From Bacillota bacterium (GTDB lineage: Bacteria; Bacillota; Ch66; Ch109), in assembly GCA_050952625.1 (NCBI GenBank), contig JBMNLH010000005.1, forward strand, positions 64,001 to 128,000: a stretch of DNA of 64,000 nt. Direction: 5' to 3'. The notes beneath the pieces were generated by a model. The model saw only the letters and a program-made list of their open reading frames with translations. It had not been told where the DNA came from and made no database searches. Positions 1-64,000 of this stretch are shown here, one piece after another; the stretch's first letter is position 1, and each line of letters begins with the position of its first letter. The position numbers were made by a program, and so were the translations under genes.

Positions 1-1
1 T

Positions 2-184
2 CGAAAATCAGGCTATAGCGGTATCCCGATCGACATGATGACAGCCATCCAGGGCAATAGTGTGTCGTTATCCAGGAACGCTAGCCGAATAGAGAAATTA
101 GAAAACAATTTTAAGATATTTGGTTCAATTGCGTTAACGATAATAGGAGCACTTATAACGATTTTGCTTACTCTGTCGAAGTGA
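2..184 (+). CDS. 3' end of an unknown protein with a C-terminal hydrophobic helix (partial at window edge)
   Basis: Open frame from base 2 ending ...KIFGSIALTIIGALITILLTLSK-TGA; its stop overlaps the GTG of the next gene. Confidence 0.55.
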   Translation, partial: RKSGYSGIPIDMMTAIQGNSVSLSRNASRIEKLENNFKIFGSIALTIIGALITILLTLSK

Positions 185-846
185 GTATAATTGCCATGCA
201 ATACATTTATACGACCGGCAAAGGTGACAGTTATCCAATCGAATTGGACTATAAGGCTATTTTATCCGATCAACTGGTTTCAGACTATAATCGGGTGACA
301 GGATACTGCAAAACTGGATGCAAAAATTATAACTATGCGGGTGGGTGTCCGCCTTTAGCACCTAATTTTGAATTGCTACGAGAGAAATATCCATTGGCGG
401 TACTGATTTATGCCAGGTTGTATTCAGAATTTAAACCGGATAAGGTAAAAGCTTCTGAAAAAGTTTATATTCATTATCGTTTTCAGGATATAATACTATC
501 TAATTTATTAACGAACTTAGGTTATGAATTGACAAGAAAGAATAGAAACCAAATCTTTTTTTTAAACAATGGTTATTGTATGGGCTGTGGCAACAAGAAA
601 TGTAACTTTAAATTAGGTAATAATTTCTGCGCCAATCCTGACCGAAGAACGTTCTCATTGGAAGCATGTGGAGTTGATGTTGAGGCAAGCTTAAAAAAAA
701 TATTTAATATAGAATTACAGTGGTATAACAAATCTAATTATAATACTGTTGAGCATATGACCAAAGCGATTGCTTTACTTTGTAAAAACCATGCACAACA
801 AGCTGAGCTATCAAATTCATTAATTGGTTGTTTAAATGGTTTATAG
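181..846 (+). CDS. DUF2284-like predicted metal-binding protein
   Basis: Cys motifs CKTGC..Y..GGCPP, CMGC..C, and R.SLEACGVDV. Confidence 0.7.
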   Translation: MSIIAMQYIYTTGKGDSYPIELDYKAILSDQLVSDYNRVTGYCKTGCKNYNYAGGCPPLAPNFELLREKYPLAVLIYARLYSEFKPDKVKASEKVYIHYRFQDIILSNLLTNLGYELTRKNRNQIFFLNNGYCMGCGNKKCNFKLGNNFCANPDRRTFSLEACGVDVEASLKKIFNIELQWYNKSNYNTVEHMTKAIALLCKNHAQQAELSNSLIGCLNGL

Positions 847-848
847 CA

Positions 849-871
849 GCCACGGGGACGGTTCTCGTGGC
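849..871 (+). repeat. REP-like hairpin, family A
   Basis: GCCACGGGGACGGTTCTCGTGGC preceded by TAG-CA. Confidence 0.9.
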
Positions 872-1159
872 CGGTTTGGCACAAAAATATAGAAATACCT
901 TGCTAGTAAGATGTAATTAAAAACGATCGCGTTGACCACATCATAACAACCCCTACGGCTAGCTTACTGATTTTCTTCTATACTGGACTTGGTGTTGAGG
1001 GCTTGTTTTTCAGTATTTTTCGATGTGGTGGCTCTGAAAAATACACACAGTGGCTCTGCTTAATACACGGGGTGTGTCTAAGAATCGCACTGCCGAATCT
1101 AACAGTTGCCAGGATAAGCGAAACTGAAGCCAATTTAATCCCCTTCTGCCCAGAGCTGG

Positions 1160-1287
1160 AAAGCCGGCAAAAAGAAATCAAACAACTGCAACGCAAACTG
1201 GACCGGCAAAGAAGGGCGAATAACCCGGACAACTATAATCCAGACGGGACAATCAAAAAAGGCCGCCTAAAATGGTTAGCCAATTAG
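1160..1287 (+). pseudogene. tnpB: TnpB (IS200/IS605/IS607) internal fragment
   Basis: RQKEIKQLQRKLDRQRRANNPDNYNPDGTIKKG resembles a TnpB internal segment. Confidence 0.65.
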
Positions 1288-1540
1288 AAGAAGATATTTA
1301 ATTCATTTGAAAGGTCTGAAAAACCATTTCTAATACGAATAAGTTAGTTGAATTGTCAAGTTTTGATTGGATAAGATCATCATCCGGAGATCCACCTGAT
1401 TCATGATTATTTTGACCCTGAAGTTTGGTGGCAGAGCCAGGAGGACCAGAAACGGGGAGTTTTGGAGTATTTGAAAATCTTTCGCTTCTACATAAGGGAG
1501 CAGTTTGAGTTGTAAGTAGAGAGAGGGGGTCATCCATCTA

Positions 1541-2179
1541 ATGGATAAGTTGAACTTTAAAGGCCTCATTACATCAATCCAACCACGAATACGACTAACC
1601 CGTTCATTTGATGAAGCCTCTCATACATATTTGGGTTATGCCATTAAAATTGCCGGAACCATTGATAACCAAGATTTTTCCAAACAAACCATCTTCTCCA
1701 TCGGTATCGGCAAAGCAGCTCAAGCTAAATTTAACTTCAAAGTAAATGACATTATCTCCGGCGAATGCCTTCCTGTTTCGGATCCGGACATAGAGCCGGT
1801 AGATTATTATAAGGTGTCATAATTAGCTAAGGCAGTGGAAGGAGAGCCGGGCAGCCTATCAGCACCCTGGGAATTGGTTCCGCCGGAGCTGAAAGTTTAC
1901 CGGGAAAGGGGACACCGGAGACTGGCTGCCAGGACTTATGAAGCTAAATGCAGTAGCTGCATGTGGGGTGCTAGGATGCCGGTAGAAATAATAGTTGATA
2001 ACTGGAACCCAAAGGGCCGGAGGAAGTATCGGTTTGAGACTTTTTGTTATGGCCCTTTGAGTTGTAAATTGTATAAAGCTGGACCAAACAGAAAGGTAGA
2101 AGGCCGAAACGGGATGGTCTATGTGGAGGAAGATTGGGTTGATCAGATGATGACCGAACATCGGGAGCCGGATGAGTAG
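1541..2179 (+). pseudogene. Nonsense-disrupted paralog of the hypothetical gene at 7344-7988
   Basis: Near-identical protein; in-frame TAA at 1820-1822 where the paralog has AAA. Confidence 0.85.
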
Positions 2180-2641
2180 TTATTGTTAAAAAGAATATAA
2201 AATGAGTCAGCCATCCCATAATGTCCATCAATAGACGGAGTATAATGTCCGAGATATGACGGTGCCAATGACCAAAAATAATGTGATATTCAATGCTAGT
2301 GCCAGTGATCCAAAAGGTAAGGTTTTGTACTATTGGTTCAGTTTTTGGCCCAAAGGATTCATGTTCGCTAAAGACGAAATACGAATCCCTTGGGCTGATT
2401 GATTATTTTAGGCTTATGATGCCGGAAAGAGCCTTATAGGCATAGGCCACGGTTATGCTTTTTGACATTTTAGCTTGGCTCAAACACCTTGTTCATGCTG
2501 TGAGCTGAGGATGGGACTAGTAAGAGGCTAATGGTCTCCTGGTATGGAAAAATATTACACGATAATGGTAGAGTGTTTGGTGATCGGTTATAATGGTAAC
2601 ATCTTAAAATTGTTTATATGTAACATCGCAGAATTAGTTGT

Positions 2642-3694
2642 ATGATTGGAGGGATGTCTGTGAAAATTGAGGGGCTGCGGATAAAAAATTTTAAAATCCT
2701 AAAAGACATTACTCTGCGTAACTTGCCTAATATGGCTGTGTTTTTAGGGGCCAACGGTTCAGGAAAATCCACTCTCTTCGATGTTTTTGGCTTTTTGCAT
2801 GATTCCCTCATTGACAATGTTCGGGCAGCTCTGACCAAGCGAGGTGGATATAAAGAGGTAGTAAGTCGGGGACAGGAAGGACCAATTGAATTTGAAATAA
2901 AGTTTCGGCCATCCCCGGGCGAGACCCTGGTAACTTATGAATTGCATATTGGTTTAGATGGACGGGGGCTACCGGTAGTGCAGCGTGAATTATTAAAATA
3001 CCGACGAGGACAAAAAGGGAAACCATGGCATTTCCTCGATTTTTCTAATGGAGTGGGGCACGCTATCGTTAATGAGAGTGACTACGGCAAAAAGGGAGTT
3101 CAGGAGCAGCGGGAGGAACAAAAATTGGATTCCCCTGATATCCTGGCGATTAAGGGGTTGGGCCAATTTCAGAAATTTAAACAGGTAGCGGCTTTTCGCC
3201 GTTTAATAGAAGGTTGGCATGTTTCAGATTTTCATATTCAAGTAGCCAGAGCTAGTGTTGATGCCGGGTATGCGGAACACCTATCACCTACTGGCGAAAA
3301 TCTTCCTTTGGTAGCTCAATTTATGCATGAACATTATCCAGAACGGTTTCAACGAGTTTTACAAAAGATGGCAGAAAGAGTGCCCGGAATTGTTTCGGTA
3401 GAGGCAACTGAAACAGCTGATGGCCGAATTGTTTTACGTTTTCAGGATGATGCGTTTCGAGATCCCTTTGTGGCACGTTATGTTTCGGATGGGACCTTAA
3501 AGATGTTTGCTTACTTGCTGCAAATTCCTGGAGTAAAGTTTATTGTAGTCCGTGACCAGGATAGTGCTGATTGTATTCAGGTTAAGGAACGGTTACGGAC
3601 TCTTTGTATTCAATCTGATCACCCTGCCAACAAAAGGCAGGGTTTGATATTTTTCAGGAGGTGTTTAAGTCAAGCTAAAATGTCTAAAAGTTGA
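2642..3694 (+). pseudogene. AAA_21/AbiEii-type ATPase, truncated and fused to a remnant of a DUF4276-like partner
   Basis: Walker A GANGSGKS and SDGTL signature; no Walker B follows; sequence switches at ~3525 to FIVVRDQDSADC. Confidence 0.7.
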
Positions 3695-3864
3695 TGGAAT
3701 TGCCTGACCAGAGATTGCCGTATATAATGACCATATTATTGGCCGTAACATTTGGACACTAAAAGGGTGGTTTATTTGAAGGGTGCTGGCAATGGTTTTT
3801 CCATTTTATGCGGGGATTTTTAAGTTCTCTGCTTGGTATTTATTGTACCAAAAACAAACGGTGG

Positions 3865-3985
3865 TCATATCAAAAGTCGCAGTTTTTCCGAAACCTCTGC
3901 GATAACCTCGGGCGTAGCTGTACAGCAATATTCAGCCCCCCGTGCCTGCCAGTCGAGACTCTTAACCTGATCAGACAGCTTATGA
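3865..3985 (-). pseudogene. mazF: MazF/PemK toxin C-terminal fragment
   Basis: LSDQVKSLDWQARGAEY...EVIAEVSEKLRLLI. Confidence 0.65.
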
Positions 3986-4021
3986 AAGTCAATCCGTCTC
4001 AGGGGATTTTTATACAGTCTG

Positions 4022-4260
4022 CTGATGAAGCTGACTCTGGAGAAAGAATTGCCCACGGCAGCCACCCGGTGCTGGCCTGGATGATGGACAATATCCATAT
4101 CCGCACCGACCTGCCGGGAATATTAGACCGGATAAAACCAAGTCAACTGAAAAAATTGACGATGCAGTGGCTATGATTATGGCTCTTGACCGGTGTATCA
4201 GGAATGAGGGGGTCAGTAAAGATAAATCGGTGTATGATGAGTGGGGGCTGATTTTGCTTC
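4022..4260 (+). pseudogene. Phage terminase large subunit C-terminal fragment (frameshifted)
   Basis: LMKLTLE/RIAHGSHPVLAWMMDN/..PDKTKSTEKIDDAVAMIMALDRCIRN..SVYDEWGL. Confidence 0.8.
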
Positions 4261-4363
4261 ATATTTCAAGCTACTAAAACAAAGACCAGTATGTTAAAAT
4301 CTTATTGAAGCCTTCAATAAATTACCTTTATTTTAATTTATCAATTCGGAAGGAGGCGAGCAT

Positions 4364-5497
4364 ATGGCTACAGGTAGCAAAGTAGAGGTTAGCAGGGATA
4401 TTTATTTATGGGCGATTGAAGAATCCCAAAAAGATTTTATAGAGATAAAAAACAGATTCGAAAAAATTGAGACCTGGATTTCCGGGGAAGACTATCCTAC
4501 TTTTAGACAAGTGGAACGCCTAGCTAACTTTTTAGGGGTACCTTTAGGCTATATGTTTTTAGATGAGCCTCCTAGAACGAGCATAATTGAATCTGAATTC
4601 AGGACGATTGGAAACAAAATACCAGAAATTAGCAAGAATCTTCAAGACACCCTGTATATTATGGCCAGAAAAAAGGATTGGTTAAGTGAGTACCGCCGAG
4701 AAAAAGGCTGGAGCAAACTACTTCCCCATGATTTTGGTGAATTAAGCAGGGAAAACATTCTTCCTGCTAAAAAATATATTGACTTGGATGAGTTTTGGTA
4801 TAAAGAACATAGGAACAAAGGCACCGCTTTTAGATACCTTAGGCAGAGGCTTGAAGATAAAGGAATCATAGTTACGCAAAGCGGGATTGTAGGCTCTGAT
4901 AATCGCCGCAGGTTAGATGTAAATGAATTTAGAGGCTTTTTATTATATGATGACCTTGCACCTCTTATATTCATAAATAGTAGGGACAGCGAAGCGGGGA
5001 AAATTTTTACTTTGATTCACGAATACATTCACTTCTTATTGCAAGAGGATGATATATTCATCGATGAGGATAGCGATGAAACAAACATAAATATGATAAC
5101 GGCAGAGTTTTTAATGCCCACATCTCATGTTCAGGAACTATGGGATAATATTAGGCCGGAATTAGAACAAATTGAAGAATTAAGTAGACTGTTTCATGTT
5201 AGTAGATTAGCGGTAGCTATTAAGTTAAAGGACATAGGCAAAATTTCCCGGCATGTAGTCAATACAGTAAAACAGCAAACTGAAAAGGTGCTAAGTGAAA
5301 GGGGTGAGGAGGTGTCTAATGGTGGCGGTAACTACTACCGCACCATTAGATCCCGTCTTGGTGATAGTTTCTTAAGAGCTGTAATTCAGGGGGCGGAAGC
5401 TGGCGATATCAGCTACACCTATGCATTTGATTTGTTAGGCGGTTCCGCAAAACTGTATGATTACTTCAAAGAGGAATTTGTCGGCTATGAGAGATAA
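4364..5497 (+). CDS. XRE HTH + ImmA/IrrE metallopeptidase
   Basis: N-terminal PTFRQVERLANFLGVP HTH; FTLIHEYIH (HExxH); RBS AAGGAGG. Confidence 0.9.
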   Translation: MATGSKVEVSRDIYLWAIEESQKDFIEIKNRFEKIETWISGEDYPTFRQVERLANFLGVPLGYMFLDEPPRTSIIESEFRTIGNKIPEISKNLQDTLYIMARKKDWLSEYRREKGWSKLLPHDFGELSRENILPAKKYIDLDEFWYKEHRNKGTAFRYLRQRLEDKGIIVTQSGIVGSDNRRRLDVNEFRGFLLYDDLAPLIFINSRDSEAGKIFTLIHEYIHFLLQEDDIFIDEDSDETNINMITAEFLMPTSHVQELWDNIRPELEQIEELSRLFHVSRLAVAIKLKDIGKISRHVVNTVKQQTEKVLSERGEEVSNGGGNYYRTIRSRLGDSFLRAVIQGAEAGDISYTYAFDLLGGSAKLYDYFKEEFVGYER

Positions 5498-5978
5498 ATA
5501 CTTAATTGATGCAAACGTATTTATGACCGCCCATAGACAGCTATACCCATTTGATCTTGCCCCGAGCTTTTGGGAGCAGCTAGTTGAGAAAGCATCGGAT
5601 AGAATCGTAATAATCGAAGAAGTTCAAAAAGAAATACGAAGAGGCCAAGATTTACTAGTCGAGTGGTATGAAAGGGAGTGTGCCAAATTTACGGTCTTAG
5701 GGATACCTGACCCGAAAGTGATACACTCCTACAGAGTAATAATAAATTCAACAAATGCGAATGAGCAGTATACACCATCGGCCAAGAAGGAATTTGCTTC
5801 ATCAGCAGATTCGTGGCTATGTGCCTATGGATTGGCTTTTGGGGATACCATAGTAACCTTAGAAAAATATGAGGCCGATATTAAAAAGAGGGTAAAAATA
5901 CCCAACATTTGCAGGGAATTTGGGATTAAGTATATTGATTTATTGCAGTTCATGAGAGAAATAGGTATTAGGCTTTAA
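5487..5978 (+). CDS. DUF4411-family PIN-like protein
   Basis: YLIDANVF, ADSWLCAY, IVTLE, KIPNIC; overlaps the ImmA gene stop. Confidence 0.85.
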   Translation: MRDKYLIDANVFMTAHRQLYPFDLAPSFWEQLVEKASDRIVIIEEVQKEIRRGQDLLVEWYERECAKFTVLGIPDPKVIHSYRVIINSTNANEQYTPSAKKEFASSADSWLCAYGLAFGDTIVTLEKYEADIKKRVKIPNICREFGIKYIDLLQFMREIGIRL

Positions 5979-6174
5979 AGAAAATGTGTAACCACAAATG
6001 CTTATGATTTGGCAAAAAAGAAGCTTGAAGACATCTTCAAGAGATTTTTTGGATATTACTCCACCGGCATATATTCTGTCGCACGGCCATAGGCTGCTTT
6101 GGCATCTTTTACGCCAATTTCAGCCTGATCAACTTTTGCCTTCCTTTGTATACTATTGAGGGAGATGGTATTAG

Positions 6175-6609
6175 ATGGAAGTAAGGTTTGTTGATTCTGA
6201 GTTGGAGACGGTGATCGATCGGGTAATTAAATATTTCACAGAGATTGATGGGATTCAGGCAGCCTATTTGTTTGGTTCTTTTGCGACAAACAGAGTTACG
6301 GCAGAAAGTGATATTGATTTGGCGATTCTGACAAATGTAGCTTTGGATGAAGAACTCCTCTTCCAAATACAGGACACGCTAGAGGGATTAGTCGGCCGAG
6401 AAGTTGACTTGATAGACTTACGTAACTGTTCGCCAATTCTGGCTTATCAAGTTTTGAAATATGGAAAGAAGATTCTCCTTCGAGATGAACATGCCTTAAA
6501 TTTATGGATAATTCAAGTTTTGAACGCTTACTATGACTTAAAAATTGACCGTAGACCGATTGAGAGGAGTATTCTTGAGAGGAGCCACAGTAGAGGAGCT
6601 AGTATATGA
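6175..6609 (+). CDS. mntA: MntA-type minimal nucleotidyltransferase antitoxin
   Basis: LFGSFATNRVTAESDIDL (GSx10DxD). Confidence 0.85.
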   Translation: MEVRFVDSELETVIDRVIKYFTEIDGIQAAYLFGSFATNRVTAESDIDLAILTNVALDEELLFQIQDTLEGLVGREVDLIDLRNCSPILAYQVLKYGKKILLRDEHALNLWIIQVLNAYYDLKIDRRPIERSILERSHSRGASI

Positions 6610-7052
6610 TTAAGTTTAAAGCGGATCAAGATGTGGTCTTGGCAAAGGTGGCCATAATTCGACGTTGTCTGAAGCGGATTGAAAAGGTCACGGAAGGCGA
6701 CCCGGCTAAACTGGATACATATGATTGTCAGGATATCTTTGTCCTTAATTTGCAGAGGGCGGTACAAGCGACGATAGACCTGGCAGTTCATCTGGTAGCG
6801 ATTAATGAACTGGGCATGCCTTCTAATATAAAAGACAGCTTTGAATTATTGAAAAGAGAATCTATCATCTCTAGCGACTTGGCGGATAGAATGAAAAGAA
6901 TGGTTGGCTTTCGAAATATAGCGGTTCACGACTATCAGGCCCTTGATCCTGAGATCCTTAAATCAATTTTAACTACAAACTTAATTGATTTGGTAGAGTT
7001 TTATGAAGCGGTTTTGCGCAGCCACGGGGACGGTTCTTGTGGCTGGGTTTAG
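6606..7052 (+). CDS. hepT: HepT/DUF86 HEPN toxin; C-terminus encoded by a REP copy
   Basis: FRNIAVHDY (Rx4H); ATGA overlap with mntA. Confidence 0.85.
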   Translation: MIKFKADQDVVLAKVAIIRRCLKRIEKVTEGDPAKLDTYDCQDIFVLNLQRAVQATIDLAVHLVAINELGMPSNIKDSFELLKRESIISSDLADRMKRMVGFRNIAVHDYQALDPEILKSILTTNLIDLVEFYEAVLRSHGDGSCGWV

Positions 7053-7110
7053 TTTTGAATCTGTTGTTGAAAAATATTACACTAACAACCATGGGGACGG
7101 TTCTTGCGGC
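7021..7110 (+). repeat. Two REP-A hairpins (7021-7043, 7088-7110)
   Basis: GCCACGGGGACGGTTCTTGTGGC; ACCATGGGGACGGTTCTTGCGGC. Confidence 0.9.
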
Positions 7111-7343
7111 TGGCTTGGTGCTAAAATACGGAAGGCTAGCTAAAAACATTTCCTAAATAATATAAATAAATAAGTACCGGAAGTTCTCGGGGAATTTACG
7201 CTTATGGAGATTCCTCTACCGGGGTAATTGCGCAAGCAGCTACTAGGCATGAATCGGGGAAACAGGAATTTCTTTGGCATATTTGTCCATAAAAAAAGGA
7301 ACGGAGCAATTTGAATTGTAGGTGTAAGGAGGCTCAACACTTA

Positions 7344-7988
7344 GTGGACAAGTTAATTTTCACTGGAAAAATCACATCAATCCAGCCACGAATAAGACTA
7401 ACCCGTTCATTTGATGAAGCCTCTCATACATATTTGGGATATGCTATAAAAATTGCAGGAACCATTGATAACCAAGAAACGATATCATCAAATCAAAATA
7501 TGTTTTCCATTGGCATCGGCAAAGCAGCCCAAGCTAAATTTAAGTTCAAAGTTAATGACATTATCTCCGGTGAATGCCTCCCTGTTCCGGATCCGGACAT
7601 GGAGCCGGTGGATTATTATAAGGTATCGAAATTAGCTAAGGTGACGGAAGGAGAGCCGGGAAGCCTATCAGCACCCTGGGAATTAGTGCCGCCGGAGTTG
7701 GAGGTTTATCGCGAGCGGGGACACCGGCGGCTGGCGGCTAGGACTTATGAAACTAAATGCAGTAGCTGCATGTGGGGAGCTAGGATGCCGGTGGAGATAA
7801 TAGTTGATAATTGGAACCCCAGGGGCCGAAGGAAATACCGATTTGAGACCTTCTGCTATGGTCCTTTGAGTTGTAAATTATATAAGGCTGGCCCTAACCG
7901 AAAGGTCCAAGGCCGGAACGGGATGGTCTATGTGGAGGAAGATTGGGTTGATGAGGAGATGACGGGACATAGAGATCCAGATGAGTAG
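7344..7988 (+). CDS. Conserved hypothetical protein with Cys motifs (CSSC, CYGPLSC)
   Basis: GTG start after AAGGAGG; intact paralog of 1541-2179. Confidence 0.8.
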   Translation: MDKLIFTGKITSIQPRIRLTRSFDEASHTYLGYAIKIAGTIDNQETISSNQNMFSIGIGKAAQAKFKFKVNDIISGECLPVPDPDMEPVDYYKVSKLAKVTEGEPGSLSAPWELVPPELEVYRERGHRRLAARTYETKCSSCMWGARMPVEIIVDNWNPRGRRKYRFETFCYGPLSCKLYKAGPNRKVQGRNGMVYVEEDWVDEEMTGHRDPDE

Positions 7989-7990
7989 CA

Positions 7991-8013
7991 ACCGCGGGGA
8001 CGGTTCTCGTGGT
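7991..8013 (+). repeat. REP-A hairpin
   Basis: ACCGCGGGGACGGTTCTCGTGGT after TAG-CA. Confidence 0.9.
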
Positions 8014-8361
8014 TGGTTTGGCACTAAAAAACAGAAATGCCTTGCTAGTAGATTTTAGAGTAAGGGGCAAATAATGAAGCGTAAGGCGTGAGTGGTGAGG
8101 CGTGTAGCCCGCCCCTAAACCTTATTTATATTTTCATCAGTGCTTATGCCGTACGGGCACAGGTGATTAGTTAGATAATCAAAGTAATAATCAATCATTC
8201 ATTTTACTCGCTTGGATATTTTAGGGGATATTGAGTTGCATAGACAGTATGCTGCAGTGATCCTGGGGGGAGGAATTCACGTCTGTGCGATTGTCCGCAA
8301 GCTTTCCCAGGAGGAATGGGGTAGCCTTTTAGCGGATTTTATATAGCGAATGTGGGGTAAT

Positions 8362-8823
8362 ATGACTTTAAAGAAAATTCTACCTTGGGTTGCTGTGACT
8401 TTTTGGATGGCTTTATTATTCTATTTATCTCATCAACCAGCAACAACATCTAATGAGTTGAGTACTGGCCTAACAGCGGTTATTATCCAAACGATAGAGA
8501 AAGTGATTCCCGGGGTGGAATTTGATCTAAGCTGGGTTAATCATCTCGTCCGGAAAAGTGCCCATTTCATGGCCTACTTGGTTTTAGGCAGCTTAGTGAT
8601 CAATGCTTTAAAGGGCAGTAGGGCCGTTGGTTATATTGGATATAAGCTTGTCCTTTTGGCTTTGTGCATCTGTATTTCGTATGCCATATCGGATGAAGTC
8701 CATCAGTTATTCGTTCCCGGCCGAGGCGGACAGCTAAAGGACGTCATCCTGGACAGTGCCGGAGCGACTATTGGGATTTATGTATTTAGGTATTTTTCTC
8801 TAAAAGGAACTGGGGTGCGTTAA
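8362..8823 (+). CDS. vanZ: VanZ family membrane protein
   Basis: RKSAHF..Y and YAISDEVHQLFVPGRGGQLKDVILD. Confidence 0.9.
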   Translation: MTLKKILPWVAVTFWMALLFYLSHQPATTSNELSTGLTAVIIQTIEKVIPGVEFDLSWVNHLVRKSAHFMAYLVLGSLVINALKGSRAVGYIGYKLVLLALCICISYAISDEVHQLFVPGRGGQLKDVILDSAGATIGIYVFRYFSLKGTGVR

Positions 8824-9252
8824 ATATCTACTACCAGGGTTTCGGCCGGTGTTTTCATGGGGTTCACCTTCTTTCTACTGTAATGGGTCATTGAAGGTTA
8901 TTGGCAGCCGTCATCGCGGGTATTCATTAATGACGTAGGAAATCAAAATGTCCTAGTTATCCGTCGACTTCGTTGTCGTCATTGCCACCGGATACATCAC
9001 GAACTTCCGGATATCCTGGTTCCATATAAACGCCATAGCAGCGAAAGCATTGAGTCGGTTAATTGGCTTAGAACGAAATTATTTCTTGATTCAAAGGGAT
9101 AGCCTTTTGCCCCAACCTACCAGGTCAAGCGAGGGGTGTGCATGAAAGCCGCTTTCCAGCAAGGGACCTGGCCTTGACACAACAAATAGCCGGAAGGTCC
9201 TAAATGGATCGCCCAGCTGTTTTTTGTTGAAAAACAAAACCAAGCCAAGTAA

Positions 9253-9330
9253 GTGCAAAACCTGGAAGGTGTTGGCTTTACCGTGGTTCCCTTCGGTCAA
9301 GGTTTTAAGGATATGAGTCCACCAAACAAG
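9253..9330 (+). pseudogene. Phage terminase large subunit fragment
   Basis: VQNLEGVGFTVVPFGQGFKDMSPPNK. Confidence 0.75.
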
Positions 9331-9391
9331 GCAGCAATAGTTTCCTTTTTTTAGCCCAGGTCTGTTCCGCGGTTAAATCGGTACCCGCCAC

Positions 9392-9705
9392 TTTATGACT
9401 GGCGGCATACCTGGCACAATTGGTCAGGAGTAGTTCGTTGAGTTCGTCCAAAATTTTTACGTGAGGGATGGGGGTTAGAAAGTTCCTTCTTACGTACCCA
9501 CCAGGTTTTCCATTTGCCCTTTTTGGTTACCCCGTCCTGGTGTGCAGTAGATCGATTCAAAAAGAAAGTGGCTGCGCAGGGCGATGAACTGGTTTTGCTC
9601 ATGACGGGTCCTGCCCCGTAATACCTTTAGAACCGCTGCTTTCAGTTTGTCATAGGTGATGGTTGCCGGTACCCCGCCATAATAGGTAAATGCCTCTACA
9701 TGTCC
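9392..9705 (-). pseudogene. istA: IS21-family IstA transposase fragment
   Basis: GHVEAFTYYGGVPATITYDKLKAAV...CTPGRGNQKGQMENLVG/VRRNFLTPIP. Confidence 0.8.
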
Positions 9706-9965
9706 GGCTACCTCAGCCTGAACTTGCCTTCATTTTGTTCGGTTGTACTAACCTGTTTCTCATTCGTAACTATCCCCTATAAAAATGCGAATATATTGCA
9801 TATCGCAATACATTTTCACATTCACAATATGGTATTAACCGCTCATGATAAAGTTTCCATCTGAAGCCTTGATTGAAGGGAGCCTCAATTGAAGTTCGAT
9901 GTTCAGCAATGTTGAATGAGTCCAATTTTTATTTAGGTCAAATTTTTGTCAGCAACAAGAACCGT

Positions 9966-10096
9966 CAGACTGTGTGAAAACCAATTTTTTCTCTATATAT
10001 CCACAAAAATGATATGATTTAACTAGAAGATACAATGGAAAGGGTGGGTTTATGGGGTACATTCATGGTCAAGACAGGACGTTTTCACACAGTCTG
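9966..10096. mobile_element. 131-bp MITE with 16-bp perfect terminal IRs and 4-bp TSD, inserted in a REP-A hairpin
   Basis: CAGACTGTGTGAAAAC ... GTTTTCACACAGTCTG flanked by CCGT at 9962-9965 and 10097-10100. Confidence 0.85.
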
Positions 10097-10877
10097 CCGT
10101 CCCCGTGGCTGGGGTGTTAGCTTCTTTCTGTATTACCCACCTACTAATGCCAGTTATTCTAGAGATCTGTCTGATCGACAAACCCTCGGTACAGAGCTGT
10201 TTTACATATTCATTTTGTTTTTCTCGATCTAGATTCTGCAGTTCATGGCTGTGGTTTACCTGACACACCTTTTTGATTAATTCAATGGCCTCCTGGTCTT
10301 TCCATTTCTTCTTTTCATCGACTTCCAAGCAGACTTCTTTTTCTTCAATGGCGTGGAAGGCTTTAAACTGCTTTTTGGCCTTCTCCCGGTTACCATCAAA
10401 TAAATTGAACACAAAATCTGTATCGACAAGCTTGGGCTGGCCGATAAACTCTCGGTAACTACTCCAGGGATAATCAGTTATCTTGTTTATTACGCCGGCT
10501 TTGATCGGATTTTGATGAATATATCGTAGAACGGTTAAAAAATACCGGTCATCTTCCACCGGCTCGCTTTTGTAACGATCCTGAAATAGATGGCCACATC
10601 GTTCATGTTTCCAGTTATACCAATAAACATAGCTCGCACCGATCCGCCGCATGGTCATGCCCAAGTTTTCTTTTTCTTCCTTCAGCAGCAGATGTACGTG
10701 GTTGCTCATCAAACAGTATGCGTATAATTTGAATTCGCTCTTCTGCTTATATTTTTCTAAGGTCCATAAAAACTGCAGTGCATCTTCCTTATCCTTGAAA
10801 ATAGTCTGCCGGTTGATCCCGCGTAAAATTATATGATAGATCCCGGTTTCGCTTTTTCTTCGAGCCGTTCTGGGCAT
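10050..10877 (-). CDS. REP-associated tyrosine (HUH/Y1) transposase, RAYT/TnpA-REP-like, with C-terminal HTH
   Basis: MPRTARRK..GIYHIILRGINRQTIF; MSNHVHLL (HUH); GHLFQDRYKS; YIHQNP; RBS AAGGAGG; REP-A copies on both sides. Confidence 0.9.
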   Translation of the reverse strand: MPRTARRKSETGIYHIILRGINRQTIFKDKEDALQFLWTLEKYKQKSEFKLYAYCLMSNHVHLLLKEEKENLGMTMRRIGASYVYWYNWKHERCGHLFQDRYKSEPVEDDRYFLTVLRYIHQNPIKAGVINKITDYPWSSYREFIGQPKLVDTDFVFNLFDGNREKAKKQFKAFHAIEEKEVCLEVDEKKKWKDQEAIELIKKVCQVNHSHELQNLDREKQNEYVKQLCTEGLSIRQISRITGISRWVIQKEANTPATGTADCVKTSCLDHECTP

Positions 10878-10927
10878 TTTATTCCCTCCTTATATTGCAT
10901 CATATCACTTTATGGCTGCTTTTGCCA

Positions 10928-11021
10928 GCCATAAGAACCGTCCCTTTGGTTGTTTTTTTGCTGCTTCTGTCAGCCAGAACCTCCGGTCGTGGTCGCCAGC
11001 CACGAGAACCGTCCCCGTGGT
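10928..11021 (-). repeat. REP-A hairpins upstream of the RAYT (10928-10950, 10999-11021, plus a degenerate copy between)
   Basis: GCCATAAGAACCGTCCCTTTGGT; GCCACGAGAACCGTCCCCGTGGT. Confidence 0.9.
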
Positions 11022-11104
11022 TGTTGCCCTATCTTGAGTTATCCATGGTATAATGGGGAAGGAAGGTGATTGTAGAAAATAATACCTATGGGGGGCTAAT
11101 ATTG

Positions 11105-13324
11105 ATGCACAAGATAATATTCGTTTCCAATAGGTTGCCGGTCACGGTCAAAAAAGGGGCAGCCGGGTTTGAGTGTCGGGAAAGCATCGGCGGACTGGCC
11201 ACGGGCTTGAAAAGCTACCATGGACAAGCTAATAGCCTCTGGGTAGGCTGGCTGGGGATTGCGGCAGAAGAATTGAATCTGTCAGAACGACAGAGCCTTC
11301 ATGACAAGCTGCTGAACGAATATAAATGCCGGCCGGTTTTTTTAACAGAGCAAGAAATTAATCAATACTATTATCGATTTTGCAACAAGACGATCTGGCC
11401 GCTGTTTCACTATTTCGTCAATAAAACAGACTGCGAACCGGAAACCTGGGAGACTTATCAGCAGGTCAATCAGAAATTTTTTGCGGCCCTGGAGCCGCTT
11501 ATTGAGGAAAACGACGTTATTTGGATCCATGATTACCATTTGATGCTGTTGCCCCGGCTGGTCAAAGAGAAATACCCGCAGACGAAAGTGGGGTTTTTCC
11601 TGCACATTCCTTTTCCTTCCTTTGAAATATTTCGTTTGCTGGTCTGGCGGGAAGAAATATTGCTGGGCCTTTTAGGGGCGGATTTAATTGGTTTTCATAC
11701 TTATGACTATGTCCGTCACTTTTTAAGCAGTGTTCGGCGGTTGCTGGGCCTGGACCATAATTTTAATAAAATCAGTTATGATGGTCGCTGCGTGAAAGTT
11801 GACGCCTTTCCAATGGGTATAGATTATGATTTGTTTGCTCAAGGCTTTACCGATGAACAATTACCCCGGGAGATTGCTCAAATAAGTGAAAGTATTAAAG
11901 ATGCCAAAGACACTAAGATAGTTCTGTCGATTGACCGGCTTGATTACACTAAAGGTATTCCGGAACGAATCCGCGCTTTTCGCCGGTTTTTAGCCAATTA
12001 TCCTGAGTATCACGGAAAGATTCGGTTATATTTGATTGTCGCCCCCTCCCGGGAAGGGGTAGATTCCTACGATGAATTGCTCAAGGAAATAGAAGAATTA
12101 GTCAGTCGAGTCAATGGCAAGTACGGAACCCTAAGCTGGATGCCGATCTGGTATATTTATCGGATTTTACAGCAAGAGTACCTGATTAATTTTTACCGGC
12201 AGGCTGACGTGTTATTAGTCACCCCGCTCCGCGACGGCATGAATCTGGTAGCCAAAGAATACATCGCCGCCCGGACTGATTATCAGGGGATGCTGGTTAT
12301 TAGTGAAACCGCCGGGGCAGCCAGTGAATTAGGAGAAGCCGTCATTGTCAACCCCAATGACTTTGATGCGATTGCTCTGGGCCTGAAGACGGCTCTGGAA
12401 ATGCCCCCGGACGAGAAGATGATGCGTAATAAAATGATGCATAAACGGCTGCAGCGCTATAACGTAAAGTTTTGGGCCAGTGAGTTTTTAAACAGCTTAA
12501 ACCAGGCGGTGGTCGACTCTGCCCAAAACATCTCTGTTCGAAGCCTCGAAAAAGAGCTGGATAAAATCAAGCAGGCTTATCAGGCCGCCCAAAACAGAGT
12601 GCTTTTTCTGGATTATGATGGTACTTTGGTGGGGTTTCAGCCGATCCCGGCGCAGGCCAAACCAGATCCGGAGCTAAAGGGGTTGTTGGCGGATTTGGCC
12701 AATGATCCGAGAAATACGGTGGTGATTGTCTCCGGACGGGACAAGGATGTCCTGGATGAATGGTTAGGCGACCTGAATCTGCATCTGTTAGCCGCGCATG
12801 GCTTGTGGTTTCGCCACCCGGATCAAAAAGAGTGGAGCATGACCGCACCCCTGGATAATGACTGGAAAGATTCAGTGCGGTCGGTCCTGGTCTTTTATAC
12901 GGATCGAATCCCCGGCTCTTTTATTGAAGAGAAAAATTACTCAATTGCCTGGCATTATCGGCAGTGCGAGCCGGAACTGGTCGATATTAAATTGAATGAG
13001 ATCAGGGAAAACCTGATGTCATTAATTGGTTCTACTACTTTAGGGATTCAGGAAGGAAATAAGGTGCTGGAAGTCAAAGATACGAGAGTAAATAAAGGGT
13101 TTATCTCTTCCATCTTTATTCAGCGCAGCAGTTTTGATTTTATTCTTGGGGCCGGCGACGACTATACTGACGAGGACTTGTTCGCCTCGCTTCCCCCGGA
13201 TGCTTTTTCCATTAAAATCGGCCTGGAAAAGACGCAGGCTAATTATCATGTTAAATCGTGGCAGTCGATGCGCTTGATCCTGCAGGCCCTGGCGAAAATT
13301 AGCAAGATAAATAAGGGTGAGTAG
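11105..13324 (+). CDS. otsAB: Bifunctional trehalose-6-phosphate synthase/phosphatase
   Basis: VSNRLP, WIHDYHL, DRLDYTKG, DGMNLVAKEY; HAD domain FLDYDGTL and GDDYTDED. Confidence 0.95.
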   Translation: MHKIIFVSNRLPVTVKKGAAGFECRESIGGLATGLKSYHGQANSLWVGWLGIAAEELNLSERQSLHDKLLNEYKCRPVFLTEQEINQYYYRFCNKTIWPLFHYFVNKTDCEPETWETYQQVNQKFFAALEPLIEENDVIWIHDYHLMLLPRLVKEKYPQTKVGFFLHIPFPSFEIFRLLVWREEILLGLLGADLIGFHTYDYVRHFLSSVRRLLGLDHNFNKISYDGRCVKVDAFPMGIDYDLFAQGFTDEQLPREIAQISESIKDAKDTKIVLSIDRLDYTKGIPERIRAFRRFLANYPEYHGKIRLYLIVAPSREGVDSYDELLKEIEELVSRVNGKYGTLSWMPIWYIYRILQQEYLINFYRQADVLLVTPLRDGMNLVAKEYIAARTDYQGMLVISETAGAASELGEAVIVNPNDFDAIALGLKTALEMPPDEKMMRNKMMHKRLQRYNVKFWASEFLNSLNQAVVDSAQNISVRSLEKELDKIKQAYQAAQNRVLFLDYDGTLVGFQPIPAQAKPDPELKGLLADLANDPRNTVVIVSGRDKDVLDEWLGDLNLHLLAAHGLWFRHPDQKEWSMTAPLDNDWKDSVRSVLVFYTDRIPGSFIEEKNYSIAWHYRQCEPELVDIKLNEIRENLMSLIGSTTLGIQEGNKVLEVKDTRVNKGFISSIFIQRSSFDFILGAGDDYTDEDLFASLPPDAFSIKIGLEKTQANYHVKSWQSMRLILQALAKISKINKGE

Positions 13325-13335
13325 GTGGTGGTTTA

Positions 13336-15661
13336 ATGCCAGACAGAGCCGCAATTTTTGAGTTGGATAATTTTTGTTTGGATAATTATCACGTTAAATT
13401 AAATGAGGTGCTGTTTCACAATGCCAATGGGTATATCGGGGTGCGTTACGATTTGGAAGAAGGCTATCCGGGCGAATATGATGTGACCCCCAGTCAATAT
13501 ATCAACGGGTTCTATGACTTTGCCAAGTTAGGCCAGGCGGAAAAATTGTACGGGTTGACAGATGAAAAACAAACCATTTTAAACATTGCGAATACCCAGC
13601 CGATCCGGATCACTTTTGAGGATGAGGAGTTCAGCATGTTTACCGGCACCGTGCTGGAGAGCCGGCTGCGCCTGGATATGAATCGGGGGGTAACGGTCAG
13701 GGAGGTCAAATGGCGTTCGCCCCAGGGGAAAGAGATTAAGTTAACGGTTACGCGAATGGCCTCTTTTTATCAACTTCCATTATTTACGATTGAATATGAA
13801 GTGGAGCCGTTAAATTTTACCGGCGATGTTGTGATTGAATCGGTGCATCAGGGAAATGTGTTAAATTATGTTAATCCGGCGGACCCGCGGATTGCGCAGG
13901 AACGGATTCGGTATTTGACCCCCATCAGTTGTGAAATCAAAAAGGGGGCGTCTTATATAACCTCTAAAACCTCAAAATCAGGCCTGGAGGTCTGCACCGG
14001 CGTCAAAAACCTCTTGCCGCAAGAACATCAGCAGGAGTTTATTATAGATAATAATGATGCTGTTTGTCGGTTTAATGCCGTCGCTAAACAGCGAAAAAAA
14101 ATCCGGTTGATCAAGTATGCCGTTTTTTGCGATTCGATTCGCTACCCGGATTGTCGGCAGCAGGCAGAAACTGAACTGAAGAAGGCTTTATCGGTGCCTT
14201 TGGAAGAGTATTACAAGAAGCAAGCCGCTTACCTGGCGGAATATTGGGATAATTGTCTCGTGGAAATCGATGGGGATGAATCGGTGAATAATGCTATTCG
14301 CTACAATTTATACCAATTATTTCAATCAGTGGGCAAGGACAAGTACTGTAATATCTCCCCGAAAGGATTAAGCGGCGATGGTTATGAGGGGCATTATTTC
14401 TGGGATTCCGAGATGTATATCTACCCCTTTTTCACGATCACCAATCCGGCCATTACCCGCAAGCTGCTGGAATACCGGTATGCAACGCTTGACCTGGCTC
14501 GGGAGAATGCCCGGATATTAGGTCATCAAAGCGGGGCGCTGTATCCCTGGCGCACGATTATGGGCCGCGAATGCTCCGGGTTTTTCCCGGCCGGTTCGGC
14601 CCAGTACCATATCAATGGCGATATTGCCTATGCCATTATTGCTTATTATTTAGCGACCAAGGATTTGGCGTTTATTCGAGAAATGGGAGCCGAGATGATT
14701 TGGGAAACCGCTCGGCTATGGATTGATGTGGGCAGTTTTTACGCCGGGAAATTTTACATCAATGACGTCACCGGTCCGGATGAGTACACCTGTATCGTAA
14801 ATAACAATTATTACACGAATGTGTTGGCGCAATACCACTTGACCTGGGCGGTAAAGTTTTACCATCTATTAAAGGCAGCTGGCGGGCTAGCAGATTTGGA
14901 ACGGAAAATCCAGATTAAAGAGTCGGAAATAGCGCTTTTTCAGCGAGCGGCTGAAAGCATGTACCTGCCCTACGATGCGCAGTTAAAAATTAATCCGCAG
15001 GACGACTCCTTCCTGCAGAAGAAACCGTGGGATCTGGCCAGTATTCCGCGAGACAAGTTTCCTTTGCTGCTCCATTATCATCCTCTGCATTTATACCGGC
15101 ACCAGATCTGCAAACAGGCGGATACGGTGATGGCGCATTTTATCCTGGAAGACGCGCAGTCCCCGGAAACCATCTTAAACTCGTTTAATTACTATGAAAA
15201 GATCACGACCCACGATTCTTCGCTGTCCCGGTGCATCTTCAGCATTGTGGCGGCCCGGTTGGGGATGGTCGACAAGGCTTACGCCTATTTTCGAGCACAC
15301 GGTTCGTTTAGATCTGGACAATCTGCATCGGAATACGCCAGACGGCATTCATACCGCCAATATGGGCGGTAGTTATATGGCTGTGGTCTATGGCTTTGGG
15401 GGGTTCCGGCTGAAAGAGAGCGGCTTCTATTTTGCGCCGGTTTTACCGGCGGCCTGGACCGCCTATCGCTTCAAACTCCGCCTGGAAGAGAGCCGGATTG
15501 CCGTGGAGGTCAAGGAACACGAGTGCGTGTTCAGGCTGGAGAACGGCCCGGCCATAAAGATATTTGTCTATGGCCAAGAGTACCGGTTAACTGACACGCT
15601 GACGGTCGGCCGACAGCCGACAGCCACGGGGACGGTTCTTGTGGCCGGTAAGTCGCGGTAA
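13336..15661 (+). CDS. GH65 glycoside phosphorylase (trehalose/kojibiose type), frameshift near 15290
   Basis: KGLSGDGYEGHYFWD, GPDEY, KQAD, HDSSLS; C-terminus DGIHTANMGG continues in another frame. Confidence 0.9.
15623..15645 (+). repeat. REP-A hairpin inside the GH65 3' end
   Basis: GCCACGGGGACGGTTCTTGTGGC. Confidence 0.9.
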
Positions 15662-16040
15662 CATATTAATCCATAACGGATTCGTTTCATGCAGGGTGCA
15701 GAGCCGGTTGAGTCTACTCTCGGTAACATACTAATCCTTAACGCCCGCCGGCAGCCGGCGGGCAACAAACTGGCCTGCTCAAGTCGCGGTAACATACTGG
15801 CCGGTAAGTCGCGTTCCAGCCAAGGGGACGCGTTATGTCGTCGAGGTGAGTTTCCAACGAAAAGGGATCTGGGAATAGGGATCTGGCTCGTAACATATTA
15901 ATCCATATTCGTTATGTCAAAACATGGGCCATGATCTATATATCTAGCGGGGATGGGCAACCATCTAACTAGGAGTTAAAGAAGCAGGAATTTCTAAAGC
16001 AGGAATATTGTTCAACAAAGAAAGGAACGGTTTCGGTTGC

Positions 16041-16709
16041 ATGAAGTACCAAGCGATTATCTTTGATTTAGACGGGGTTATCTGCCACACGGACCAGTAT
16101 CATTATTTGGCCTGGAAACAAATCGCCGATGAGCTCGAGGTCTACTTTGATGAGCAGATCAATAACCGGCTGCGAGGCGTCAGCCGCCGGGAAAGCCTGG
16201 AGATAATCCTGGAAGCCTATCCGGGCCGGCTAACTGAAGAAGAAAAGACTTATTACACCGAGAAGAAAAATGGACTTTACCGTAGTTTACTGCAAAACAT
16301 GTCGCCGGCTGATGTCACCGCAGAGGTAAGGGAAACCCTGGACCAGCTAAGGTCCCAGGGGATTCTCCTGGCCATCGGCTCCTCCAGCAAAAACGCGAAA
16401 TCCATCTTAAAACAAATCGGCCTGGAGGATTACTTCGATGCCGTATCAGACGGGACCAACATTACCCATTCCAAGCCGGATCCGGAAGTGTTTTTAAAAG
16501 CCAGTCAGTTTCTAGGGGTTGAACCGCGGTTGTGCCTGGTGGTGGAAGATGCCAGATCCGGCGTAGAAGCCGCCCTAGCCGCGAACATGGATTGCGCGGC
16601 CATCGGCGACGCCACCAAATACAACCTGGCCCAGTACAACCTCCAACGTTTCTCCGACTTACTGCAAATCAGCCAATTCAGCCACGGGGACGGTTCTTGT
16701 GGCCGGTAA
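16041..16709 (+). CDS. pgmB: Beta-phosphoglucomutase
   Basis: IFDLDGVI, HYLAWKQIA, SSSKNA, KPDPEVF. Confidence 0.92.
   Translation: MKYQAIIFDLDGVICHTDQYHYLAWKQIADELEVYFDEQINNRLRGVSRRESLEIILEAYPGRLTEEEKTYYTEKKNGLYRSLLQNMSPADVTAEVRETLDQLRSQGILLAIGSSSKNAKSILKQIGLEDYFDAVSDGTNITHSKPDPEVFLKASQFLGVEPRLCLVVEDARSGVEAALAANMDCAAIGDATKYNLAQYNLQRFSDLLQISQFSHGDGSCGR
16681..16703 (+). repeat. REP-A hairpin inside the pgmB 3' end
   Basis: GCCACGGGGACGGTTCTTGTGGC. Confidence 0.9.
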
Positions 16710-16861
16710 AATATGAGACATAGCAATAAAACTCTCGGGGGCGATTGACGGAATGGGGATTTATCTGCTAGATGGACACCGGGTTTTCCGAAGACACTGA
16801 TTGCCGAAAATGCTATAATAGATAGCCAACAGAATGATACGTGTAAGCGAGGGGTTATTGC

Positions 16862-17916
16862 GTGATCAATCCTGAAAGTTCTCATCACTGTCTTGATCAA
16901 TTGAAGCATAGAGAATTAGAGCCAGGAAACCAAGCTGGTAACCTGAAGTACGAAGTGGCTTCCCCAACCTTTAAGGCGATTGCCACTAGCAGCCAAACCA
17001 ACAGAAACCAGCAACCCAGAAAGAAAGTCCGGAAAGCGGTTATCCCGGCTGCCGGGCTGGGGACCCGTTTCTCTGCCGGCGACCAAGGCCCAGCCCAAAG
17101 AGATGTTGCCGGTTGTTGATAAGCCGGCTATCCAGTACATCGTCGAAGAGGCAGTTCAGTCTGGGATTGAGGATATTATTATCATCACCGGCCGCGGGAA
17201 GCGGGCGATTGAGGATCATTTCGATAAATCTTATGAGTTGGAGAGCATTCTGGAGGAAAAATGCGATTTCGATAAGCTGCGGGAGATTCGGGAGATTGTG
17301 AACCTGGTAGAGATTCACTATATTCGGCAGCGCGAGCCACGGGGGCTGGGGCATGCCATTTACTGTGCCCGCAAGTTTGTGGGAGATGAACCGTTTGCGG
17401 TTTTGCTGGGTGATGATATTGTGGTTTCGGAAACTCCCTGCTTGCGGCAATTGATTGACTTCTATAATGAGTATGGCGGATCAGTTTTGGGGGTGCAGCC
17501 GGTGCCGCAAAGCGAGGTCAGTCGGTACGGGATAGTTGAATCCATGCCGGATGATTCGATCAAATCTGATCATGCGCAACGCTTGGTGCGGGTTAAGGAT
17601 CTGAGTGGAGAAACCCCCGATTGAGGAGGCTCCGTCAAATATTGCGATTTTGGGCCGCTACATCATCCAGCCGGAGGTTTTTAGTTTTTTGGAGAAACAG
17701 ACCCCCGGGGCCGGCGGCGAAATCCAGCTCACGGATGCTTTGCGGGCGTTAAAGAATGTTAGTCCCATGTATGCCTGTTCTTTTAGCGGTAAGCGGTACG
17801 ATATCGGAACTAAGATGGGTTACCTGGAGGCAACCGTGGAGATGGCCTTGCGCCGCGAAGACCTGAAGGACGAGTTTGCTAGTTACTTGCGGAACCTGCT
17901 GGGAGTAGAGCAGTAG
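16862..17916 (+). CDS. galU: UTP-glucose-1-phosphate uridylyltransferase, two apparent frameshifts (~17071, ~17605); start uncertain
   Basis: KAVIPAAGLGTRF / LPATKAQPKEMLP / EKP..GRY..GGEIQLTDA across three frames. Confidence 0.9.
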
Positions 17917-18218
17917 AGAAAGCACGGGGGAGGTTCTTCTGCTTCTTTGATTTGTGAGGCATGAGGCGTAAAGGGTTGAAAAAATACAAATATGTTTAAC
18001 TTTGCCTAAGGCGTTTTGGATAAAGGTCAGATCTGGTTAGGGGTTGTATGCATCTAACACATTAAGTTAATTAAGTTAATGTTAACATCAGATATTCTAA
18101 CATTTAACGTCTTACATCTAACGTTTAACATTTAACGTTTAACATCTAAATCTATCGTCTATCGTCTAAAAATACTTTGTCGCCGTGGGTGATAACTCAG
18201 TGAAAGGAACTATGCTAA

Positions 18219-19454
18219 ATGCCAGGATTAAAGAGCAAGCCGATTAAGGTTGCCGTTGTTTTTGGCACGCGGCCGGAGGCGATTAAGATGGCCCCGGTGG
18301 TTAAAGAGTTGCAGCAGTATCCGGAGGAGATCATTACTCGGGTGGCGGTTACTGCGCAGCACCGGCAGATGCTGGACCAGGTGCTGGATCTGTTTAAGAT
18401 CGTGCCGGACTTTGACTTAAATATCATGAAGCAGCAGCAGACCTTGTTTGATATTACTACCCAGGCTTTGACCGGCCTGGGCCAGGTTTTTGCCAAGGAC
18501 CGGCCGGACCTGGTGCTGGTCCACGGCGATACGACTACGACCTTTGCCGGGAGTTTGGCCGCTTTTTACCATCAGATTCCGGTCGGCCATGTTGAGGCTG
18601 GGCTGCGGACGCATGATAAGTATTCTCCTTATCCAGAAGAGATGAACCGCCACCTGACCGGGGTCATCGCGGATCTGCATTTTGCCCCGACTGCTACTTC
18701 CCGAGCTAATCTTTTACGCGAAGGCATTGCCCCGGACAAGATCTATGTGACCGGCAATACGGTGATTGATGCCCTGCTGGCCACGGTCCGCCCAGATTAC
18801 CGTTTTCAGGGAGAGCTGAGCGAGATCGTGAGAAGAAATTCTGAGTTGGAGCGGACCGCGGCCGGAAACCAGAGAAGCAGCGGCGAGGGGCAAGATTTTG
18901 TTTGGCGCGAAGCAACGTCCCGGGTAACGGGCAGCCGCCGTCTGATCCTGGTGACCACGCATCGGCGTGAGAACCTGGGTGATCCCTTGCGCGAGGTTTA
19001 TCTGGCTTTTCGTGATTTGCTGGATACCTTTCCGGATATTGAGCTGGTTTTTCCGGTCCATAAGAACCCCCGCGTGCGCGAGGTGGTGGAACAGGTCCTG
19101 GGCGGGCTGGCGCGGGTGCATCTGATCGAGCCGTTAGACTACGAACCTTTTGCCAACTTGATGAACTATGCGACCCTGGTTCTGACGGATTCCGGCGGTT
19201 TGCAAGAGGAGGCCCCGGCTCTGGGTAAACCGGTGCTGGTGCTGCGGGATACCACGGAACGGCCGGAGGCGGTCGAAGCCGGGACCGTCAAACTGGTCGG
19301 GACAAACCGGGAGTCGGTCTATCAGACTGCGCGGGAACTCCTGGCGAATCCGGCGGAGTATGATAAAATGGCTCGGGCAATTAATCCTTATGGGGATGGT
19401 CAAGCGGCCCGGCGCACGGTACTGGCGATCCGGCACTACTTTGGGCTGACGTAA
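18219..19454 (+). CDS. wecB: UDP-N-acetylglucosamine 2-epimerase
   Basis: FGTRPEAIKMAP, HVEAGLR, TDSGGLQEEAP, NPYGDG. Confidence 0.95.
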   Translation: MPGLKSKPIKVAVVFGTRPEAIKMAPVVKELQQYPEEIITRVAVTAQHRQMLDQVLDLFKIVPDFDLNIMKQQQTLFDITTQALTGLGQVFAKDRPDLVLVHGDTTTTFAGSLAAFYHQIPVGHVEAGLRTHDKYSPYPEEMNRHLTGVIADLHFAPTATSRANLLREGIAPDKIYVTGNTVIDALLATVRPDYRFQGELSEIVRRNSELERTAAGNQRSSGEGQDFVWREATSRVTGSRRLILVTTHRRENLGDPLREVYLAFRDLLDTFPDIELVFPVHKNPRVREVVEQVLGGLARVHLIEPLDYEPFANLMNYATLVLTDSGGLQEEAPALGKPVLVLRDTTERPEAVEAGTVKLVGTNRESVYQTARELLANPAEYDKMARAINPYGDGQAARRTVLAIRHYFGLT

Positions 19455-19456
19455 CA

Positions 19457-19820
19457 GCCACGGGGACGGTTCTTGTGGCTGGCAAACGCGGTGCTCAACA
19501 ATGGGGCCGGTTTTTATGGCTGACAAACGTGGTACTATCGGTCGGTTTGTCCCTCGTAACTCGTAATATTATATTAATAATACCCCAGCTTCAAACTTAG
19601 TTGTACAATCCTGAGTTCGGGCTTTGTCCCTCATATTAATTAAAATAATATTCAGAGGAAACCGCTGGGAGTTACAGGCGAGGCAATAGTTTGTCCCTCT
19701 ATAATTAAATAATATCTTGGTTTCGTTTTCTTCGGGCTGTTCTGGGAATTGCATGCTATCTTTTTGTTTGGCATAGCCCCTTACGGAGCTTCTACTAGCC
19801 ACAAGAACCGTCCCTGTGGC
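19457..19820. repeat. Inverted pair of REP-A hairpins (19457-19479 +, 19798-19820 -), REPIN-like
   Basis: Two copies in opposite orientation bracketing non-coding DNA. Confidence 0.85.
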
Positions 19821-19892
19821 TGGGTGTTTATTATGTCTCGCAGGTGGTTATACTTGTGATTAAGTAACTATCTGTTATCGGAGGGGGTAGTT

Positions 19893-20018
19893 TTGGAGGA
19901 GCGAAAGCCTGTAAAACAAAGGGATTTGGTGATCTTTCGCCAGCGGCCGGGTCGGGGGAGGATTTTTACTCTGTTTTGTCAAGCGGCAGAAAAAATTATC
20001 AAAGAGCGTTCTTCATAG
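19893..20018 (+). CDS. Small basic hypothetical protein, 41 aa
   Basis: GGAGGGG RBS, TTG start, MEERKPVKQRDLVIFRQRPGRGRIFTLFCQAAEKIIKERSS. Confidence 0.5.
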   Translation: MEERKPVKQRDLVIFRQRPGRGRIFTLFCQAAEKIIKERSS

Positions 20019-20106
20019 GAAGGACTGGGTAACACGTTTATCGGTAAGTATTAGTCGTTGATTCGAAAAACTATTAGACATCCTGTGGACCTATAATATT
20101 AATGAG

Positions 20107-20150
20107 AATACCGGAGACTCAGTTATTGAGCTTCCGGTATTTTTATTTTT
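20107..20150 (+). terminator. Intrinsic terminator
   Basis: AATACCGGAG...CTTCCGGTATT followed by T-rich tract. Confidence 0.65.
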
Positions 20151-20344
20151 GCTCCTATCCATAATAACAGGGAACTCACCTTTCATAAGTTGTTGTATAA
20201 GAATAAGATGTCGACTCCAGTTGTCATTGCTAAGAGTATAACCATTTATTGTCCGTTATTTTCATAGGTGGTTGTGTCCTTAAGGCATGGGCGGTTAATT
20301 AAAAGTAGAGCTCCAAATTATTAAGATAGGGGTGTCGGCTCTTA

Positions 20345-21073
20345 ATGGATTGGTTTATAGAGAGTTCCTGGAAAACGGTCGTCGCCTTTACGGTCGTGCT
20401 AAGTTATGCCCGGTTGTTAGGCAAAGAGCAAATCGGTCACCTTACTTTTTATGATTATGTGGTCGGTATTACTTTTGGTAACTTGGCTGCTTCTTTGGCT
20501 TTGGCTCCAGTACCAGAAATGCTAGGGATTTTTTGGCAGTCAACCTTGTTTGTTGGGATAGCTTATTTTTTGGGGTTCGTTACTTTGAAAAGTAGGCAGA
20601 TGCGCAAAATAATTGAGGGTGAACCGGTGATTGTGATCCATAACGGCAAGATTCTAGAGCATGGTATGCGGAAAATGAGGTATAACACGGAAAACCTGTT
20701 GACGCAGCTGCGCGATAAAGGGATCTTTAATATCGCTGATGTCGAATATGCTATTTTGGAGACTAATGGCTGCTTAAGTGTACTCCCTCACTCCCAGAAA
20801 CGGCCAGTAACCCCGCAAGATTTGCAGCTGCCGACGCAGTACGAGGGTGTCCCGAGCGAGATAATCGTTAAGGGCAAGGTGATTTATCCCAATTTGGAAC
20901 AAAATAATTTGGACGAACAGTGGTTGATTTCCGCCCTTAACCAGAAGGGGATCAATGACCCGTCTGATGTGTTTTACGCCAGCCTGGACACCAGCGGGAA
21001 TCTATATATTGATTTGTGGCGCGATGATCTCCAGTATCCGGTCGATGTGACTGATTGTAAGGTTCCGGATTAA
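20345..21073 (+). CDS. DUF421/YetF family membrane protein
   Basis: RLLGKEQIGHL, EGEPVIVIHNGKI, YAILETNG. Confidence 0.9.
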   Translation: MDWFIESSWKTVVAFTVVLSYARLLGKEQIGHLTFYDYVVGITFGNLAASLALAPVPEMLGIFWQSTLFVGIAYFLGFVTLKSRQMRKIIEGEPVIVIHNGKILEHGMRKMRYNTENLLTQLRDKGIFNIADVEYAILETNGCLSVLPHSQKRPVTPQDLQLPTQYEGVPSEIIVKGKVIYPNLEQNNLDEQWLISALNQKGINDPSDVFYASLDTSGNLYIDLWRDDLQYPVDVTDCKVPD

Positions 21074-21378
21074 ACACATCTTCTTCTTGAGTGTAGGCGG
21101 AAAGTAGTGGATACGTCACTTCATTTAGAATGACAACTGATTTGCCTCGCCTAAAAGCAGGCTTATTCGCTCGCGCTCAGGATGACATATATTCGCCATT
21201 TTTATAGGTGGTTGTACTAACGGGCATGGGCGGTTAAATAAGTGGATTGTGGTCTTTTATACTGTGGAAATATATGGTATGATTATGGGGGCTAAGGGTA
21301 GTTTTGATACTCCTCATGGCTTAAATCGGAGCTTTACGGCCTATTAGAGTAATTATTTTATGGGATGGGGGTTGGACG

Positions 21379-22854
21379 GTGAGTCAAATCAAGTTTGGGA
21401 CTGATGGTTGGCGGGCAATAGTGGCGGATACCTTTACCTTTGAAAATGTGCGGCGGGTAACCCAGGCCATTGCTGATTACGTGAATCATCAGCAAATTGG
21501 CCATCGGGGAATTGTTGTGGGCTATGACTACCGGTTTCTCGGTAACCGGTTTGCGGAGGCGGTCACTGAGGTCCTAATGGGGAACGGAATTTCTGTTTTT
21601 TTGTTGCCGCAGGGCACCCCGACCCCGGTTACGGCCTTCATAATTCAGCACCGGCAAGCAGCCGGGGCAGTGATGTTAACGGCCAGCCATAACCCGCCTG
21701 AATATAATGGGATTAAGTTTATCCCGGAATACGCCGGGCCGGCTCTGCCGGCTATTACTGATGAGATTGAGCGTTTTCTGTTGAAAGTGTTGCAAGAAGA
21801 TCCAGAACCTGCGGGTGGAAAGGCAGATTTTGTACCAGCCAAAGCGGGTTCGACACGGGTGAAGCACTTGCCTCTGGCTAAAGGCCGACAGCTCGGTCTG
21901 CTGCAGGAGGTTCAGCCGGAAGAGGCCTACCTGACTCATTTACAGTCCGTGGTCGATGTGGAGGGAATTCGGCATCATCCTTTAAAAGTCGTGATTGATC
22001 CAATGTTCGGCTGCGGGATTGGTTATCTGGAAAAGTTCCTGCTTGGGGCAGGCTGCCAGGTCGAAACCATTCATTCTTACCGCGATCCCTTGTTTGGCGG
22101 GATTGTTCCAGAGCCGATGGGAAAATGGCTGACTGAGTTGCAAAGCCGGGTTCAAGAAACCGGGGCGGATCTTGGTTTAGCGATGGACGGGGATGCGGAC
22201 CGGTTTGGGATCGTTGATCGCCAGGGCAATTATGTTTCGGCCAATCAGGTCCTATACCTTTTATTCTATCACCTGCTGCATACTCGCCAATACCGGGGGC
22301 CGGTCGCGCGGACGGTGGCCACAACGCATATGCTGGATCGGATTGCCAGAAAGTATGGTCTGGCGGTTGAGGAAACGGCGGTCGGCTTCAAGTACATCGG
22401 GCAGGCTTTGCTGGAAAGAGGGGCGTTGCTGGGCGGAGAAGAAAGCGGCGGCCTCAGTATTCACGGGCATATCCCAGAAAAGGACGGCATCCTGGCTGCC
22501 GCCTTGATGGCCGAACTGGTGGCGACCGGCGGGAAAGATCCCAACCAGTTAAGTCAGGAGATCGCGGCCGAATACGGCCTGCTGGTTAGTGAGCGAATTG
22601 ATATTCACTCGACCCAGGAAGAAAAAGAACGGATTCTTGGAATCCTGCAGAGTTTTCATCCCGCTTATCTGGCCGACTTCAAGGTAATTGAGCGAATAAC
22701 CCACGATGGGGTGAAACTATTGCTGGAAAGAGATAATTGGCTCTTGATCCGGGCATCCGGGACCGAGCCTCTCTTCCGCCTTTATGTAGAGGCTGAGGAT
22801 TGGGAGAGTCTAAAACGAATCCAACAAGCAGCGATCAAGTTACTGGGCCTTTAA
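21379..22854 (+). CDS. Phosphoglucomutase/phosphomannomutase
   Basis: FGTDGWR, TASHNP, DGDADR, GEESGG, RASGTEP. Confidence 0.95.
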   Translation: MSQIKFGTDGWRAIVADTFTFENVRRVTQAIADYVNHQQIGHRGIVVGYDYRFLGNRFAEAVTEVLMGNGISVFLLPQGTPTPVTAFIIQHRQAAGAVMLTASHNPPEYNGIKFIPEYAGPALPAITDEIERFLLKVLQEDPEPAGGKADFVPAKAGSTRVKHLPLAKGRQLGLLQEVQPEEAYLTHLQSVVDVEGIRHHPLKVVIDPMFGCGIGYLEKFLLGAGCQVETIHSYRDPLFGGIVPEPMGKWLTELQSRVQETGADLGLAMDGDADRFGIVDRQGNYVSANQVLYLLFYHLLHTRQYRGPVARTVATTHMLDRIARKYGLAVEETAVGFKYIGQALLERGALLGGEESGGLSIHGHIPEKDGILAAALMAELVATGGKDPNQLSQEIAAEYGLLVSERIDIHSTQEEKERILGILQSFHPAYLADFKVIERITHDGVKLLLERDNWLLIRASGTEPLFRLYVEAEDWESLKRIQQAAIKLLGL

Positions 22855-22921
22855 GTGGACAAGTGGGACACGGGGCCTTTTTGCAAACTCCCGATACAAC
22901 TTCTGAAATGTTTATCTGGAC

Positions 22922-23026
22922 AAAAGACCCCCATTTCTATAAGTGGGGGTTACCTTGTTTAAACTTCGGGTGGAGTAGAGTCTCCATCTGAAGCCTCGGT
23001 GTTCAGCGAAGCTGAACGAGTTCGCT
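22922..23026 (+). mobile_element. Non-autonomous IS200/IS605 right-end-like element, family B (copies near 9851, 24179, 24853, 25960, 40824, 59568)
   Basis: AAAAGACYCCC..TCTATAAG.GGG, hairpin CTTCRGGTGGAG/CTCCATCTGAAG, TTCAGCGAAGCTGAA, ends GAGTTC(A/G)CT. Confidence 0.7.
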
Positions 23027-23246
23027 AGGCCATTCTAGACACCTTCCCATAGCGAACACCTTCCATAATAATTTTGAATTTTTTAATAATCTAAGATTAA
23101 TTCTTAGATTATTTTGTTCCGGCAACAATCATCAACAAATGTTTGTCCGTGTCCGTGTCCTGTCCCCGTATCCGTATCCGTGTCTGTGTTTGTGTCTGTA
23201 TCCGTGTCTCGTCCCCGTGTTCCGGTTGGAAATAGCAATTAAATGG

Positions 23247-23271
23247 AGGAAATTTTTAGACTTTGTCGAAT
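23247..23271 (+). promoter_or_regulatory. Putative sigma-H promoter
   Basis: AGGA-N17-GAAT upstream of the response regulator. Confidence 0.45.
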
Positions 23272-23487
23272 GTAGGTATAAAGTAATACCGTGATTTAAC
23301 GATAGTTAACATAAGTAGTTTTTTAGCTAAAACCCGGGTTCTAAAATTGGGGGTGTTCAAAATTATTACTAAAGCAATTGACAGCTTAGGTTTAGGCTTC
23401 AGACGGGATGTTGGTTCTTCTGGGAATTTAGCTTTAGGTTCTGGTGCAAGTTCCAGTAGTATTTTTCCGACCCGGGGTGAAGATAAG

Positions 23488-24162
23488 TTGGCGGGTAAAG
23501 GAGTTAAAGCTCACGATGAGATTCGGGTATGCATTGTAGATGACCATGCCCTGGTTAGACAGGGGTTAGCCAGGGTTTTGGAACTAGAACCTCGGATTCA
23601 AGTGGTGGGTGAGGCTGGTGATGGTCTAGAAGCAATTTTACTGGCAAATGAATTGCGGCCAGACGTTATCCTGATGGATATAAATATGCCTGTAACTGAC
23701 GGGATTGAAGCCAGTCGGATTATTAACCGCGACCATCCCAAAACGCGAATCATTGCGCTAACTGTTTACGATGATGATCGTGTTTTTGAGGTTATCAGAG
23801 CCGGGGTTTCTGCTTATATTCTGAAGGATGTAGAGGCAGAAGAACTAATTCGGGCGATAATTGACGTTCATGAGGGACGGTCAATTATTCACCCGCGAGT
23901 AACCGGTAAGGTGCTGGGTGAATTCACCCGTCTATCCAATTCGGAGGGAGATGGCAGCCACTTAGACCGGCTCACGCAAAGAGAAAGGGAAGTTCTGGAG
24001 CTAATTGCTAAAGGTGAGGCTAATCGGGAGATTGCCAATCGGTTATACATAAGTGAAAAGACGGTGAAAAACCATATAACCAGCATTCTTCGCAAGCTAA
24101 ATGTGCATGACCGTACTCAGGCCGCCATTTATGCCATTAAGCGTAAATTGGTTGAGCCATGA
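23488..24162 (+). CDS. NarL/LuxR-family response regulator (DegU-like)
   Basis: VDDH, LMDINMP, LTQREREVL..SEKTVKNH; located upstream of comF/flg as degU is in Bacillus; TTG start inferred. Confidence 0.88.
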   Translation: MAGKGVKAHDEIRVCIVDDHALVRQGLARVLELEPRIQVVGEAGDGLEAILLANELRPDVILMDINMPVTDGIEASRIINRDHPKTRIIALTVYDDDRVFEVIRAGVSAYILKDVEAEELIRAIIDVHEGRSIIHPRVTGKVLGEFTRLSNSEGDGSHLDRLTQREREVLELIAKGEANREIANRLYISEKTVKNHITSILRKLNVHDRTQAAIYAIKRKLVEP

Positions 24163-24346
24163 GTTTGCAATAAATTACGCCTTGATGTTCAGCGAAGCTA
24201 AGCGAGTTCACTGAGCTGATTCCGTTCGGTCCCCAGAGTGGTTACCCCTTGGTTATGTTAAGGCATACACTAGAGTGTAGTAATGTGATTAATGTCAATC
24301 GCTGGCCTTGTATCAGATTAGAGAAGTTTATCCAGGGGGGACTATC

Positions 24347-24838
24347 ATGGACTGGGTTTTTCTGGGGAAGAGTTTGTTGGTTATCCTGGGTTTATTTTTG
24401 GTCTTTTGGGTTAATTGGAAACTGATTTGGAAGGCGCAGCGGGAGTCTGGTTCTTATTTGTCAGTTGTTTTATTAATGGTGGTCCAAAACCAGGAGAAGA
24501 TTATAGAAGGTGTGATTCGGCAGTTGCGTTGGCTTCGCTTACGTTCGCCGGTTTTTTTTGAATTAGTCGTGGTTGATAGCGGCTCGCGGGATAATACGAA
24601 CGAAATTTTGCATCGGCTGTGGCGGTGTCAGGAGGACTTTAGATTTTACCGATTGGAGGAAACGGACTGCGGGGCTAATCCGCTGGAGGTTGTTCGACGG
24701 GATAACTTCCAACAAACAATTTATTTGGTCGAACTAGACTATTCAGCCTCGCTGGGTCAGGTAGTAAAGGCAATCGATCGGGCCCTGCAGGGAGATTATT
24801 CTAACGAAATGGTTAGAATCGTTGATAAGTGGGCCTAA
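24347..24838 (+). CDS. Membrane-anchored GT2-like hypothetical protein
   Basis: N-terminal TM helix; LSVVLL..QNQEK..ELVVVDSGSRDNT. Confidence 0.65.
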   Translation: MDWVFLGKSLLVILGLFLVFWVNWKLIWKAQRESGSYLSVVLLMVVQNQEKIIEGVIRQLRWLRLRSPVFFELVVVDSGSRDNTNEILHRLWRCQEDFRFYRLEETDCGANPLEVVRRDNFQQTIYLVELDYSASLGQVVKAIDRALQGDYSNEMVRIVDKWA

Positions 24839-25165
24839 TTTATAGCTGGATCAAAAAGACTCCCGCTTCTGCAGGGGGTTATCCTATTTGAACTTCAGGT
24901 GGTCTTTTTTTACCGCTGCCTTGAGTACCCTAGGCGGGGGGTACCCTATTTGAACTCCAGGTGGAGTAGAGTCTCCAGCCCCGATGTTCGGCGAGGCTAA
25001 ACGAGTTCATTTTAGGCTATCCGTGAGGTACATTGCATTTTATTTTAGAATTGTGTAAAATTTATAGAAAAAAGTTTAAAATAAGGCAGATTTAAGGCAG
25101 GAATATAGAAAGCTGATGTTGAAATATTCTAATAGATTTTAATGTTTTGAAAGGAGAATCTGACC

Positions 25166-25909
25166 TTGGACGAACTCGATGTTCTTTTGGGGAAGACAAG
25201 ACTCCTTAACCAGATGGTACAGCGTCAGTCCGACCAACCTCCGGATTTTAAGGAGTTGGCCAGTATTTTATCGGGACTTACAGCAAGCCATGTCTATATT
25301 ATAGAAAAAAAGGGGAATGTATTGGGCAGCTGTAATTACCCCGGGATTGGTCAGCCGATGGTTGGGTCAAGGGTACTAGATGAGCACATTTTAACCGAGG
25401 AATATCTCGAGTGGTTATCTAGTTTTTTTGAGACTGGAGTTAGTTGTCAGGTGGGTCCGGATACTTTGCTGACTATTATTCCTTTGTATGGAGGGCCGAA
25501 TCGTTTAGGTACGGTAGTGCTGGCAAAATCTGAGGAATTTACGACGCAAGAGGTAATTGTCGCTGAGGTAGGAGCAACGGTTATTGGACTGGCCATTCTG
25601 CGAGACCTCAATGACCAGGCCGAAAGAATCAATCGAAAGAAGGATGCTGTCGCCCAGGCACTAGCTGTACTATCGTATTCTGAGGTTGAGGCGGTCAAGT
25701 ACATTTTTAAGGAACTAGATGGAGACGAAGGTTTTGTGGTGGCGATTCGATTGGCTGACAAGTATATGTTAACTCGTTCGGTTATTGTGAATGCCTTACG
25801 TAAGTTGGAAAGTGCTGGGGTAATTCAAGCGCGTTCCCTGGGGATGAAAGGGACATATATTAAGGTGTTAAATGAATTTTTACACGAGCAGTTAGCTGGG
25901 ATCGAATAA
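25166..25909 (+). CDS. codY: CodY-family transcriptional regulator
   Basis: LSYSEVEAV..TRSVIVNALRKLESAGVIQARSLGMKGTYIKVLN. Confidence 0.92.
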   Translation: MDELDVLLGKTRLLNQMVQRQSDQPPDFKELASILSGLTASHVYIIEKKGNVLGSCNYPGIGQPMVGSRVLDEHILTEEYLEWLSSFFETGVSCQVGPDTLLTIIPLYGGPNRLGTVVLAKSEEFTTQEVIVAEVGATVIGLAILRDLNDQAERINRKKDAVAQALAVLSYSEVEAVKYIFKELDGDEGFVVAIRLADKYMLTRSVIVNALRKLESAGVIQARSLGMKGTYIKVLNEFLHEQLAGIE

Positions 25910-26272
25910 GTAACCCAGATTTTTTTGGGCTTCCATCCTTCATATTGTTTAGCTGAATGAAAAAGACTCCTAAGACTTCAGGTGGAGAAGAGCCTCTATC
26001 TGAAAAATTGATGTTCAGCGAAGCTGATTAAAATTTACTGGATTCAACTTTTTCAGTAGTTATCACCTGGTTTGGAAGCAGAGACATTTCCCAGCCAGGT
26101 TTTCTTTTATAACGATCCTGATGAAACTGAACACCAGATAAATTTCGTTTTCTAGCCCAGTTTGCTAACCGAGTAAAACGAGTAAAATACCAGCGAATAC
26201 TGGCTATCTATGCCCGGGACGGTTAACCGGTCTTCGTGTTTCACAACGAGCTAAGGGTGGATCAAACAAACG

Positions 26273-28747
26273 ATGTCGTCTAATCTCTATCCGTCTTATC
26301 AAGTTTATCTGGCCTGGAACAATACTCATTACCGAATTTTTATTAGCCATTGGCCAGAACTGGATCTAAAAATCCTCTTTCAGGAGCAAGGGCTGAATAA
26401 ATTGGGTCTGTTGACTCGACCCCTGCCAATTGGGATCGCCCATTATGTTGCCGGCTGGATTGCGTCTGAGACGGAGAGGCGTTTGGCTTTGTTGGCTTCG
26501 GCTGATCAGACATCGTTCCCCGGGGTTAAAGCTGGCGGTTGGCGAAGTTGGTTAATCCGCGGTCAAGAAAGATTGCGTCGTCTAACTAGGACAACTGATT
26601 CGGCCAATACCACCGAGTTCGGGAATCTATTGATGCCGGAAAAAAACGGTCGGGCTGAGTTTGGTCCGGCGTTACTGCACCAGCGTTTTCGGTTGGTTCA
26701 AAAAGCCCTTAAATCCTTGGAAGCCGGAGCTTTGCCCGAAAAACTTGCTTGGGCTGAGTTTAAGCCAAGGATCTTGGTTGTCGGGGACTCAGGGTATGCG
26801 GCTTCTGGTGCCGGGCCTTGTTTCTCGGTCGATCCGGCTGGGTCTGAATCATTGGGTGAGCAGAAAGTTCTGAAGGCTTCAAATGCTCTGGAAGACGCCG
26901 GGGAAGCCCCGTTGCTTTCTGCTTACGAACCCGGGTCGGTAAAATCAATTCAGATAAATCAAGTTTCGGCTGCTTCGGATGCTTTTGCAGCAGCGGCAGT
27001 ACCGGGAACTAAGGCGATCTTGAGCGAAATATTAGCGGGCCGGGTGTTGGTGGCCGGAGAAGTCAAGACCATGCTTGCGACTAATGGACTAATATCGGAA
27101 GCGGCATCGGGACCGTGGCTGCCTCTCCCTATCCAAAATATCCTTCAGGTCCTGGCTTTGCGGGGGGAGGTTTGTTTATTGCCGTCGGTAAACCGGAGTC
27201 AGCTCGGTGACCCGGTATGTCAGCGGTGCGGCCAGTCTCGGGGGATTAAGTCTTCGGTCTGTCATTACTGCGGTCGTTTGGCGTGTTATTACTGTGAAGA
27301 ATGTCTTAATCTGGGTCTGGCGCGGGAATGTTTGCCGTTAATCGCGATGCCCGGACAAAGTCGCCTTACAGGCTTGCCGGAGACAATCCCGACGCCTCAG
27401 GCCTTGTCTCACGCACATCAGGGCTTGCGTCATTCATCTCCGGCCTCGCCTCTCGCACCTCAGACTTCGCGTTATTCGCCGCCGGGCCCGCATCTTACCC
27501 CTCGAGGTTCGCGTTATTCAGAAATTCAGGCACCGTATCAAACACCTCCGGTTTCGGGTCCTATCCCAGACGTTTCGGCCCAGAGTCAAGAGATAAGCCA
27601 GGAGGAGGGAGACCGGAAAACTACGGGAATTCCAGCCCCGGTCTGCTTGGAGTTTGCGCTTACCCCGGCCCAGCAGCGAGCAGCAGAAGAGGTTCGGCAG
27701 TTTTGGTTATCTGGGAAGCAGGCGGAGTGTTTGGTTTGGGCGGTCTGTGGAGCGGGAAAAACAGAGGTTGTTTTTTCAGTATTAGCCGAGGTTCTAGCCC
27801 GAGGGGGCCGCGTTTTATACGCTATTCCTCGTCGAGACGTCGTGCGGGAGCTAGAGCCCCGACTGCGGCAGGCTTTTCCGAATTACCGGGTCTTAGGTCT
27901 TTACGCTGGGAGCGGCCGCCGGTACGCAGCAGCGGATATTTATGTCGCGACTACTCACCAATCCCTGCGGTTTTACCAAAATTTTGACTTGGTTATCCTG
28001 GATGAGGTTGATGCCTATCCTTACCGGGATAGTCCGATGCTGCATTTTGCCGTGCAGCGCGCTCGAAAACCAGAGGGTAAGACCGTGTATCTTACGGCTA
28101 CGCCAAAGTCAGCCATGCAGCAACTGGCTTTGAAAGGCGAAATGGGCCTGGTTTATATCCCGGCTCGGCATCATGGTTATCCAGTTCCGGAGCCAGAATT
28201 GCTGGCTGAAAGGCAATTGCGTTATCCCCGGACCGGCCAGGAGTTGGGGCTGCCGCAGACTGTTATTGAATTGATTTATCAAAGCGTGGTCGTTGAGCAG
28301 GTCCGGTTGTTTGTTTTTGTTCCCTCTATTTGGTTGACTGAACAGGTAGCCCGGGCGATAAACCGCGTGGTTGAAAGTGATGATCGGTTTGAGAATAAGA
28401 GGGCCAGAAACTGGGCGCAATTCTGTCACGCCCGGGATCCTTGGCGGGACCAGAAGCGGACCGGTTTTTCCCGGGGAAATTTTCCGATCCTGGTGACGAC
28501 TACTATCTTGGAGCGGGGTATTACGATCGCCCCGGTTAATGTGCTGGTACTTTTTGCAGAGTCGGAAAAAATCTTTGATGAGGGGACTTTGGTGCAGATG
28601 GCCGGGCGGACCGGTCGAACCGAGGCTTACCCGGAGGGAAAAGTCTGGCTGGTTGGTGCCTCCGTCAGTCCAGCAATGCGGCAAGCGCGCGACAGAATTC
28701 TGGAGATGAATCGCATAGCCAGAGATCGGGGGTATTTGAGAGGATGA
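26273..28747 (+). CDS. comFA: ComFA-like DEAD/DEAH helicase with long N-terminal extension
   Basis: Zn motif CQRC..CHYC..YCEECL; AVCGAGKTE; DEVDAYPY; TTTILERGIT; QMAGRTGR. Confidence 0.9.
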   Translation: MSSNLYPSYQVYLAWNNTHYRIFISHWPELDLKILFQEQGLNKLGLLTRPLPIGIAHYVAGWIASETERRLALLASADQTSFPGVKAGGWRSWLIRGQERLRRLTRTTDSANTTEFGNLLMPEKNGRAEFGPALLHQRFRLVQKALKSLEAGALPEKLAWAEFKPRILVVGDSGYAASGAGPCFSVDPAGSESLGEQKVLKASNALEDAGEAPLLSAYEPGSVKSIQINQVSAASDAFAAAAVPGTKAILSEILAGRVLVAGEVKTMLATNGLISEAASGPWLPLPIQNILQVLALRGEVCLLPSVNRSQLGDPVCQRCGQSRGIKSSVCHYCGRLACYYCEECLNLGLARECLPLIAMPGQSRLTGLPETIPTPQALSHAHQGLRHSSPASPLAPQTSRYSPPGPHLTPRGSRYSEIQAPYQTPPVSGPIPDVSAQSQEISQEEGDRKTTGIPAPVCLEFALTPAQQRAAEEVRQFWLSGKQAECLVWAVCGAGKTEVVFSVLAEVLARGGRVLYAIPRRDVVRELEPRLRQAFPNYRVLGLYAGSGRRYAAADIYVATTHQSLRFYQNFDLVILDEVDAYPYRDSPMLHFAVQRARKPEGKTVYLTATPKSAMQQLALKGEMGLVYIPARHHGYPVPEPELLAERQLRYPRTGQELGLPQTVIELIYQSVVVEQVRLFVFVPSIWLTEQVARAINRVVESDDRFENKRARNWAQFCHARDPWRDQKRTGFSRGNFPILVTTTILERGITIAPVNVLVLFAESEKIFDEGTLVQMAGRTGRTEAYPEGKVWLVGASVSPAMRQARDRILEMNRIARDRGYLRG

Positions 28748-29781
28748 AACGGTTTTTGTCGGGCTTATTAGCTAAAATCAGCCGGGACAGTAAATCTGTT
28801 TCCGCGTCGGACGATAAACCTGTCCCCATGTCAGGCGATAGACCTGTCCCTGTGTCCCGCAATAAACCTGTCCTCGTGTCCCGCGATAAACCTATCAGCG
28901 TGTCCCAGTGGCTTGATTTAATCTATCCTCCTCCCAAAACTTGTCCGTTATGCGGGAAGACCTGGTCAAAGCAGCGGGGGGCGGCGGTTTGTGCGCGGTG
29001 TATTGGTGAGATTGCGGAGCTTCAGGCGGATATGGTTGTTTGTCGGCACTGTGGCCGATTCTTGGCAAGGGGATCCGTGGTTAGCAGATCGGGTTTAGCT
29101 GATGAATCAGTTCTTTTCTCCCAATATATTGATCAATCAGGCAGTCAGGCAAGTGTTCTGACGGTCGAGAATTTTTGCTGTGCTGACTGCCGCCAAAACC
29201 CGCCCGCCTTCCAAATGGCCCGGGCGATTGGCCCTTTTGAAGGCCTGCTGCGTGAGGCGGTGTACCAGCTGAAGTATCAGGGCAAGCTGTCTTTGCGGGA
29301 GCCATTGGGTTGGTTGATGGCGGAAGTAATCAGAAAAGAGTGGGCAATAAAAGGGCCGCCGCTGGTCGTACCGGTCCCTCTTCACCCTAACCGGCTGGCG
29401 GAACGCGGTTTTAACCAGGCTGAATTACTGGCAACAGCAGTGGCTCGTGAATTAGGCTGGCGATTGCATAATCAGTTGTTAATCAGGCAGGTGGATACCG
29501 TTTCCCAGACTCGGCTTAACCGGTCAGAACGCTTAATTAACCTGCAGGGTGCCTTTGCGGTGCGCGAGTCAGACAGGACCGTTCGTCAGGAGATGATAAA
29601 TGCTGGTTGTGCGGCGGAGAAACAGGTGCGCGAGCCAGACAGGATCGTTCGTCAGCCGATTGTCTTAGTTGATGATGTTTTGACGAGCGGTACAACGAGT
29701 GAGGAGTGTGCCCGGGTGCTGCAGCAGGCCGGCTACGGCCCGGTGATGGTGATCACGATCGCTACGGGTAAAATTGCCTAA
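28744..29781 (+). CDS. comFC: ComFC phosphoribosyltransferase-like competence protein
   Basis: CPLC..CARC, VPVPLH..RGFNQAELL, LVDDVLTSGTT. Confidence 0.9.
   Translation: MKRFLSGLLAKISRDSKSVSASDDKPVPMSGDRPVPVSRNKPVLVSRDKPISVSQWLDLIYPPPKTCPLCGKTWSKQRGAAVCARCIGEIAELQADMVVCRHCGRFLARGSVVSRSGLADESVLFSQYIDQSGSQASVLTVENFCCADCRQNPPAFQMARAIGPFEGLLREAVYQLKYQGKLSLREPLGWLMAEVIRKEWAIKGPPLVVPVPLHPNRLAERGFNQAELLATAVARELGWRLHNQLLIRQVDTVSQTRLNRSERLINLQGAFAVRESDRTVRQEMINAGCAAEKQVREPDRIVRQPIVLVDDVLTSGTTSEECARVLQQAGYGPVMVITIATGKIA
28786..28904 (-). repeat. Five tandem 24-bp REP-like units inside comFC
   Basis: GACGATAAACCTGTCCCCATGTC and variants at 24-bp period. Confidence 0.8.
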
Positions 29782-29874
29782 ACTTACATTAGAAGCTGGT
29801 TTTTACCCTATGTTTTCGATAAAATAAAGAAAATTAGTACAAAGAAATTAGTGCAATAACAAGGGGGGGAAAGA

Positions 29875-30297
29875 ATGGATTTTCGCAACTGTCCGCGGTG
29901 TGATCAGTTATTTCGTTATGCTGGCCGCAACCTTTGCCCGGCTTGTATTCGGGCTGAGGATGAGGAGTACGAGAAGGTGCGGGTTTTCGTTCGGGACCAT
30001 CCAGGAATGACTATTCCTGAGGTCAGTAAGGCGACCGGCGTAAGTTCCGAAAAGATCATCCGTTTTTTGCGTGATGGAAGGTTATTGTCAAAAGGATTAG
30101 ATATGGGGGGGAGTTTGACTTGCGATAGCTGCGGGACTCACATAGATGAGGGGACTTTATGCCTGCGGTGTCGAGAGGAATTAGCTAGCCAATTTGGAAG
30201 CAAACTTAATCTTCTCCAACCAAAAAAGACGCCTCCTCCCGGGAAGTCGTTCAGCCAGCATAAAATGCATACCGCCCAAACGAAAAAGCCCTACTAG
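29875..30297 (+). CDS. yvyF: YvyF-like flagellar operon protein
   Basis: NCPRC..LCPAC..EEYEKV..I.RFLRDGRL..CDSCG..LCLRC. Confidence 0.85.
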   Translation: MDFRNCPRCDQLFRYAGRNLCPACIRAEDEEYEKVRVFVRDHPGMTIPEVSKATGVSSEKIIRFLRDGRLLSKGLDMGGSLTCDSCGTHIDEGTLCLRCREELASQFGSKLNLLQPKKTPPPGKSFSQHKMHTAQTKKPY

Positions 30298-30624
30298 TAT
30301 TGTTGCGGTTATGTTTAGGGATGATGTTTTCACGCTAATTCCAGAGGGGAATCTCGCTACTAGTTATCGCTGCGGTTATGTCTAGGGCCTAACCATGGAT
30401 GAAACATTAAATCAGTATCGGACAGTTAAAAATCGGGGTCTAAGGCTGATTAAGCTCGTGGTGCTGAGCAAATCAGCGGTAATTTGCTTTTTAGCGACTA
30501 ATTGGAGTCGGCTGGGGTATCGAAAGATAAAATAAGAGACTGATAAGATTATTCGCATTTACTTAGGTTATTGTACTTTAACCGGCTAGATTATCTGGTC
30601 CGTGGACGAGGGGGAATAAGGATT

Positions 30625-30927
30625 ATGATTACCAATAAGCCAATTGATGGGCTGCTGAATGTATATGGAAAAAACCGGATAGATGCTTCGTCCCGGGTTA
30701 AATCGACAGCCGGTATTCAAGGTTCCAAAAGAGACCAATTGGAATTATCTGATACAGCTAGGATTTTACAGGTAGCTAATCAGGCTTTGAAGAATACAAC
30801 GGATATTAGATTAGATAAGGTGGAAGCTTTGCGGGAAAAGATTGAGAGCGGGCAATATCAGGTGTCGGCTGCTCAGATTGCCGAGGCTATCTTGCGAGAA
30901 TATGGAAATAATGCTTCTGGCGACTAA
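30625..30927 (+). CDS. flgM: Anti-sigma-28 factor
   Basis: DQLELS..IRLDKVEALREKIESGQYQVSAAQIAEAI. Confidence 0.92.
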   Translation: MITNKPIDGLLNVYGKNRIDASSRVKSTAGIQGSKRDQLELSDTARILQVANQALKNTTDIRLDKVEALREKIESGQYQVSAAQIAEAILREYGNNASGD

Positions 30928-31018
30928 ACATTTATACGATGGTATTCAGGGGACTAAAGGCATAGCCCGTTAGTTGCAGGACTTTCGGGCTTTTGTTTTC
31001 TTAAGGCGGTGAAGCAGA

Positions 31019-31552
31019 ATGACCGTGGGACAATCGAGGCCAGCGACCAAAACGGAGAAAATAGAATTAATGGAAAAAATCCTTGAAGCGCAGATTGGCC
31101 TCAATAAACATCTCTTAGAGACGGCCCGCCAGAAACAGCGGTTGATCATTCAAGGGAATTTACCCGAACTCAACCAGCTCCTGCAAACAGAGGGGCTTCT
31201 GATTGGGGAGGCGGTCAAGTTGGAGGCGGAGCGTTTTGGCCTACAGAGCGAACTGGCTCAGGAACACGGTTTGCCGTCTCAGGAATTAACGCTGGCTCGT
31301 ATTAAAGAAATTTTCGGTCAAGCCACAGCTCGTTTGCAACAATTGGGAACAGAGTTGTATCAGGTCCTGGATGAACTTAATCTAGTTAATCAGCAAAATA
31401 CCACTTTAATTGAGCAGTCTTTGCAGTTTTTGGAGTATAACATGAATCTTTTAACCGGGATAGGCAATGACCAGGGTGTCTATGGTCAATCTGGCGCGGA
31501 GTGTGCGGAGCCACAAGTTAACCGAGCCTGGATATTTGATAAGAAAGCCTGA
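31019..31552 (+). CDS. flgN: Flagellar export chaperone
   Basis: Helical protein with NQQNTTLIEQSL, between flgM and flgK. Confidence 0.85.
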   Translation: MTVGQSRPATKTEKIELMEKILEAQIGLNKHLLETARQKQRLIIQGNLPELNQLLQTEGLLIGEAVKLEAERFGLQSELAQEHGLPSQELTLARIKEIFGQATARLQQLGTELYQVLDELNLVNQQNTTLIEQSLQFLEYNMNLLTGIGNDQGVYGQSGAECAEPQVNRAWIFDKKA

Positions 31553-31568
31553 TAGGAGTTGAATTGGG

Positions 31569-33391
31569 GTGGGGTCAACCTTTTTTGGCTTAGAAATCGG
31601 ACGAAAAGGAATCCAAGCACAGCAACTGGCCTTGAATATTACCGGGCATAATATTGCCAACGCTAATACCCCGGGGTTTAGCCGGCAGGTGGGGATAATG
31701 GTTACTTCTTACCCGGATAATGTACCCAGTTTAAACCGGCCGGCCATGCATGGTTTGATTGGGACCGGGGTGATCATGAATGATATTGTGCGGGTGCGCA
31801 ACGAGTTTTACGATCGGCAGTTTTGGGATCAGAACATTGACCTGGGCCGCTGGGAAGAACGGCGGAATCAATTGTCCAAGCTGGAATTGGTCTTGAACGA
31901 AGGGTCCGAGGCCGGGCTTAGTTCGGTTTATGATATGTTCTGGCAGTCGTGGCAGGAACTGGTGAAAAAAGCGGAAAATGAGACCTACCGGACCGTGGTT
32001 CGGGACCGGGGAATCGCTCTGGCGGACACCTTGAACGAGATTTACGCCCAGCTTAAAGGCTACCGCCAGGAATTAAATCAGACCCTGATCATTAAAAAAG
32101 ATGAGATTAATAATATCGCCCGGCAGTTAGGCGAACTGAATGGTCAAATCCAGGACCTGGAGATTACCGGGAGCCAGGCGAACGATCTGCGGGATAAACG
32201 CGACCTGCTGCTGGACCAGCTCTCCAAAATAGTTAACATTCGAGTGCAGGAAGGAAGCCGGGGCCTGACTCGGGTCAGTATTGGCGATTATGATCTGGTG
32301 GATGGGCTGACGGTGAACCAGTTAACGGTTAAGGCCCGGGCTCAGGCGGAACGAGGGGTGATTATTCATGACCTCTACTGGGCTGGCACCGGGGAAAAGC
32401 TGACGATTGATGACCGCGGCGATATCCGCGGCGGCGAGTTGCGTTCAATTATTGAGATCAGGGATGGCGATACCACCGAAAATAGCGGTATTCCCTACTA
32501 TATTCGACAGTTGGATATGATGACTTATCAGACCATTCGCCGGATCAACGAGTATCACCGCGCCGGGTTTGGGCTGAACGAGAATCAGGTCCTAGCCGGT
32601 TAAGGGTGGCGAGGGAGCGAGCTGGTCAGTCTCGTTTGACACGAGCGTGGGAGATGTGGTGGACCCTGGGCGGTATAAAATCGAGATGACTGATTCTGCG
32701 GGGAATTTCAAGGTGTACCGTTATAAAGATGATGATACGCCAAATGCAATCACCGGCACTTGGGAAGAGGTAGTAGGCACTCGGCGGCCCACTGGGGACA
32801 CCGACTTTACCTGACGGATTAGCGTTAACGAGTAGGTGATTGACCCGGCCGGGTTCAAGAAGCGGAGATACCTGGGAGTTTTCCGTGGTCATCGATCAGG
32901 ACGAAAGTGGCAATCCCTTGGATCCGCGGCTGGGTGGTCCCAACTTTTTCAATGAGATTAACCTGGACGATTTGAACTCAGTCATTACCCTGAACAGTCT
33001 CCTGACCGGGGATGAGGGATTAAAACGGATCGCGGCTTCTCTGATAGAAGGTAAGGAGGGTGATGGGGATAATGCCCTGCGGATCGCCCAGTTAAAGCAT
33101 GAGCTGGTGATGGGAGATCAGGAGGCCAGTTTTAACGATTTTATCCGTTCGGTCGCGGGCAAGCTGGGGGTAGATACCCAGGAAGCCATTCGGGTGACAG
33201 AAAACCAGGCCTTGCTGGTGCAGCAGATCGACAATCTTCGGCAGGGGGTTTCGTCGGTTTCCCTGGATGAAGAGATGACGAACATGGTCAAGTTCCAGCA
33301 TGCCTATAATGCCTCGTCCCGTTTAATTACAACCATTGATGAGATGATCGATGTGATTGTTAATCGCATGGGGCTGGTAGGCCGCGGCTAA
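31569..33391 (+). CDS. flgK: Hook-associated protein FlgK, frameshifted between ~32590 and ~32840
   Basis: GHNIANANTPGFSRQ; SVSLDEEMTNMVKFQHAYNASSR in another frame. Confidence 0.9.
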
Positions 33392-33494
33392 CTCGCGACA
33401 TGGGGACAGGTTAACCAAATAAGATGTCTACCGGGCGTTGGTTAGTATTATTGCGGATTGTGATAGCCAATGCCGGAGTTTGGAGGTGTTGCCA

Positions 33495-34717
33495 GTGCGG
33501 ATAACTAATACTATGATAATTGGTAATGTAATGCGGAATTATAACAGTATCACCCGTTTGTTGGACCGCCAGATGCAGCAGCTGTCATCGGGTCGACGTT
33601 TTCTGGTTCCCTCTGACGACCCGGTTAGAATGGTCCAAGCCATGCGGTTGCAAACGAATATGTTTGAGTATAGTCAGTATTTGAAAAACGTGTCCGATGC
33701 TCGCTCCTGGGTAGAAACAACCGAGACTGCCTTGGCCGGGGCGGAAAATATTTTGCAGCGGGTGCGGGAGTTAACGGTGCAAGCGTATAACGACACCCAG
33801 AGTCAAGATTCTCGAGAGGCGACAGCCATTGAAATCGAGGTCTTGCTGGGGGAACTGAAAAACGTGGGTAATACCTGTTTTGATGGCCGTTACATCTTTA
33901 ACGGGCAGAATACGACGAAAAATCCATATGAAATGAGCAAAGATAACGAGGGGTATATAGAGTTTGTCGGTGATACGGGAGAGGGAATTATTGAGTATGA
34001 AATCAGTCCGGGGATTAATATTGAGCTTAATGTCCCGCCCCAAAAAATATATGATAATGGCAGCGTCAATATCCTAAATGAGCTGCGCAACCTCTGTGAC
34101 GACCTGAGAAACCCCGACTTGGACCTGGTCAATGTGGTGGGCCGGGGGACGAAGAGTCTGGACAATTCTAGAGAATGACCTGGTTTTCCAAATCAATGAC
34201 AGTCGAGATAATCAGTCCGTTACCATTACCATTACCGGTGGTTCTTCAGCCGAACAGGCAGTAGCCCAAATTAATCAGCAATTAGCTCAGGCGGGCATCA
34301 ATCAGATTCAGGCTGGTCTGAGTCCCAAAGAACCAGATTGATTTTTACTCTAAAGGAGGAAACTGACCCTAGCCGGTTTACTATCGCTGATGATTCCGCG
34401 AGTCCCGGGGCTTTGGAAAGAGGTCACTGGTATGTATCCCGGGTAAAATGATGAGTTACTTAAAGAAAATTGATGTAGGGATCGATAATCTGCTGCGGTG
34501 GCAGGGAGAAATGGGGGCGCGGGTTAATCGTTTGGAGTTGACGGAAAACCGGCTGCAGGAGGTTAACCATTATTCAACAGAACTGATTAACGAACAGGCG
34601 TATATTGATTTTGCGGAAATGGTCACGCAGCTGAAAATGCAGGAGAATCTGCAGCGGGCGGCTCTGGCGGTGGGTGCCCGCATAATTCAGCCGACCTTGA
34701 TGGACTTTTTACGGTAA
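33495..34717 (+). CDS. flgL: Hook-associated protein FlgL, frameshifted (~34170, ~34340-34445)
   Basis: RITN..QLSSGRR..PSDDP; C-terminal GARVNRLE..IIQPTLMDFLR. Confidence 0.9.
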
Positions 34718-34825
34718 AGATTATTAGTCGGCTTTTCGGTCCGGGTAAGGTAAGCAGATTATTAGTTGTGGCGAGAGTTAGTTTTTCTAAGCTCAGGTTA
34801 AGGTGGATTAAGGGGGAATTTATCA

Positions 34826-35326
34826 ATGCGAATCCAGACATCCCGCTTTGGCGAGTTGGAGATTAAATCAGAGAGGATACTTTTTTTCCCCAAGCCGTTC
34901 CTGGGGTTGCCGGACTCACAACAGTTTGTGCTGCTGGAGACCGGGGCCGATTCCCCATTTAAATGGTTGCAATCTTGCGACGAGCCAGACATCGCTCTGG
35001 TGGTGACTGATCCCGAAATATTTTTTGCCGATTATGAGGTCAAGCTACGAATGGAGGATGTATCCCACCTCCAGGTAGAGGATGGGGAAGAACTGAAGGT
35101 GATGGTGGTCCTGGTGGTTCCGTCCGATCCGAGGAAAATTACGGCTAACCTGATGGCCCCTGTCATTATTAACCTTAATAAACGCCTAGCCGGCCAGATC
35201 ATCTTGGCTGATTCCCGTTACAGCACCCGGCACTTGATTTTTCCCACACTAGCTAACCAGCCGGCAGCGGGAGCAGAAGCAGCCCCTCAACCGGATCTAG
35301 CCAGGGTCTCAGGAGGTTTTAAATAG
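34826..35326 (+). CDS. fliW: Flagellar assembly factor FliW
   Basis: TSRFGE, WLQS, TANLMAPVIIN. Confidence 0.93.
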   Translation: MRIQTSRFGELEIKSERILFFPKPFLGLPDSQQFVLLETGADSPFKWLQSCDEPDIALVVTDPEIFFADYEVKLRMEDVSHLQVEDGEELKVMVVLVVPSDPRKITANLMAPVIINLNKRLAGQIILADSRYSTRHLIFPTLANQPAAGAEAAPQPDLARVSGGFK

Positions 35327-35329
35327 AGC

Positions 35330-35563
35330 ATGTTGGTATTGACCCGCAAGATAAAAGAAACCCTGGTTATCGGTGAGGATATTCGAGTGACCATCTTGGA
35401 AGTGAGCGGCGATCAAGTAAAACTAGGGATTGAAGCTCCTCGACAGGTTCGGGTCTACCGGCAGGAGGTTTTTGATGCCATTCAGGAGGCTAACCGGCAG
35501 GCAGCCCAGGCTTCTTGCGCGGATCTAGCTAGCCTGGGGAAAATCATCAAACCCACAGAATAA
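35330..35563 (+). CDS. csrA: Carbon storage regulator
   Basis: MLVLTRK..VKLGIEAP..VYRQE. Confidence 0.95.
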   Translation: MLVLTRKIKETLVIGEDIRVTILEVSGDQVKLGIEAPRQVRVYRQEVFDAIQEANRQAAQASCADLASLGKIIKPTE

Positions 35564-35684
35564 GGAAACAGTGGGTTGAGTAGGCGAGTTTTAACGTTCG
35601 CTGGGACTATGTTATAATACCCGGGGTGGGCTATAACTAAGTGTGTCTGATAAATATATGAAACAAAAAATGATATAGCAGCGA

Positions 35685-35712
35685 ATGGCCTTCCTACCAG
35701 GGGGCTTTTTGT
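35685..35712 (+). terminator. Intrinsic terminator
   Basis: GCCTTCCT-ACC-AGGGGGC followed by TTTTT. Confidence 0.6.
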
Positions 35713-35725
35713 GTTTTCAGGAGCA

Positions 35726-35840
35726 ACCGGAGGGACGGTTCTTCCGGCCGGAGCAACCGTCCAACCGGAGGGACGCTGCCGGAGAAATGAATCTTCCGGT
35801 TGAGGCCGCAAGCGATTTCGTTCTTCTTCCGGTTGAGGAA
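35726..35840 (+). repeat. REP-A variant with compensatory stem, plus degenerate tandem copies
   Basis: ACCGGAGGGACGGTTCTTCCGGC. Confidence 0.8.
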
Positions 35841-36131
35841 CCGGTTAATCCTTTAAAAATAACTACACTCGTGTTATCTTTCTGGCGAATAAGAGCACTG
35901 TTAATCTAACCATATTCTAATACGATTGGCATGCTAGACTGAGAGTTATAATAATACGATGATAAAACGATTATTAAACAATAATAAACAACAATAAAAT
36001 AACAATCATAATACAATAAAAGTTTATAATGTAAGCCGGATAATCGCTAATTTTTATAAAACTACAGCGATCATGATTTTTCATGTTTCGATGGTGCTAA
36101 GGTTATAGTTATCGGTTATAGGGGGGATAAA

Positions 36132-38159
36132 GTGTCGGCTAAAGTGGGCTTAATCGAATACCTGCGGGACCATCTGCTGATCGGCGACGGGGCGATGGCC
36201 ACCTGGCTGTACCAGCATGGGGTGCCGATTGGGGTTTGTTATGAAGAGTTGTGTTTATCGAAACCAGCACTGATTCAGACTGTCCACCGAGAGTACTATG
36301 CGGCCGGAGCTCGATTGATTGAGACCAATACCTTTGGGGCTAATCGGAACGCCCTTAGTCGGTACGGACTGGAGCATTTGTCCTATCGGATCAACTGGAA
36401 GGCAGCGGTAATTGCCCGGGAGGCGGTTGGTGAGGATGCCTGGGTGGTTGGCAGTATTAGTTCCATCACCGGCGGAGGGATCCGCGACGTGAAGATGGCC
36501 GGTTACGCGACCCAGTTTGCGGAGCAGGCAGAAGCTCTTTTGGCCGGCGGAGTTGACGGGATTATCCTGGAAACGTTTTTAGATCTAGAAGAACTGCTGC
36601 TGGCCTTGACTACCCTTCGTCCCCTGACTGCTTTACCGATCATTGCGCAGCTGGCTTGCCTGGAGGTTGGTCGCACCAGGGATGGCTATTCCCTGGCCGA
36701 GGCGTTTACTTGCTTAGATCGGGCTGGGGCCGATGTGGTGGGCTTGAATTGCCGGCTGGGGCCAGCGGAAATGCTGCGCTCCTTAGAACAAACCGTGGTC
36801 CCTGAGGGAATGCTGTTGTCGATCTTTCCTAATGCCGGCCGGTTGGGGGTCACTGATGGTGAATATGCTTATACCTCTTCACCGGAATACTTGGCTGAAA
36901 AGGCCAGGCACTTTCGGGAACAAGGGGTGCGGCTGATCGGAGGCTGCTGCGGCACAACGCCGGCCCATATTCAAGCAGTAGCGGAAGCACTGTGCGGCTT
37001 AGCTCCTTTGCCTCGGGTCAATCCGGACCGCGGGGTCTTGAGAGACGAGAAAGCAGAACAAACCGATGCACCTGGTTATTCGGGCCAACCGGACCAACTA
37101 GGCGGTCCAAGTCAACCTGTGCAAATAGGTGAGCTAGGTCGCCTAGATTGCCCGGATTCAGTTAGGTTAATCTATTTACCGGGTACGGCCGGGCTAGTTC
37201 AACCAAGCAGACCGCTCACAACAATTTCTTCTCCACCGGCCTTGACTATTGTTGATAAGGTCCGGCAGGGTCCGACGGTCATCGTTGAGTTCGATCCTCC
37301 CAAGGATTTGGAGGTTGAGGGCTATTTACGGGGAGCGGCTAATCTGCAGGATGCCGGCGCGGATGCGATTACCATGGCGGACAACTCTTTGGCCCAGACC
37401 CGCATGAGCAATATGGCCTTGGGGGCGATTGTGAAGCAGAAACTGGGGATTGATCCTTTGATTCACCTGACCTGTCGTGACCGGAATCTAATCGGACAAC
37501 AGTCGCACTTGATGGGGCTGCACGCCCTGGGGTTGCATCAGGTGCTGGTGATTACCGGTGACCCGGCTCGCTTCGGTGATCTGCCCGGGGCTAGTTCGGT
37601 CTTTGATGTGAATTCTTTTGATTTGATTCGGATGGTTAAACAGCTTAACGAAGGCATTTCTTTCTCTGGGAACCGGCTGCAGCAGCGGGCTAAGTTTGTG
37701 GTGGGAGCAGCGTTTAATCCTCATGTACCCAAATTTGAGAATGCGCTGCGTCGCTTGGAAAAAAAGATTGAAGCCGGGGCAGATTATATTATGACCCAGC
37801 CGGTCTATGACGTAGCAATGATTGAGTTAATCTATGAAAGCACCAAACACTTGAACATTCCCATTTTTATCGGAATCATGCCCCTGACCAGTTCGCGAAA
37901 CGCTGAATTTTTACACAATGAGGTGCCGGGGATCAGATTGACTGACGCGGCCCGGGAACGGATGCGGCAGTATACCGGCGAGGCGGCGCGGCAGGAAGGG
38001 GTGGCGATGGCCAAGGAACTGGTCGAGGCAGCCCAGCAGTATTTTCAAGGAATATATCTGATTACGCCCTTTGCTTACCACGAGATGACGGCTGAACTAA
38101 CGCGGTTTGCGAAAAAGAAAGCAAAGAAGACATTGGCGGCGATAGAACGTGAAAATTAA
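36132..38159 (+). CDS. yitJ: Bifunctional homocysteine S-methyltransferase/methylenetetrahydrofolate reductase
   Basis: GDGAMAT, GLNC, GGCCGTTP; MTHFR domain HLTCRDRN, TGDP, MTQPVYD. Confidence 0.93.
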   Translation: MSAKVGLIEYLRDHLLIGDGAMATWLYQHGVPIGVCYEELCLSKPALIQTVHREYYAAGARLIETNTFGANRNALSRYGLEHLSYRINWKAAVIAREAVGEDAWVVGSISSITGGGIRDVKMAGYATQFAEQAEALLAGGVDGIILETFLDLEELLLALTTLRPLTALPIIAQLACLEVGRTRDGYSLAEAFTCLDRAGADVVGLNCRLGPAEMLRSLEQTVVPEGMLLSIFPNAGRLGVTDGEYAYTSSPEYLAEKARHFREQGVRLIGGCCGTTPAHIQAVAEALCGLAPLPRVNPDRGVLRDEKAEQTDAPGYSGQPDQLGGPSQPVQIGELGRLDCPDSVRLIYLPGTAGLVQPSRPLTTISSPPALTIVDKVRQGPTVIVEFDPPKDLEVEGYLRGAANLQDAGADAITMADNSLAQTRMSNMALGAIVKQKLGIDPLIHLTCRDRNLIGQQSHLMGLHALGLHQVLVITGDPARFGDLPGASSVFDVNSFDLIRMVKQLNEGISFSGNRLQQRAKFVVGAAFNPHVPKFENALRRLEKKIEAGADYIMTQPVYDVAMIELIYESTKHLNIPIFIGIMPLTSSRNAEFLHNEVPGIRLTDAARERMRQYTGEAARQEGVAMAKELVEAAQQYFQGIYLITPFAYHEMTAELTRFAKKKAKKTLAAIEREN

Positions 38160-38475
38160 TTGTGCCTACCGCTATGAACTAAAACCCAATGCTCCGCAAA
38201 AGACGCTCCTTAGTAAGCATGCCGGATGCGCCCGTTTTGCCTACAACTAGGGTCTAGCTTGACGCATCGCCTTGTACCAGGAAGAAAAGAAGTCTACTAA
38301 TGCCATTGACCAGCATAGAGAGTTAAACCAACTCAAAAAGACAGACTTCCCTTGGATGTCTGAGGTTTCAAAAGGTGCGCCGCAGGAACCCCAAATTAGC
38401 AAGGCATATCGCAGATGTTGGCTGGGGCGAGTTCAGACGCATGTTGGAATATAAGGCGCAATGGTATGGCTCAGA
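38149..38475 (+). pseudogene. tnpB: TnpB remnant with stops and a large internal deletion
   Basis: [37 protein letters not shown] joined to [29 protein letters not shown]. Confidence 0.88.
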
Positions 38476-38543
38476 ACGGGAAATTCTCACTGATAGAAGT
38501 GAGCGTGCTAAACTAAGAAGAAGGAAACACGGGGAGACGAATT

Positions 38544-39623
38544 ATGGCTTTCTTGGATTTGGTTTACTACGGCAACTCAGTTCAAACCTGGCTAATTGCC
38601 CTGGCCTTGAGTCTGGTTGTTTTCCTTGGCTTAGAATTAGCAAAAAACCTCGTATTCCGCCAACTAGCCGCTTTAGCTCAAAAGACCGATAAAGACTGGG
38701 ATGATCAACTGGTAAAACTATTGGCGCGTACTCGAAGCTGGTTTTTATTAGTGCTGTCGATTTATGCCGGTTCCCAGGTTTTAAGCCTGAGCGCGGCTGC
38801 CCGAGGCCTGCTGGAAAAAGTGACTGTCTTGGTCTTGTTGATCCAGGTAGCGATCTGGGGCAATAATCTGATCAATTATCTGATTGGGCGTTACCTGAGA
38901 ATAACGAGTGAAAAAGACGGCGAGAGTAAAGCCATGGTCTCGATTCTAGGTCTTGTAGCAAGAATCGGCCTCTATACGATTATTGTCTTACTGCTGCTGG
39001 ATAACCTGGGATTTGAGATCAGCACCCTGATTGCTGGCCTGGGTATCGGGGGGATTGCGATCGCCCTGGCGGCCCAGAATATCTTGAGTGACTTATTTGG
39101 CTCCTTAACTATTTTGCTGGACAAACCTTTTGTTGTCGGGGATTTTATCCTGGTTGACAACTTTTACGGAACAGTGGAGCATATTGGCCTAAAAAGCACC
39201 CGGATTCGCAGCCTGGCTGGCGAACAACTGGTGTTCTCAAACCATGATTTGCTGAACAGCCGCATCCAGAATTACCAGCGGATGCAGGAACGGCGTGTTG
39301 TCTTTAGGCTTCGCATTAACTATCAAACCCCTTATGAAAAATTAGCGGCCATTCCTTCTTTGCTTAAAGAAATTGTTGAGGCCCAGGGATCTAAAATCCG
39401 TTTTGATCGGGCGCACTTCAAAAGTTATGAGCCATCTTCTTTGGATTTCGAGATTGTGTATTATGTTTTGTCTGATGACTATTATTTGTATATGGATCTC
39501 CAACAGCAAATAAACCTGGCCATCTTCCGTCGCTTCGCCGAGGAAGGAATTGAGTTTGCCTATCCGACCCAGACCTTGTATCTTAATTCTATTTGTCATT
39601 CTGAGCAGAGCGAAGAAGCTTAA
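38544..39623 (+). CDS. mscS: MscS-family mechanosensitive channel
   Basis: [41 protein letters not shown]. Confidence 0.93.
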
Positions 39624-40785
39624 CCTTATAGCTTGCCTCTTCCTCCTGAGGGTCGACGGCAGGCCGGGGATTCTCCACTGCGTTCAGAACGACCCAGAGG
39701 TGCGCCTCCCTCGGACTCCAGGCGAAGAAAAGGAGAAGGGTGGGGAGCAAGTATTCAAAGATGAAGGCAAACGGGGGCCAGGAAGTGGTGATGTGTTTAA
39801 CGAAGGCAATGTTGCCCCCAAATAAGTAGTAAGTTAGGGCAACCAGGATTACGCCAAAGGGAAGGACCAGGGGCCGGTAATCCCGCAGGTTCAGCAGTTG
39901 AGCAGTACCTAGAACGGTCACATAATAAATGATGGCAATTTTGGCGTACAAACTGATGACCCAGAAAACCACGGCAATTGATTCCAAGCGTTCGACGACC
40001 CCCCCGATGTTTACAATGCGGAGCAGAGAAAAGGTCGGGAAGGTCATGCGGGATACGGTTGGGCCGAAAAGCAGGGCACTGATGATCGCATTAGCGGTTA
40101 ATATTACTCCCAGGAAAATGACAGCCCAAATGGCCCAGCGTTTTCCCTCCTCGGGCCGGGCCAGGTAAGGCAATAACATAGCCAGCAGGATTATTTCCCC
40201 TCGCCAGGCATTAGTGGTGAATGTTGCTCGAATAACTGGTTCCACTCCGTTTTCGAGCAGCGGCAACAGGCTGTGCGTAAATCCTTTCCCGGTAATCACG
40301 GCTAGAATGATCGATCCGACAAAAGCGAGGAAGGTAATGGGGAAAGTGATTTCGATGGTCCTGGCCAGTACCTCAAGTCCCTCGCGCACGGCCCAGGCGC
40401 AAAGCCAAACCATAATAGCCTTTAGAAGGATAGTGGGAGTCTCCGGGAGGATTAGATTGGGCAGTTCGACGAATTCCCGAACAACCAGGCAATTAGTATA
40501 GAAAAAATAGACCAGGTAAAAGAGCCCGACTAATCTGCCTAGCCAGTTACCCAAAATATTTGGCAGGTACTGGATCAGGGTCTGGCCCGGAAACCTTTTT
40601 CCCAGGGAAGTTATAACCAGAGCCACATAGATTCCAGCCAGCGTGCTTAAGGCCGGGGCCATCCAGGCATCCCGACCGGCCACCTGAAAGCTGATTGCCG
40701 GTAAGAACTCCAGGGCGGTGGCACTGACTAAAAAGACTAGGATATAGAAGGTCTGAATCCCAGAAATTTTTCCTCTTTCCAGCAT
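39589..40785 (-). CDS. GerAB-family spore germination permease
   Basis: AGRDAW, FPGQTL, GLEVLAR, ERLESI; multiple TM helices. Confidence 0.9.
   Translation of the reverse strand: MLERGKISGIQTFYILVFLVSATALEFLPAISFQVAGRDAWMAPALSTLAGIYVALVITSLGKRFPGQTLIQYLPNILGNWLGRLVGLFYLVYFFYTNCLVVREFVELPNLILPETPTILLKAIMVWLCAWAVREGLEVLARTIEITFPITFLAFVGSIILAVITGKGFTHSLLPLLENGVEPVIRATFTTNAWRGEIILLAMLLPYLARPEEGKRWAIWAVIFLGVILTANAIISALLFGPTVSRMTFPTFSLLRIVNIGGVVERLESIAVVFWVISLYAKIAIIYYVTVLGTAQLLNLRDYRPLVLPFGVILVALTYYLFGGNIAFVKHITTSWPPFAFIFEYLLPTLLLFFAWSPREAHLWVVLNAVENPRPAVDPQEEEASYKVKLLRSAQNDK
39595..39693. repeat. Inverted-pair repeat, family C (GTCATTCTGAGC type); degenerate arms also at 21110-21187
   Basis: GTCATTCTGAGCAGAGCGAAGAA ... 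TTCTCCACTGCGTTCAGAACGAC. Confidence 0.7.
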
Positions 40786-40838
40786 TCGGTTTTTCCTTTC
40801 TTGGCTGGGTCCTAATCTAAATCAAAAGGCTCCCGCTT

Positions 40839-41903
40839 CTAAGGATTATTGGCGGTTGACGGCGCAGCAACAAGCTTCAGGGCTTGAAACATCAAAGGGA
40901 TGCCGGATTGTACCGCGAGCGAAAATAACGGAAAATTGTAGATAATAAACAGGTTATAATCAATATGATTATCAAAAGAAACTAGGGAAAGAACCCCGAT
41001 AAGCAAGGCCGTGGGCAAAATCAAGGGCTCGGCTCTGCTCAGTTTGAAAACCTGGCTTAAACCCTGGATCGTGCCATACAGAAAGATGGTCACCTTGATT
41101 AAAAAGGTAGTTATCCATAGGATCAGGAACAAGGACCCAATTCGACCGATATTTTGGTAAAGACATAATAGTTTATAGCTAAGCTGCGGGGAGAGGTTAT
41201 TAAAATTACTGTATAGGGCATAGGTCATAAGACTGATTATCCCCCAAGCTATCCCAAAGGGAATGGCGATAAACCAAAAGCTGCGTCCAGACTTTTGGGT
41301 AAAGGGCAAGAGCACAGTTATAATCAGGACCTCGCCGAAGACACTGCCTTGAATGATGACTCCATGCAATAAGGATCGCCATTCCTCTAACATTAGAAGC
41401 GGGAACTGATGATCCTGGGTAAAGAAGCCGGGGAAAATTCCGACTGAAACCAGCAGCAGGACCGGGATTACCAGCAGGGTGCTAACGCGAACCAGGGTTT
41501 CTAAGCCCAGCTTGATCGCATACGCCCCTAAAAAAATAAGGGTCAGGGCAAAGATCAGACTGGGGGTCCGGGGTAGAAACAGGTTCATCAGATTGATAAA
41601 ATCGCGTAAGTAAACCACAGCCACGGTGATGAAGAAAAAAACCAGGATCAGCCCAAGCCCGGCTCCTCCCGGGAGTGAATAGCCCATAGCAGTTTGAATC
41701 AGGGATTGGTTGGTACCAGCCGGTACCAGACGTAACAGCAGCCAACTGTAGGCCAGAGCCAGCAACATGGCTATTAGCCCCGCTGCCCAGGAATTAAGGC
41801 CACTAACAGTGGCCAGGGGGAAAGATCAAATGAGCGGCAGCAGACTGTTAAAAATAACCAAAGAACTCAGTTGAAGCTGGCTGATGGTAATCTTGTTCTT
41901 CAT
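40839..41903 (-). pseudogene. Second GerAB-family permease with in-frame TGA at 41826-41828
   Basis: MKNKITISQLQ..LPLI*SFPL continues in frame into the 309-aa ORF. Confidence 0.75.
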
Positions 41904-42139
41904 TTTGGTGTACCTTGCAAAATTTTATCTAAATATTGACTAACCGGCTGAAAGAGAAAGTCTAAAACGGTTGCCGGATTGGGCAGGGAGAGAGCCAGCA
42001 CCTGACCATAACTGTAGATCATCCCGATCAGCAACAGCACACTAAAAGCAATCAATTCCCGCCACATTCTCTCCTTGATTAACCCGGGTACCTCGTAGGC
42101 AATGATGCCTAAGATTATTAGGGCGAGTAAGTATGGCAC
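41900..42139 (-). CDS. Small membrane protein of ger operons
   Basis: YEVP.L...MWRELIAF..LPNP. Confidence 0.8.
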   Translation of the reverse strand: MPYLLALIILGIIAYEVPGLIKERMWRELIAFSVLLLIGMIYSYGQVLALSLPNPATVLDFLFQPVSQYLDKILQGTPK

Positions 42140-42164
42140 CAGCTATCTCTCCCCGCTTCTGGCT

Positions 42165-43403
42165 TTATTTGTTGTCCCAGCCTAAGCCGGTCGGCCGGGT
42201 TATTAGACCGGTTCGGCGGATTTTACTGGCTACCTCGATTTGGACCGGAACCGCTGGCAATAATTCTGACCAGTTGTCTTTCATTTCCCGCCATTCCCCG
42301 GGGTATTTTCGGTGGATAGCTTCCCCAAAGCCAAAAACGTCCGCCCGGTATTCCTGCTGGGCCCGGGCCAGGGCTGCCTGGATTTCGGCTCGGATGGCCT
42401 CAGCCTGGAAATCTTCCAGGCTTCTAATTATTTCAGGTTGGTTTAAGTTAATATCGGTCCGGCTTTCTGCCACATTGCTTTCCACCTGAAGCTTCAGGGT
42501 CAGGGAAAGCTGACCGTTGCGGAGTTCCGGTTGCAGTTTGCTTTTGCAGCCTAGGATTTCCAGAGCAACCGGCTTTCCCTGACCCCCCGGAGCTGGAACT
42601 TGAATAGTGCCGCTCCTCACCTGGCCTCTTACCCACAGAACTCCCCGGCTCTCGGTCGAATTCAACCACCCAGCCAGTTTATCCCCTTGGAAGACGGCAG
42701 TTCCGTTAACCAGCATGGTATGCTCGGGCTCCATGGCCGGTAGGGTATCGTTGGTGTGTTCCGGTTTATATGACAGGTTGGGCCTTAATTCAACGCCAGC
42801 GGTAAAGGGGTCGGTTCCTTCGCTTTCCAGCATCTCCAGGAAGTCACCCACTGGTTGGACCGCGTACTGGGAAGTAAGACCCCGATCTTTGATTATTCTG
42901 GCTAAGCGCATGGCTGGACCCGGATCTAATAAGCCGGGGGTATCCATCAGATTAACCAGGTCGCTTCGGCTGACCAGCAGCCAGGTATTTCGGCGTAATT
43001 CGTGGTCGCGTTCGAAAAAATCCAAAAGCTCCCGAACTGAGCACTCCCGGACCAAACCTTCATCCAGGAGAATTACCTGGGTGTGGCCATAAAAAGGCCG
43101 GCGCGGCGATTCCCAGGTTATGCGGCGAATGGCTTCAAAGACGGTATCACCCTCAGCTTTGAGGTTGCGATAACTCTTTTGCTCTGCCGTAGTAACAAGG
43201 CCGCCAATTGCTCCGGCAACGGCTCTTGGATTGAGTACTTGGACGATAACCCGGATTTGTTCGGCCGGTGCTGGTTCTATTCCAATCCCACCGACAATGA
43301 TCAATTGTTCTACTTCACGCCGATCCCAGCAGGCCGGTTGACTGCTGATAATCCCTAGGAGCAGGAGCAGCAGGAGCAGTTTTCTCCCCCAATTATTGGT
43401 CAT
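42165..43403 (-). CDS. Ger(x)C germination lipoprotein
   Basis: Signal peptide + CWDRRE; DFFERD; DVFGFG. Confidence 0.92.
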   Translation of the reverse strand: MTNNWGRKLLLLLLLLGIISSQPACWDRREVEQLIIVGGIGIEPAPAEQIRVIVQVLNPRAVAGAIGGLVTTAEQKSYRNLKAEGDTVFEAIRRITWESPRRPFYGHTQVILLDEGLVRECSVRELLDFFERDHELRRNTWLLVSRSDLVNLMDTPGLLDPGPAMRLARIIKDRGLTSQYAVQPVGDFLEMLESEGTDPFTAGVELRPNLSYKPEHTNDTLPAMEPEHTMLVNGTAVFQGDKLAGWLNSTESRGVLWVRGQVRSGTIQVPAPGGQGKPVALEILGCKSKLQPELRNGQLSLTLKLQVESNVAESRTDINLNQPEIIRSLEDFQAEAIRAEIQAALARAQQEYRADVFGFGEAIHRKYPGEWREMKDNWSELLPAVPVQIEVASKIRRTGLITRPTGLGWDNK

Positions 43404-45072
43404 TGTTATTTGTTTGCCCTCCTCTTCTTTTCTGACCTTTATTCGGTTGAGCGGGAGAAGGTTTTAGCCCGGGGACCTGGCGTTGTTGGTTTGTTTTCGC
43501 AGTTTCAGTCGGCCGGCGGTTCATTGCCCATATGGGAGCGCGGATCAGGACATCTTTGAGGTCTGACCCATGAAGGGGGGCCAGGGGAGCCAAATAGGGC
43601 ATGCCAAAAGAACGCAACCCGGCCAAATGAATCAGGACCGCCAGAAACCCAACGATTATTCCGAAGAGCCCCAGGATCCCGGCTAACAGCATAAAGCCAA
43701 AGCGCATCAGGCGCAGCGGAAAACTTATCGTAAATATAGGCATCATAAAGGAGGCAATGCCGGTCAAGGCCACGACAATAACCATCAGCGGCGAGACGAT
43801 GCTGGCTTGGATTGCGGCTTGGCCGAGCACCAGAGCCCCGACAATGCTCACGGCTTGACCCACCTGCCGGGGCAGTCGGATGCCAGCTTCCCGTATGGCC
43901 TCAAAGGCCAGTTCCATGATCAAGGCCTCCAGCAAGGCCGGGAAAGGGACCCCTTCGCGGGCGGCAGCGATGCTGAGAAGTAGCCGGGTCGGGATCATCT
44001 CCTGGTGAAAGGTGGTAACCGCGATATACAGCGATGGCAGCAGCAAGGCCGTGAACATTCCCAGATACCGCAGCCAACGAATCACTGTTGCATAAACAAA
44101 TCGAGTCGAGTAGTCTTCCGGGGATTGCAATAAAAAGAAAAAGTCTGCCGGCACAATCAGCGCAAAAGGGGTCCCTTCGGTTAAGATCGCTACCCGGCCC
44201 TCTATCAAAGCTGACGCCACCATATCCGGTCGCTCCGTGTGAAGCACGGTTGGAAAGGGGGAAAAAGGCGCATCTTCGATCAGTTCTTCGAGTGCGCCGC
44301 TCTCTATGATCGCATCCAGGTCGATCCGCTGCAGCCGGCGTTTAACTTCCGCCACTAGATCCGGGGAAGTGATCCCTTTGATGTAGCTGATCATCACTGG
44401 GGTAGAGGTAACCCTGCCGATATTTAGACGTTCAAAGACCAGATTAGGGGACTGAACCCGGCGCCGAATCAAGGAAAGATTGGTTGAGAGGGTTTCCACG
44501 AAACCCTCTCGGGGGCCTCGAACCACGGTTTCGGATGTGGGTTCTGTAATGTTCCGCGCACTCCATCCCTGTAAACCTAGGATCAGGGCAGTGTCTTGTC
44601 CGTCAATCAGGATGACTACTTTTCCGTAAAGAATGGCATTGACCAGTTCGGCCAGGTTGTGGGCCTCTTGTAAGTCCGTGGTGGTGACGATAAAATCTTT
44701 GACTAGTTTCAACAGGTTGGGCCGGTTGAGATGGTAGCCAACTTCCTGGGAAAAGAGCATCATGGGTTTTAAGACATCGTTATTGATCAGGGCCTTGTCG
44801 CACATACTTTCAATATGAATGATTGCTGCCTCGGTTTGCTCAGCCAGACCCAACCGAAACTGCCGAAAAATAACATCCGCGTTTTGGCCGAAGATCCGCT
44901 TTAGCCGGTCAAGGTTGACCAACAAGCTGGAAGAAACAGTGATTTTGGCTAAATCTTCATTCCGGTAAACCCGACGATCCGGTTCGGTCTGGTTATTTGG
45001 TCGGGCGAGGTCCTCCTTTTTGTTAGCTTTTGGAATTAATTTCCCAATCAATCTTTTGATCCTGGGCGACAT
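43393..45072 (-). CDS. GerAA-family spore germination protein
   Basis: RGPREGFVE, TERPD, REGVPFP, EAGIRLP, SIVGALVLGQAA. Confidence 0.95.
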   Translation of the reverse strand: MSPRIKRLIGKLIPKANKKEDLARPNNQTEPDRRVYRNEDLAKITVSSSLLVNLDRLKRIFGQNADVIFRQFRLGLAEQTEAAIIHIESMCDKALINNDVLKPMMLFSQEVGYHLNRPNLLKLVKDFIVTTTDLQEAHNLAELVNAILYGKVVILIDGQDTALILGLQGWSARNITEPTSETVVRGPREGFVETLSTNLSLIRRRVQSPNLVFERLNIGRVTSTPVMISYIKGITSPDLVAEVKRRLQRIDLDAIIESGALEELIEDAPFSPFPTVLHTERPDMVASALIEGRVAILTEGTPFALIVPADFFFLLQSPEDYSTRFVYATVIRWLRYLGMFTALLLPSLYIAVTTFHQEMIPTRLLLSIAAAREGVPFPALLEALIMELAFEAIREAGIRLPRQVGQAVSIVGALVLGQAAIQASIVSPLMVIVVALTGIASFMMPIFTISFPLRLMRFGFMLLAGILGLFGIIVGFLAVLIHLAGLRSFGMPYLAPLAPLHGSDLKDVLIRAPIWAMNRRPTETAKTNQQRQVPGLKPSPAQPNKGQKRRGGQTNNNDQ

Positions 45073-45163
45073 TGGATAACCCTCTCTTTATTGAAATCGG
45101 GTAAACCGGGCAAAAGTGCCAATTAGTATTAATATTCTCCAAAAAGAGCCGGGAGTATCCATA

Positions 45164-45217
45164 ACCGGGGGGACGGTTCTTCCGGCCGGTTGTTGCCACG
45201 GGGAAGGTTTTTCCGGC
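45164..45217 (+). repeat. Two REP-A variants
   Basis: ACCGGGGGGACGGTTCTTCCGGC; GCCACGGGGAAGGTTTTTCCGGC. Confidence 0.75.
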
Positions 45218-45787
45218 CGGGATAAAATTGGCACCGGTCGGTTGTGGGACAGGTTAAGTTCTTTAAGAACAATTACGCGCGTGTGATAACTCGGTCTGCC
45301 GGCTAGACGGGGAACGAACCTTGTTGCTTCGGATAGGACTTGTCTCCCCCTCTAGCCCCGCCATACGCTAACTGGGAACGAACCTTGTTGCTTCGGACAG
45401 GCATCAAACTCGTCCGGCGAGCTCAAACAGCGATACCAGCTGATCCTCAGCCAGCTCTGTTCCTTGTGTAAGCTGCCAATCGCTGACCTGCGTTAAACCA
45501 TGGCTCGATCATGGTTTTTCCTGTTCTGGACAGCGTACGAAGCGGCATGGGGGTCTAATAAGACGTTGTTTCTATCAGTCACATGGTCGGGGTAAAGGAG
45601 TAGAAACGGATTCTGGGGTTTAATAAGATGTTTTTCTATCAGTTTTGAAAGTTGGGCAATTGAGTGCATGAACTCAAAAATAGGTCTTTGGTCCCGATCA
45701 AACTGCTAGTATTTTGACTGTTTTTGTCGTATTATACATTGCAGGGTATTAAGATTAATAATTAACGTGGATAATATTGTAACAAAA

Positions 45788-45880
45788 TAAATGGGCAGCG
45801 TATTCGAAAGAATACTACGCAAAGCTACGGGTCTAAGGTTTTAGGTCTTAACCTGAGGCTATGATCGCCGGGCTGCATTA
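45788..45880 (+). ncRNA. c-di-GMP-I (GEMM) riboswitch
   Basis: GGGCA..GTATTC-GAAA-GAATAC..ACGCAAAGCTACGGGTCTAAG..TATGATCGCCGGGCTGC, upstream of an MCP. Confidence 0.85.
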
Positions 45881-45920
45881 CACCATCGCTTTAATTCACT
45901 GGACATGAATTAAAGGTCTG

Positions 45921-45945
45921 CCCGTTTGGATAAACGGGTTTTTTT
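45921..45945 (+). terminator. Riboswitch expression-platform terminator
   Basis: CCCGTTT-GGAT-AAACGGG then T7; upstream hairpin CTTTAATTCA/TGAATTAAAG at ~45889-45915. Confidence 0.8.
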
Positions 45946-45983
45946 AATAACTACTTAAACACTGGAGGTGAAACACTACGGCT

Positions 45984-46145
45984 GTCTAGCAGTATCTTGA
46001 TCTACTCTTACTTTTTCTCGGGGATAGACGATATCCATGCCACATCTGTATAGCAATATCATTGATCTACTCTTACTCCTACGGAACTTCGGCTTCCACG
46101 CATACAAAAAGTCTAGCAACTTTATGATCATGATTGACTCTTACT
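45984..46145. repeat. Three ~30-bp imperfect repeats with 35- and 33-bp unique spacers
   Basis: GTCTAGCAGTATCTTGATCTACTCTTACT / GTATAGCAATATCATTGATCTACTCTTACT / GTCTAGCAAC..GACTCTTACT. Confidence 0.7.
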
Positions 46146-46177
46146 GGGTTTAAAATTAAATAAGGGAGAGGAATATT

Positions 46178-48169
46178 TTGTTTAATCTAGGGAAAATGAG
46201 CGTTAAGTTCAAACTCCTGCTACCTGTCTTAATATTGGTCATATTATGTTTGAGTATTATGGGGGTTTTAAATTATCAGGCGGCCAGAAATCTTTTAACG
46301 ACTCAGATGGGGGAGCAAATCTTAAAAATAGCTGTGGCACAGTCAGAGAATATTGATAACTGGCTGAAGATCCGGCTGGCTGAGGTTGAGACTCTGGCCA
46401 ATACTGGGATAGTTAGGAGCATGGATCTAACCCAGATCGAACCGGGACTGGTTAAACACCATGAGCGTTTGCAGGAATACTATGAACTGCTGTACGTTGC
46501 CGAGCCGAATGGTATCTGCCACCTTAGCTCCGGAGGGGAGAATAACATTGCAGACCGGGACTACTTCCAGCAGGCTATGGCCGGTAAAACACTGGTGTCG
46601 GACCCGGTAATCTCCAAAGCCACCGGCAACCCGATCGTGGTCGCGATCGCGCCAATTAAAAATGACAGCGGACAGGTTATCGGGGCTTTCGGGGGAGTTG
46701 TGCTGATTGATACCTTGAACCGGATGGTTTTAGACGTGAAGGTCGGCCAAACCGGTTATGCCTATATGATGCAGCGGGACGGACTAACCCTGGTTCACCC
46801 GGATAAGGACTGGGTCCTGAAACGAAATCCGCTCCAAGAAGCGGGCACGGATAAATCCTTGGTCGATATCCTGACGCGCATGACTAAGGGTGAGACCGGT
46901 CACGGGTATTATACCTGGGAGGGTGACGAAAAACTGATCAGCTTTGCTCCCGTGAAAACAACCGGGTGGGGTTTGGCAGTTACGGTACCCAGCCAAGAAA
47001 TCAATGAAAGTGTTAGTACCCTGGCCAAGAATACGCTAATTATTGGGCTGGTTTGTCTGGTGGTGCTGGGCTTAGCCATCTTCTTTATGGTACAGCTAAC
47101 CTTAAAACCATTACAACGGCTAGCTGAAGTGAGCAGCCGAATCGCTGAGGGAGATTTAGCGCAGCAGGTAGAAGTAAAGTCGACCGACGAGATCGGCCAA
47201 TTGGCGGAGAACTTTAACGGCATGGTCAATAACCTGCGCCGTTTAGTAGAGCGGATCAGTACTATGACCGGGCAAGTGGCGGATGCCTCGGAGCAACTAG
47301 CTGAGGCAGCCGGGGAGTCCGGGAAAGCGACAGAGCAGGTCGCCCTCAGTATGGGTGAATTGGCCAAAGGAACCGCTAATGAGGCAGAACTTACCCAGGA
47401 TACTGCCCGAGTGGTGAATGATATGGCCCAAGCCCTGCGGCAGGTAGAAAGTGGAGCCCAACAGGTTAACGGGGTCTCCCGGCAGCTAAAAACTGTCGTT
47501 GAGGAAGGAATGGAGGCCGTCAGTGATCTGGGCAGTAAAATGGCGGAAAGTGTTCGGTCTTCTGAAGGGGTCGGCGTAGCCATTCAGGATCTAGATCAGT
47601 GCTCCAAAGAGATCGGACAAATAGTTGAGGTCATCACCAATATTGCCGGCCAAACTAATTTGCTGGCCTTGAACGCAGCCATAGAGGCGGCTCGAGCGGG
47701 TGAACAAGGCCGCGGCTTTGCGGTGGTTGCTGATGAGGTGCGGAAATTGGCTGAGGGTTCGGCTCAGGCTGCCAATCAGATTGCCCAGCTTATCCAGGAT
47801 ATTCAGAAAGGAACCGAAACCGCAGTCAATGAGGTAACCAACGCCATCGCAGTGATTAAGGCGCAGGAGCAGGCGGTGAGCGTCACTGAGAACTTGTTCG
47901 GCAATGTTGAAAAAGGAGCCGGATCCATTGAATTGGAGATAAATTCTGCTATCGCGGCCATTAATCAGTTGAGCACCCAGGCTCAGCGAATCGTCCAGGC
48001 CGTGGAAAGCATCTCGGCGATTACCCAGCAATCAGCTGCCTCCGCTGAAGAAGTTTCAGCCATTACCGAGGAGCAAACTGCTTCCGCCCAGATGATTGCC
48101 GCCTCGGCGCAAAACATCGCTGATCTGGTTAAAGATTTAGAAAAAGCAGTCGCCCAATTCAAACTCTAG
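46178..48169 (+). CDS. Methyl-accepting chemotaxis protein (dCache, HAMP)
   Basis: [45 protein letters not shown]. Confidence 0.95.
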
Positions 48170-48193
48170 CCACATCAGCCCAGTAGCCCAGCA

Positions 48194-48261
48194 GCCAAAG
48201 GGACGGTTCTTGTGGCAGGGAGCAGGGGGGACGGGCTAGCCAAAGGGACGGTTCTTGTGGG
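48194..48261 (+). repeat. REP-A cluster
   Basis: GCCAAAGGGACGGTTCTTGTGG at 48194 and 48239. Confidence 0.85.
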
Positions 48262-48279
48262 AAGGAAGCCGGGACGACT

Positions 48280-48434
48280 CCCCGACTTCCTCTATGAAAC
48301 AGATGACCGAATGCAGCTGGATGATCGAGCAGCTGACCAAGCTGCCCCCGACTTCCTCATATGAAACAGATAACCAAGACCAAGGAATCTTCAGTAAGCC
48401 AAAACCAGGTTCCCCAGCTTCCTCTTATGAAACT
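48280..48434. repeat. Three ~66-bp-period repeats; the third is cut by the IS4 element
   Basis: CCCC(GA/AG)CTTCCTC(A/T)TATGAAAC(AGAT) at 48280, 48346, 48412. Confidence 0.7.
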
Positions 48435-50040
48435 CACTAGTGTTGCATTAAATTTTTTAACAAAGCACTAAGTAGTTCATTATCATAAATGCTTAATAAA
48501 TATACATGTTAATTACCATAATATAACTGGTCCTATAAGAAAAAACTCCTTATAATAGAGATGTACAGGTAGTCCTGTCCATAATCTCTAAGATAAGGAG
48601 ATCCCACTTATGGACAAGGATACCAAAAAATCTGCATTTCGTGAATGCCTTGAGCCTATATTTGTATCTAGTTTTCAAAAGCTACTTAAAACCTGGGACA
48701 TTGACAAGTACGTCAAAAAGCTGTTCGCTAATAACTTTATCCTTTTAATGCTTTACGCCCAGATTGATTGCCTTGACAGTTTGCGCCATACGAGTCAGAT
48801 ATTGAAGGATAGTGAAAAACTTCAGGAACTTATTGGAATAACTTCTATAAGTGCATCACAGCTATCCAGAAAACTCAGAGAAATGTCAACCGAAGTTCTT
48901 GAAAAATTGTTTACTGAACTCGTAAAGGAGCTAGAAGCAACAATTGGTCATAAAGCAATGAGTCATCGTCTTAAAAGGATTTTCTTGGTGGATGCCTCGG
49001 TGATTAGCTTTTGTCTCTCCAATCACCTTTGGGCAACCTACCGGAAAACTAAGGCCGGAGTCAAGCTTCACCTAAAACTAGCCTTTTATCCTGAAGTCGG
49101 GGTTTATCCTTATACGGCAATTATCACAACCGCTAAAGGTAACGACCGGACTCAAATGGATAACTTGGTCGTTGAAGAATCTGGAGATGCGCTTTACGTT
49201 TTTGACCGAGGTTACATTGATTACGAGAAGTTCGACAGCTATTGTGATAATAACAACCAGATCCGGTTTGTCAGCCGTTTAAAATCAAATGCGGTCAAGG
49301 AGTTAATCCTAGAGCAAAAGATCCTGGTTGATAATGAATGGGCACTGGAGCGAATTGTTCGTCTGGGCAGACCGGGAGTTAACCAAATGAAACATCCTCT
49401 ACGGTTAATTGAAACCCGGGATACTCAAGGAAATGCCGTCACGATTGTAACCAATAACTTTGAATTAACTGCCCAAGAAATCAGTGATATTTACCGGAAC
49501 CGGTGGGCAATTGAACTATTTTTTAAATGGGTGAAGCAACATCTCAAGGTCAAAAAGTTTTATGGTAATAGCGAGAATGCCGTAAAGAATCAGATTTGGC
49601 TAGCCCTCATATCCTTTTGTTTGATGACATTACTCCAATCAAAGGTAAAGTTCTCGGGAGAGCTCTTGAGTCTTCAACGTCTTCTACAATCTTGTGGATA
49701 TGATTCTTTAGAACTTTTCCTCGACAAGTTGTTTAGGCCACCAGCTCGTAAATCTAATGGTGGAAGGCGAAAGAATACATGGGAACAGGAATTCTGGCGG
49801 CTTAACGAAGAAACATTGCTTTATGGGACTAGTATTCTAGATGAAATGACCCTGGATCTTATTTAACAAAATTAGGCAACGAAATGTGGCACAGGACTAT
49901 CTTTAATTGATCACTTGCTTTTTAACATTTACAGGAAAAATCCTGTTCAGAATATTCAATCTTCGTCTATTTAGCCCTATATATAAGCCAGTGTAAAATG
50001 CACTTAGAAGAAATGGGTTAAATTTTATGCATCACTAATG
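48435..50040 (+). mobile_element. Complete IS4-family insertion sequence with 9-bp TSD
   Basis: IRL CACTAGTGTTGCATTAAATTT, IRR AAATTTTATGCATCACTAATG; TATGAAACT duplicated at 48426-48434 and 50041-50049. Confidence 0.92.
48610..49866 (+). CDS. IS4-family DDE transposase
   Basis: ISASQLSRK, LVDAS, VFDRGY, YRNRWAIELFFKWVKQHL. Confidence 0.95.
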   Translation: MDKDTKKSAFRECLEPIFVSSFQKLLKTWDIDKYVKKLFANNFILLMLYAQIDCLDSLRHTSQILKDSEKLQELIGITSISASQLSRKLREMSTEVLEKLFTELVKELEATIGHKAMSHRLKRIFLVDASVISFCLSNHLWATYRKTKAGVKLHLKLAFYPEVGVYPYTAIITTAKGNDRTQMDNLVVEESGDALYVFDRGYIDYEKFDSYCDNNNQIRFVSRLKSNAVKELILEQKILVDNEWALERIVRLGRPGVNQMKHPLRLIETRDTQGNAVTIVTNNFELTAQEISDIYRNRWAIELFFKWVKQHLKVKKFYGNSENAVKNQIWLALISFCLMTLLQSKVKFSGELLSLQRLLQSCGYDSLELFLDKLFRPPARKSNGGRRKNTWEQEFWRLNEETLLYGTSILDEMTLDLI

Positions 50041-50399
50041 TATGAAACTATGAAAACAGATATGTATTTTGAGCAGAAAAGAACGAACTTATTGGTTTTG
50101 CTTGACACTCCTCAAGGCTGAAGTCAGGCACTTGACGACCTATTTTGCTAATAGTAACCAACTTGTCCGAATTCAGTTTCCGGAGTAACTGAGCAGTGAA
50201 AAAGGAAATCGAGCAGATGTTGAGGAAGGCAACTTCCAGGAATTAACAAAGCAGAAGTCTAAAAGGCCTGGTAGAGTATTAATCTATCGGGTCATTTGTT
50301 TTTCAAAGGAGGCACGAAGATTAAGGGGATGCGAGCACCATCCTGGTTTCTCCCTCAAGATTCAGGCGGTAGGAGAACGGTTCTTGTGCTCCCATATCC

Positions 50400-50578
50400 C
50401 CTTATCCCTTTATCTCTCTATCTCTCTATTTCTCTATCTCTCTGTTTCTCTATCTCTCTGTTTCTCTATCTCTCTGTTTCTCTATCTCTCTACGAGAACC
50501 GTCCCCGTGGCTGGGTGCATCTCTCCATCTCGCCACGAGAACCGTCCCCGTGGCTGCCGCGAGAACCGTCCCCTTGGC
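50400..50578 (-). repeat. (TCTCTR)n microsatellite abutting three REP-A copies
   Basis: CT-rich hexamer tract 50400-50491; REPs at ~50489-50511, 50532-50554, 50556-50578. Confidence 0.85.
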
Positions 50579-50723
50579 TGGGTTCGCCTGCTTTTCTTTT
50601 TCCAGGTGTTAGCTGAGCAAAGATTTCATATACTTGTTTTAGGTAATAATCCAGAAGCAAAAGGGATGTTACAAGCGGCGAAGACGGGTTTGGGGCCGGT
50701 TGTATGATTAAGGGGGTAATAAT

Positions 50724-51803
50724 ATGAGATTTGGTCGGATTAAAAATGTCTACCCCGGGGGTAATACGGTCCGGGGCTTTTTCTCCCTTTATGATTCAGC
50801 CTTGCAAAATTTGCAGCGACTCTATATCCTCAAAGGCGGGCCGGGTACCGGCAAATCGACCCTGATCCGTCAGGTGGGGCTGGCCATGGTTGACCGCGGC
50901 TATGATACTGAATTTCTACATTGTTCTTCAGATAACCGTTCCTTGGATGGGGTGATTGTCCCGGCAATTGGGGTGGGGATTGTGGATGGTACTGCACCGC
51001 ATATAATTGATCCAAAGTACCCCGGAGCGGTTGATCAGATCATTAATCTGGGGGAGTGTTGGCATGAGGAGTACTTGCAGGAACACCGTAAGGAAATCGT
51101 GGATATTACTACTCAAATCAGCGGGCACTTTAGTCAAGCCTATAAAATTTTGAAAAAGGCCAAGGAGATTGAAGAGGAATGGGAGGGTCTGGTGGCTGAG
51201 GCCATGGATTTTTCGCGGCTTGATCAGCAGACAGAGAGCTTGCTGGCGGAGGTCTTCGAACTTTCACCCCCGGTGCGGCACCTGTTTGCCGGAGCCTTGA
51301 CCCCTGAAGGAACAGTCAATTATATTGAAAATTTGACTGAAGATTGCACGCGTCGAATTATTCTTCGAGGACAACCGGGCAGCGGTAAATCAACTATAAT
51401 CAGTAAGGTGGCGCAGATTGCCCAGCAAAGGGGATTTGGGATTGAAGTTTTTCATTGCGCCTTTGACCCAGATAGCCTGGATATGGTGATAATTCCTTAC
51501 CTCAAAACAGCGGTGCTTGACGGCAGCCCGCCGCACGTGATTGAAGCCAGCCGACCGGGTGACCGGATCATTGATTTAATGGAATTCGCGGCTGAGTCCG
51601 TTCTAGAAGAACGGAAAGTAGCTTTAGCTGAGAAAAAACTGGAATTTGAGGAGGCGATCAGTGCGGCAGTAGCCGAGATAAACCGGGCTAAGAAGGCTCA
51701 TGACCAGTTAGAGGCGATCTATATTGAGGCGATGGATTATGATGAGTTAGATGCGGTGCGGGAGCAGGTCCTAAATAAGGTTTTGCAGTTAGCCACTAAA
51801 TAG
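50724..51803 (+). CDS. PRK06851-like duplicated P-loop ATPase
   Basis: Two Walker A motifs (GGPGTGKS, GQPGSGKS); HCSSD..SLD; DGTAPH. Confidence 0.88.
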   Translation: MRFGRIKNVYPGGNTVRGFFSLYDSALQNLQRLYILKGGPGTGKSTLIRQVGLAMVDRGYDTEFLHCSSDNRSLDGVIVPAIGVGIVDGTAPHIIDPKYPGAVDQIINLGECWHEEYLQEHRKEIVDITTQISGHFSQAYKILKKAKEIEEEWEGLVAEAMDFSRLDQQTESLLAEVFELSPPVRHLFAGALTPEGTVNYIENLTEDCTRRIILRGQPGSGKSTIISKVAQIAQQRGFGIEVFHCAFDPDSLDMVIIPYLKTAVLDGSPPHVIEASRPGDRIIDLMEFAAESVLEERKVALAEKKLEFEEAISAAVAEINRAKKAHDQLEAIYIEAMDYDELDAVREQVLNKVLQLATK

Positions 51804-52240
51804 GGAAGGGGGACAAAACCTTATTTTGCACGAATCTTAAAAGCCTTGATACCGGCGGTTTTAAAACAAACCTGAATCCGTGGCACACGTAAAAAACTTG
51901 TTTAAATTTCCCCAAAATCAGGTATTCATATGATCACTTCTCTAATATATGACTTTTAGTTTCAAACAAAACAATTAAATACAATGACCGAATGGTCGCG
52001 GTATGTTTTAACTGCGTCACAGCCGAGAATAGGTTATACTGAACAGTAGTGGGACAACTTATTTTTTTGATGAAGCCCTAATTAAACCATATTTTCTATA
52101 TTTTGTAATTAATATTAAGCAAATAGCGGATTACATTGATGGTCGTGCTGGTATCCCCGGAACACCGGGAATATTATCTGCTGAACTTCTGAGAACATTT
52201 TTTATATAAAGAGGTTATCAGAATAAGGGGAGGGTAGCGT

Positions 52241-52960
52241 TTGAGTAAATTAATTGTCCTATTTATTGCTGGTTTTATTGGACTATCGCTTCGTTACATA
52301 ATTTTAGGAGATTTTGAAATTGATCAACTGCTATCGTTGCTTTTATTCCCTGCTGGTTCTATGCTGGTATTTTTTATTCTGAAATGGCAGTATAACAAAG
52401 ATCGCGATTTTCAACCCAACCAAAGTAAAAACAAAATGGTTACTCGCTTAGGCGATAGGGTTTCGACAACGCCTAAACAAATGTACCGAGATAAGGTCCA
52501 TATTGGATCTTATCATCGATTTTACAATAAATGGTGGCAGCGGATCATTGCGGATATATTTGATGATCCAGGTCGCTGGTATCTTAATCTAATATTTACA
52601 TTGCACAGCGGTGATCGGGCTGTTATTAAAGGCGAAAATGATAATAAAATTATCGGGAACATTGCATGGGTTATTTATAAGAATGATAAAGAGGTAGGAA
52701 CGATTAGTACCGATTATTCCGTAAAAAATGCAATAAAATTTCTAGAAAGTCTTCATCTTCAATATGGCAATAATACATATCATTTTAGGTCGTATAGTTT
52801 ACGATCAAAAACAGAAATTTACTATGATAATTACGTTATTGCTACAGGTGAAAGAGCAGAAGGGGCCGTTTATGAATTAACAATTGACCCGGCCTTTAAA
52901 CATGATTGGGACATGCTATTTATGGTTTATATTTTGTTTAATTATAATTTTAGTCAATAA
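52241..52960 (+). CDS. Hypothetical membrane protein, AT-rich (possible tubby-C/LURP-like domain)
   Basis: Two N-terminal TM helices, beta-rich C-terminal domain, RBS GGGAGGG. Confidence 0.7.
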   Translation: MSKLIVLFIAGFIGLSLRYIILGDFEIDQLLSLLLFPAGSMLVFFILKWQYNKDRDFQPNQSKNKMVTRLGDRVSTTPKQMYRDKVHIGSYHRFYNKWWQRIIADIFDDPGRWYLNLIFTLHSGDRAVIKGENDNKIIGNIAWVIYKNDKEVGTISTDYSVKNAIKFLESLHLQYGNNTYHFRSYSLRSKTEIYYDNYVIATGERAEGAVYELTIDPAFKHDWDMLFMVYILFNYNFSQ

Positions 52961-53097
52961 TTGGCATCCTAGTTTACCGTTGACCGGTCTCAGCCAGGCC
53001 GGTACAATCAAGAAGAGATTTCGATTAATTCTACCTTTAATAATTTTCACCATTCATGTTTCTCCATTCATGTTTTATCTAGGGAGCAGGTGAGTTA

Positions 53098-55326
53098 ATG
53101 GGCAAACCGGCTGATGGTGTCTTTAAATTGAAAGCTGACTATTCACCGCAGGGAGATCAGCCTAAGGCAATTGCCGCCTTGACCGAGGGAGTCCGACAGG
53201 GAATGCGGCATCAGACCCTGCTGGGAGTGACCGGTTCCGGCAAGACTTTTACGATGGCGCAGGTGATTCAGCAGGTCCAGAGACCGACCTTGGTCATTGC
53301 CCATAACAAAACCTTAGCGGCCCAGCTCTGTGCGGAGTTTAAAGAGTTCTTTCCGGATAATGCGGTGGAGTACTTTGTCAGCTATTACGATTATTATCAA
53401 CCAGAGGCTTATGTGCCGCAATCAGATACCTACATTGAGAAGGATTCCTCGATTAATGACGAGATTGATAAGCTGCGGCACTCAGCTACTGCGGCCTTGC
53501 TGGAACGCCGGGACGTGATTATTGTGGCCAGCGTCTCCTGCATCTATGGTCTAGGCTCGCCGGAGGACTACCACCTGATGATGGTTTCCCTGCGGGAGGG
53601 CATGACCTGTGATCGGGATGAGGTGCTGCGCCGACTGGTCGATATTCAATATAACCGTAATGACGTGAATTTTACCCGGGGGACGTTTCGGGTGCGCGGC
53701 GATGTGGTAGAAATATTCCCGGTCTCTTTTACGGAAAAAGCGATCCGCGTCGAGTTCTTCGGGGATGAGATTGAACGAATCATGGAGATTGACACCTTGA
53801 CCGGAGAAATTCTTGGTCTCCGGCGCCACGTGGCGATTTTTCCGGCCAGTCACTATGTAACCACCCCGGAAAAGCTGGAGGCGGCCTGGCGGGGGATTGA
53901 GGAAGAACTGGAAGTCCAATTGGCCCAGTTAAAAGCTAAGGACAAGCTGTTGGAGGTGCAGCGTCTGGAGCAGCGGACCCGGCACGATCTGGAGATGCTG
54001 CGGGAGATTGGTTTCTGTACTGGAATTGAAAACTACTCCCGGCATTTGACCGGCCGCCAGCCTGGGGAGGCCCCGTTTACCCTGCTGGACTTTTTCCCCA
54101 AGGATTTCTTGGTCTTTGTAGATGAATCTCATATGACGATTCCCCAGATCCGGGGGATGTATGAAGGGGACTTTTCCCGCAAGACAACCCTGGTGGACTA
54201 CGGATTCCGCCTGCCTTCGGCGATTGATAACCGTCCCCTGCGGTTTCCCGAGTTTGAAGCCCGGGTCAACCAGGCGATCTATGTCAGTGCTACCCCCGGT
54301 CCTTACGAACTGGAACACAGCCAGCAGGTCGTGGAACAGGTGATTCGGCCAACTGGTCTGGTGGACCCAGAGGTGGAGGTGCGCCCGGTCAAGGGCCAGA
54401 TTGATGATCTGCTGGAAGAGATTCGGCTGCGGGTGGCACGGCAGGAGCGCGTCCTGGTGACTACGTTGACTAAAAAAATGGCGGAGGATCTAACGACGTA
54501 TCTGCAAGAATTGGGGATTAAGGTACGTTACCTCCATTCCGATATCGATACGCTGGAACGGATGATTATCCTGCGGGATTTGCGGTTAGGCGTTTTTGAC
54601 GTGTTGGTTGGGATTAACCTGTTGCGGGAGGGGCTGGACCTGCCCGAGGTTTCACTGGTGGCCATTCTGGATGCGGATAAAGAGGGTTTCCTGCGCTCCG
54701 AAAGATCCTTGATTCAGACGATCGGCCGGGCGGCTCGAAACGTGGAGGGCCGGGTTTTGATGTACGCGGATAAGGTCACGGCTTCCATGCAGAAAGCCAT
54801 TGATGAGACTAACCGGCGCCGGCAGTTGCAGATGGATTATAATGAGCGGCATGGGATTACCCCGGCCACGGTCACCAAGGCCGTACGGGAGGTGCTGGAA
54901 ATAACCCGAGCCGCGGAGTCGATTCAGCCCGAGACCGCTCTCGATCGAGTAGCGGAAGGCACGGCCGGTTATCTGACACGACAACAAATAATAGAGCTGC
55001 CGCCCGGTGAACGGCGTCAGTTCATCGCTGATTTAGAGCGGGATATGCAGGAGGCAGCCCGGCGCTTGGAGTTTGAGCGGGCGGCGGAGATGCGCGATTT
55101 GCTCATTGAATTGAAAGGGATCTGGGGGATGGGGACTGCTCGGCCTTCAGACAAGCCCGAAAAAGCAGCAGTTATTAAGTCAGGCCGGCGGGCTGGTAAA
55201 AGTACTGGTCAAAAGAGTAATGGTCAAAAAATTACCGGTCAAAAAAGCACCGGCAAAAGAGGCGTTGGCTCCAAAGGGGCTGGTACAAGAGACTCCAATC
55301 AAAAACAAAAAAAGGCAAAGGTTTAG
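53098..55326 (+). CDS. uvrB: Excinuclease ABC subunit B
   Basis: [42 protein letters not shown] domain. Confidence 0.98.
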
Positions 55327-55343
55327 TTAGTCTAGATAGAATA

Positions 55344-55441
55344 GCGGGAAAGGTTTGCCGGTGGGCCCGTAAACGCGTCCCGTGCTTGTTCGTGAAGTTG
55401 ATGAATCAGGAATCCCGCGAATTTATCCGTGTGAGGTTCAA
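55344..55441 (+). mobile_element. Orphan IS605-type right end / omegaRNA-like scaffold
   Basis: GATGAATCAGGAATCCCGCGAATTTATCCGTGTGAGGTTCAA: subterminal hairpin ending TCAA; no tnpB upstream. Confidence 0.6.
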
Positions 55442-55490
55442 AAGAAGCGAGGCTGACGTTCGTTAACACACTGAGTAAGAAAATTATTCC

Positions 55491-55520
55491 AGGCTGTAAC
55501 ATTAATGTTACAGCCTTTTT
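55491..55520 (+). terminator. Perfect 26-bp palindrome followed by T-tract
   Basis: AGGCTGTAACATTAATGTTACAGCCT-TTTT. Confidence 0.7.
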
Positions 55521-55795
55521 ACATAATCTCAGAAAGTATAAGTGGACTTTCTGATTATAAGTAAGTGCAGCTAATGCTTCTACCTGGGCCGAAGGCTTGG
55601 CGTAAGCCAAATTTTCTTTAACCCTTGTCTGCCAAGGAATGTAAAATCTATCTATAACTATAGGTATTATTATATTGGAAAATATTGCACAGCGTTATAA
55701 ATTATGCTATATTTAAGAAACAGAACTTCCTTATAAATCTGGCTCATCTTAATACTGCTTAGTAGAAGGATACTCTGTAACAGGAAGGGAGATGG

Positions 55796-58117
55796 ATGAT
55801 GTTTAAAACGCTAAAAGGGAAAATCATTTTCTATTCGGCCATGGCTTTATTAGCGATGCAGGTGATTTTAGTCTTTGTTCTGTTACACTTTCATAGTCAT
55901 GAACTAGAGCTGATTAATAAAAGTGAGGAAGCAGCGAATGGCCATTTGGGCAATTTAATCAGCTTGACCATGGACTCATACCTTAAAGCAGCCCGGACTG
56001 GGGTGGAAAGTGTGGCGGCAAATCCAGAGGTAATCAGGGCCTTTGCGGATCGCGATCGAGAGCGGTTAATTCAGCTTTGCGGACCAATTTTTGATCAGGT
56101 CAAAGAGCAGGGAATTGACCAATTTGGCTTTCAGACGGCTGATTATCAGTCCTTCCTGCGGCTGCACCAGCCGGATCAGTTTGGGGATGATCTCTCCTAC
56201 CGACAGACTTTGGTTAAGGCCAGCCAGGAAAAGCAGTTAGTAACCGGGCTGGAAAAAGGCAAGGCCGGCTTTGGTTTTCGAGCGGTAGCCCCACTTTTTA
56301 TGAATAATACCTATCTGGGGACGGTCGATTATGGGGCTGGTTTTGGCCAACAGTTTGCTAATGAGCTAAAGAATAAAACCGGTTATGAGGTATTTATTTA
56401 TGAGACGACTGGAACCGGCCAGGGTAATTTGCTGGCTGGCACTAGTCCCCAAGATGAGTTGTCTCTCGATTCGGCAGAACTTTCCAGCAATCTGCAGTCA
56501 GGTCAGCTTTATTCACCCCAAATAGAAACCGGCCAGGCGATAGTTTATCCGTTCCGGGATTATTCTGGACAGGTCCAGGGCTACATTAAACTGTTCAACC
56601 GGGAAGCGGGAAGCACGAAGGTGTCGATGGCTGAGTTATATGAAGCCTTAACGTTTTCCGCGCTTACTTTGCTGCTGGGCCTGGTGGTGATCTATCTGGT
56701 CGTGTCTCGGAACTTACGCCCGCTGCGGGAGGTAGCCCAGACCATAAATATTATTAAAATGAAAGGGTTCCATCAAGAATTCACCGTGGCCGAGCAGAAT
56801 GAAATTGGCGAGGCGATAACCGCCTTAAATCAATTAACGAATGCATTTAATGACTCTATTCGCTCGATGCAGGAACGAACTTTGGATACGGTTCAAGCCA
56901 TGGAACGCTTGCGCGGAGAAATGGAGACAGCGGAAGGTGCGATTAAGGAGGTTGTCTCGACCAATGACGAATTTGGCCAACAATTCGGGATGGTGGTGGA
57001 AAATACGCAACAGGCCGTGCTGGCCATGAATGAAATTGCCAAGGGAGCGGAAGAAATCGCCAATTCAGCTTTGCGCGCCTCGGAGAATAGCAGTGAAACC
57101 AACGATCAGGCGGAACAAACCAATATTAAGGTTCGCAGTGTGGAACAGATGATGCAAGAGATGACCCGGGCGGCTAAAGAAGCGGTCCAGAGTGTGGAGG
57201 AGATGCAGGGGTCTTCGGCTCAGATCGGAGAGATTTTGGATATTATTGTGGCGATTGCGGAGCAGACCAATCTCTTAGCCCTGAATGCGGCGATTGAGGC
57301 GGCTAGGGCTGGGGAGCAAGGGCGAGGTTTTGCGGTAGTTGCGGAGGAAATTCGAAAACTGGCCGAGGATACGAAAAAATCTACCCGCACGATTACTGCC
57401 TTGCTGGAGAATATTCGAACCAGTACTGCCGGGACCGTGGCCTCCATCACGAATATTGATCAGGCTACAGCCCACAGCACTCAATTGATCGAAGAAATGT
57501 TAACTGATATTCAGATTATTACCCAGAAAGTGGCGGCGATTAATTCTCAGATTCAAAACGTGGCCGCCGCGACCGAAGAGCAGACCGCTGCCAGTGAGCA
57601 AGTCTCCGCGGCGATGACCGAAATTGGCGAGGTCAGCCAACGTACCCTAAATTCGCTAGATCGAGTTAAGGATCGGATTGCGGAACTGACCGAATTCATT
57701 GCCCATACCGGGCAAACTTTAACTGAAGCCCGCCGAGTCTCTTTACGGTGGAATTATTATGAAATGAGAGAGAATATTCGACAGCGGCAGCAGGAGCATG
57801 AGCAATGGGTGGCCAACCTGCGTCAATTTAAACCGGTTGAAGAGAACCCGACCCGGTGTAAGTTTGGGCAGTTTTACTACAGTTATGAACCGACGGTGCC
57901 TGAACTGCGGGAGGTATATCGTCGGTTCGAACAACCGCACCGGCTGCTGCATGAGGGTGGGCACCAAGTGCTGCAACTTGTTCAGGCTGGCCGGGAGGCA
58001 GAGGCCAGGCAGGCTTTAGCGAAAGTCGAAGCCCATTATCAAGAAATGAAGGTAGTGTTTGATGAGTTTTATCTGGTCATGGAGCGGTTGTTTGAAAAGG
58101 GGACGAATATGTTCTAG
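55796..58117 (+). CDS. Methyl-accepting chemotaxis protein with Cache domain and C-terminal CZB zinc-binding domain
   Basis: FLRLHQP..GDDLS; MCP hairpin; HEQW..CKFGQFY..HRLLH. Confidence 0.92.
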
Positions 58118-58132
58118 AATTGGGTGAATTAA

Positions 58133-59392
58133 TTGGAAATCAATCTGGTACCGTGGCTGATAAATTTAGCCCGTAGTCTCGATTTTTCCAGCCGGGGGTT
58201 AATGCGGCATCATCAACGGGTGTCCATAATGTCTTTAGGTCTGGGCCAAGCCGCCGGTCTGGGGCAGGACGCGCTTTTTGACCTGTTTAAGGCGGCGATT
58301 ATCCATGATGCTGGCGCGGTCACCTGGCAAGAAAAATTGGCCTTAGAAAATTTCGACACGGCCAATCCCTGGCCCCACTGTCGGCAGGGTTACCAATTGA
58401 CGTCGGGAATACCGACCTTTGAGTCTGTGGCGGAGACTATCCTGTCGCACCATGATCACTGGGTTGGGGGCAATCCTTCCGGGCTTAGCCGGAGTGAGAT
58501 TCCGCTGTCTAGTCGCATTATTCATCTGGTCGACCGGGTCGATGTCTTGATCCGCGATGAGGTGTACATCCTTGAACAACGCCGGGAAATACTTCAACGG
58601 ATTCGGAATTTGTCGGGCCAGATTTTTGACCCTGACTTGGTCGACCTTTTTAGCGATTTAACCCGGAATGAGGGTTTCTGGCTGAACCTAGTTTCTCCCT
58701 GGACCTATAACAGTCTTTTGCAACTCGTGCCTTTTCGGTGGATCAGGGTAACAAGTGAAAGGCTCTTGGAACTGGCGGAGCTTTTTGCCCGGGTGGTTGA
58801 CGCTAAAAGCCCTTTTACTTACCGACATTCGTGCGGGGTAGCCGCAACGGCGAAATTCTTAGCTCAGAAAGCCGGTTTGCCCCCAAAAGAGTGGGCGTTG
58901 CTGGAAGTAGCCGGGCTGTTGCATGATTTAGGTAAACTGGCGGTACCGGAAGAGATTATCGAGAAGCCGGGGGCCTTAACTAGAACGGAGATGAATCTGG
59001 TTAAGCAGCACACTTACCATACATACTGGCTGCTTAAACCGATGCTGGCTAAATACCCCCTGGCCGAGTGGGCCGCTTTCCATCACGAAAGACTTGACGG
59101 CCGGGGTTATCCGTTTCGTAAAGTCAAGAATGAATTGGATGTATCGAGCCGGATTATGGCGGTGGCGGACATCTATACTGCTTTGCGGGAGGATCGACCC
59201 TATCGCAAAGGGTTAACCTGGACCGAGCTTGAGGGGGTTATCAGGAAAAAGGTGCTAAGTGGGGCCCTGGATCCGGATTTGGCGGACCTGCTGTTTGAAA
59301 ATCGGCGGGACCTGGATGAAAGCTGGGCCGAGTTGACTTATGGTAAGCGCGCTGATCACCGCCCGCTTGCCGCTAAGATCAATTGGCCGTAA
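58133..59392 (+). CDS. Tandem HD / HD-GYP c-di-GMP phosphodiesterase-like protein
   Basis: IIHDAG, LLHDLGK, HHERLDGRGYP, EDRPYR. Confidence 0.92.
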   Translation: MEINLVPWLINLARSLDFSSRGLMRHHQRVSIMSLGLGQAAGLGQDALFDLFKAAIIHDAGAVTWQEKLALENFDTANPWPHCRQGYQLTSGIPTFESVAETILSHHDHWVGGNPSGLSRSEIPLSSRIIHLVDRVDVLIRDEVYILEQRREILQRIRNLSGQIFDPDLVDLFSDLTRNEGFWLNLVSPWTYNSLLQLVPFRWIRVTSERLLELAELFARVVDAKSPFTYRHSCGVAATAKFLAQKAGLPPKEWALLEVAGLLHDLGKLAVPEEIIEKPGALTRTEMNLVKQHTYHTYWLLKPMLAKYPLAEWAAFHHERLDGRGYPFRKVKNELDVSSRIMAVADIYTALREDRPYRKGLTWTELEGVIRKKVLSGALDPDLADLLFENRRDLDESWAELTYGKRADHRPLAAKINWP

Positions 59393-59431
59393 GTGGTTAT
59401 TAGATAGTGAGTGGTTATTAGATAAGTTTTT

Positions 59432-59482
59432 ATGAGTCCGAAGGTTTTGTGAGTCCGAAGGTTTTGTGAGTCCGAAAGGTTG
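59432..59482 (+). repeat. Three 17-bp tandem repeats
   Basis: (TGAGTCCGAAGGTTTTG) x ~3; GTGGTTATTAGATA x2 just upstream. Confidence 0.75.
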
Positions 59483-59753
59483 GTTGATTCCTCTGCCGGA
59501 ATCAGCCTGCTTTGTTTTTATTGAATTAATTTTATTGAATTAGAATAAAAAGATTCCCGATGAAAACAAAAAGACTCCCGCATCTATAAGCGGGATTACC
59601 TTGGGCAAATTTCAGGTGGAATTAGAGTCTTCACCACCTAGAAGGCATAATCAGCTATGGGCTAAAAAAGGACATTGACGGCAAGTAACATGTTTAGATA
59701 AAATTCAAGAGGTAGACTCATTTTAGCCAGAGAATAGTAATAAGAGACTGAAT

Positions 59754-59771
59754 TTGTGATTAAATTTACAT
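59754..59771. promoter_or_regulatory. Putative Rex (NADH/NAD+ sensor) operator
   Basis: TTGTGATTAAATTTACAT vs consensus TTGTGAA-N4-TTCACAA, upstream of the hydrogenase operon. Confidence 0.55.
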
Positions 59772-59916
59772 ATTAGTATACAAAGTAGATTAATTTTTGT
59801 CAACCTTTGTCTTGCCAATTACTGACCTGCGTTATCATCCAGCGCGATCAGTTTTTCATGTTCTGATGGTGTTGCTTAACGGACATGAGTAATTTGGAGT
59901 AATTAATTTTCAGGAG

Positions 59917-61830
59917 GTGTATGTGGTGAAGGCATTTCGTTTGCCTGCAACTGACTTGGCTGCGTTTATCGAACGGTTGGCCGGTCAGTATACGATCCTT
60001 GGGCCAGTGCCCCGAGGCCCAGGAGCCGTCTTTGGTGAAGTCAAGACTGCGGACCAGCTTAAGCTTGATTTTGGGCAGACATTCTATTCCCCGAAAAAGT
60101 ATTTTCATCCCCCGGTGCAGACTCTGATTACTTTTCAAGACCGTCAAATAGTCGAAAAGGCCGGGGAAGCCGATGAATCGATCAATCCGCGAATTATTTT
60201 CGGGATACGTCCTTGTGACATGAACGCCTTAACCAACCTGGACCAGGTTTTTGGCGAGGCCTATCCGGATCCTTACTACCAACGGCAAAGAAAAAATACG
60301 CTAATTGTGGCACTAAACTGCAATCAACCTTGTAAGAACGGTTTTTGCACTTCGTTTAATACCGGTCCGGCAGCCGAAAAAGGGTATGACCTGGCCTTAA
60401 CTGACCTGGGAGACACCTATTTGGTAGAGGTGGGCAGTGAAGCCGGACAAGCCTTGGCAGCTGGCCTGACGCCGGCGACTGAGGCAGACCAAACCGCAGC
60501 AAAGCAAGTGATTGACTCCTGCCGGCAGAGCATGACTCGGCGGATTGAGGTCGAAAACCTGGGTGATTTTATGCACCAACGGGTTGACCATCCGCACTGG
60601 CAGGAACTGAAAGAGAAGTGCTTGGCTTGCGGCAGTTGTACTAATGTTTGTCCCACTTGTTTTTGTTTTGCGGTGCAGGATCAGACTGATCTGACTCTCC
60701 AAAATGGAGTGCGGGAGCGGGTTTGGGATTCCTGCCAATACTATAAGTTTTCTCGGGTAGCCCTGGACCACGTTTTCCGGCCGGACCGAGCCGCCCGGAT
60801 CAAACAGCGGTTGTTCCATAAATTTGCTTATTATGAGCAGCAGTTTGACGTGGTTGGTTGTGTCGGCTGCGGGCGTTGCGTGTCGACCTGTATCGTTAAG
60901 ATTGATCCGGTCGAGGTCGTGGCGGCCCTGCAAGAGGGAGTGCCGGAGCAAAAGCCAGCGCAGCGTTTTCGGCCGACTCGCCGGGGTAGTTGTCCCAGTG
61001 AGAATCCCTATACCCCCTATCCAGCGGTTATTAAGGCGATTAAACAGCAGACCAAGGATACCGCGACCTATACTCTGGCCTTCACGGATGAGCAATTACG
61101 GCAAGAGTATAGTTTTGACCCGGGCACCTTTAATATGGTCAGTGTGTTTGGCGTTGGCGAAGCCCCGATTTCGATCAGTTCCGGGGCTGACGAAAAAGAC
61201 TGTTTTGAACATACCATTCGGGCGGTCGGCAATCTAACCAATTTCTTGACCACCCTGAAAGTAGGCGATACCGTTGGGATTCGCGGGCCTTATGGCTACG
61301 GCTGGCCAGTTGAAGAAATGAAAGGCAAGAACGTGCTGGTCGTGGCCGGCGGAATTGGGCTGGCACCCCTGCGACCGGTGCTCAAGCATATTATTAATCG
61401 TCGGCCGGAATACGGTAAGTTAGAAATCCTGTATGGGGCGCGAAACCCCCAAGAAATGCTGTTCACCGATGAGTTCAGCCAGTGGCGCACCTGGCCGGAT
61501 ACCAATCTGCTGTTGACGGTCGATTCTCCAGCCGGGACTGACTGGACCGAGAATGTCGGCGTGGTGACCACCCTCTTTAACCAGATGACGGTGGAGCCGG
61601 AGAATACCATTGTGGTAACCTGCGGCCCCGGGATCATGATGAAGTTTGCGGTCCGCGATTTGCTTGCCCGCGGTTTTAAACCGGAGCAGATTTTTGTATC
61701 GCTGGAACGTCGGATGAGCTGCGGGATTAAAAAATGCGGTAACTGCCAGATTGGCCCGCTGTTTGTTTGTCAGGATGGCCCGGTCTTCCGTTATTCAGAG
61801 GTTAAAGACCTGCCGGAAGATATTTTTTAG
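59917..61830 (+). CDS. Fused beta (4Fe-4S) + gamma (FAD/NAD, 2Fe-2S) subunits of a group 3b hydrogenase/sulfhydrogenase
   Basis: CLACGSCTNVCPTCFCF, CVGCGRC; GEAPISI, RGPYG, GGIGLAP, MSCGIKKCGNC. Confidence 0.9.
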   Translation: MYVVKAFRLPATDLAAFIERLAGQYTILGPVPRGPGAVFGEVKTADQLKLDFGQTFYSPKKYFHPPVQTLITFQDRQIVEKAGEADESINPRIIFGIRPCDMNALTNLDQVFGEAYPDPYYQRQRKNTLIVALNCNQPCKNGFCTSFNTGPAAEKGYDLALTDLGDTYLVEVGSEAGQALAAGLTPATEADQTAAKQVIDSCRQSMTRRIEVENLGDFMHQRVDHPHWQELKEKCLACGSCTNVCPTCFCFAVQDQTDLTLQNGVRERVWDSCQYYKFSRVALDHVFRPDRAARIKQRLFHKFAYYEQQFDVVGCVGCGRCVSTCIVKIDPVEVVAALQEGVPEQKPAQRFRPTRRGSCPSENPYTPYPAVIKAIKQQTKDTATYTLAFTDEQLRQEYSFDPGTFNMVSVFGVGEAPISISSGADEKDCFEHTIRAVGNLTNFLTTLKVGDTVGIRGPYGYGWPVEEMKGKNVLVVAGGIGLAPLRPVLKHIINRRPEYGKLEILYGARNPQEMLFTDEFSQWRTWPDTNLLLTVDSPAGTDWTENVGVVTTLFNQMTVEPENTIVVTCGPGIMMKFAVRDLLARGFKPEQIFVSLERRMSCGIKKCGNCQIGPLFVCQDGPVFRYSEVKDLPEDIF

Positions 61831-61845
61831 AGGGGAGGGTGTGAG

Positions 61846-62613
61846 ATGGCGAAACCGAAAATTGCGGTTTTCAAATTCAGCTCCTGTGCTGGCTGCCAGC
61901 TTTCGATCTTGAATCTTGAGGAGCATTTACTGGATATCGTAGGAGCCGTTGATTTAAGTTACTTTGTCATGGCCAAACGAGAAAATTTGGCCGGGCCATA
62001 TGATATCGGTCTGGTGGAAGGGGCCGTAACTACCACTCGCGAAGTGGAAGAGTTAAAGCAAATTCGGAAAGAGTGCCAGTTGCTGGTCGCTTTGGGTACT
62101 TGCGCTTGTTTCGGCGGGGTCCCTTCAATCAAGAACTTTATCGGTACCCAGAAGGAAATAGAGGCGCGGGTCTACACCCACCTATGGGATATTAATTCTA
62201 TTCCCGCCTATGGGATTGACTATTATGTGCCGGTTGATGCCTACCTGCGCGGTTGTGCGGTAGATCTCGGTGAATTGCTGGAACTGCTCCGTTGTGCTCT
62301 GCTGGGAGTCAGTCCCCGCTATATAACCCATGCCGTTTGCGGCGAGTGCAAGTTAAAAGAGAATGGCTGTCTGTTGTTAGGCAAAGGTCAGCCTTGTATG
62401 GGTTCAGTCACTGCCGGCGGCTGCGGGGCTCTGTGTCCCAGTCTCAATCGAGCCTGTGAGGGCTGCCGCGGTCCATCAGACGACTGCAATGCGGCCTCAT
62501 TGGCCCGGGTTTTCCACGAACAACTGGGTCTGACCAAGGATGACGTGGTCCGGAAGTTCCGCAAGTATGCTGGTAATACACCGCAGTTTAGGAAGGGGGC
62601 GGAGGCACTGTGA
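61846..62613 (+). CDS. NiFe hydrogenase small (delta) subunit
   Basis: SCAGC, GTCACFGG, CGECK, CMG..GCGALCP..CEGCRG. Confidence 0.92.
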   Translation: MAKPKIAVFKFSSCAGCQLSILNLEEHLLDIVGAVDLSYFVMAKRENLAGPYDIGLVEGAVTTTREVEELKQIRKECQLLVALGTCACFGGVPSIKNFIGTQKEIEARVYTHLWDINSIPAYGIDYYVPVDAYLRGCAVDLGELLELLRCALLGVSPRYITHAVCGECKLKENGCLLLGKGQPCMGSVTAGGCGALCPSLNRACEGCRGPSDDCNAASLARVFHEQLGLTKDDVVRKFRKYAGNTPQFRKGAEAL

Positions 62614-63923
62614 GCGATCGCAAGATTTTTGTAGGGTATGTCGCTCGGGAAGAAGGCGATGGTGCCCTGGACCTGGTTATCTCGGCCGAGGGTAAGGTTA
62701 AGGAAGCCCGGTATAAAATCTGGGAGGCACCCCGATTTTTTGAGTCTTTCCTGGTTGGCCGCAAATACGATGAGGTGCCGGAGTTGGTGCAGCGAATCTG
62801 CGGTATTTGCCCGCATCCGCACAATCTAGCCGCGGCCCAGGCAGTTGAGCGGGCGATGGGGATTGAGGTCAGTGAGCAGACTCGTCTGCTGCGTCGGCTG
62901 CTACTAGTCGGGGACTGGATCATGAGCCATTCCTTGCACGTCTTTTGCCTGGCCGCCCCGGACTATTTGGGTTATGAAAGTGTCATCAGCATGGCCGGGA
63001 ATCCAGAACTGCTACCGGTGGTCCAAAAAGCCCTGCAGTTCAAGCGGTTGGGGAATGATATGAGCGTCCTCTTAACCGGACATGAGATTCAGAACCGCAC
63101 CTCTGTGGTCGGCGGGTTTACAGCGGTGCCGGCTGGTGCGGATTTAAGGAAGATCCGGGAACGGCTGCTGGGAATTAAGGAATTTGCCCTGGAAGCGACG
63201 CAACTGACCAAGGATCTGTTCTCAGCTGCCCCTTATCCGGAGTTGGTGCGGAAGTGCGAGCACGTGGCTCTTCATTCGCCTAAAGAATACGCGGTAGAGG
63301 CGGGACGGCTGGTCTCGACCGAGGGATTGGATATCTCGGATTGGGAATATCCGGAGTGGCTGATTGAAAGCCATGTCCCTGGCAGTAACGCCAAACACGC
63401 CATCATTCGGGGGCGGGATTCTTTCTTGGTTGGCCCGTTGGCTCGGGTAAACCTTAATTTTGATCAGTTGTCCGCTGATGCTCGGGCAGTAGCGGCTCAA
63501 GTCGGTTTTGTCGCTCCAAACTTTAACCCGTACATGAGTATTGTGGCCCGGTGCATTGAACTGGTGCACGCGATTGATGAGGCGGTCCAGATCATTGATC
63601 AGTTGGGTAATCCCAAGTATGAAGAACCGAAATACACCATCCGGGCTGGGGAGGGGTATGCGGTAACCGAGGCTCCGCGTGGCATTTGCTGCCACGGTGG
63701 TCGGATTGATAAGGACGGGGTGGTTCAGCAGTGGGATATCGTGGCCCCCACCGCGCGTAACGTCTACAACATTGAAAAAGACCTGAATGAGTTTGTCCCC
63801 AAGCTGCTGGATTTGTCAGATGAGGAACTAGCCTTGAAGTGCGAGATGCTGATCCGCAGCTATGACCCTTGTCTGTCCTGCTCAGTGCATTCGATCAAGG
63901 TCCGGGTGCATCGAGAGCAGTAA
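62610..63923 (+). CDS. NiFe hydrogenase large (alpha) subunit, group 3b
   Basis: L1 RICGIC; L2 RSYDPCLSCSVH with C-terminal extension. Confidence 0.93.
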   Translation: MSDRKIFVGYVAREEGDGALDLVISAEGKVKEARYKIWEAPRFFESFLVGRKYDEVPELVQRICGICPHPHNLAAAQAVERAMGIEVSEQTRLLRRLLLVGDWIMSHSLHVFCLAAPDYLGYESVISMAGNPELLPVVQKALQFKRLGNDMSVLLTGHEIQNRTSVVGGFTAVPAGADLRKIRERLLGIKEFALEATQLTKDLFSAAPYPELVRKCEHVALHSPKEYAVEAGRLVSTEGLDISDWEYPEWLIESHVPGSNAKHAIIRGRDSFLVGPLARVNLNFDQLSADARAVAAQVGFVAPNFNPYMSIVARCIELVHAIDEAVQIIDQLGNPKYEEPKYTIRAGEGYAVTEAPRGICCHGGRIDKDGVVQQWDIVAPTARNVYNIEKDLNEFVPKLLDLSDEELALKCEMLIRSYDPCLSCSVHSIKVRVHREQ

Positions 63924-64000
63924 GAAGTGGTAAATGCCTGCTCACTCTACGAACCGGTCGTCCGGGACGGTACAGCGGGAGCAGTAAGAAGGTTCGCTAA

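Follow-up and report, generated by a model that had tools for sequence, protein, structure and literature searches.

Nuclease gene and hairpin repeats in the window

The window (the whole stretch of DNA that was analysed, 64,000 nt) contains an intact gene of 275 codons for a Y1 HUH nuclease of RAYT/TIRYT type (10050..10877, minus strand), which is present as a single copy in the genome. Its product is a class-2 TnpA_Y1 (TnpA_REP-like) protein, confirming the RAYT-type Y1/HUH enzyme that an earlier note on this DNA had proposed: it matches Pfam Y1_Tnp (2.8e-15), marginally passes the NCBIfam equivalog NF047646 REP_Tyr_transpos (80.2 bits against a cut-off of 80) and has TnpA_REP (4er8, E 2e-6) as its sole sequence or profile match in the PDB. 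With the AF2 model (pLDDT 85.5) the best structure match is 4er8_A (VIA Z 18.9, rmsd 2.5, 162/165 residues aligned; Foldseek E 1.1e-8), followed by the IS608 transposase at a VIA Z of 10.6. The HUH motif is H60-V-H62 and the catalytic Y119 lies in YIHQNP (Y119-I-H-Q-N123-P124); among 35 homologues H60, H62, N123 and P124 are invariant, Y119 is at least 90% conserved, and the WSSY, HUH and Y---NP motifs are invariant or nearly so.

The protein carries an additional C-terminal HTH domain at about 194-253, where the AF2 model places helices and where the motif GLSxRQIxRxTGISR is conserved among the 35 aligned homologues. Residues 195-262 give middling structure matches to ParB, KorB and DnaA domain IV HTH domains (Z 4.8-6.1). 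Bac_DnaA_C, HTH_23 and HTH_28 were found in 0/35 members at E<=0.01 (thresholds and profiles here are unlike those of the Quentin paper), and HTH_7 was matched in 2/35. The genome contains just one further Y1, a separate gene of IS200 type (C1:1584141-1584493) that is split over two frames.

As described in the earlier note, the gene is bracketed by copies of a hairpin. Its length is about 29 nt (consensus CA-RCCNNN-GGGACGGTTCT-NNNGGY-YGG). Two copies lie upstream on the minus strand, at 10925..10952 (core start 10934; core 57-67 nt ahead of the start codon, on the gene's strand) and at 10996..11023 (core start 11005). The downstream copy, also on the minus strand, is split into a 5' half (ccagccacgGGGACGG, 10097..10112, inside the 3' end of the ORF) and a 3' half (ACGGTTCTtgttgctg, 9950..9965) by a 131-bp MITE (9966..10096, no strand assigned). 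This MITE has 16-bp terminal inverted repeats, is flanked by a duplicated ACGG and has the hairpin core as its target; a second copy of it (G000:C4:337674-337803) again sits in a hairpin core, and further copies are present in the sister genome G001. In P0001 (99% identical) the downstream hairpin is uninterrupted and represents the intact allele. The last 24 codons of the nuclease gene extend into the downstream hairpin and the MITE.

Across the genome, exact GGGACGGTTCT cores number 59, and a covariance model yields 70 matches at E<=1, 63 of them at E<0.01. The window holds 17 exact cores, which start 6 nt inside the sites listed in the earlier note; the split copy of that list is real as well, and the remaining sites are real but decayed, with two mismatches each. 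On the plus strand, hairpins stand directly after the TAG of a 243-codon same-strand ORF (847..874, core start 855), after the TAG of a 231-codon ORF (7989..8016, core start 7997) and after the TAA of a 411-codon ORF that is 9-13 residues shorter than its orthologues (19455..19482, core start 19463). The copy at 16679..16706 (core start 16687) supplies the last nine codons (SHGDGSCGR) of a 246-codon ORF, which terminates in a TAA at 16707-16709; that at 7019..7046 (core start 7027) is read through by a 149-codon ORF, and that at 7086..7113 (core start 7094) has a TAA ahead of CA, away from the end of any long ORF. Further plus-strand copies are found at 15621..15648 (core start 15629; found in G001 too), 35724..35751 (core start 35732; stem ACCGGA/TCCGGC) and 45162..45189 (core start 45170), the last followed by a decayed copy at about 45193-45220 (core GGGAAGGTTTT, from about 45201), and two direct copies share 48192..48264 (core starts 48200 and 48245). 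A second decayed copy lies at 17919..17946 (core GGGGAGGTTCT, from 17927) and is orthologous to an intact copy in G002; a third, at 50374, is also on the plus strand, near a minus-strand cluster of three direct copies (50486..50580, core starts 50495, 50538 and 50562). The remaining minus-strand copy is at 19795..19822 (core start 19804).

The co-variation of the outer stem was upheld. In an alignment of 47 copies, 87.2% of the stem cells are paired against 74.8% in shuffles (0/500 reach the observed value) and 38-57% with slid partners, and both sides have changed in 7/12 stem pairs. Since the rows of this alignment were picked for an exact core, the invariance of the core in it is by construction. 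A CA dinucleotide at the 5' foot, likewise ascribed to most copies, was seen in 15/17 copies of the window and 40/59 of the genome. Its C pairs with G in 40/59 copies, so that CA forms the base of the stem instead of an unpaired tag. It is specific to the host lineage. The earlier suggestion of a separate class with a CA foot therefore falls away, since this dinucleotide is for the most part paired and other genera do not conserve it. We also considered, and rejected, the CGTC-tagged REPs of Di Nocera; CGTC occurs in the reverse complement of the core, but in the loop and not as an end tag.

The claim that the hairpin folds well on one strand only depends on the energies used. With DNA parameters, four copies gave top/bottom values of -7.2/-6.3, -7.1/-7.2, -5.1/-5.4 and -4.9/-4.7 kcal/mol, and the claim fails; with RNA parameters the same copies gave -17.4/-10.2, -14.9/-12.7, -11.9/-11.3 and -12.1/-10.4, the top strand being better in 4/4 tested and clearly so in three. 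Because both strands fold about equally as DNA, strand choice cannot rest on stability alone.

Linkage of gene and hairpin in other Bacillota

Overall, we consider it probable that the locus represents a REP/RAYT-style system of TIRYT/TIRtron type, in which a class-2 Y1/HUH nuclease and its cognate hairpins occur together in a Bacillota genome of anaerobic-digester origin. A homologue of the gene was found in 93/301 Bacillota genomes sampled, the sample comprising 300 other genomes, 92 with the gene and 208 without a detectable homologue. Genomes with the gene carry a median of 9.5 copies (at least 8 in 53) and genomes without it a median of 1 (at least 8 in 13), although the sampled genomes are related and hence non-independent; the reversed control pattern reaches a maximum of 9 in the 300 genomes. 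The motif is thus not equally abundant without the gene, and the link is not refuted. In 55 related loci with both flanks, a core lies 30-120 nt upstream on the gene's strand in 41, and the downstream copy is inverted in 32 and direct in 7; copies are present on both sides in 35 loci and on neither side in 11. The two flanking copies have an outer stem that is common within a locus and differs between loci. Paralogues in G182 have cores of their own, with GGGACGTTTCG flanking one gene on either side and GGGACAGTTCT next to another. Among the 92 genomes with the gene, 19 have 0-2 exact cores; some of these may use other cores, as examined in G182 only.

Two earlier claims were not supported at this scale. 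The hairpin is no family of the host genome's own, as its 11-nt core recurs in many families across the phylum. Nor is its upkeep by the adjacent enzyme established, because gene-less relatives keep copies: 13/208 genomes without a detectable homologue carry 8-43, and the 17927 copy has an orthologue in another genus. G002 (41 copies) and G055 (10 copies) have no Y1 gene in drafts that are 94% and 90% complete, and G004 has 18 copies with a broken orthologue. In E. coli, REP copies likewise persist after loss of the gene.

Most copies are common to the host genome and its sister G001 (90-97% identical; 30 G001 loci compared). No clean pair of an empty and a filled site was found among the 30 G001 hairpin loci when set against the host genome, and consequently no insertion event was seen. 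Several indels between the two genomes stop precisely at the edge of a hairpin (L164, L168). Excision at hairpins was considered for window positions 1-20000 with contigs from three DNA runs and one RNA-library run; the joints have sides of only 21-28 nt and run from hairpin to hairpin, and are therefore read as repeat cross-matches. The public-run contigs that cover 18680-19515 also show a 24-letter difference.

It might be argued that the locus is an active insertion sequence and not a domesticated gene, the gene and two terminal hairpins transposing as a whole and the dispersed hairpins being solo ends or miniatures. The bracketing hairpins do resemble terminal inverted repeats, the family is multi-copy elsewhere (28 matches in G039, 13 in G027), and one Sporomusa chromosome has four loci among which similarity starts at the hairpin. 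Nonetheless, these Sporomusa copies are diverged rather than identical, the host genome has a single gene copy, and its downstream hairpin is direct, as it is in the closest relatives. What is dispersed are bare hairpins of 29 nt with unconserved flanks, many of them orthologous with G001 copies and one with a G002 copy. We regard an active insertion sequence as quite unlikely.

Placement at gene ends

The earlier observation that copies lie at gene ends was borne out, and they share the strand of the gene. With gene calls that are crude ORFs, the 70 nt around the copies include 43 ORF ends on the same strand and 7 on the other. In 43/59 copies the top strand has the sequence of the leading strand and is therefore the template for lagging-strand synthesis; in IS200/IS605 the active strand is biased to the lagging-strand template. 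Replication bias would place about 0.67 of close ORF ends on the hairpin's strand, whereas 29/31 were found there (P ~5e-4). A same-strand stop codon adjoins 15/59 copies, and in eight copies TAA or TAG precedes CA with zero spacing. TGA is absent among the 15 adjoining stops (P only ~0.03). Insertion 3' of TAR was rejected as an explanation, since copies away from ORF ends have no TAR ahead of CA, with one exception (7083-7085). Stop adjacency is no general property either: 0/30 copies in G182 adjoin a gene end, and in G002 the spacing is loose, with 13/30 at +4 to +24 and none at 0.

This placement might also indicate that the hairpins are primarily RNA elements of the host (a 3' stabiliser, a terminator-like element or a factor site) beside which the Y1 gene happened to land. 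The strand excess at ORF ends speaks for this, as do the better folding of the top strand as RNA only and the persistence of copies without the gene; moreover, RNA-library contigs connect the upstream ORF with sequence beyond the hairpin at 19455-19482, which shows presence only. However, random landing at pre-existing sites would not lead one to expect a core at a fixed position on either side of the gene, matching stems in both flanks, or cores specific to paralogues. The lack of gene-end adjacency in G182 also counts against it, and Rfam has no family at the hairpins (whole window at gathering score, 6900-11100 at E<=5). Intrinsic terminators were rejected, as a T run follows few copies. 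We judge a primary role as host RNA element to be quite improbable. A chance or compositional artefact can be dismissed outright: the window has 17 exact GGGACGGTTCT copies where about one is expected and 18 matches with at most one mismatch (shuffles: mean 0.97, maximum 5, 0/100 reach 18), and the reversed control pattern has 0-1 matches in the host genome.

A more specific idea is that, in the host lineage, the hairpin is not just a tolerated repeat but a movable gene-end module, which arrives at or is retained at exact coding ends on the coding strand with the stop at its foot or directly behind it. We hold this to be unlikely. If true, it would remodel C-termini (besides the shortened 411-codon ORF, another ORF is 11 residues longer than its orthologues), a stable 3' RNA hairpin would face the terminating ribosome, and either the enzyme-hairpin pair would target gene ends or a sub-line of the element would bring its own stop.

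Relation to known systems and proposed mechanism

The repeats of TIRYT/TIRtron systems carry GGGGWSAS (Di Nocera, De Gregorio and Rocco 2013, PMC3733652), and these systems have been equated with TnpA_Y1 subclass 2.1 (Quentin et al. 2018, PMC6006769). As far as their accessible text describes them, they are the closest known class, and the arrangement here resembles theirs: a RAYT-like Y1 protein that is long through a C-terminal HTH extension, a class-2 Y---NP signature with a serine motif beside the catalytic Tyr, repeats with a G-rich motif that bracket the gene at fixed distances, and repeat families that are moderately abundant and in part self-complementary. GGGGWSAS agrees in 7/8 positions with GGGGACGG of the host hairpin and in 8/8 with GGGGACAG at a paralogue locus of G182 (L180). 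The inverted flanking repeats of TIRYTs correspond to the inverted downstream copy in 32/55 related loci, though the copy is direct in the host window, and what differs from the published description is that every repeat here is a hairpin with an 11-nt core common across a phylum. Firmicutes are not listed in the accessible text of PMC6006769, nor in the text and four of the supplement files of PMC3733652, and the genera looked for in the available supplement text were not found. For subclass 2.1, Quentin et al. report, in the accessible text, no REP-like sequences by automatic or manual search (PMC6006769).

With classical REP/RAYT systems (REPtrons) the locus shares a single-copy gene amid hairpins of its own, extragenic hairpins scattered behind genes, and E. 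coli TnpA_REP (PDB 4ER8) as best structural relative. Ton-Hoang (2012) and Messing (2012) reportedly deal with these classical systems and with E. coli TnpA_REP. In contrast to them, the GTAG/GT[AG]G tag, which in those systems stands 0-2 nt 5' of the hairpin, is absent from the host consensus (the 5' flank is CA-RCC in 40/59 copies), the core is phylum-wide whereas REPs are species-specific, and the enzyme has the extra HTH domain of about 60 residues. There are about 60 copies here (59 exact, 63-70 by covariance model) against REPs that are 'usually >100' per genome in the accessible text of Nunvar 2010 (PMC2817692), which makes no mention of Firmicutes. With IS200/IS605 elements (IS608, ISDra2) the locus shares the Y1 HUH fold and, putatively, recognition of a hairpin on one strand; it differs in the weaker structure match (Z 10.6 against 18.9 for TnpA_REP), the Y---NP signature, the flanking hairpins (mostly inverted here, on one strand there) and a single-copy gene for 252-275 aa, against a TnpA of about 130-150 aa in near-identical multiple copies. 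Group 1 RAYTs, the widest group, are 'also found in the Clostridia' and show modest abundance of flanking 16-mers (12 occurrences) and some duplication (Bertels, Gallie and Rainey 2017, PMC5581495); they are compared here by description, the accessible text giving no hairpin sequence for the Clostridia members. In the literature searched on RAYTs or REPINs together with Clostridia, Bacillota or three genera, no description of such a system was found, and the matches listed for the 10- or 11-mer of the GGGACGGTTCT core or its complement were of primer type in unrelated fields.

The REP/RAYT-style reading brings together four points established above, namely the association of gene and hairpin, the co-variation of the stem, the paralogue-specific cores and the placement with its strand bias. 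By homology we infer that the nuclease binds and cleaves the hairpin, and mobilisation of the hairpin and any role at the RNA level are likewise inferences. The enzyme would recognise the invariant hairpin top (four inner pairs, G.T, G-C, G.T and A-T, with a CGG loop) on one strand, while the DNA is transiently single-stranded, and Y119 would nick and rejoin near the foot, which over time may have seeded the roughly 60 copies. Pairing would be the sole demand on the variable outer stem. Many copies are presumably old and vertically inherited, having survived where they were least harmful or somewhat useful, at sites immediately after genes or within their final codons on the coding strand, from which transcription would yield stable 3' RNA hairpins.

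These results define a candidate substrate that is short, with an invariant 11-nt core, an outer stem that is free to vary and naturally occurring core variants matched to paralogues; assays of binding, cleavage and specificity can therefore be designed directly. We know of no DNA substrate and no biochemistry for subclass 2.1. According to the accessible text of PMC6006769, this subclass ranks second in size among the groups of Y1/HUH transposase relatives and is present in 14.9% of strains. The system is not of a new kind; it is a Gram-positive branch of a known, presumptive repeat-spreading system, and it means that Gram-positive anaerobes too have REP-like repeats, which can hold one core throughout a phylum and shape the ends of genes.

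Structure and distribution of the hairpin

The hairpin is a repeat unit of about 29 nt (CA-RCCNNN-GGGACGGTTCT-NNNGGY-YGG), in which a core of four inner pairs (G.T, G-C, G.T, A-T) and a CGG loop is enclosed by a variable outer stem. Information content drops to zero beyond this unit, and the copies are therefore bare hairpins and not longer elements. A motif scan for GGGACGGTTCT allowing one mismatch gives 18 matches in the window (17 exact), against a mean of 0.97 and a maximum of 5 in dinucleotide-preserving shuffles. The exact copies fall at the positions given in the earlier note, and its further sites at 17921, 45195 and about 50368 are copies in decay (two core mismatches each).

The whole genome (2.91 Mb, 45% G+C, 9 contigs; the window is C5:64001-128000) contains 59 exact cores, 35 on the plus and 24 on the minus strand, with 19 on contig C5, 18 on C4 and 17 on C1. 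A covariance model built from 47 hairpin copies yields 70 matches at E<=1, of which 63 reach E<0.01. The spread is uneven: the 138-kb contig with the nuclease gene has 19 of the 59, and C1 is free of hairpins from 706 kb to 1.477 Mb, a stretch that includes a GC-skew switch near 1.32 Mb. Several other elements lie close to copies. The 16-nt unit TCTCTATCTCTCTGTT is repeated in tandem at window positions 50403-50492 (4.8 copies, 98% matches) and directly abuts a cluster of three hairpins (50486-50580). A c-di-GMP-I riboswitch (45784-45880, plus strand; Rfam RF01051, 62.8 bits, gathering score 35) follows the hairpin pair of 45162-45220 at a distance of about 600 nt. Finally, another repeat of about 44 nt (...gtgttttaactcggtcagcaagctagactgg) at C4:276740-277010 sits beside the hairpin at C4:276984; it is doubled here and single in the sister genome G001 (locus L155).

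Co-variation of the outer stem, as proposed earlier, is borne out by an alignment of 47 copies, of which 17 come from the window and the other 30 lie beside related genes elsewhere. Because an exact core was the condition for every row, the alignment is invariant there by construction. Of its cells 87.2% are paired; the figure for shuffles is 74.8% (none of 500 as high as observed), slid partners give 38-57%, and 7 of 12 stem pairs show changes on both sides. A.C mismatches are frequent in the outer stem of the top strand, which reads the core (13, 20 and 16 of 59 copies at pairs 3, 6 and 7); on the bottom strand these would be G.T wobbles, opposite to the inner stem. Copies with a second type of stem, GGAAGCAAG...CTTGCTTCC, many of them with the core variant GGGACGGTCCT, occur at C1:446106, C1:1299980, C2:63288, C4:118692, C4:197330, C4:337818 and other sites. 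This stem family is dominant in G002, a genome of another genus (TGAAGCARG...CTTGCTTCA).

The dinucleotide CA precedes the stem in 40 of the 59 genomic copies and in 15 of the 17 window copies. The idea that it serves as a tag did not hold: in 40 of 59 copies its C is base-paired to G (A to T in 21 of 59) and the CA columns differ in other genera, so CA is the stem base in this lineage and not an unpaired GTAG-like tag. The proposed folding on one strand only depends on the energies used. With RNA energies the top strand is better in all four copies folded, in three of them clearly (top/bottom -17.4/-10.2, -14.9/-12.7, -11.9/-11.3 and -12.1/-10.4 kcal/mol), whereas with DNA energies the strands are about equal (-7.2/-6.3, -7.1/-7.2, -5.1/-5.4 and -4.9/-4.7). 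The outer palindrome folds on either strand, and the inner G.U-containing extension clearly stabilises as RNA only.

The nuclease and its association with the core

The gene (10050-10877, minus strand) encodes a Y1/HUH nuclease (Pfam Y1_Tnp, 2.8e-15) that narrowly passes the NCBI model for REP-associated tyrosine transposases (80.2 bits, cut-off 80). H60, H62, N123 and P124 do not vary among 35 aligned homologues, and at least 90% of these keep Y119; a WSSY serine motif and a C-terminal helix-turn-helix (GLSxRQIxRxTGISR) are conserved as well. The best structural match of the AlphaFold model (mean pLDDT 85.5) is 4er8, the complex of Escherichia coli TnpA_REP with a REP hairpin (Foldseek E 1.1e-8; VIA Z 18.9, rmsd 2.5 over 162 of 165 residues), which is also the sole PDB match by sequence profile (E 2e-6); the IS608 transposase scores well below (Z 10.6). 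Residues 195-262 give middling matches (Z 4.8-6.1) to the DNA-binding domains of ParB, KorB and DnaA domain IV. By homology, the protein would recognize the hairpin as single-stranded DNA and nick it through Y119. At least 7747 proteins match at E<=1e-5 among 8000 candidates scored from a large collection, and those with a name are annotated as 'transposase' or 'REP element-mobilizing transposase RayT'. The gene is single-copy in its genome. The one other Y1 gene, at C1:1584141-1584493 on the minus strand, belongs to the IS200 type and scores 117 bits against PF01797; its coding sequence is divided between two frames, and it probably represents a broken IS200 transposase unconnected with the hairpins.

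We scanned relatives of the gene, one genome per species, and retained the best 80 of 380 (79 loci). These best 80 include Pelotomaculum (73% identity), Syntrophomonas, Desulfotomaculum relatives, Acetobacterium, Sporomusa, Alkaliphilus, two Bacillaceae and many uncultured Bacillota. Among the 55 loci having both flanks, a core (at most one mismatch) lies 30-120 nt upstream on the gene's strand in 41, and the copy just past the gene is inverted in 32 and direct in 7; both sides carry a hairpin in 35 loci and neither side in 11. The outer stem is common to both flanking copies within a locus and differs from locus to locus. Read by eye, the upstream hairpin frequently has a 3' arm that enters a TTGACA-like hexamer that is followed by a TATAAT-like one. 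In G182, another Bacillota genome, one paralogue has the variant core GGGACGTTTCG on both sides and a second has GGGACAGTTCT; no core was found within two mismatches for three more paralogues.

The earlier note had asked for the motif to be counted in relatives with and without the gene, and the count supports the link. Across 300 other Bacillota genomes, the 92 with a homologue (E<=1e-10) have a median of 9.5 exact cores (at least 8 in 53) and the 208 without one have a median of 1 (at least 8 in 13), while a reversed control pattern stays at 9 or fewer per genome. A rank test gives P about 3e-22, which is overstated because related genomes are not independent; still, the association recurs in many families. 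Against a simple reading stand the 13 hairpin-rich genomes without the gene, among them G002 (41 copies) and G055 (10), in which no Y1 domain was found, and G005, G008 and G035, with Y1 genes of IS200 type only (all five are drafts, 90-99% complete). The same holds for 19 of the 92 gene-bearing genomes, which have 0-2 exact cores, and for G004, from the window's own family, in which the orthologue is broken and 18 hairpins are still present.

Gene ends, a MITE and turnover of copies

Placement at gene ends was assessed with crude ORFs, delimited by stop codons and 80 codons or longer, and not with an annotation. ORF ends within 70 nt of a hairpin are on the same strand in 43 cases and on the opposite strand in 7. 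In 43 of 59 copies the top strand is the leading-strand sequence and so corresponds to the lagging-strand template (binomial P about 3e-4). At close ORF ends, however, hairpin and gene strand agree in 29 of 31 cases, where a fraction of about 0.67 is expected (P about 5e-4); the tie to the gene strand is thus closer than the replication-strand bias predicts.

In 15 of 59 copies a stop codon falls between -3 and +2 nt relative to the base that opens the hairpin, with zero spacing (TAA|CA or TAG|CA) in 8; about 11 more ORFs run through the hairpin and stop 22-44 nt beyond its foot. TGA is absent among the 15 abutting stops (genome share 0.21; P about 0.03). Two ORFs allowed a comparison with orthologues. 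A 411-codon ORF ending at 19454 (...YFGLT) has a frame that continues 9, 10 and 13 residues further in G002, G004 and G003, respectively. A 246-codon ORF ending at 16709 (...SQFSHGDGSCGR) has its last nine residues encoded by the hairpin, and its orthologues end in ...LIV (G003) and ...LYV (G005). Copies away from ORF ends lack TAA or TAG before CA (with one exception), so the stop does not form a constant component of the element. The exact abutment does not extend to all genomes: it occurs in 0 of 30 copies in G182, and G002 has 13 of 30 copies at 4-24 nt past a stop on the same strand and 0 of 30 at zero spacing. The abutment may reflect target choice, a sub-line with its own stop, or selection at the RNA level.

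The 'split' hairpin downstream of the gene is indeed one copy in two halves (9950-9965 and 10097-10112), and the 131-bp insertion in its core (9966-10096) is a MITE with 16-bp terminal inverted repeats. A second MITE copy (C4:337674-337803) occupies the core of another hairpin at the same junction, with the same duplicated ACGG and in opposite orientation, and further copies occur in G001. The 269-aa protein P0001, which comes from other contigs and is 99% identical, ends in ...PATGTVLVADKDLP, the translation through an uninterrupted hairpin, so the insertion at 9966-10096 is recent.

The decayed copy at 17927 has an orthologue in G002 that is intact and carries a different stem, and many hairpin copies are therefore old. 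In the loci compared, the congeneric genome G001 shows 90-97% identity, and parts of the window reach 99.6%. Most of its hairpins are at orthologous sites, and copies exclusive to either genome exist. A clean empty site was not found between the two, the intergenic flanks being too diverged, and two indels (97 and about 300 nt; L164 and L168) end exactly at the hairpin border. The G001 homologue of the gene is 45% identical and lies at another locus (L176); the matching region here (C1:1617769-1618253) has no such gene, and the two genomes thus carry different paralogues at different places.

Relation to known systems

The system resembles REP/RAYT in its way of working. It differs from the classical type in lacking the GT[AG]G tag and in copy number (about 60 against more than 100). 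According to Di Nocera et al. 2013 (PMC3733652), the TIRYT/TIRtron class consists of RAYT-like genes bracketed by inverted repeats with GGGGWSAS, some self-complementary, in moderately abundant families. Our core GGGGACGG agrees with GGGGWSAS at 7 of 8 positions and the G182 variant GGGGACAG fits in full. Quentin et al. 2018 (PMC6006769) equate this class with their subclass 2.1 of TnpA_Y1, whose members are long, end in an HTH domain and show the Y---NP signature. They report that REP-like sequences were found for this subclass by neither automatic nor manual searching; the automatic repeat search described there needed a GTAG or GTGG tag. The DnaA_C, HTH_23 and HTH_28 similarity reported for the subclass was found by Pfam in 0 of our 35 members, so that membership of subclass 2.1 is no more than likely. 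Firmicutes are not treated in the searchable text of either paper, Bertels et al. 2017 (PMC5581495) report that group 1 RAYTs extend to the Clostridia, and a literature text search returned no microbial context for the core motif.

Summarizing, the finding is real and well supported. The system probably fits the TIRYT/TIRtron class and is, contrary to the distinct class proposed earlier, a Bacillota branch of a known kind. New here are the phylum-wide count tying gene to core, the paralogue-specific cores, the folding asymmetry seen in RNA only, the abutment of stop codons and a MITE that targets the hairpin core.
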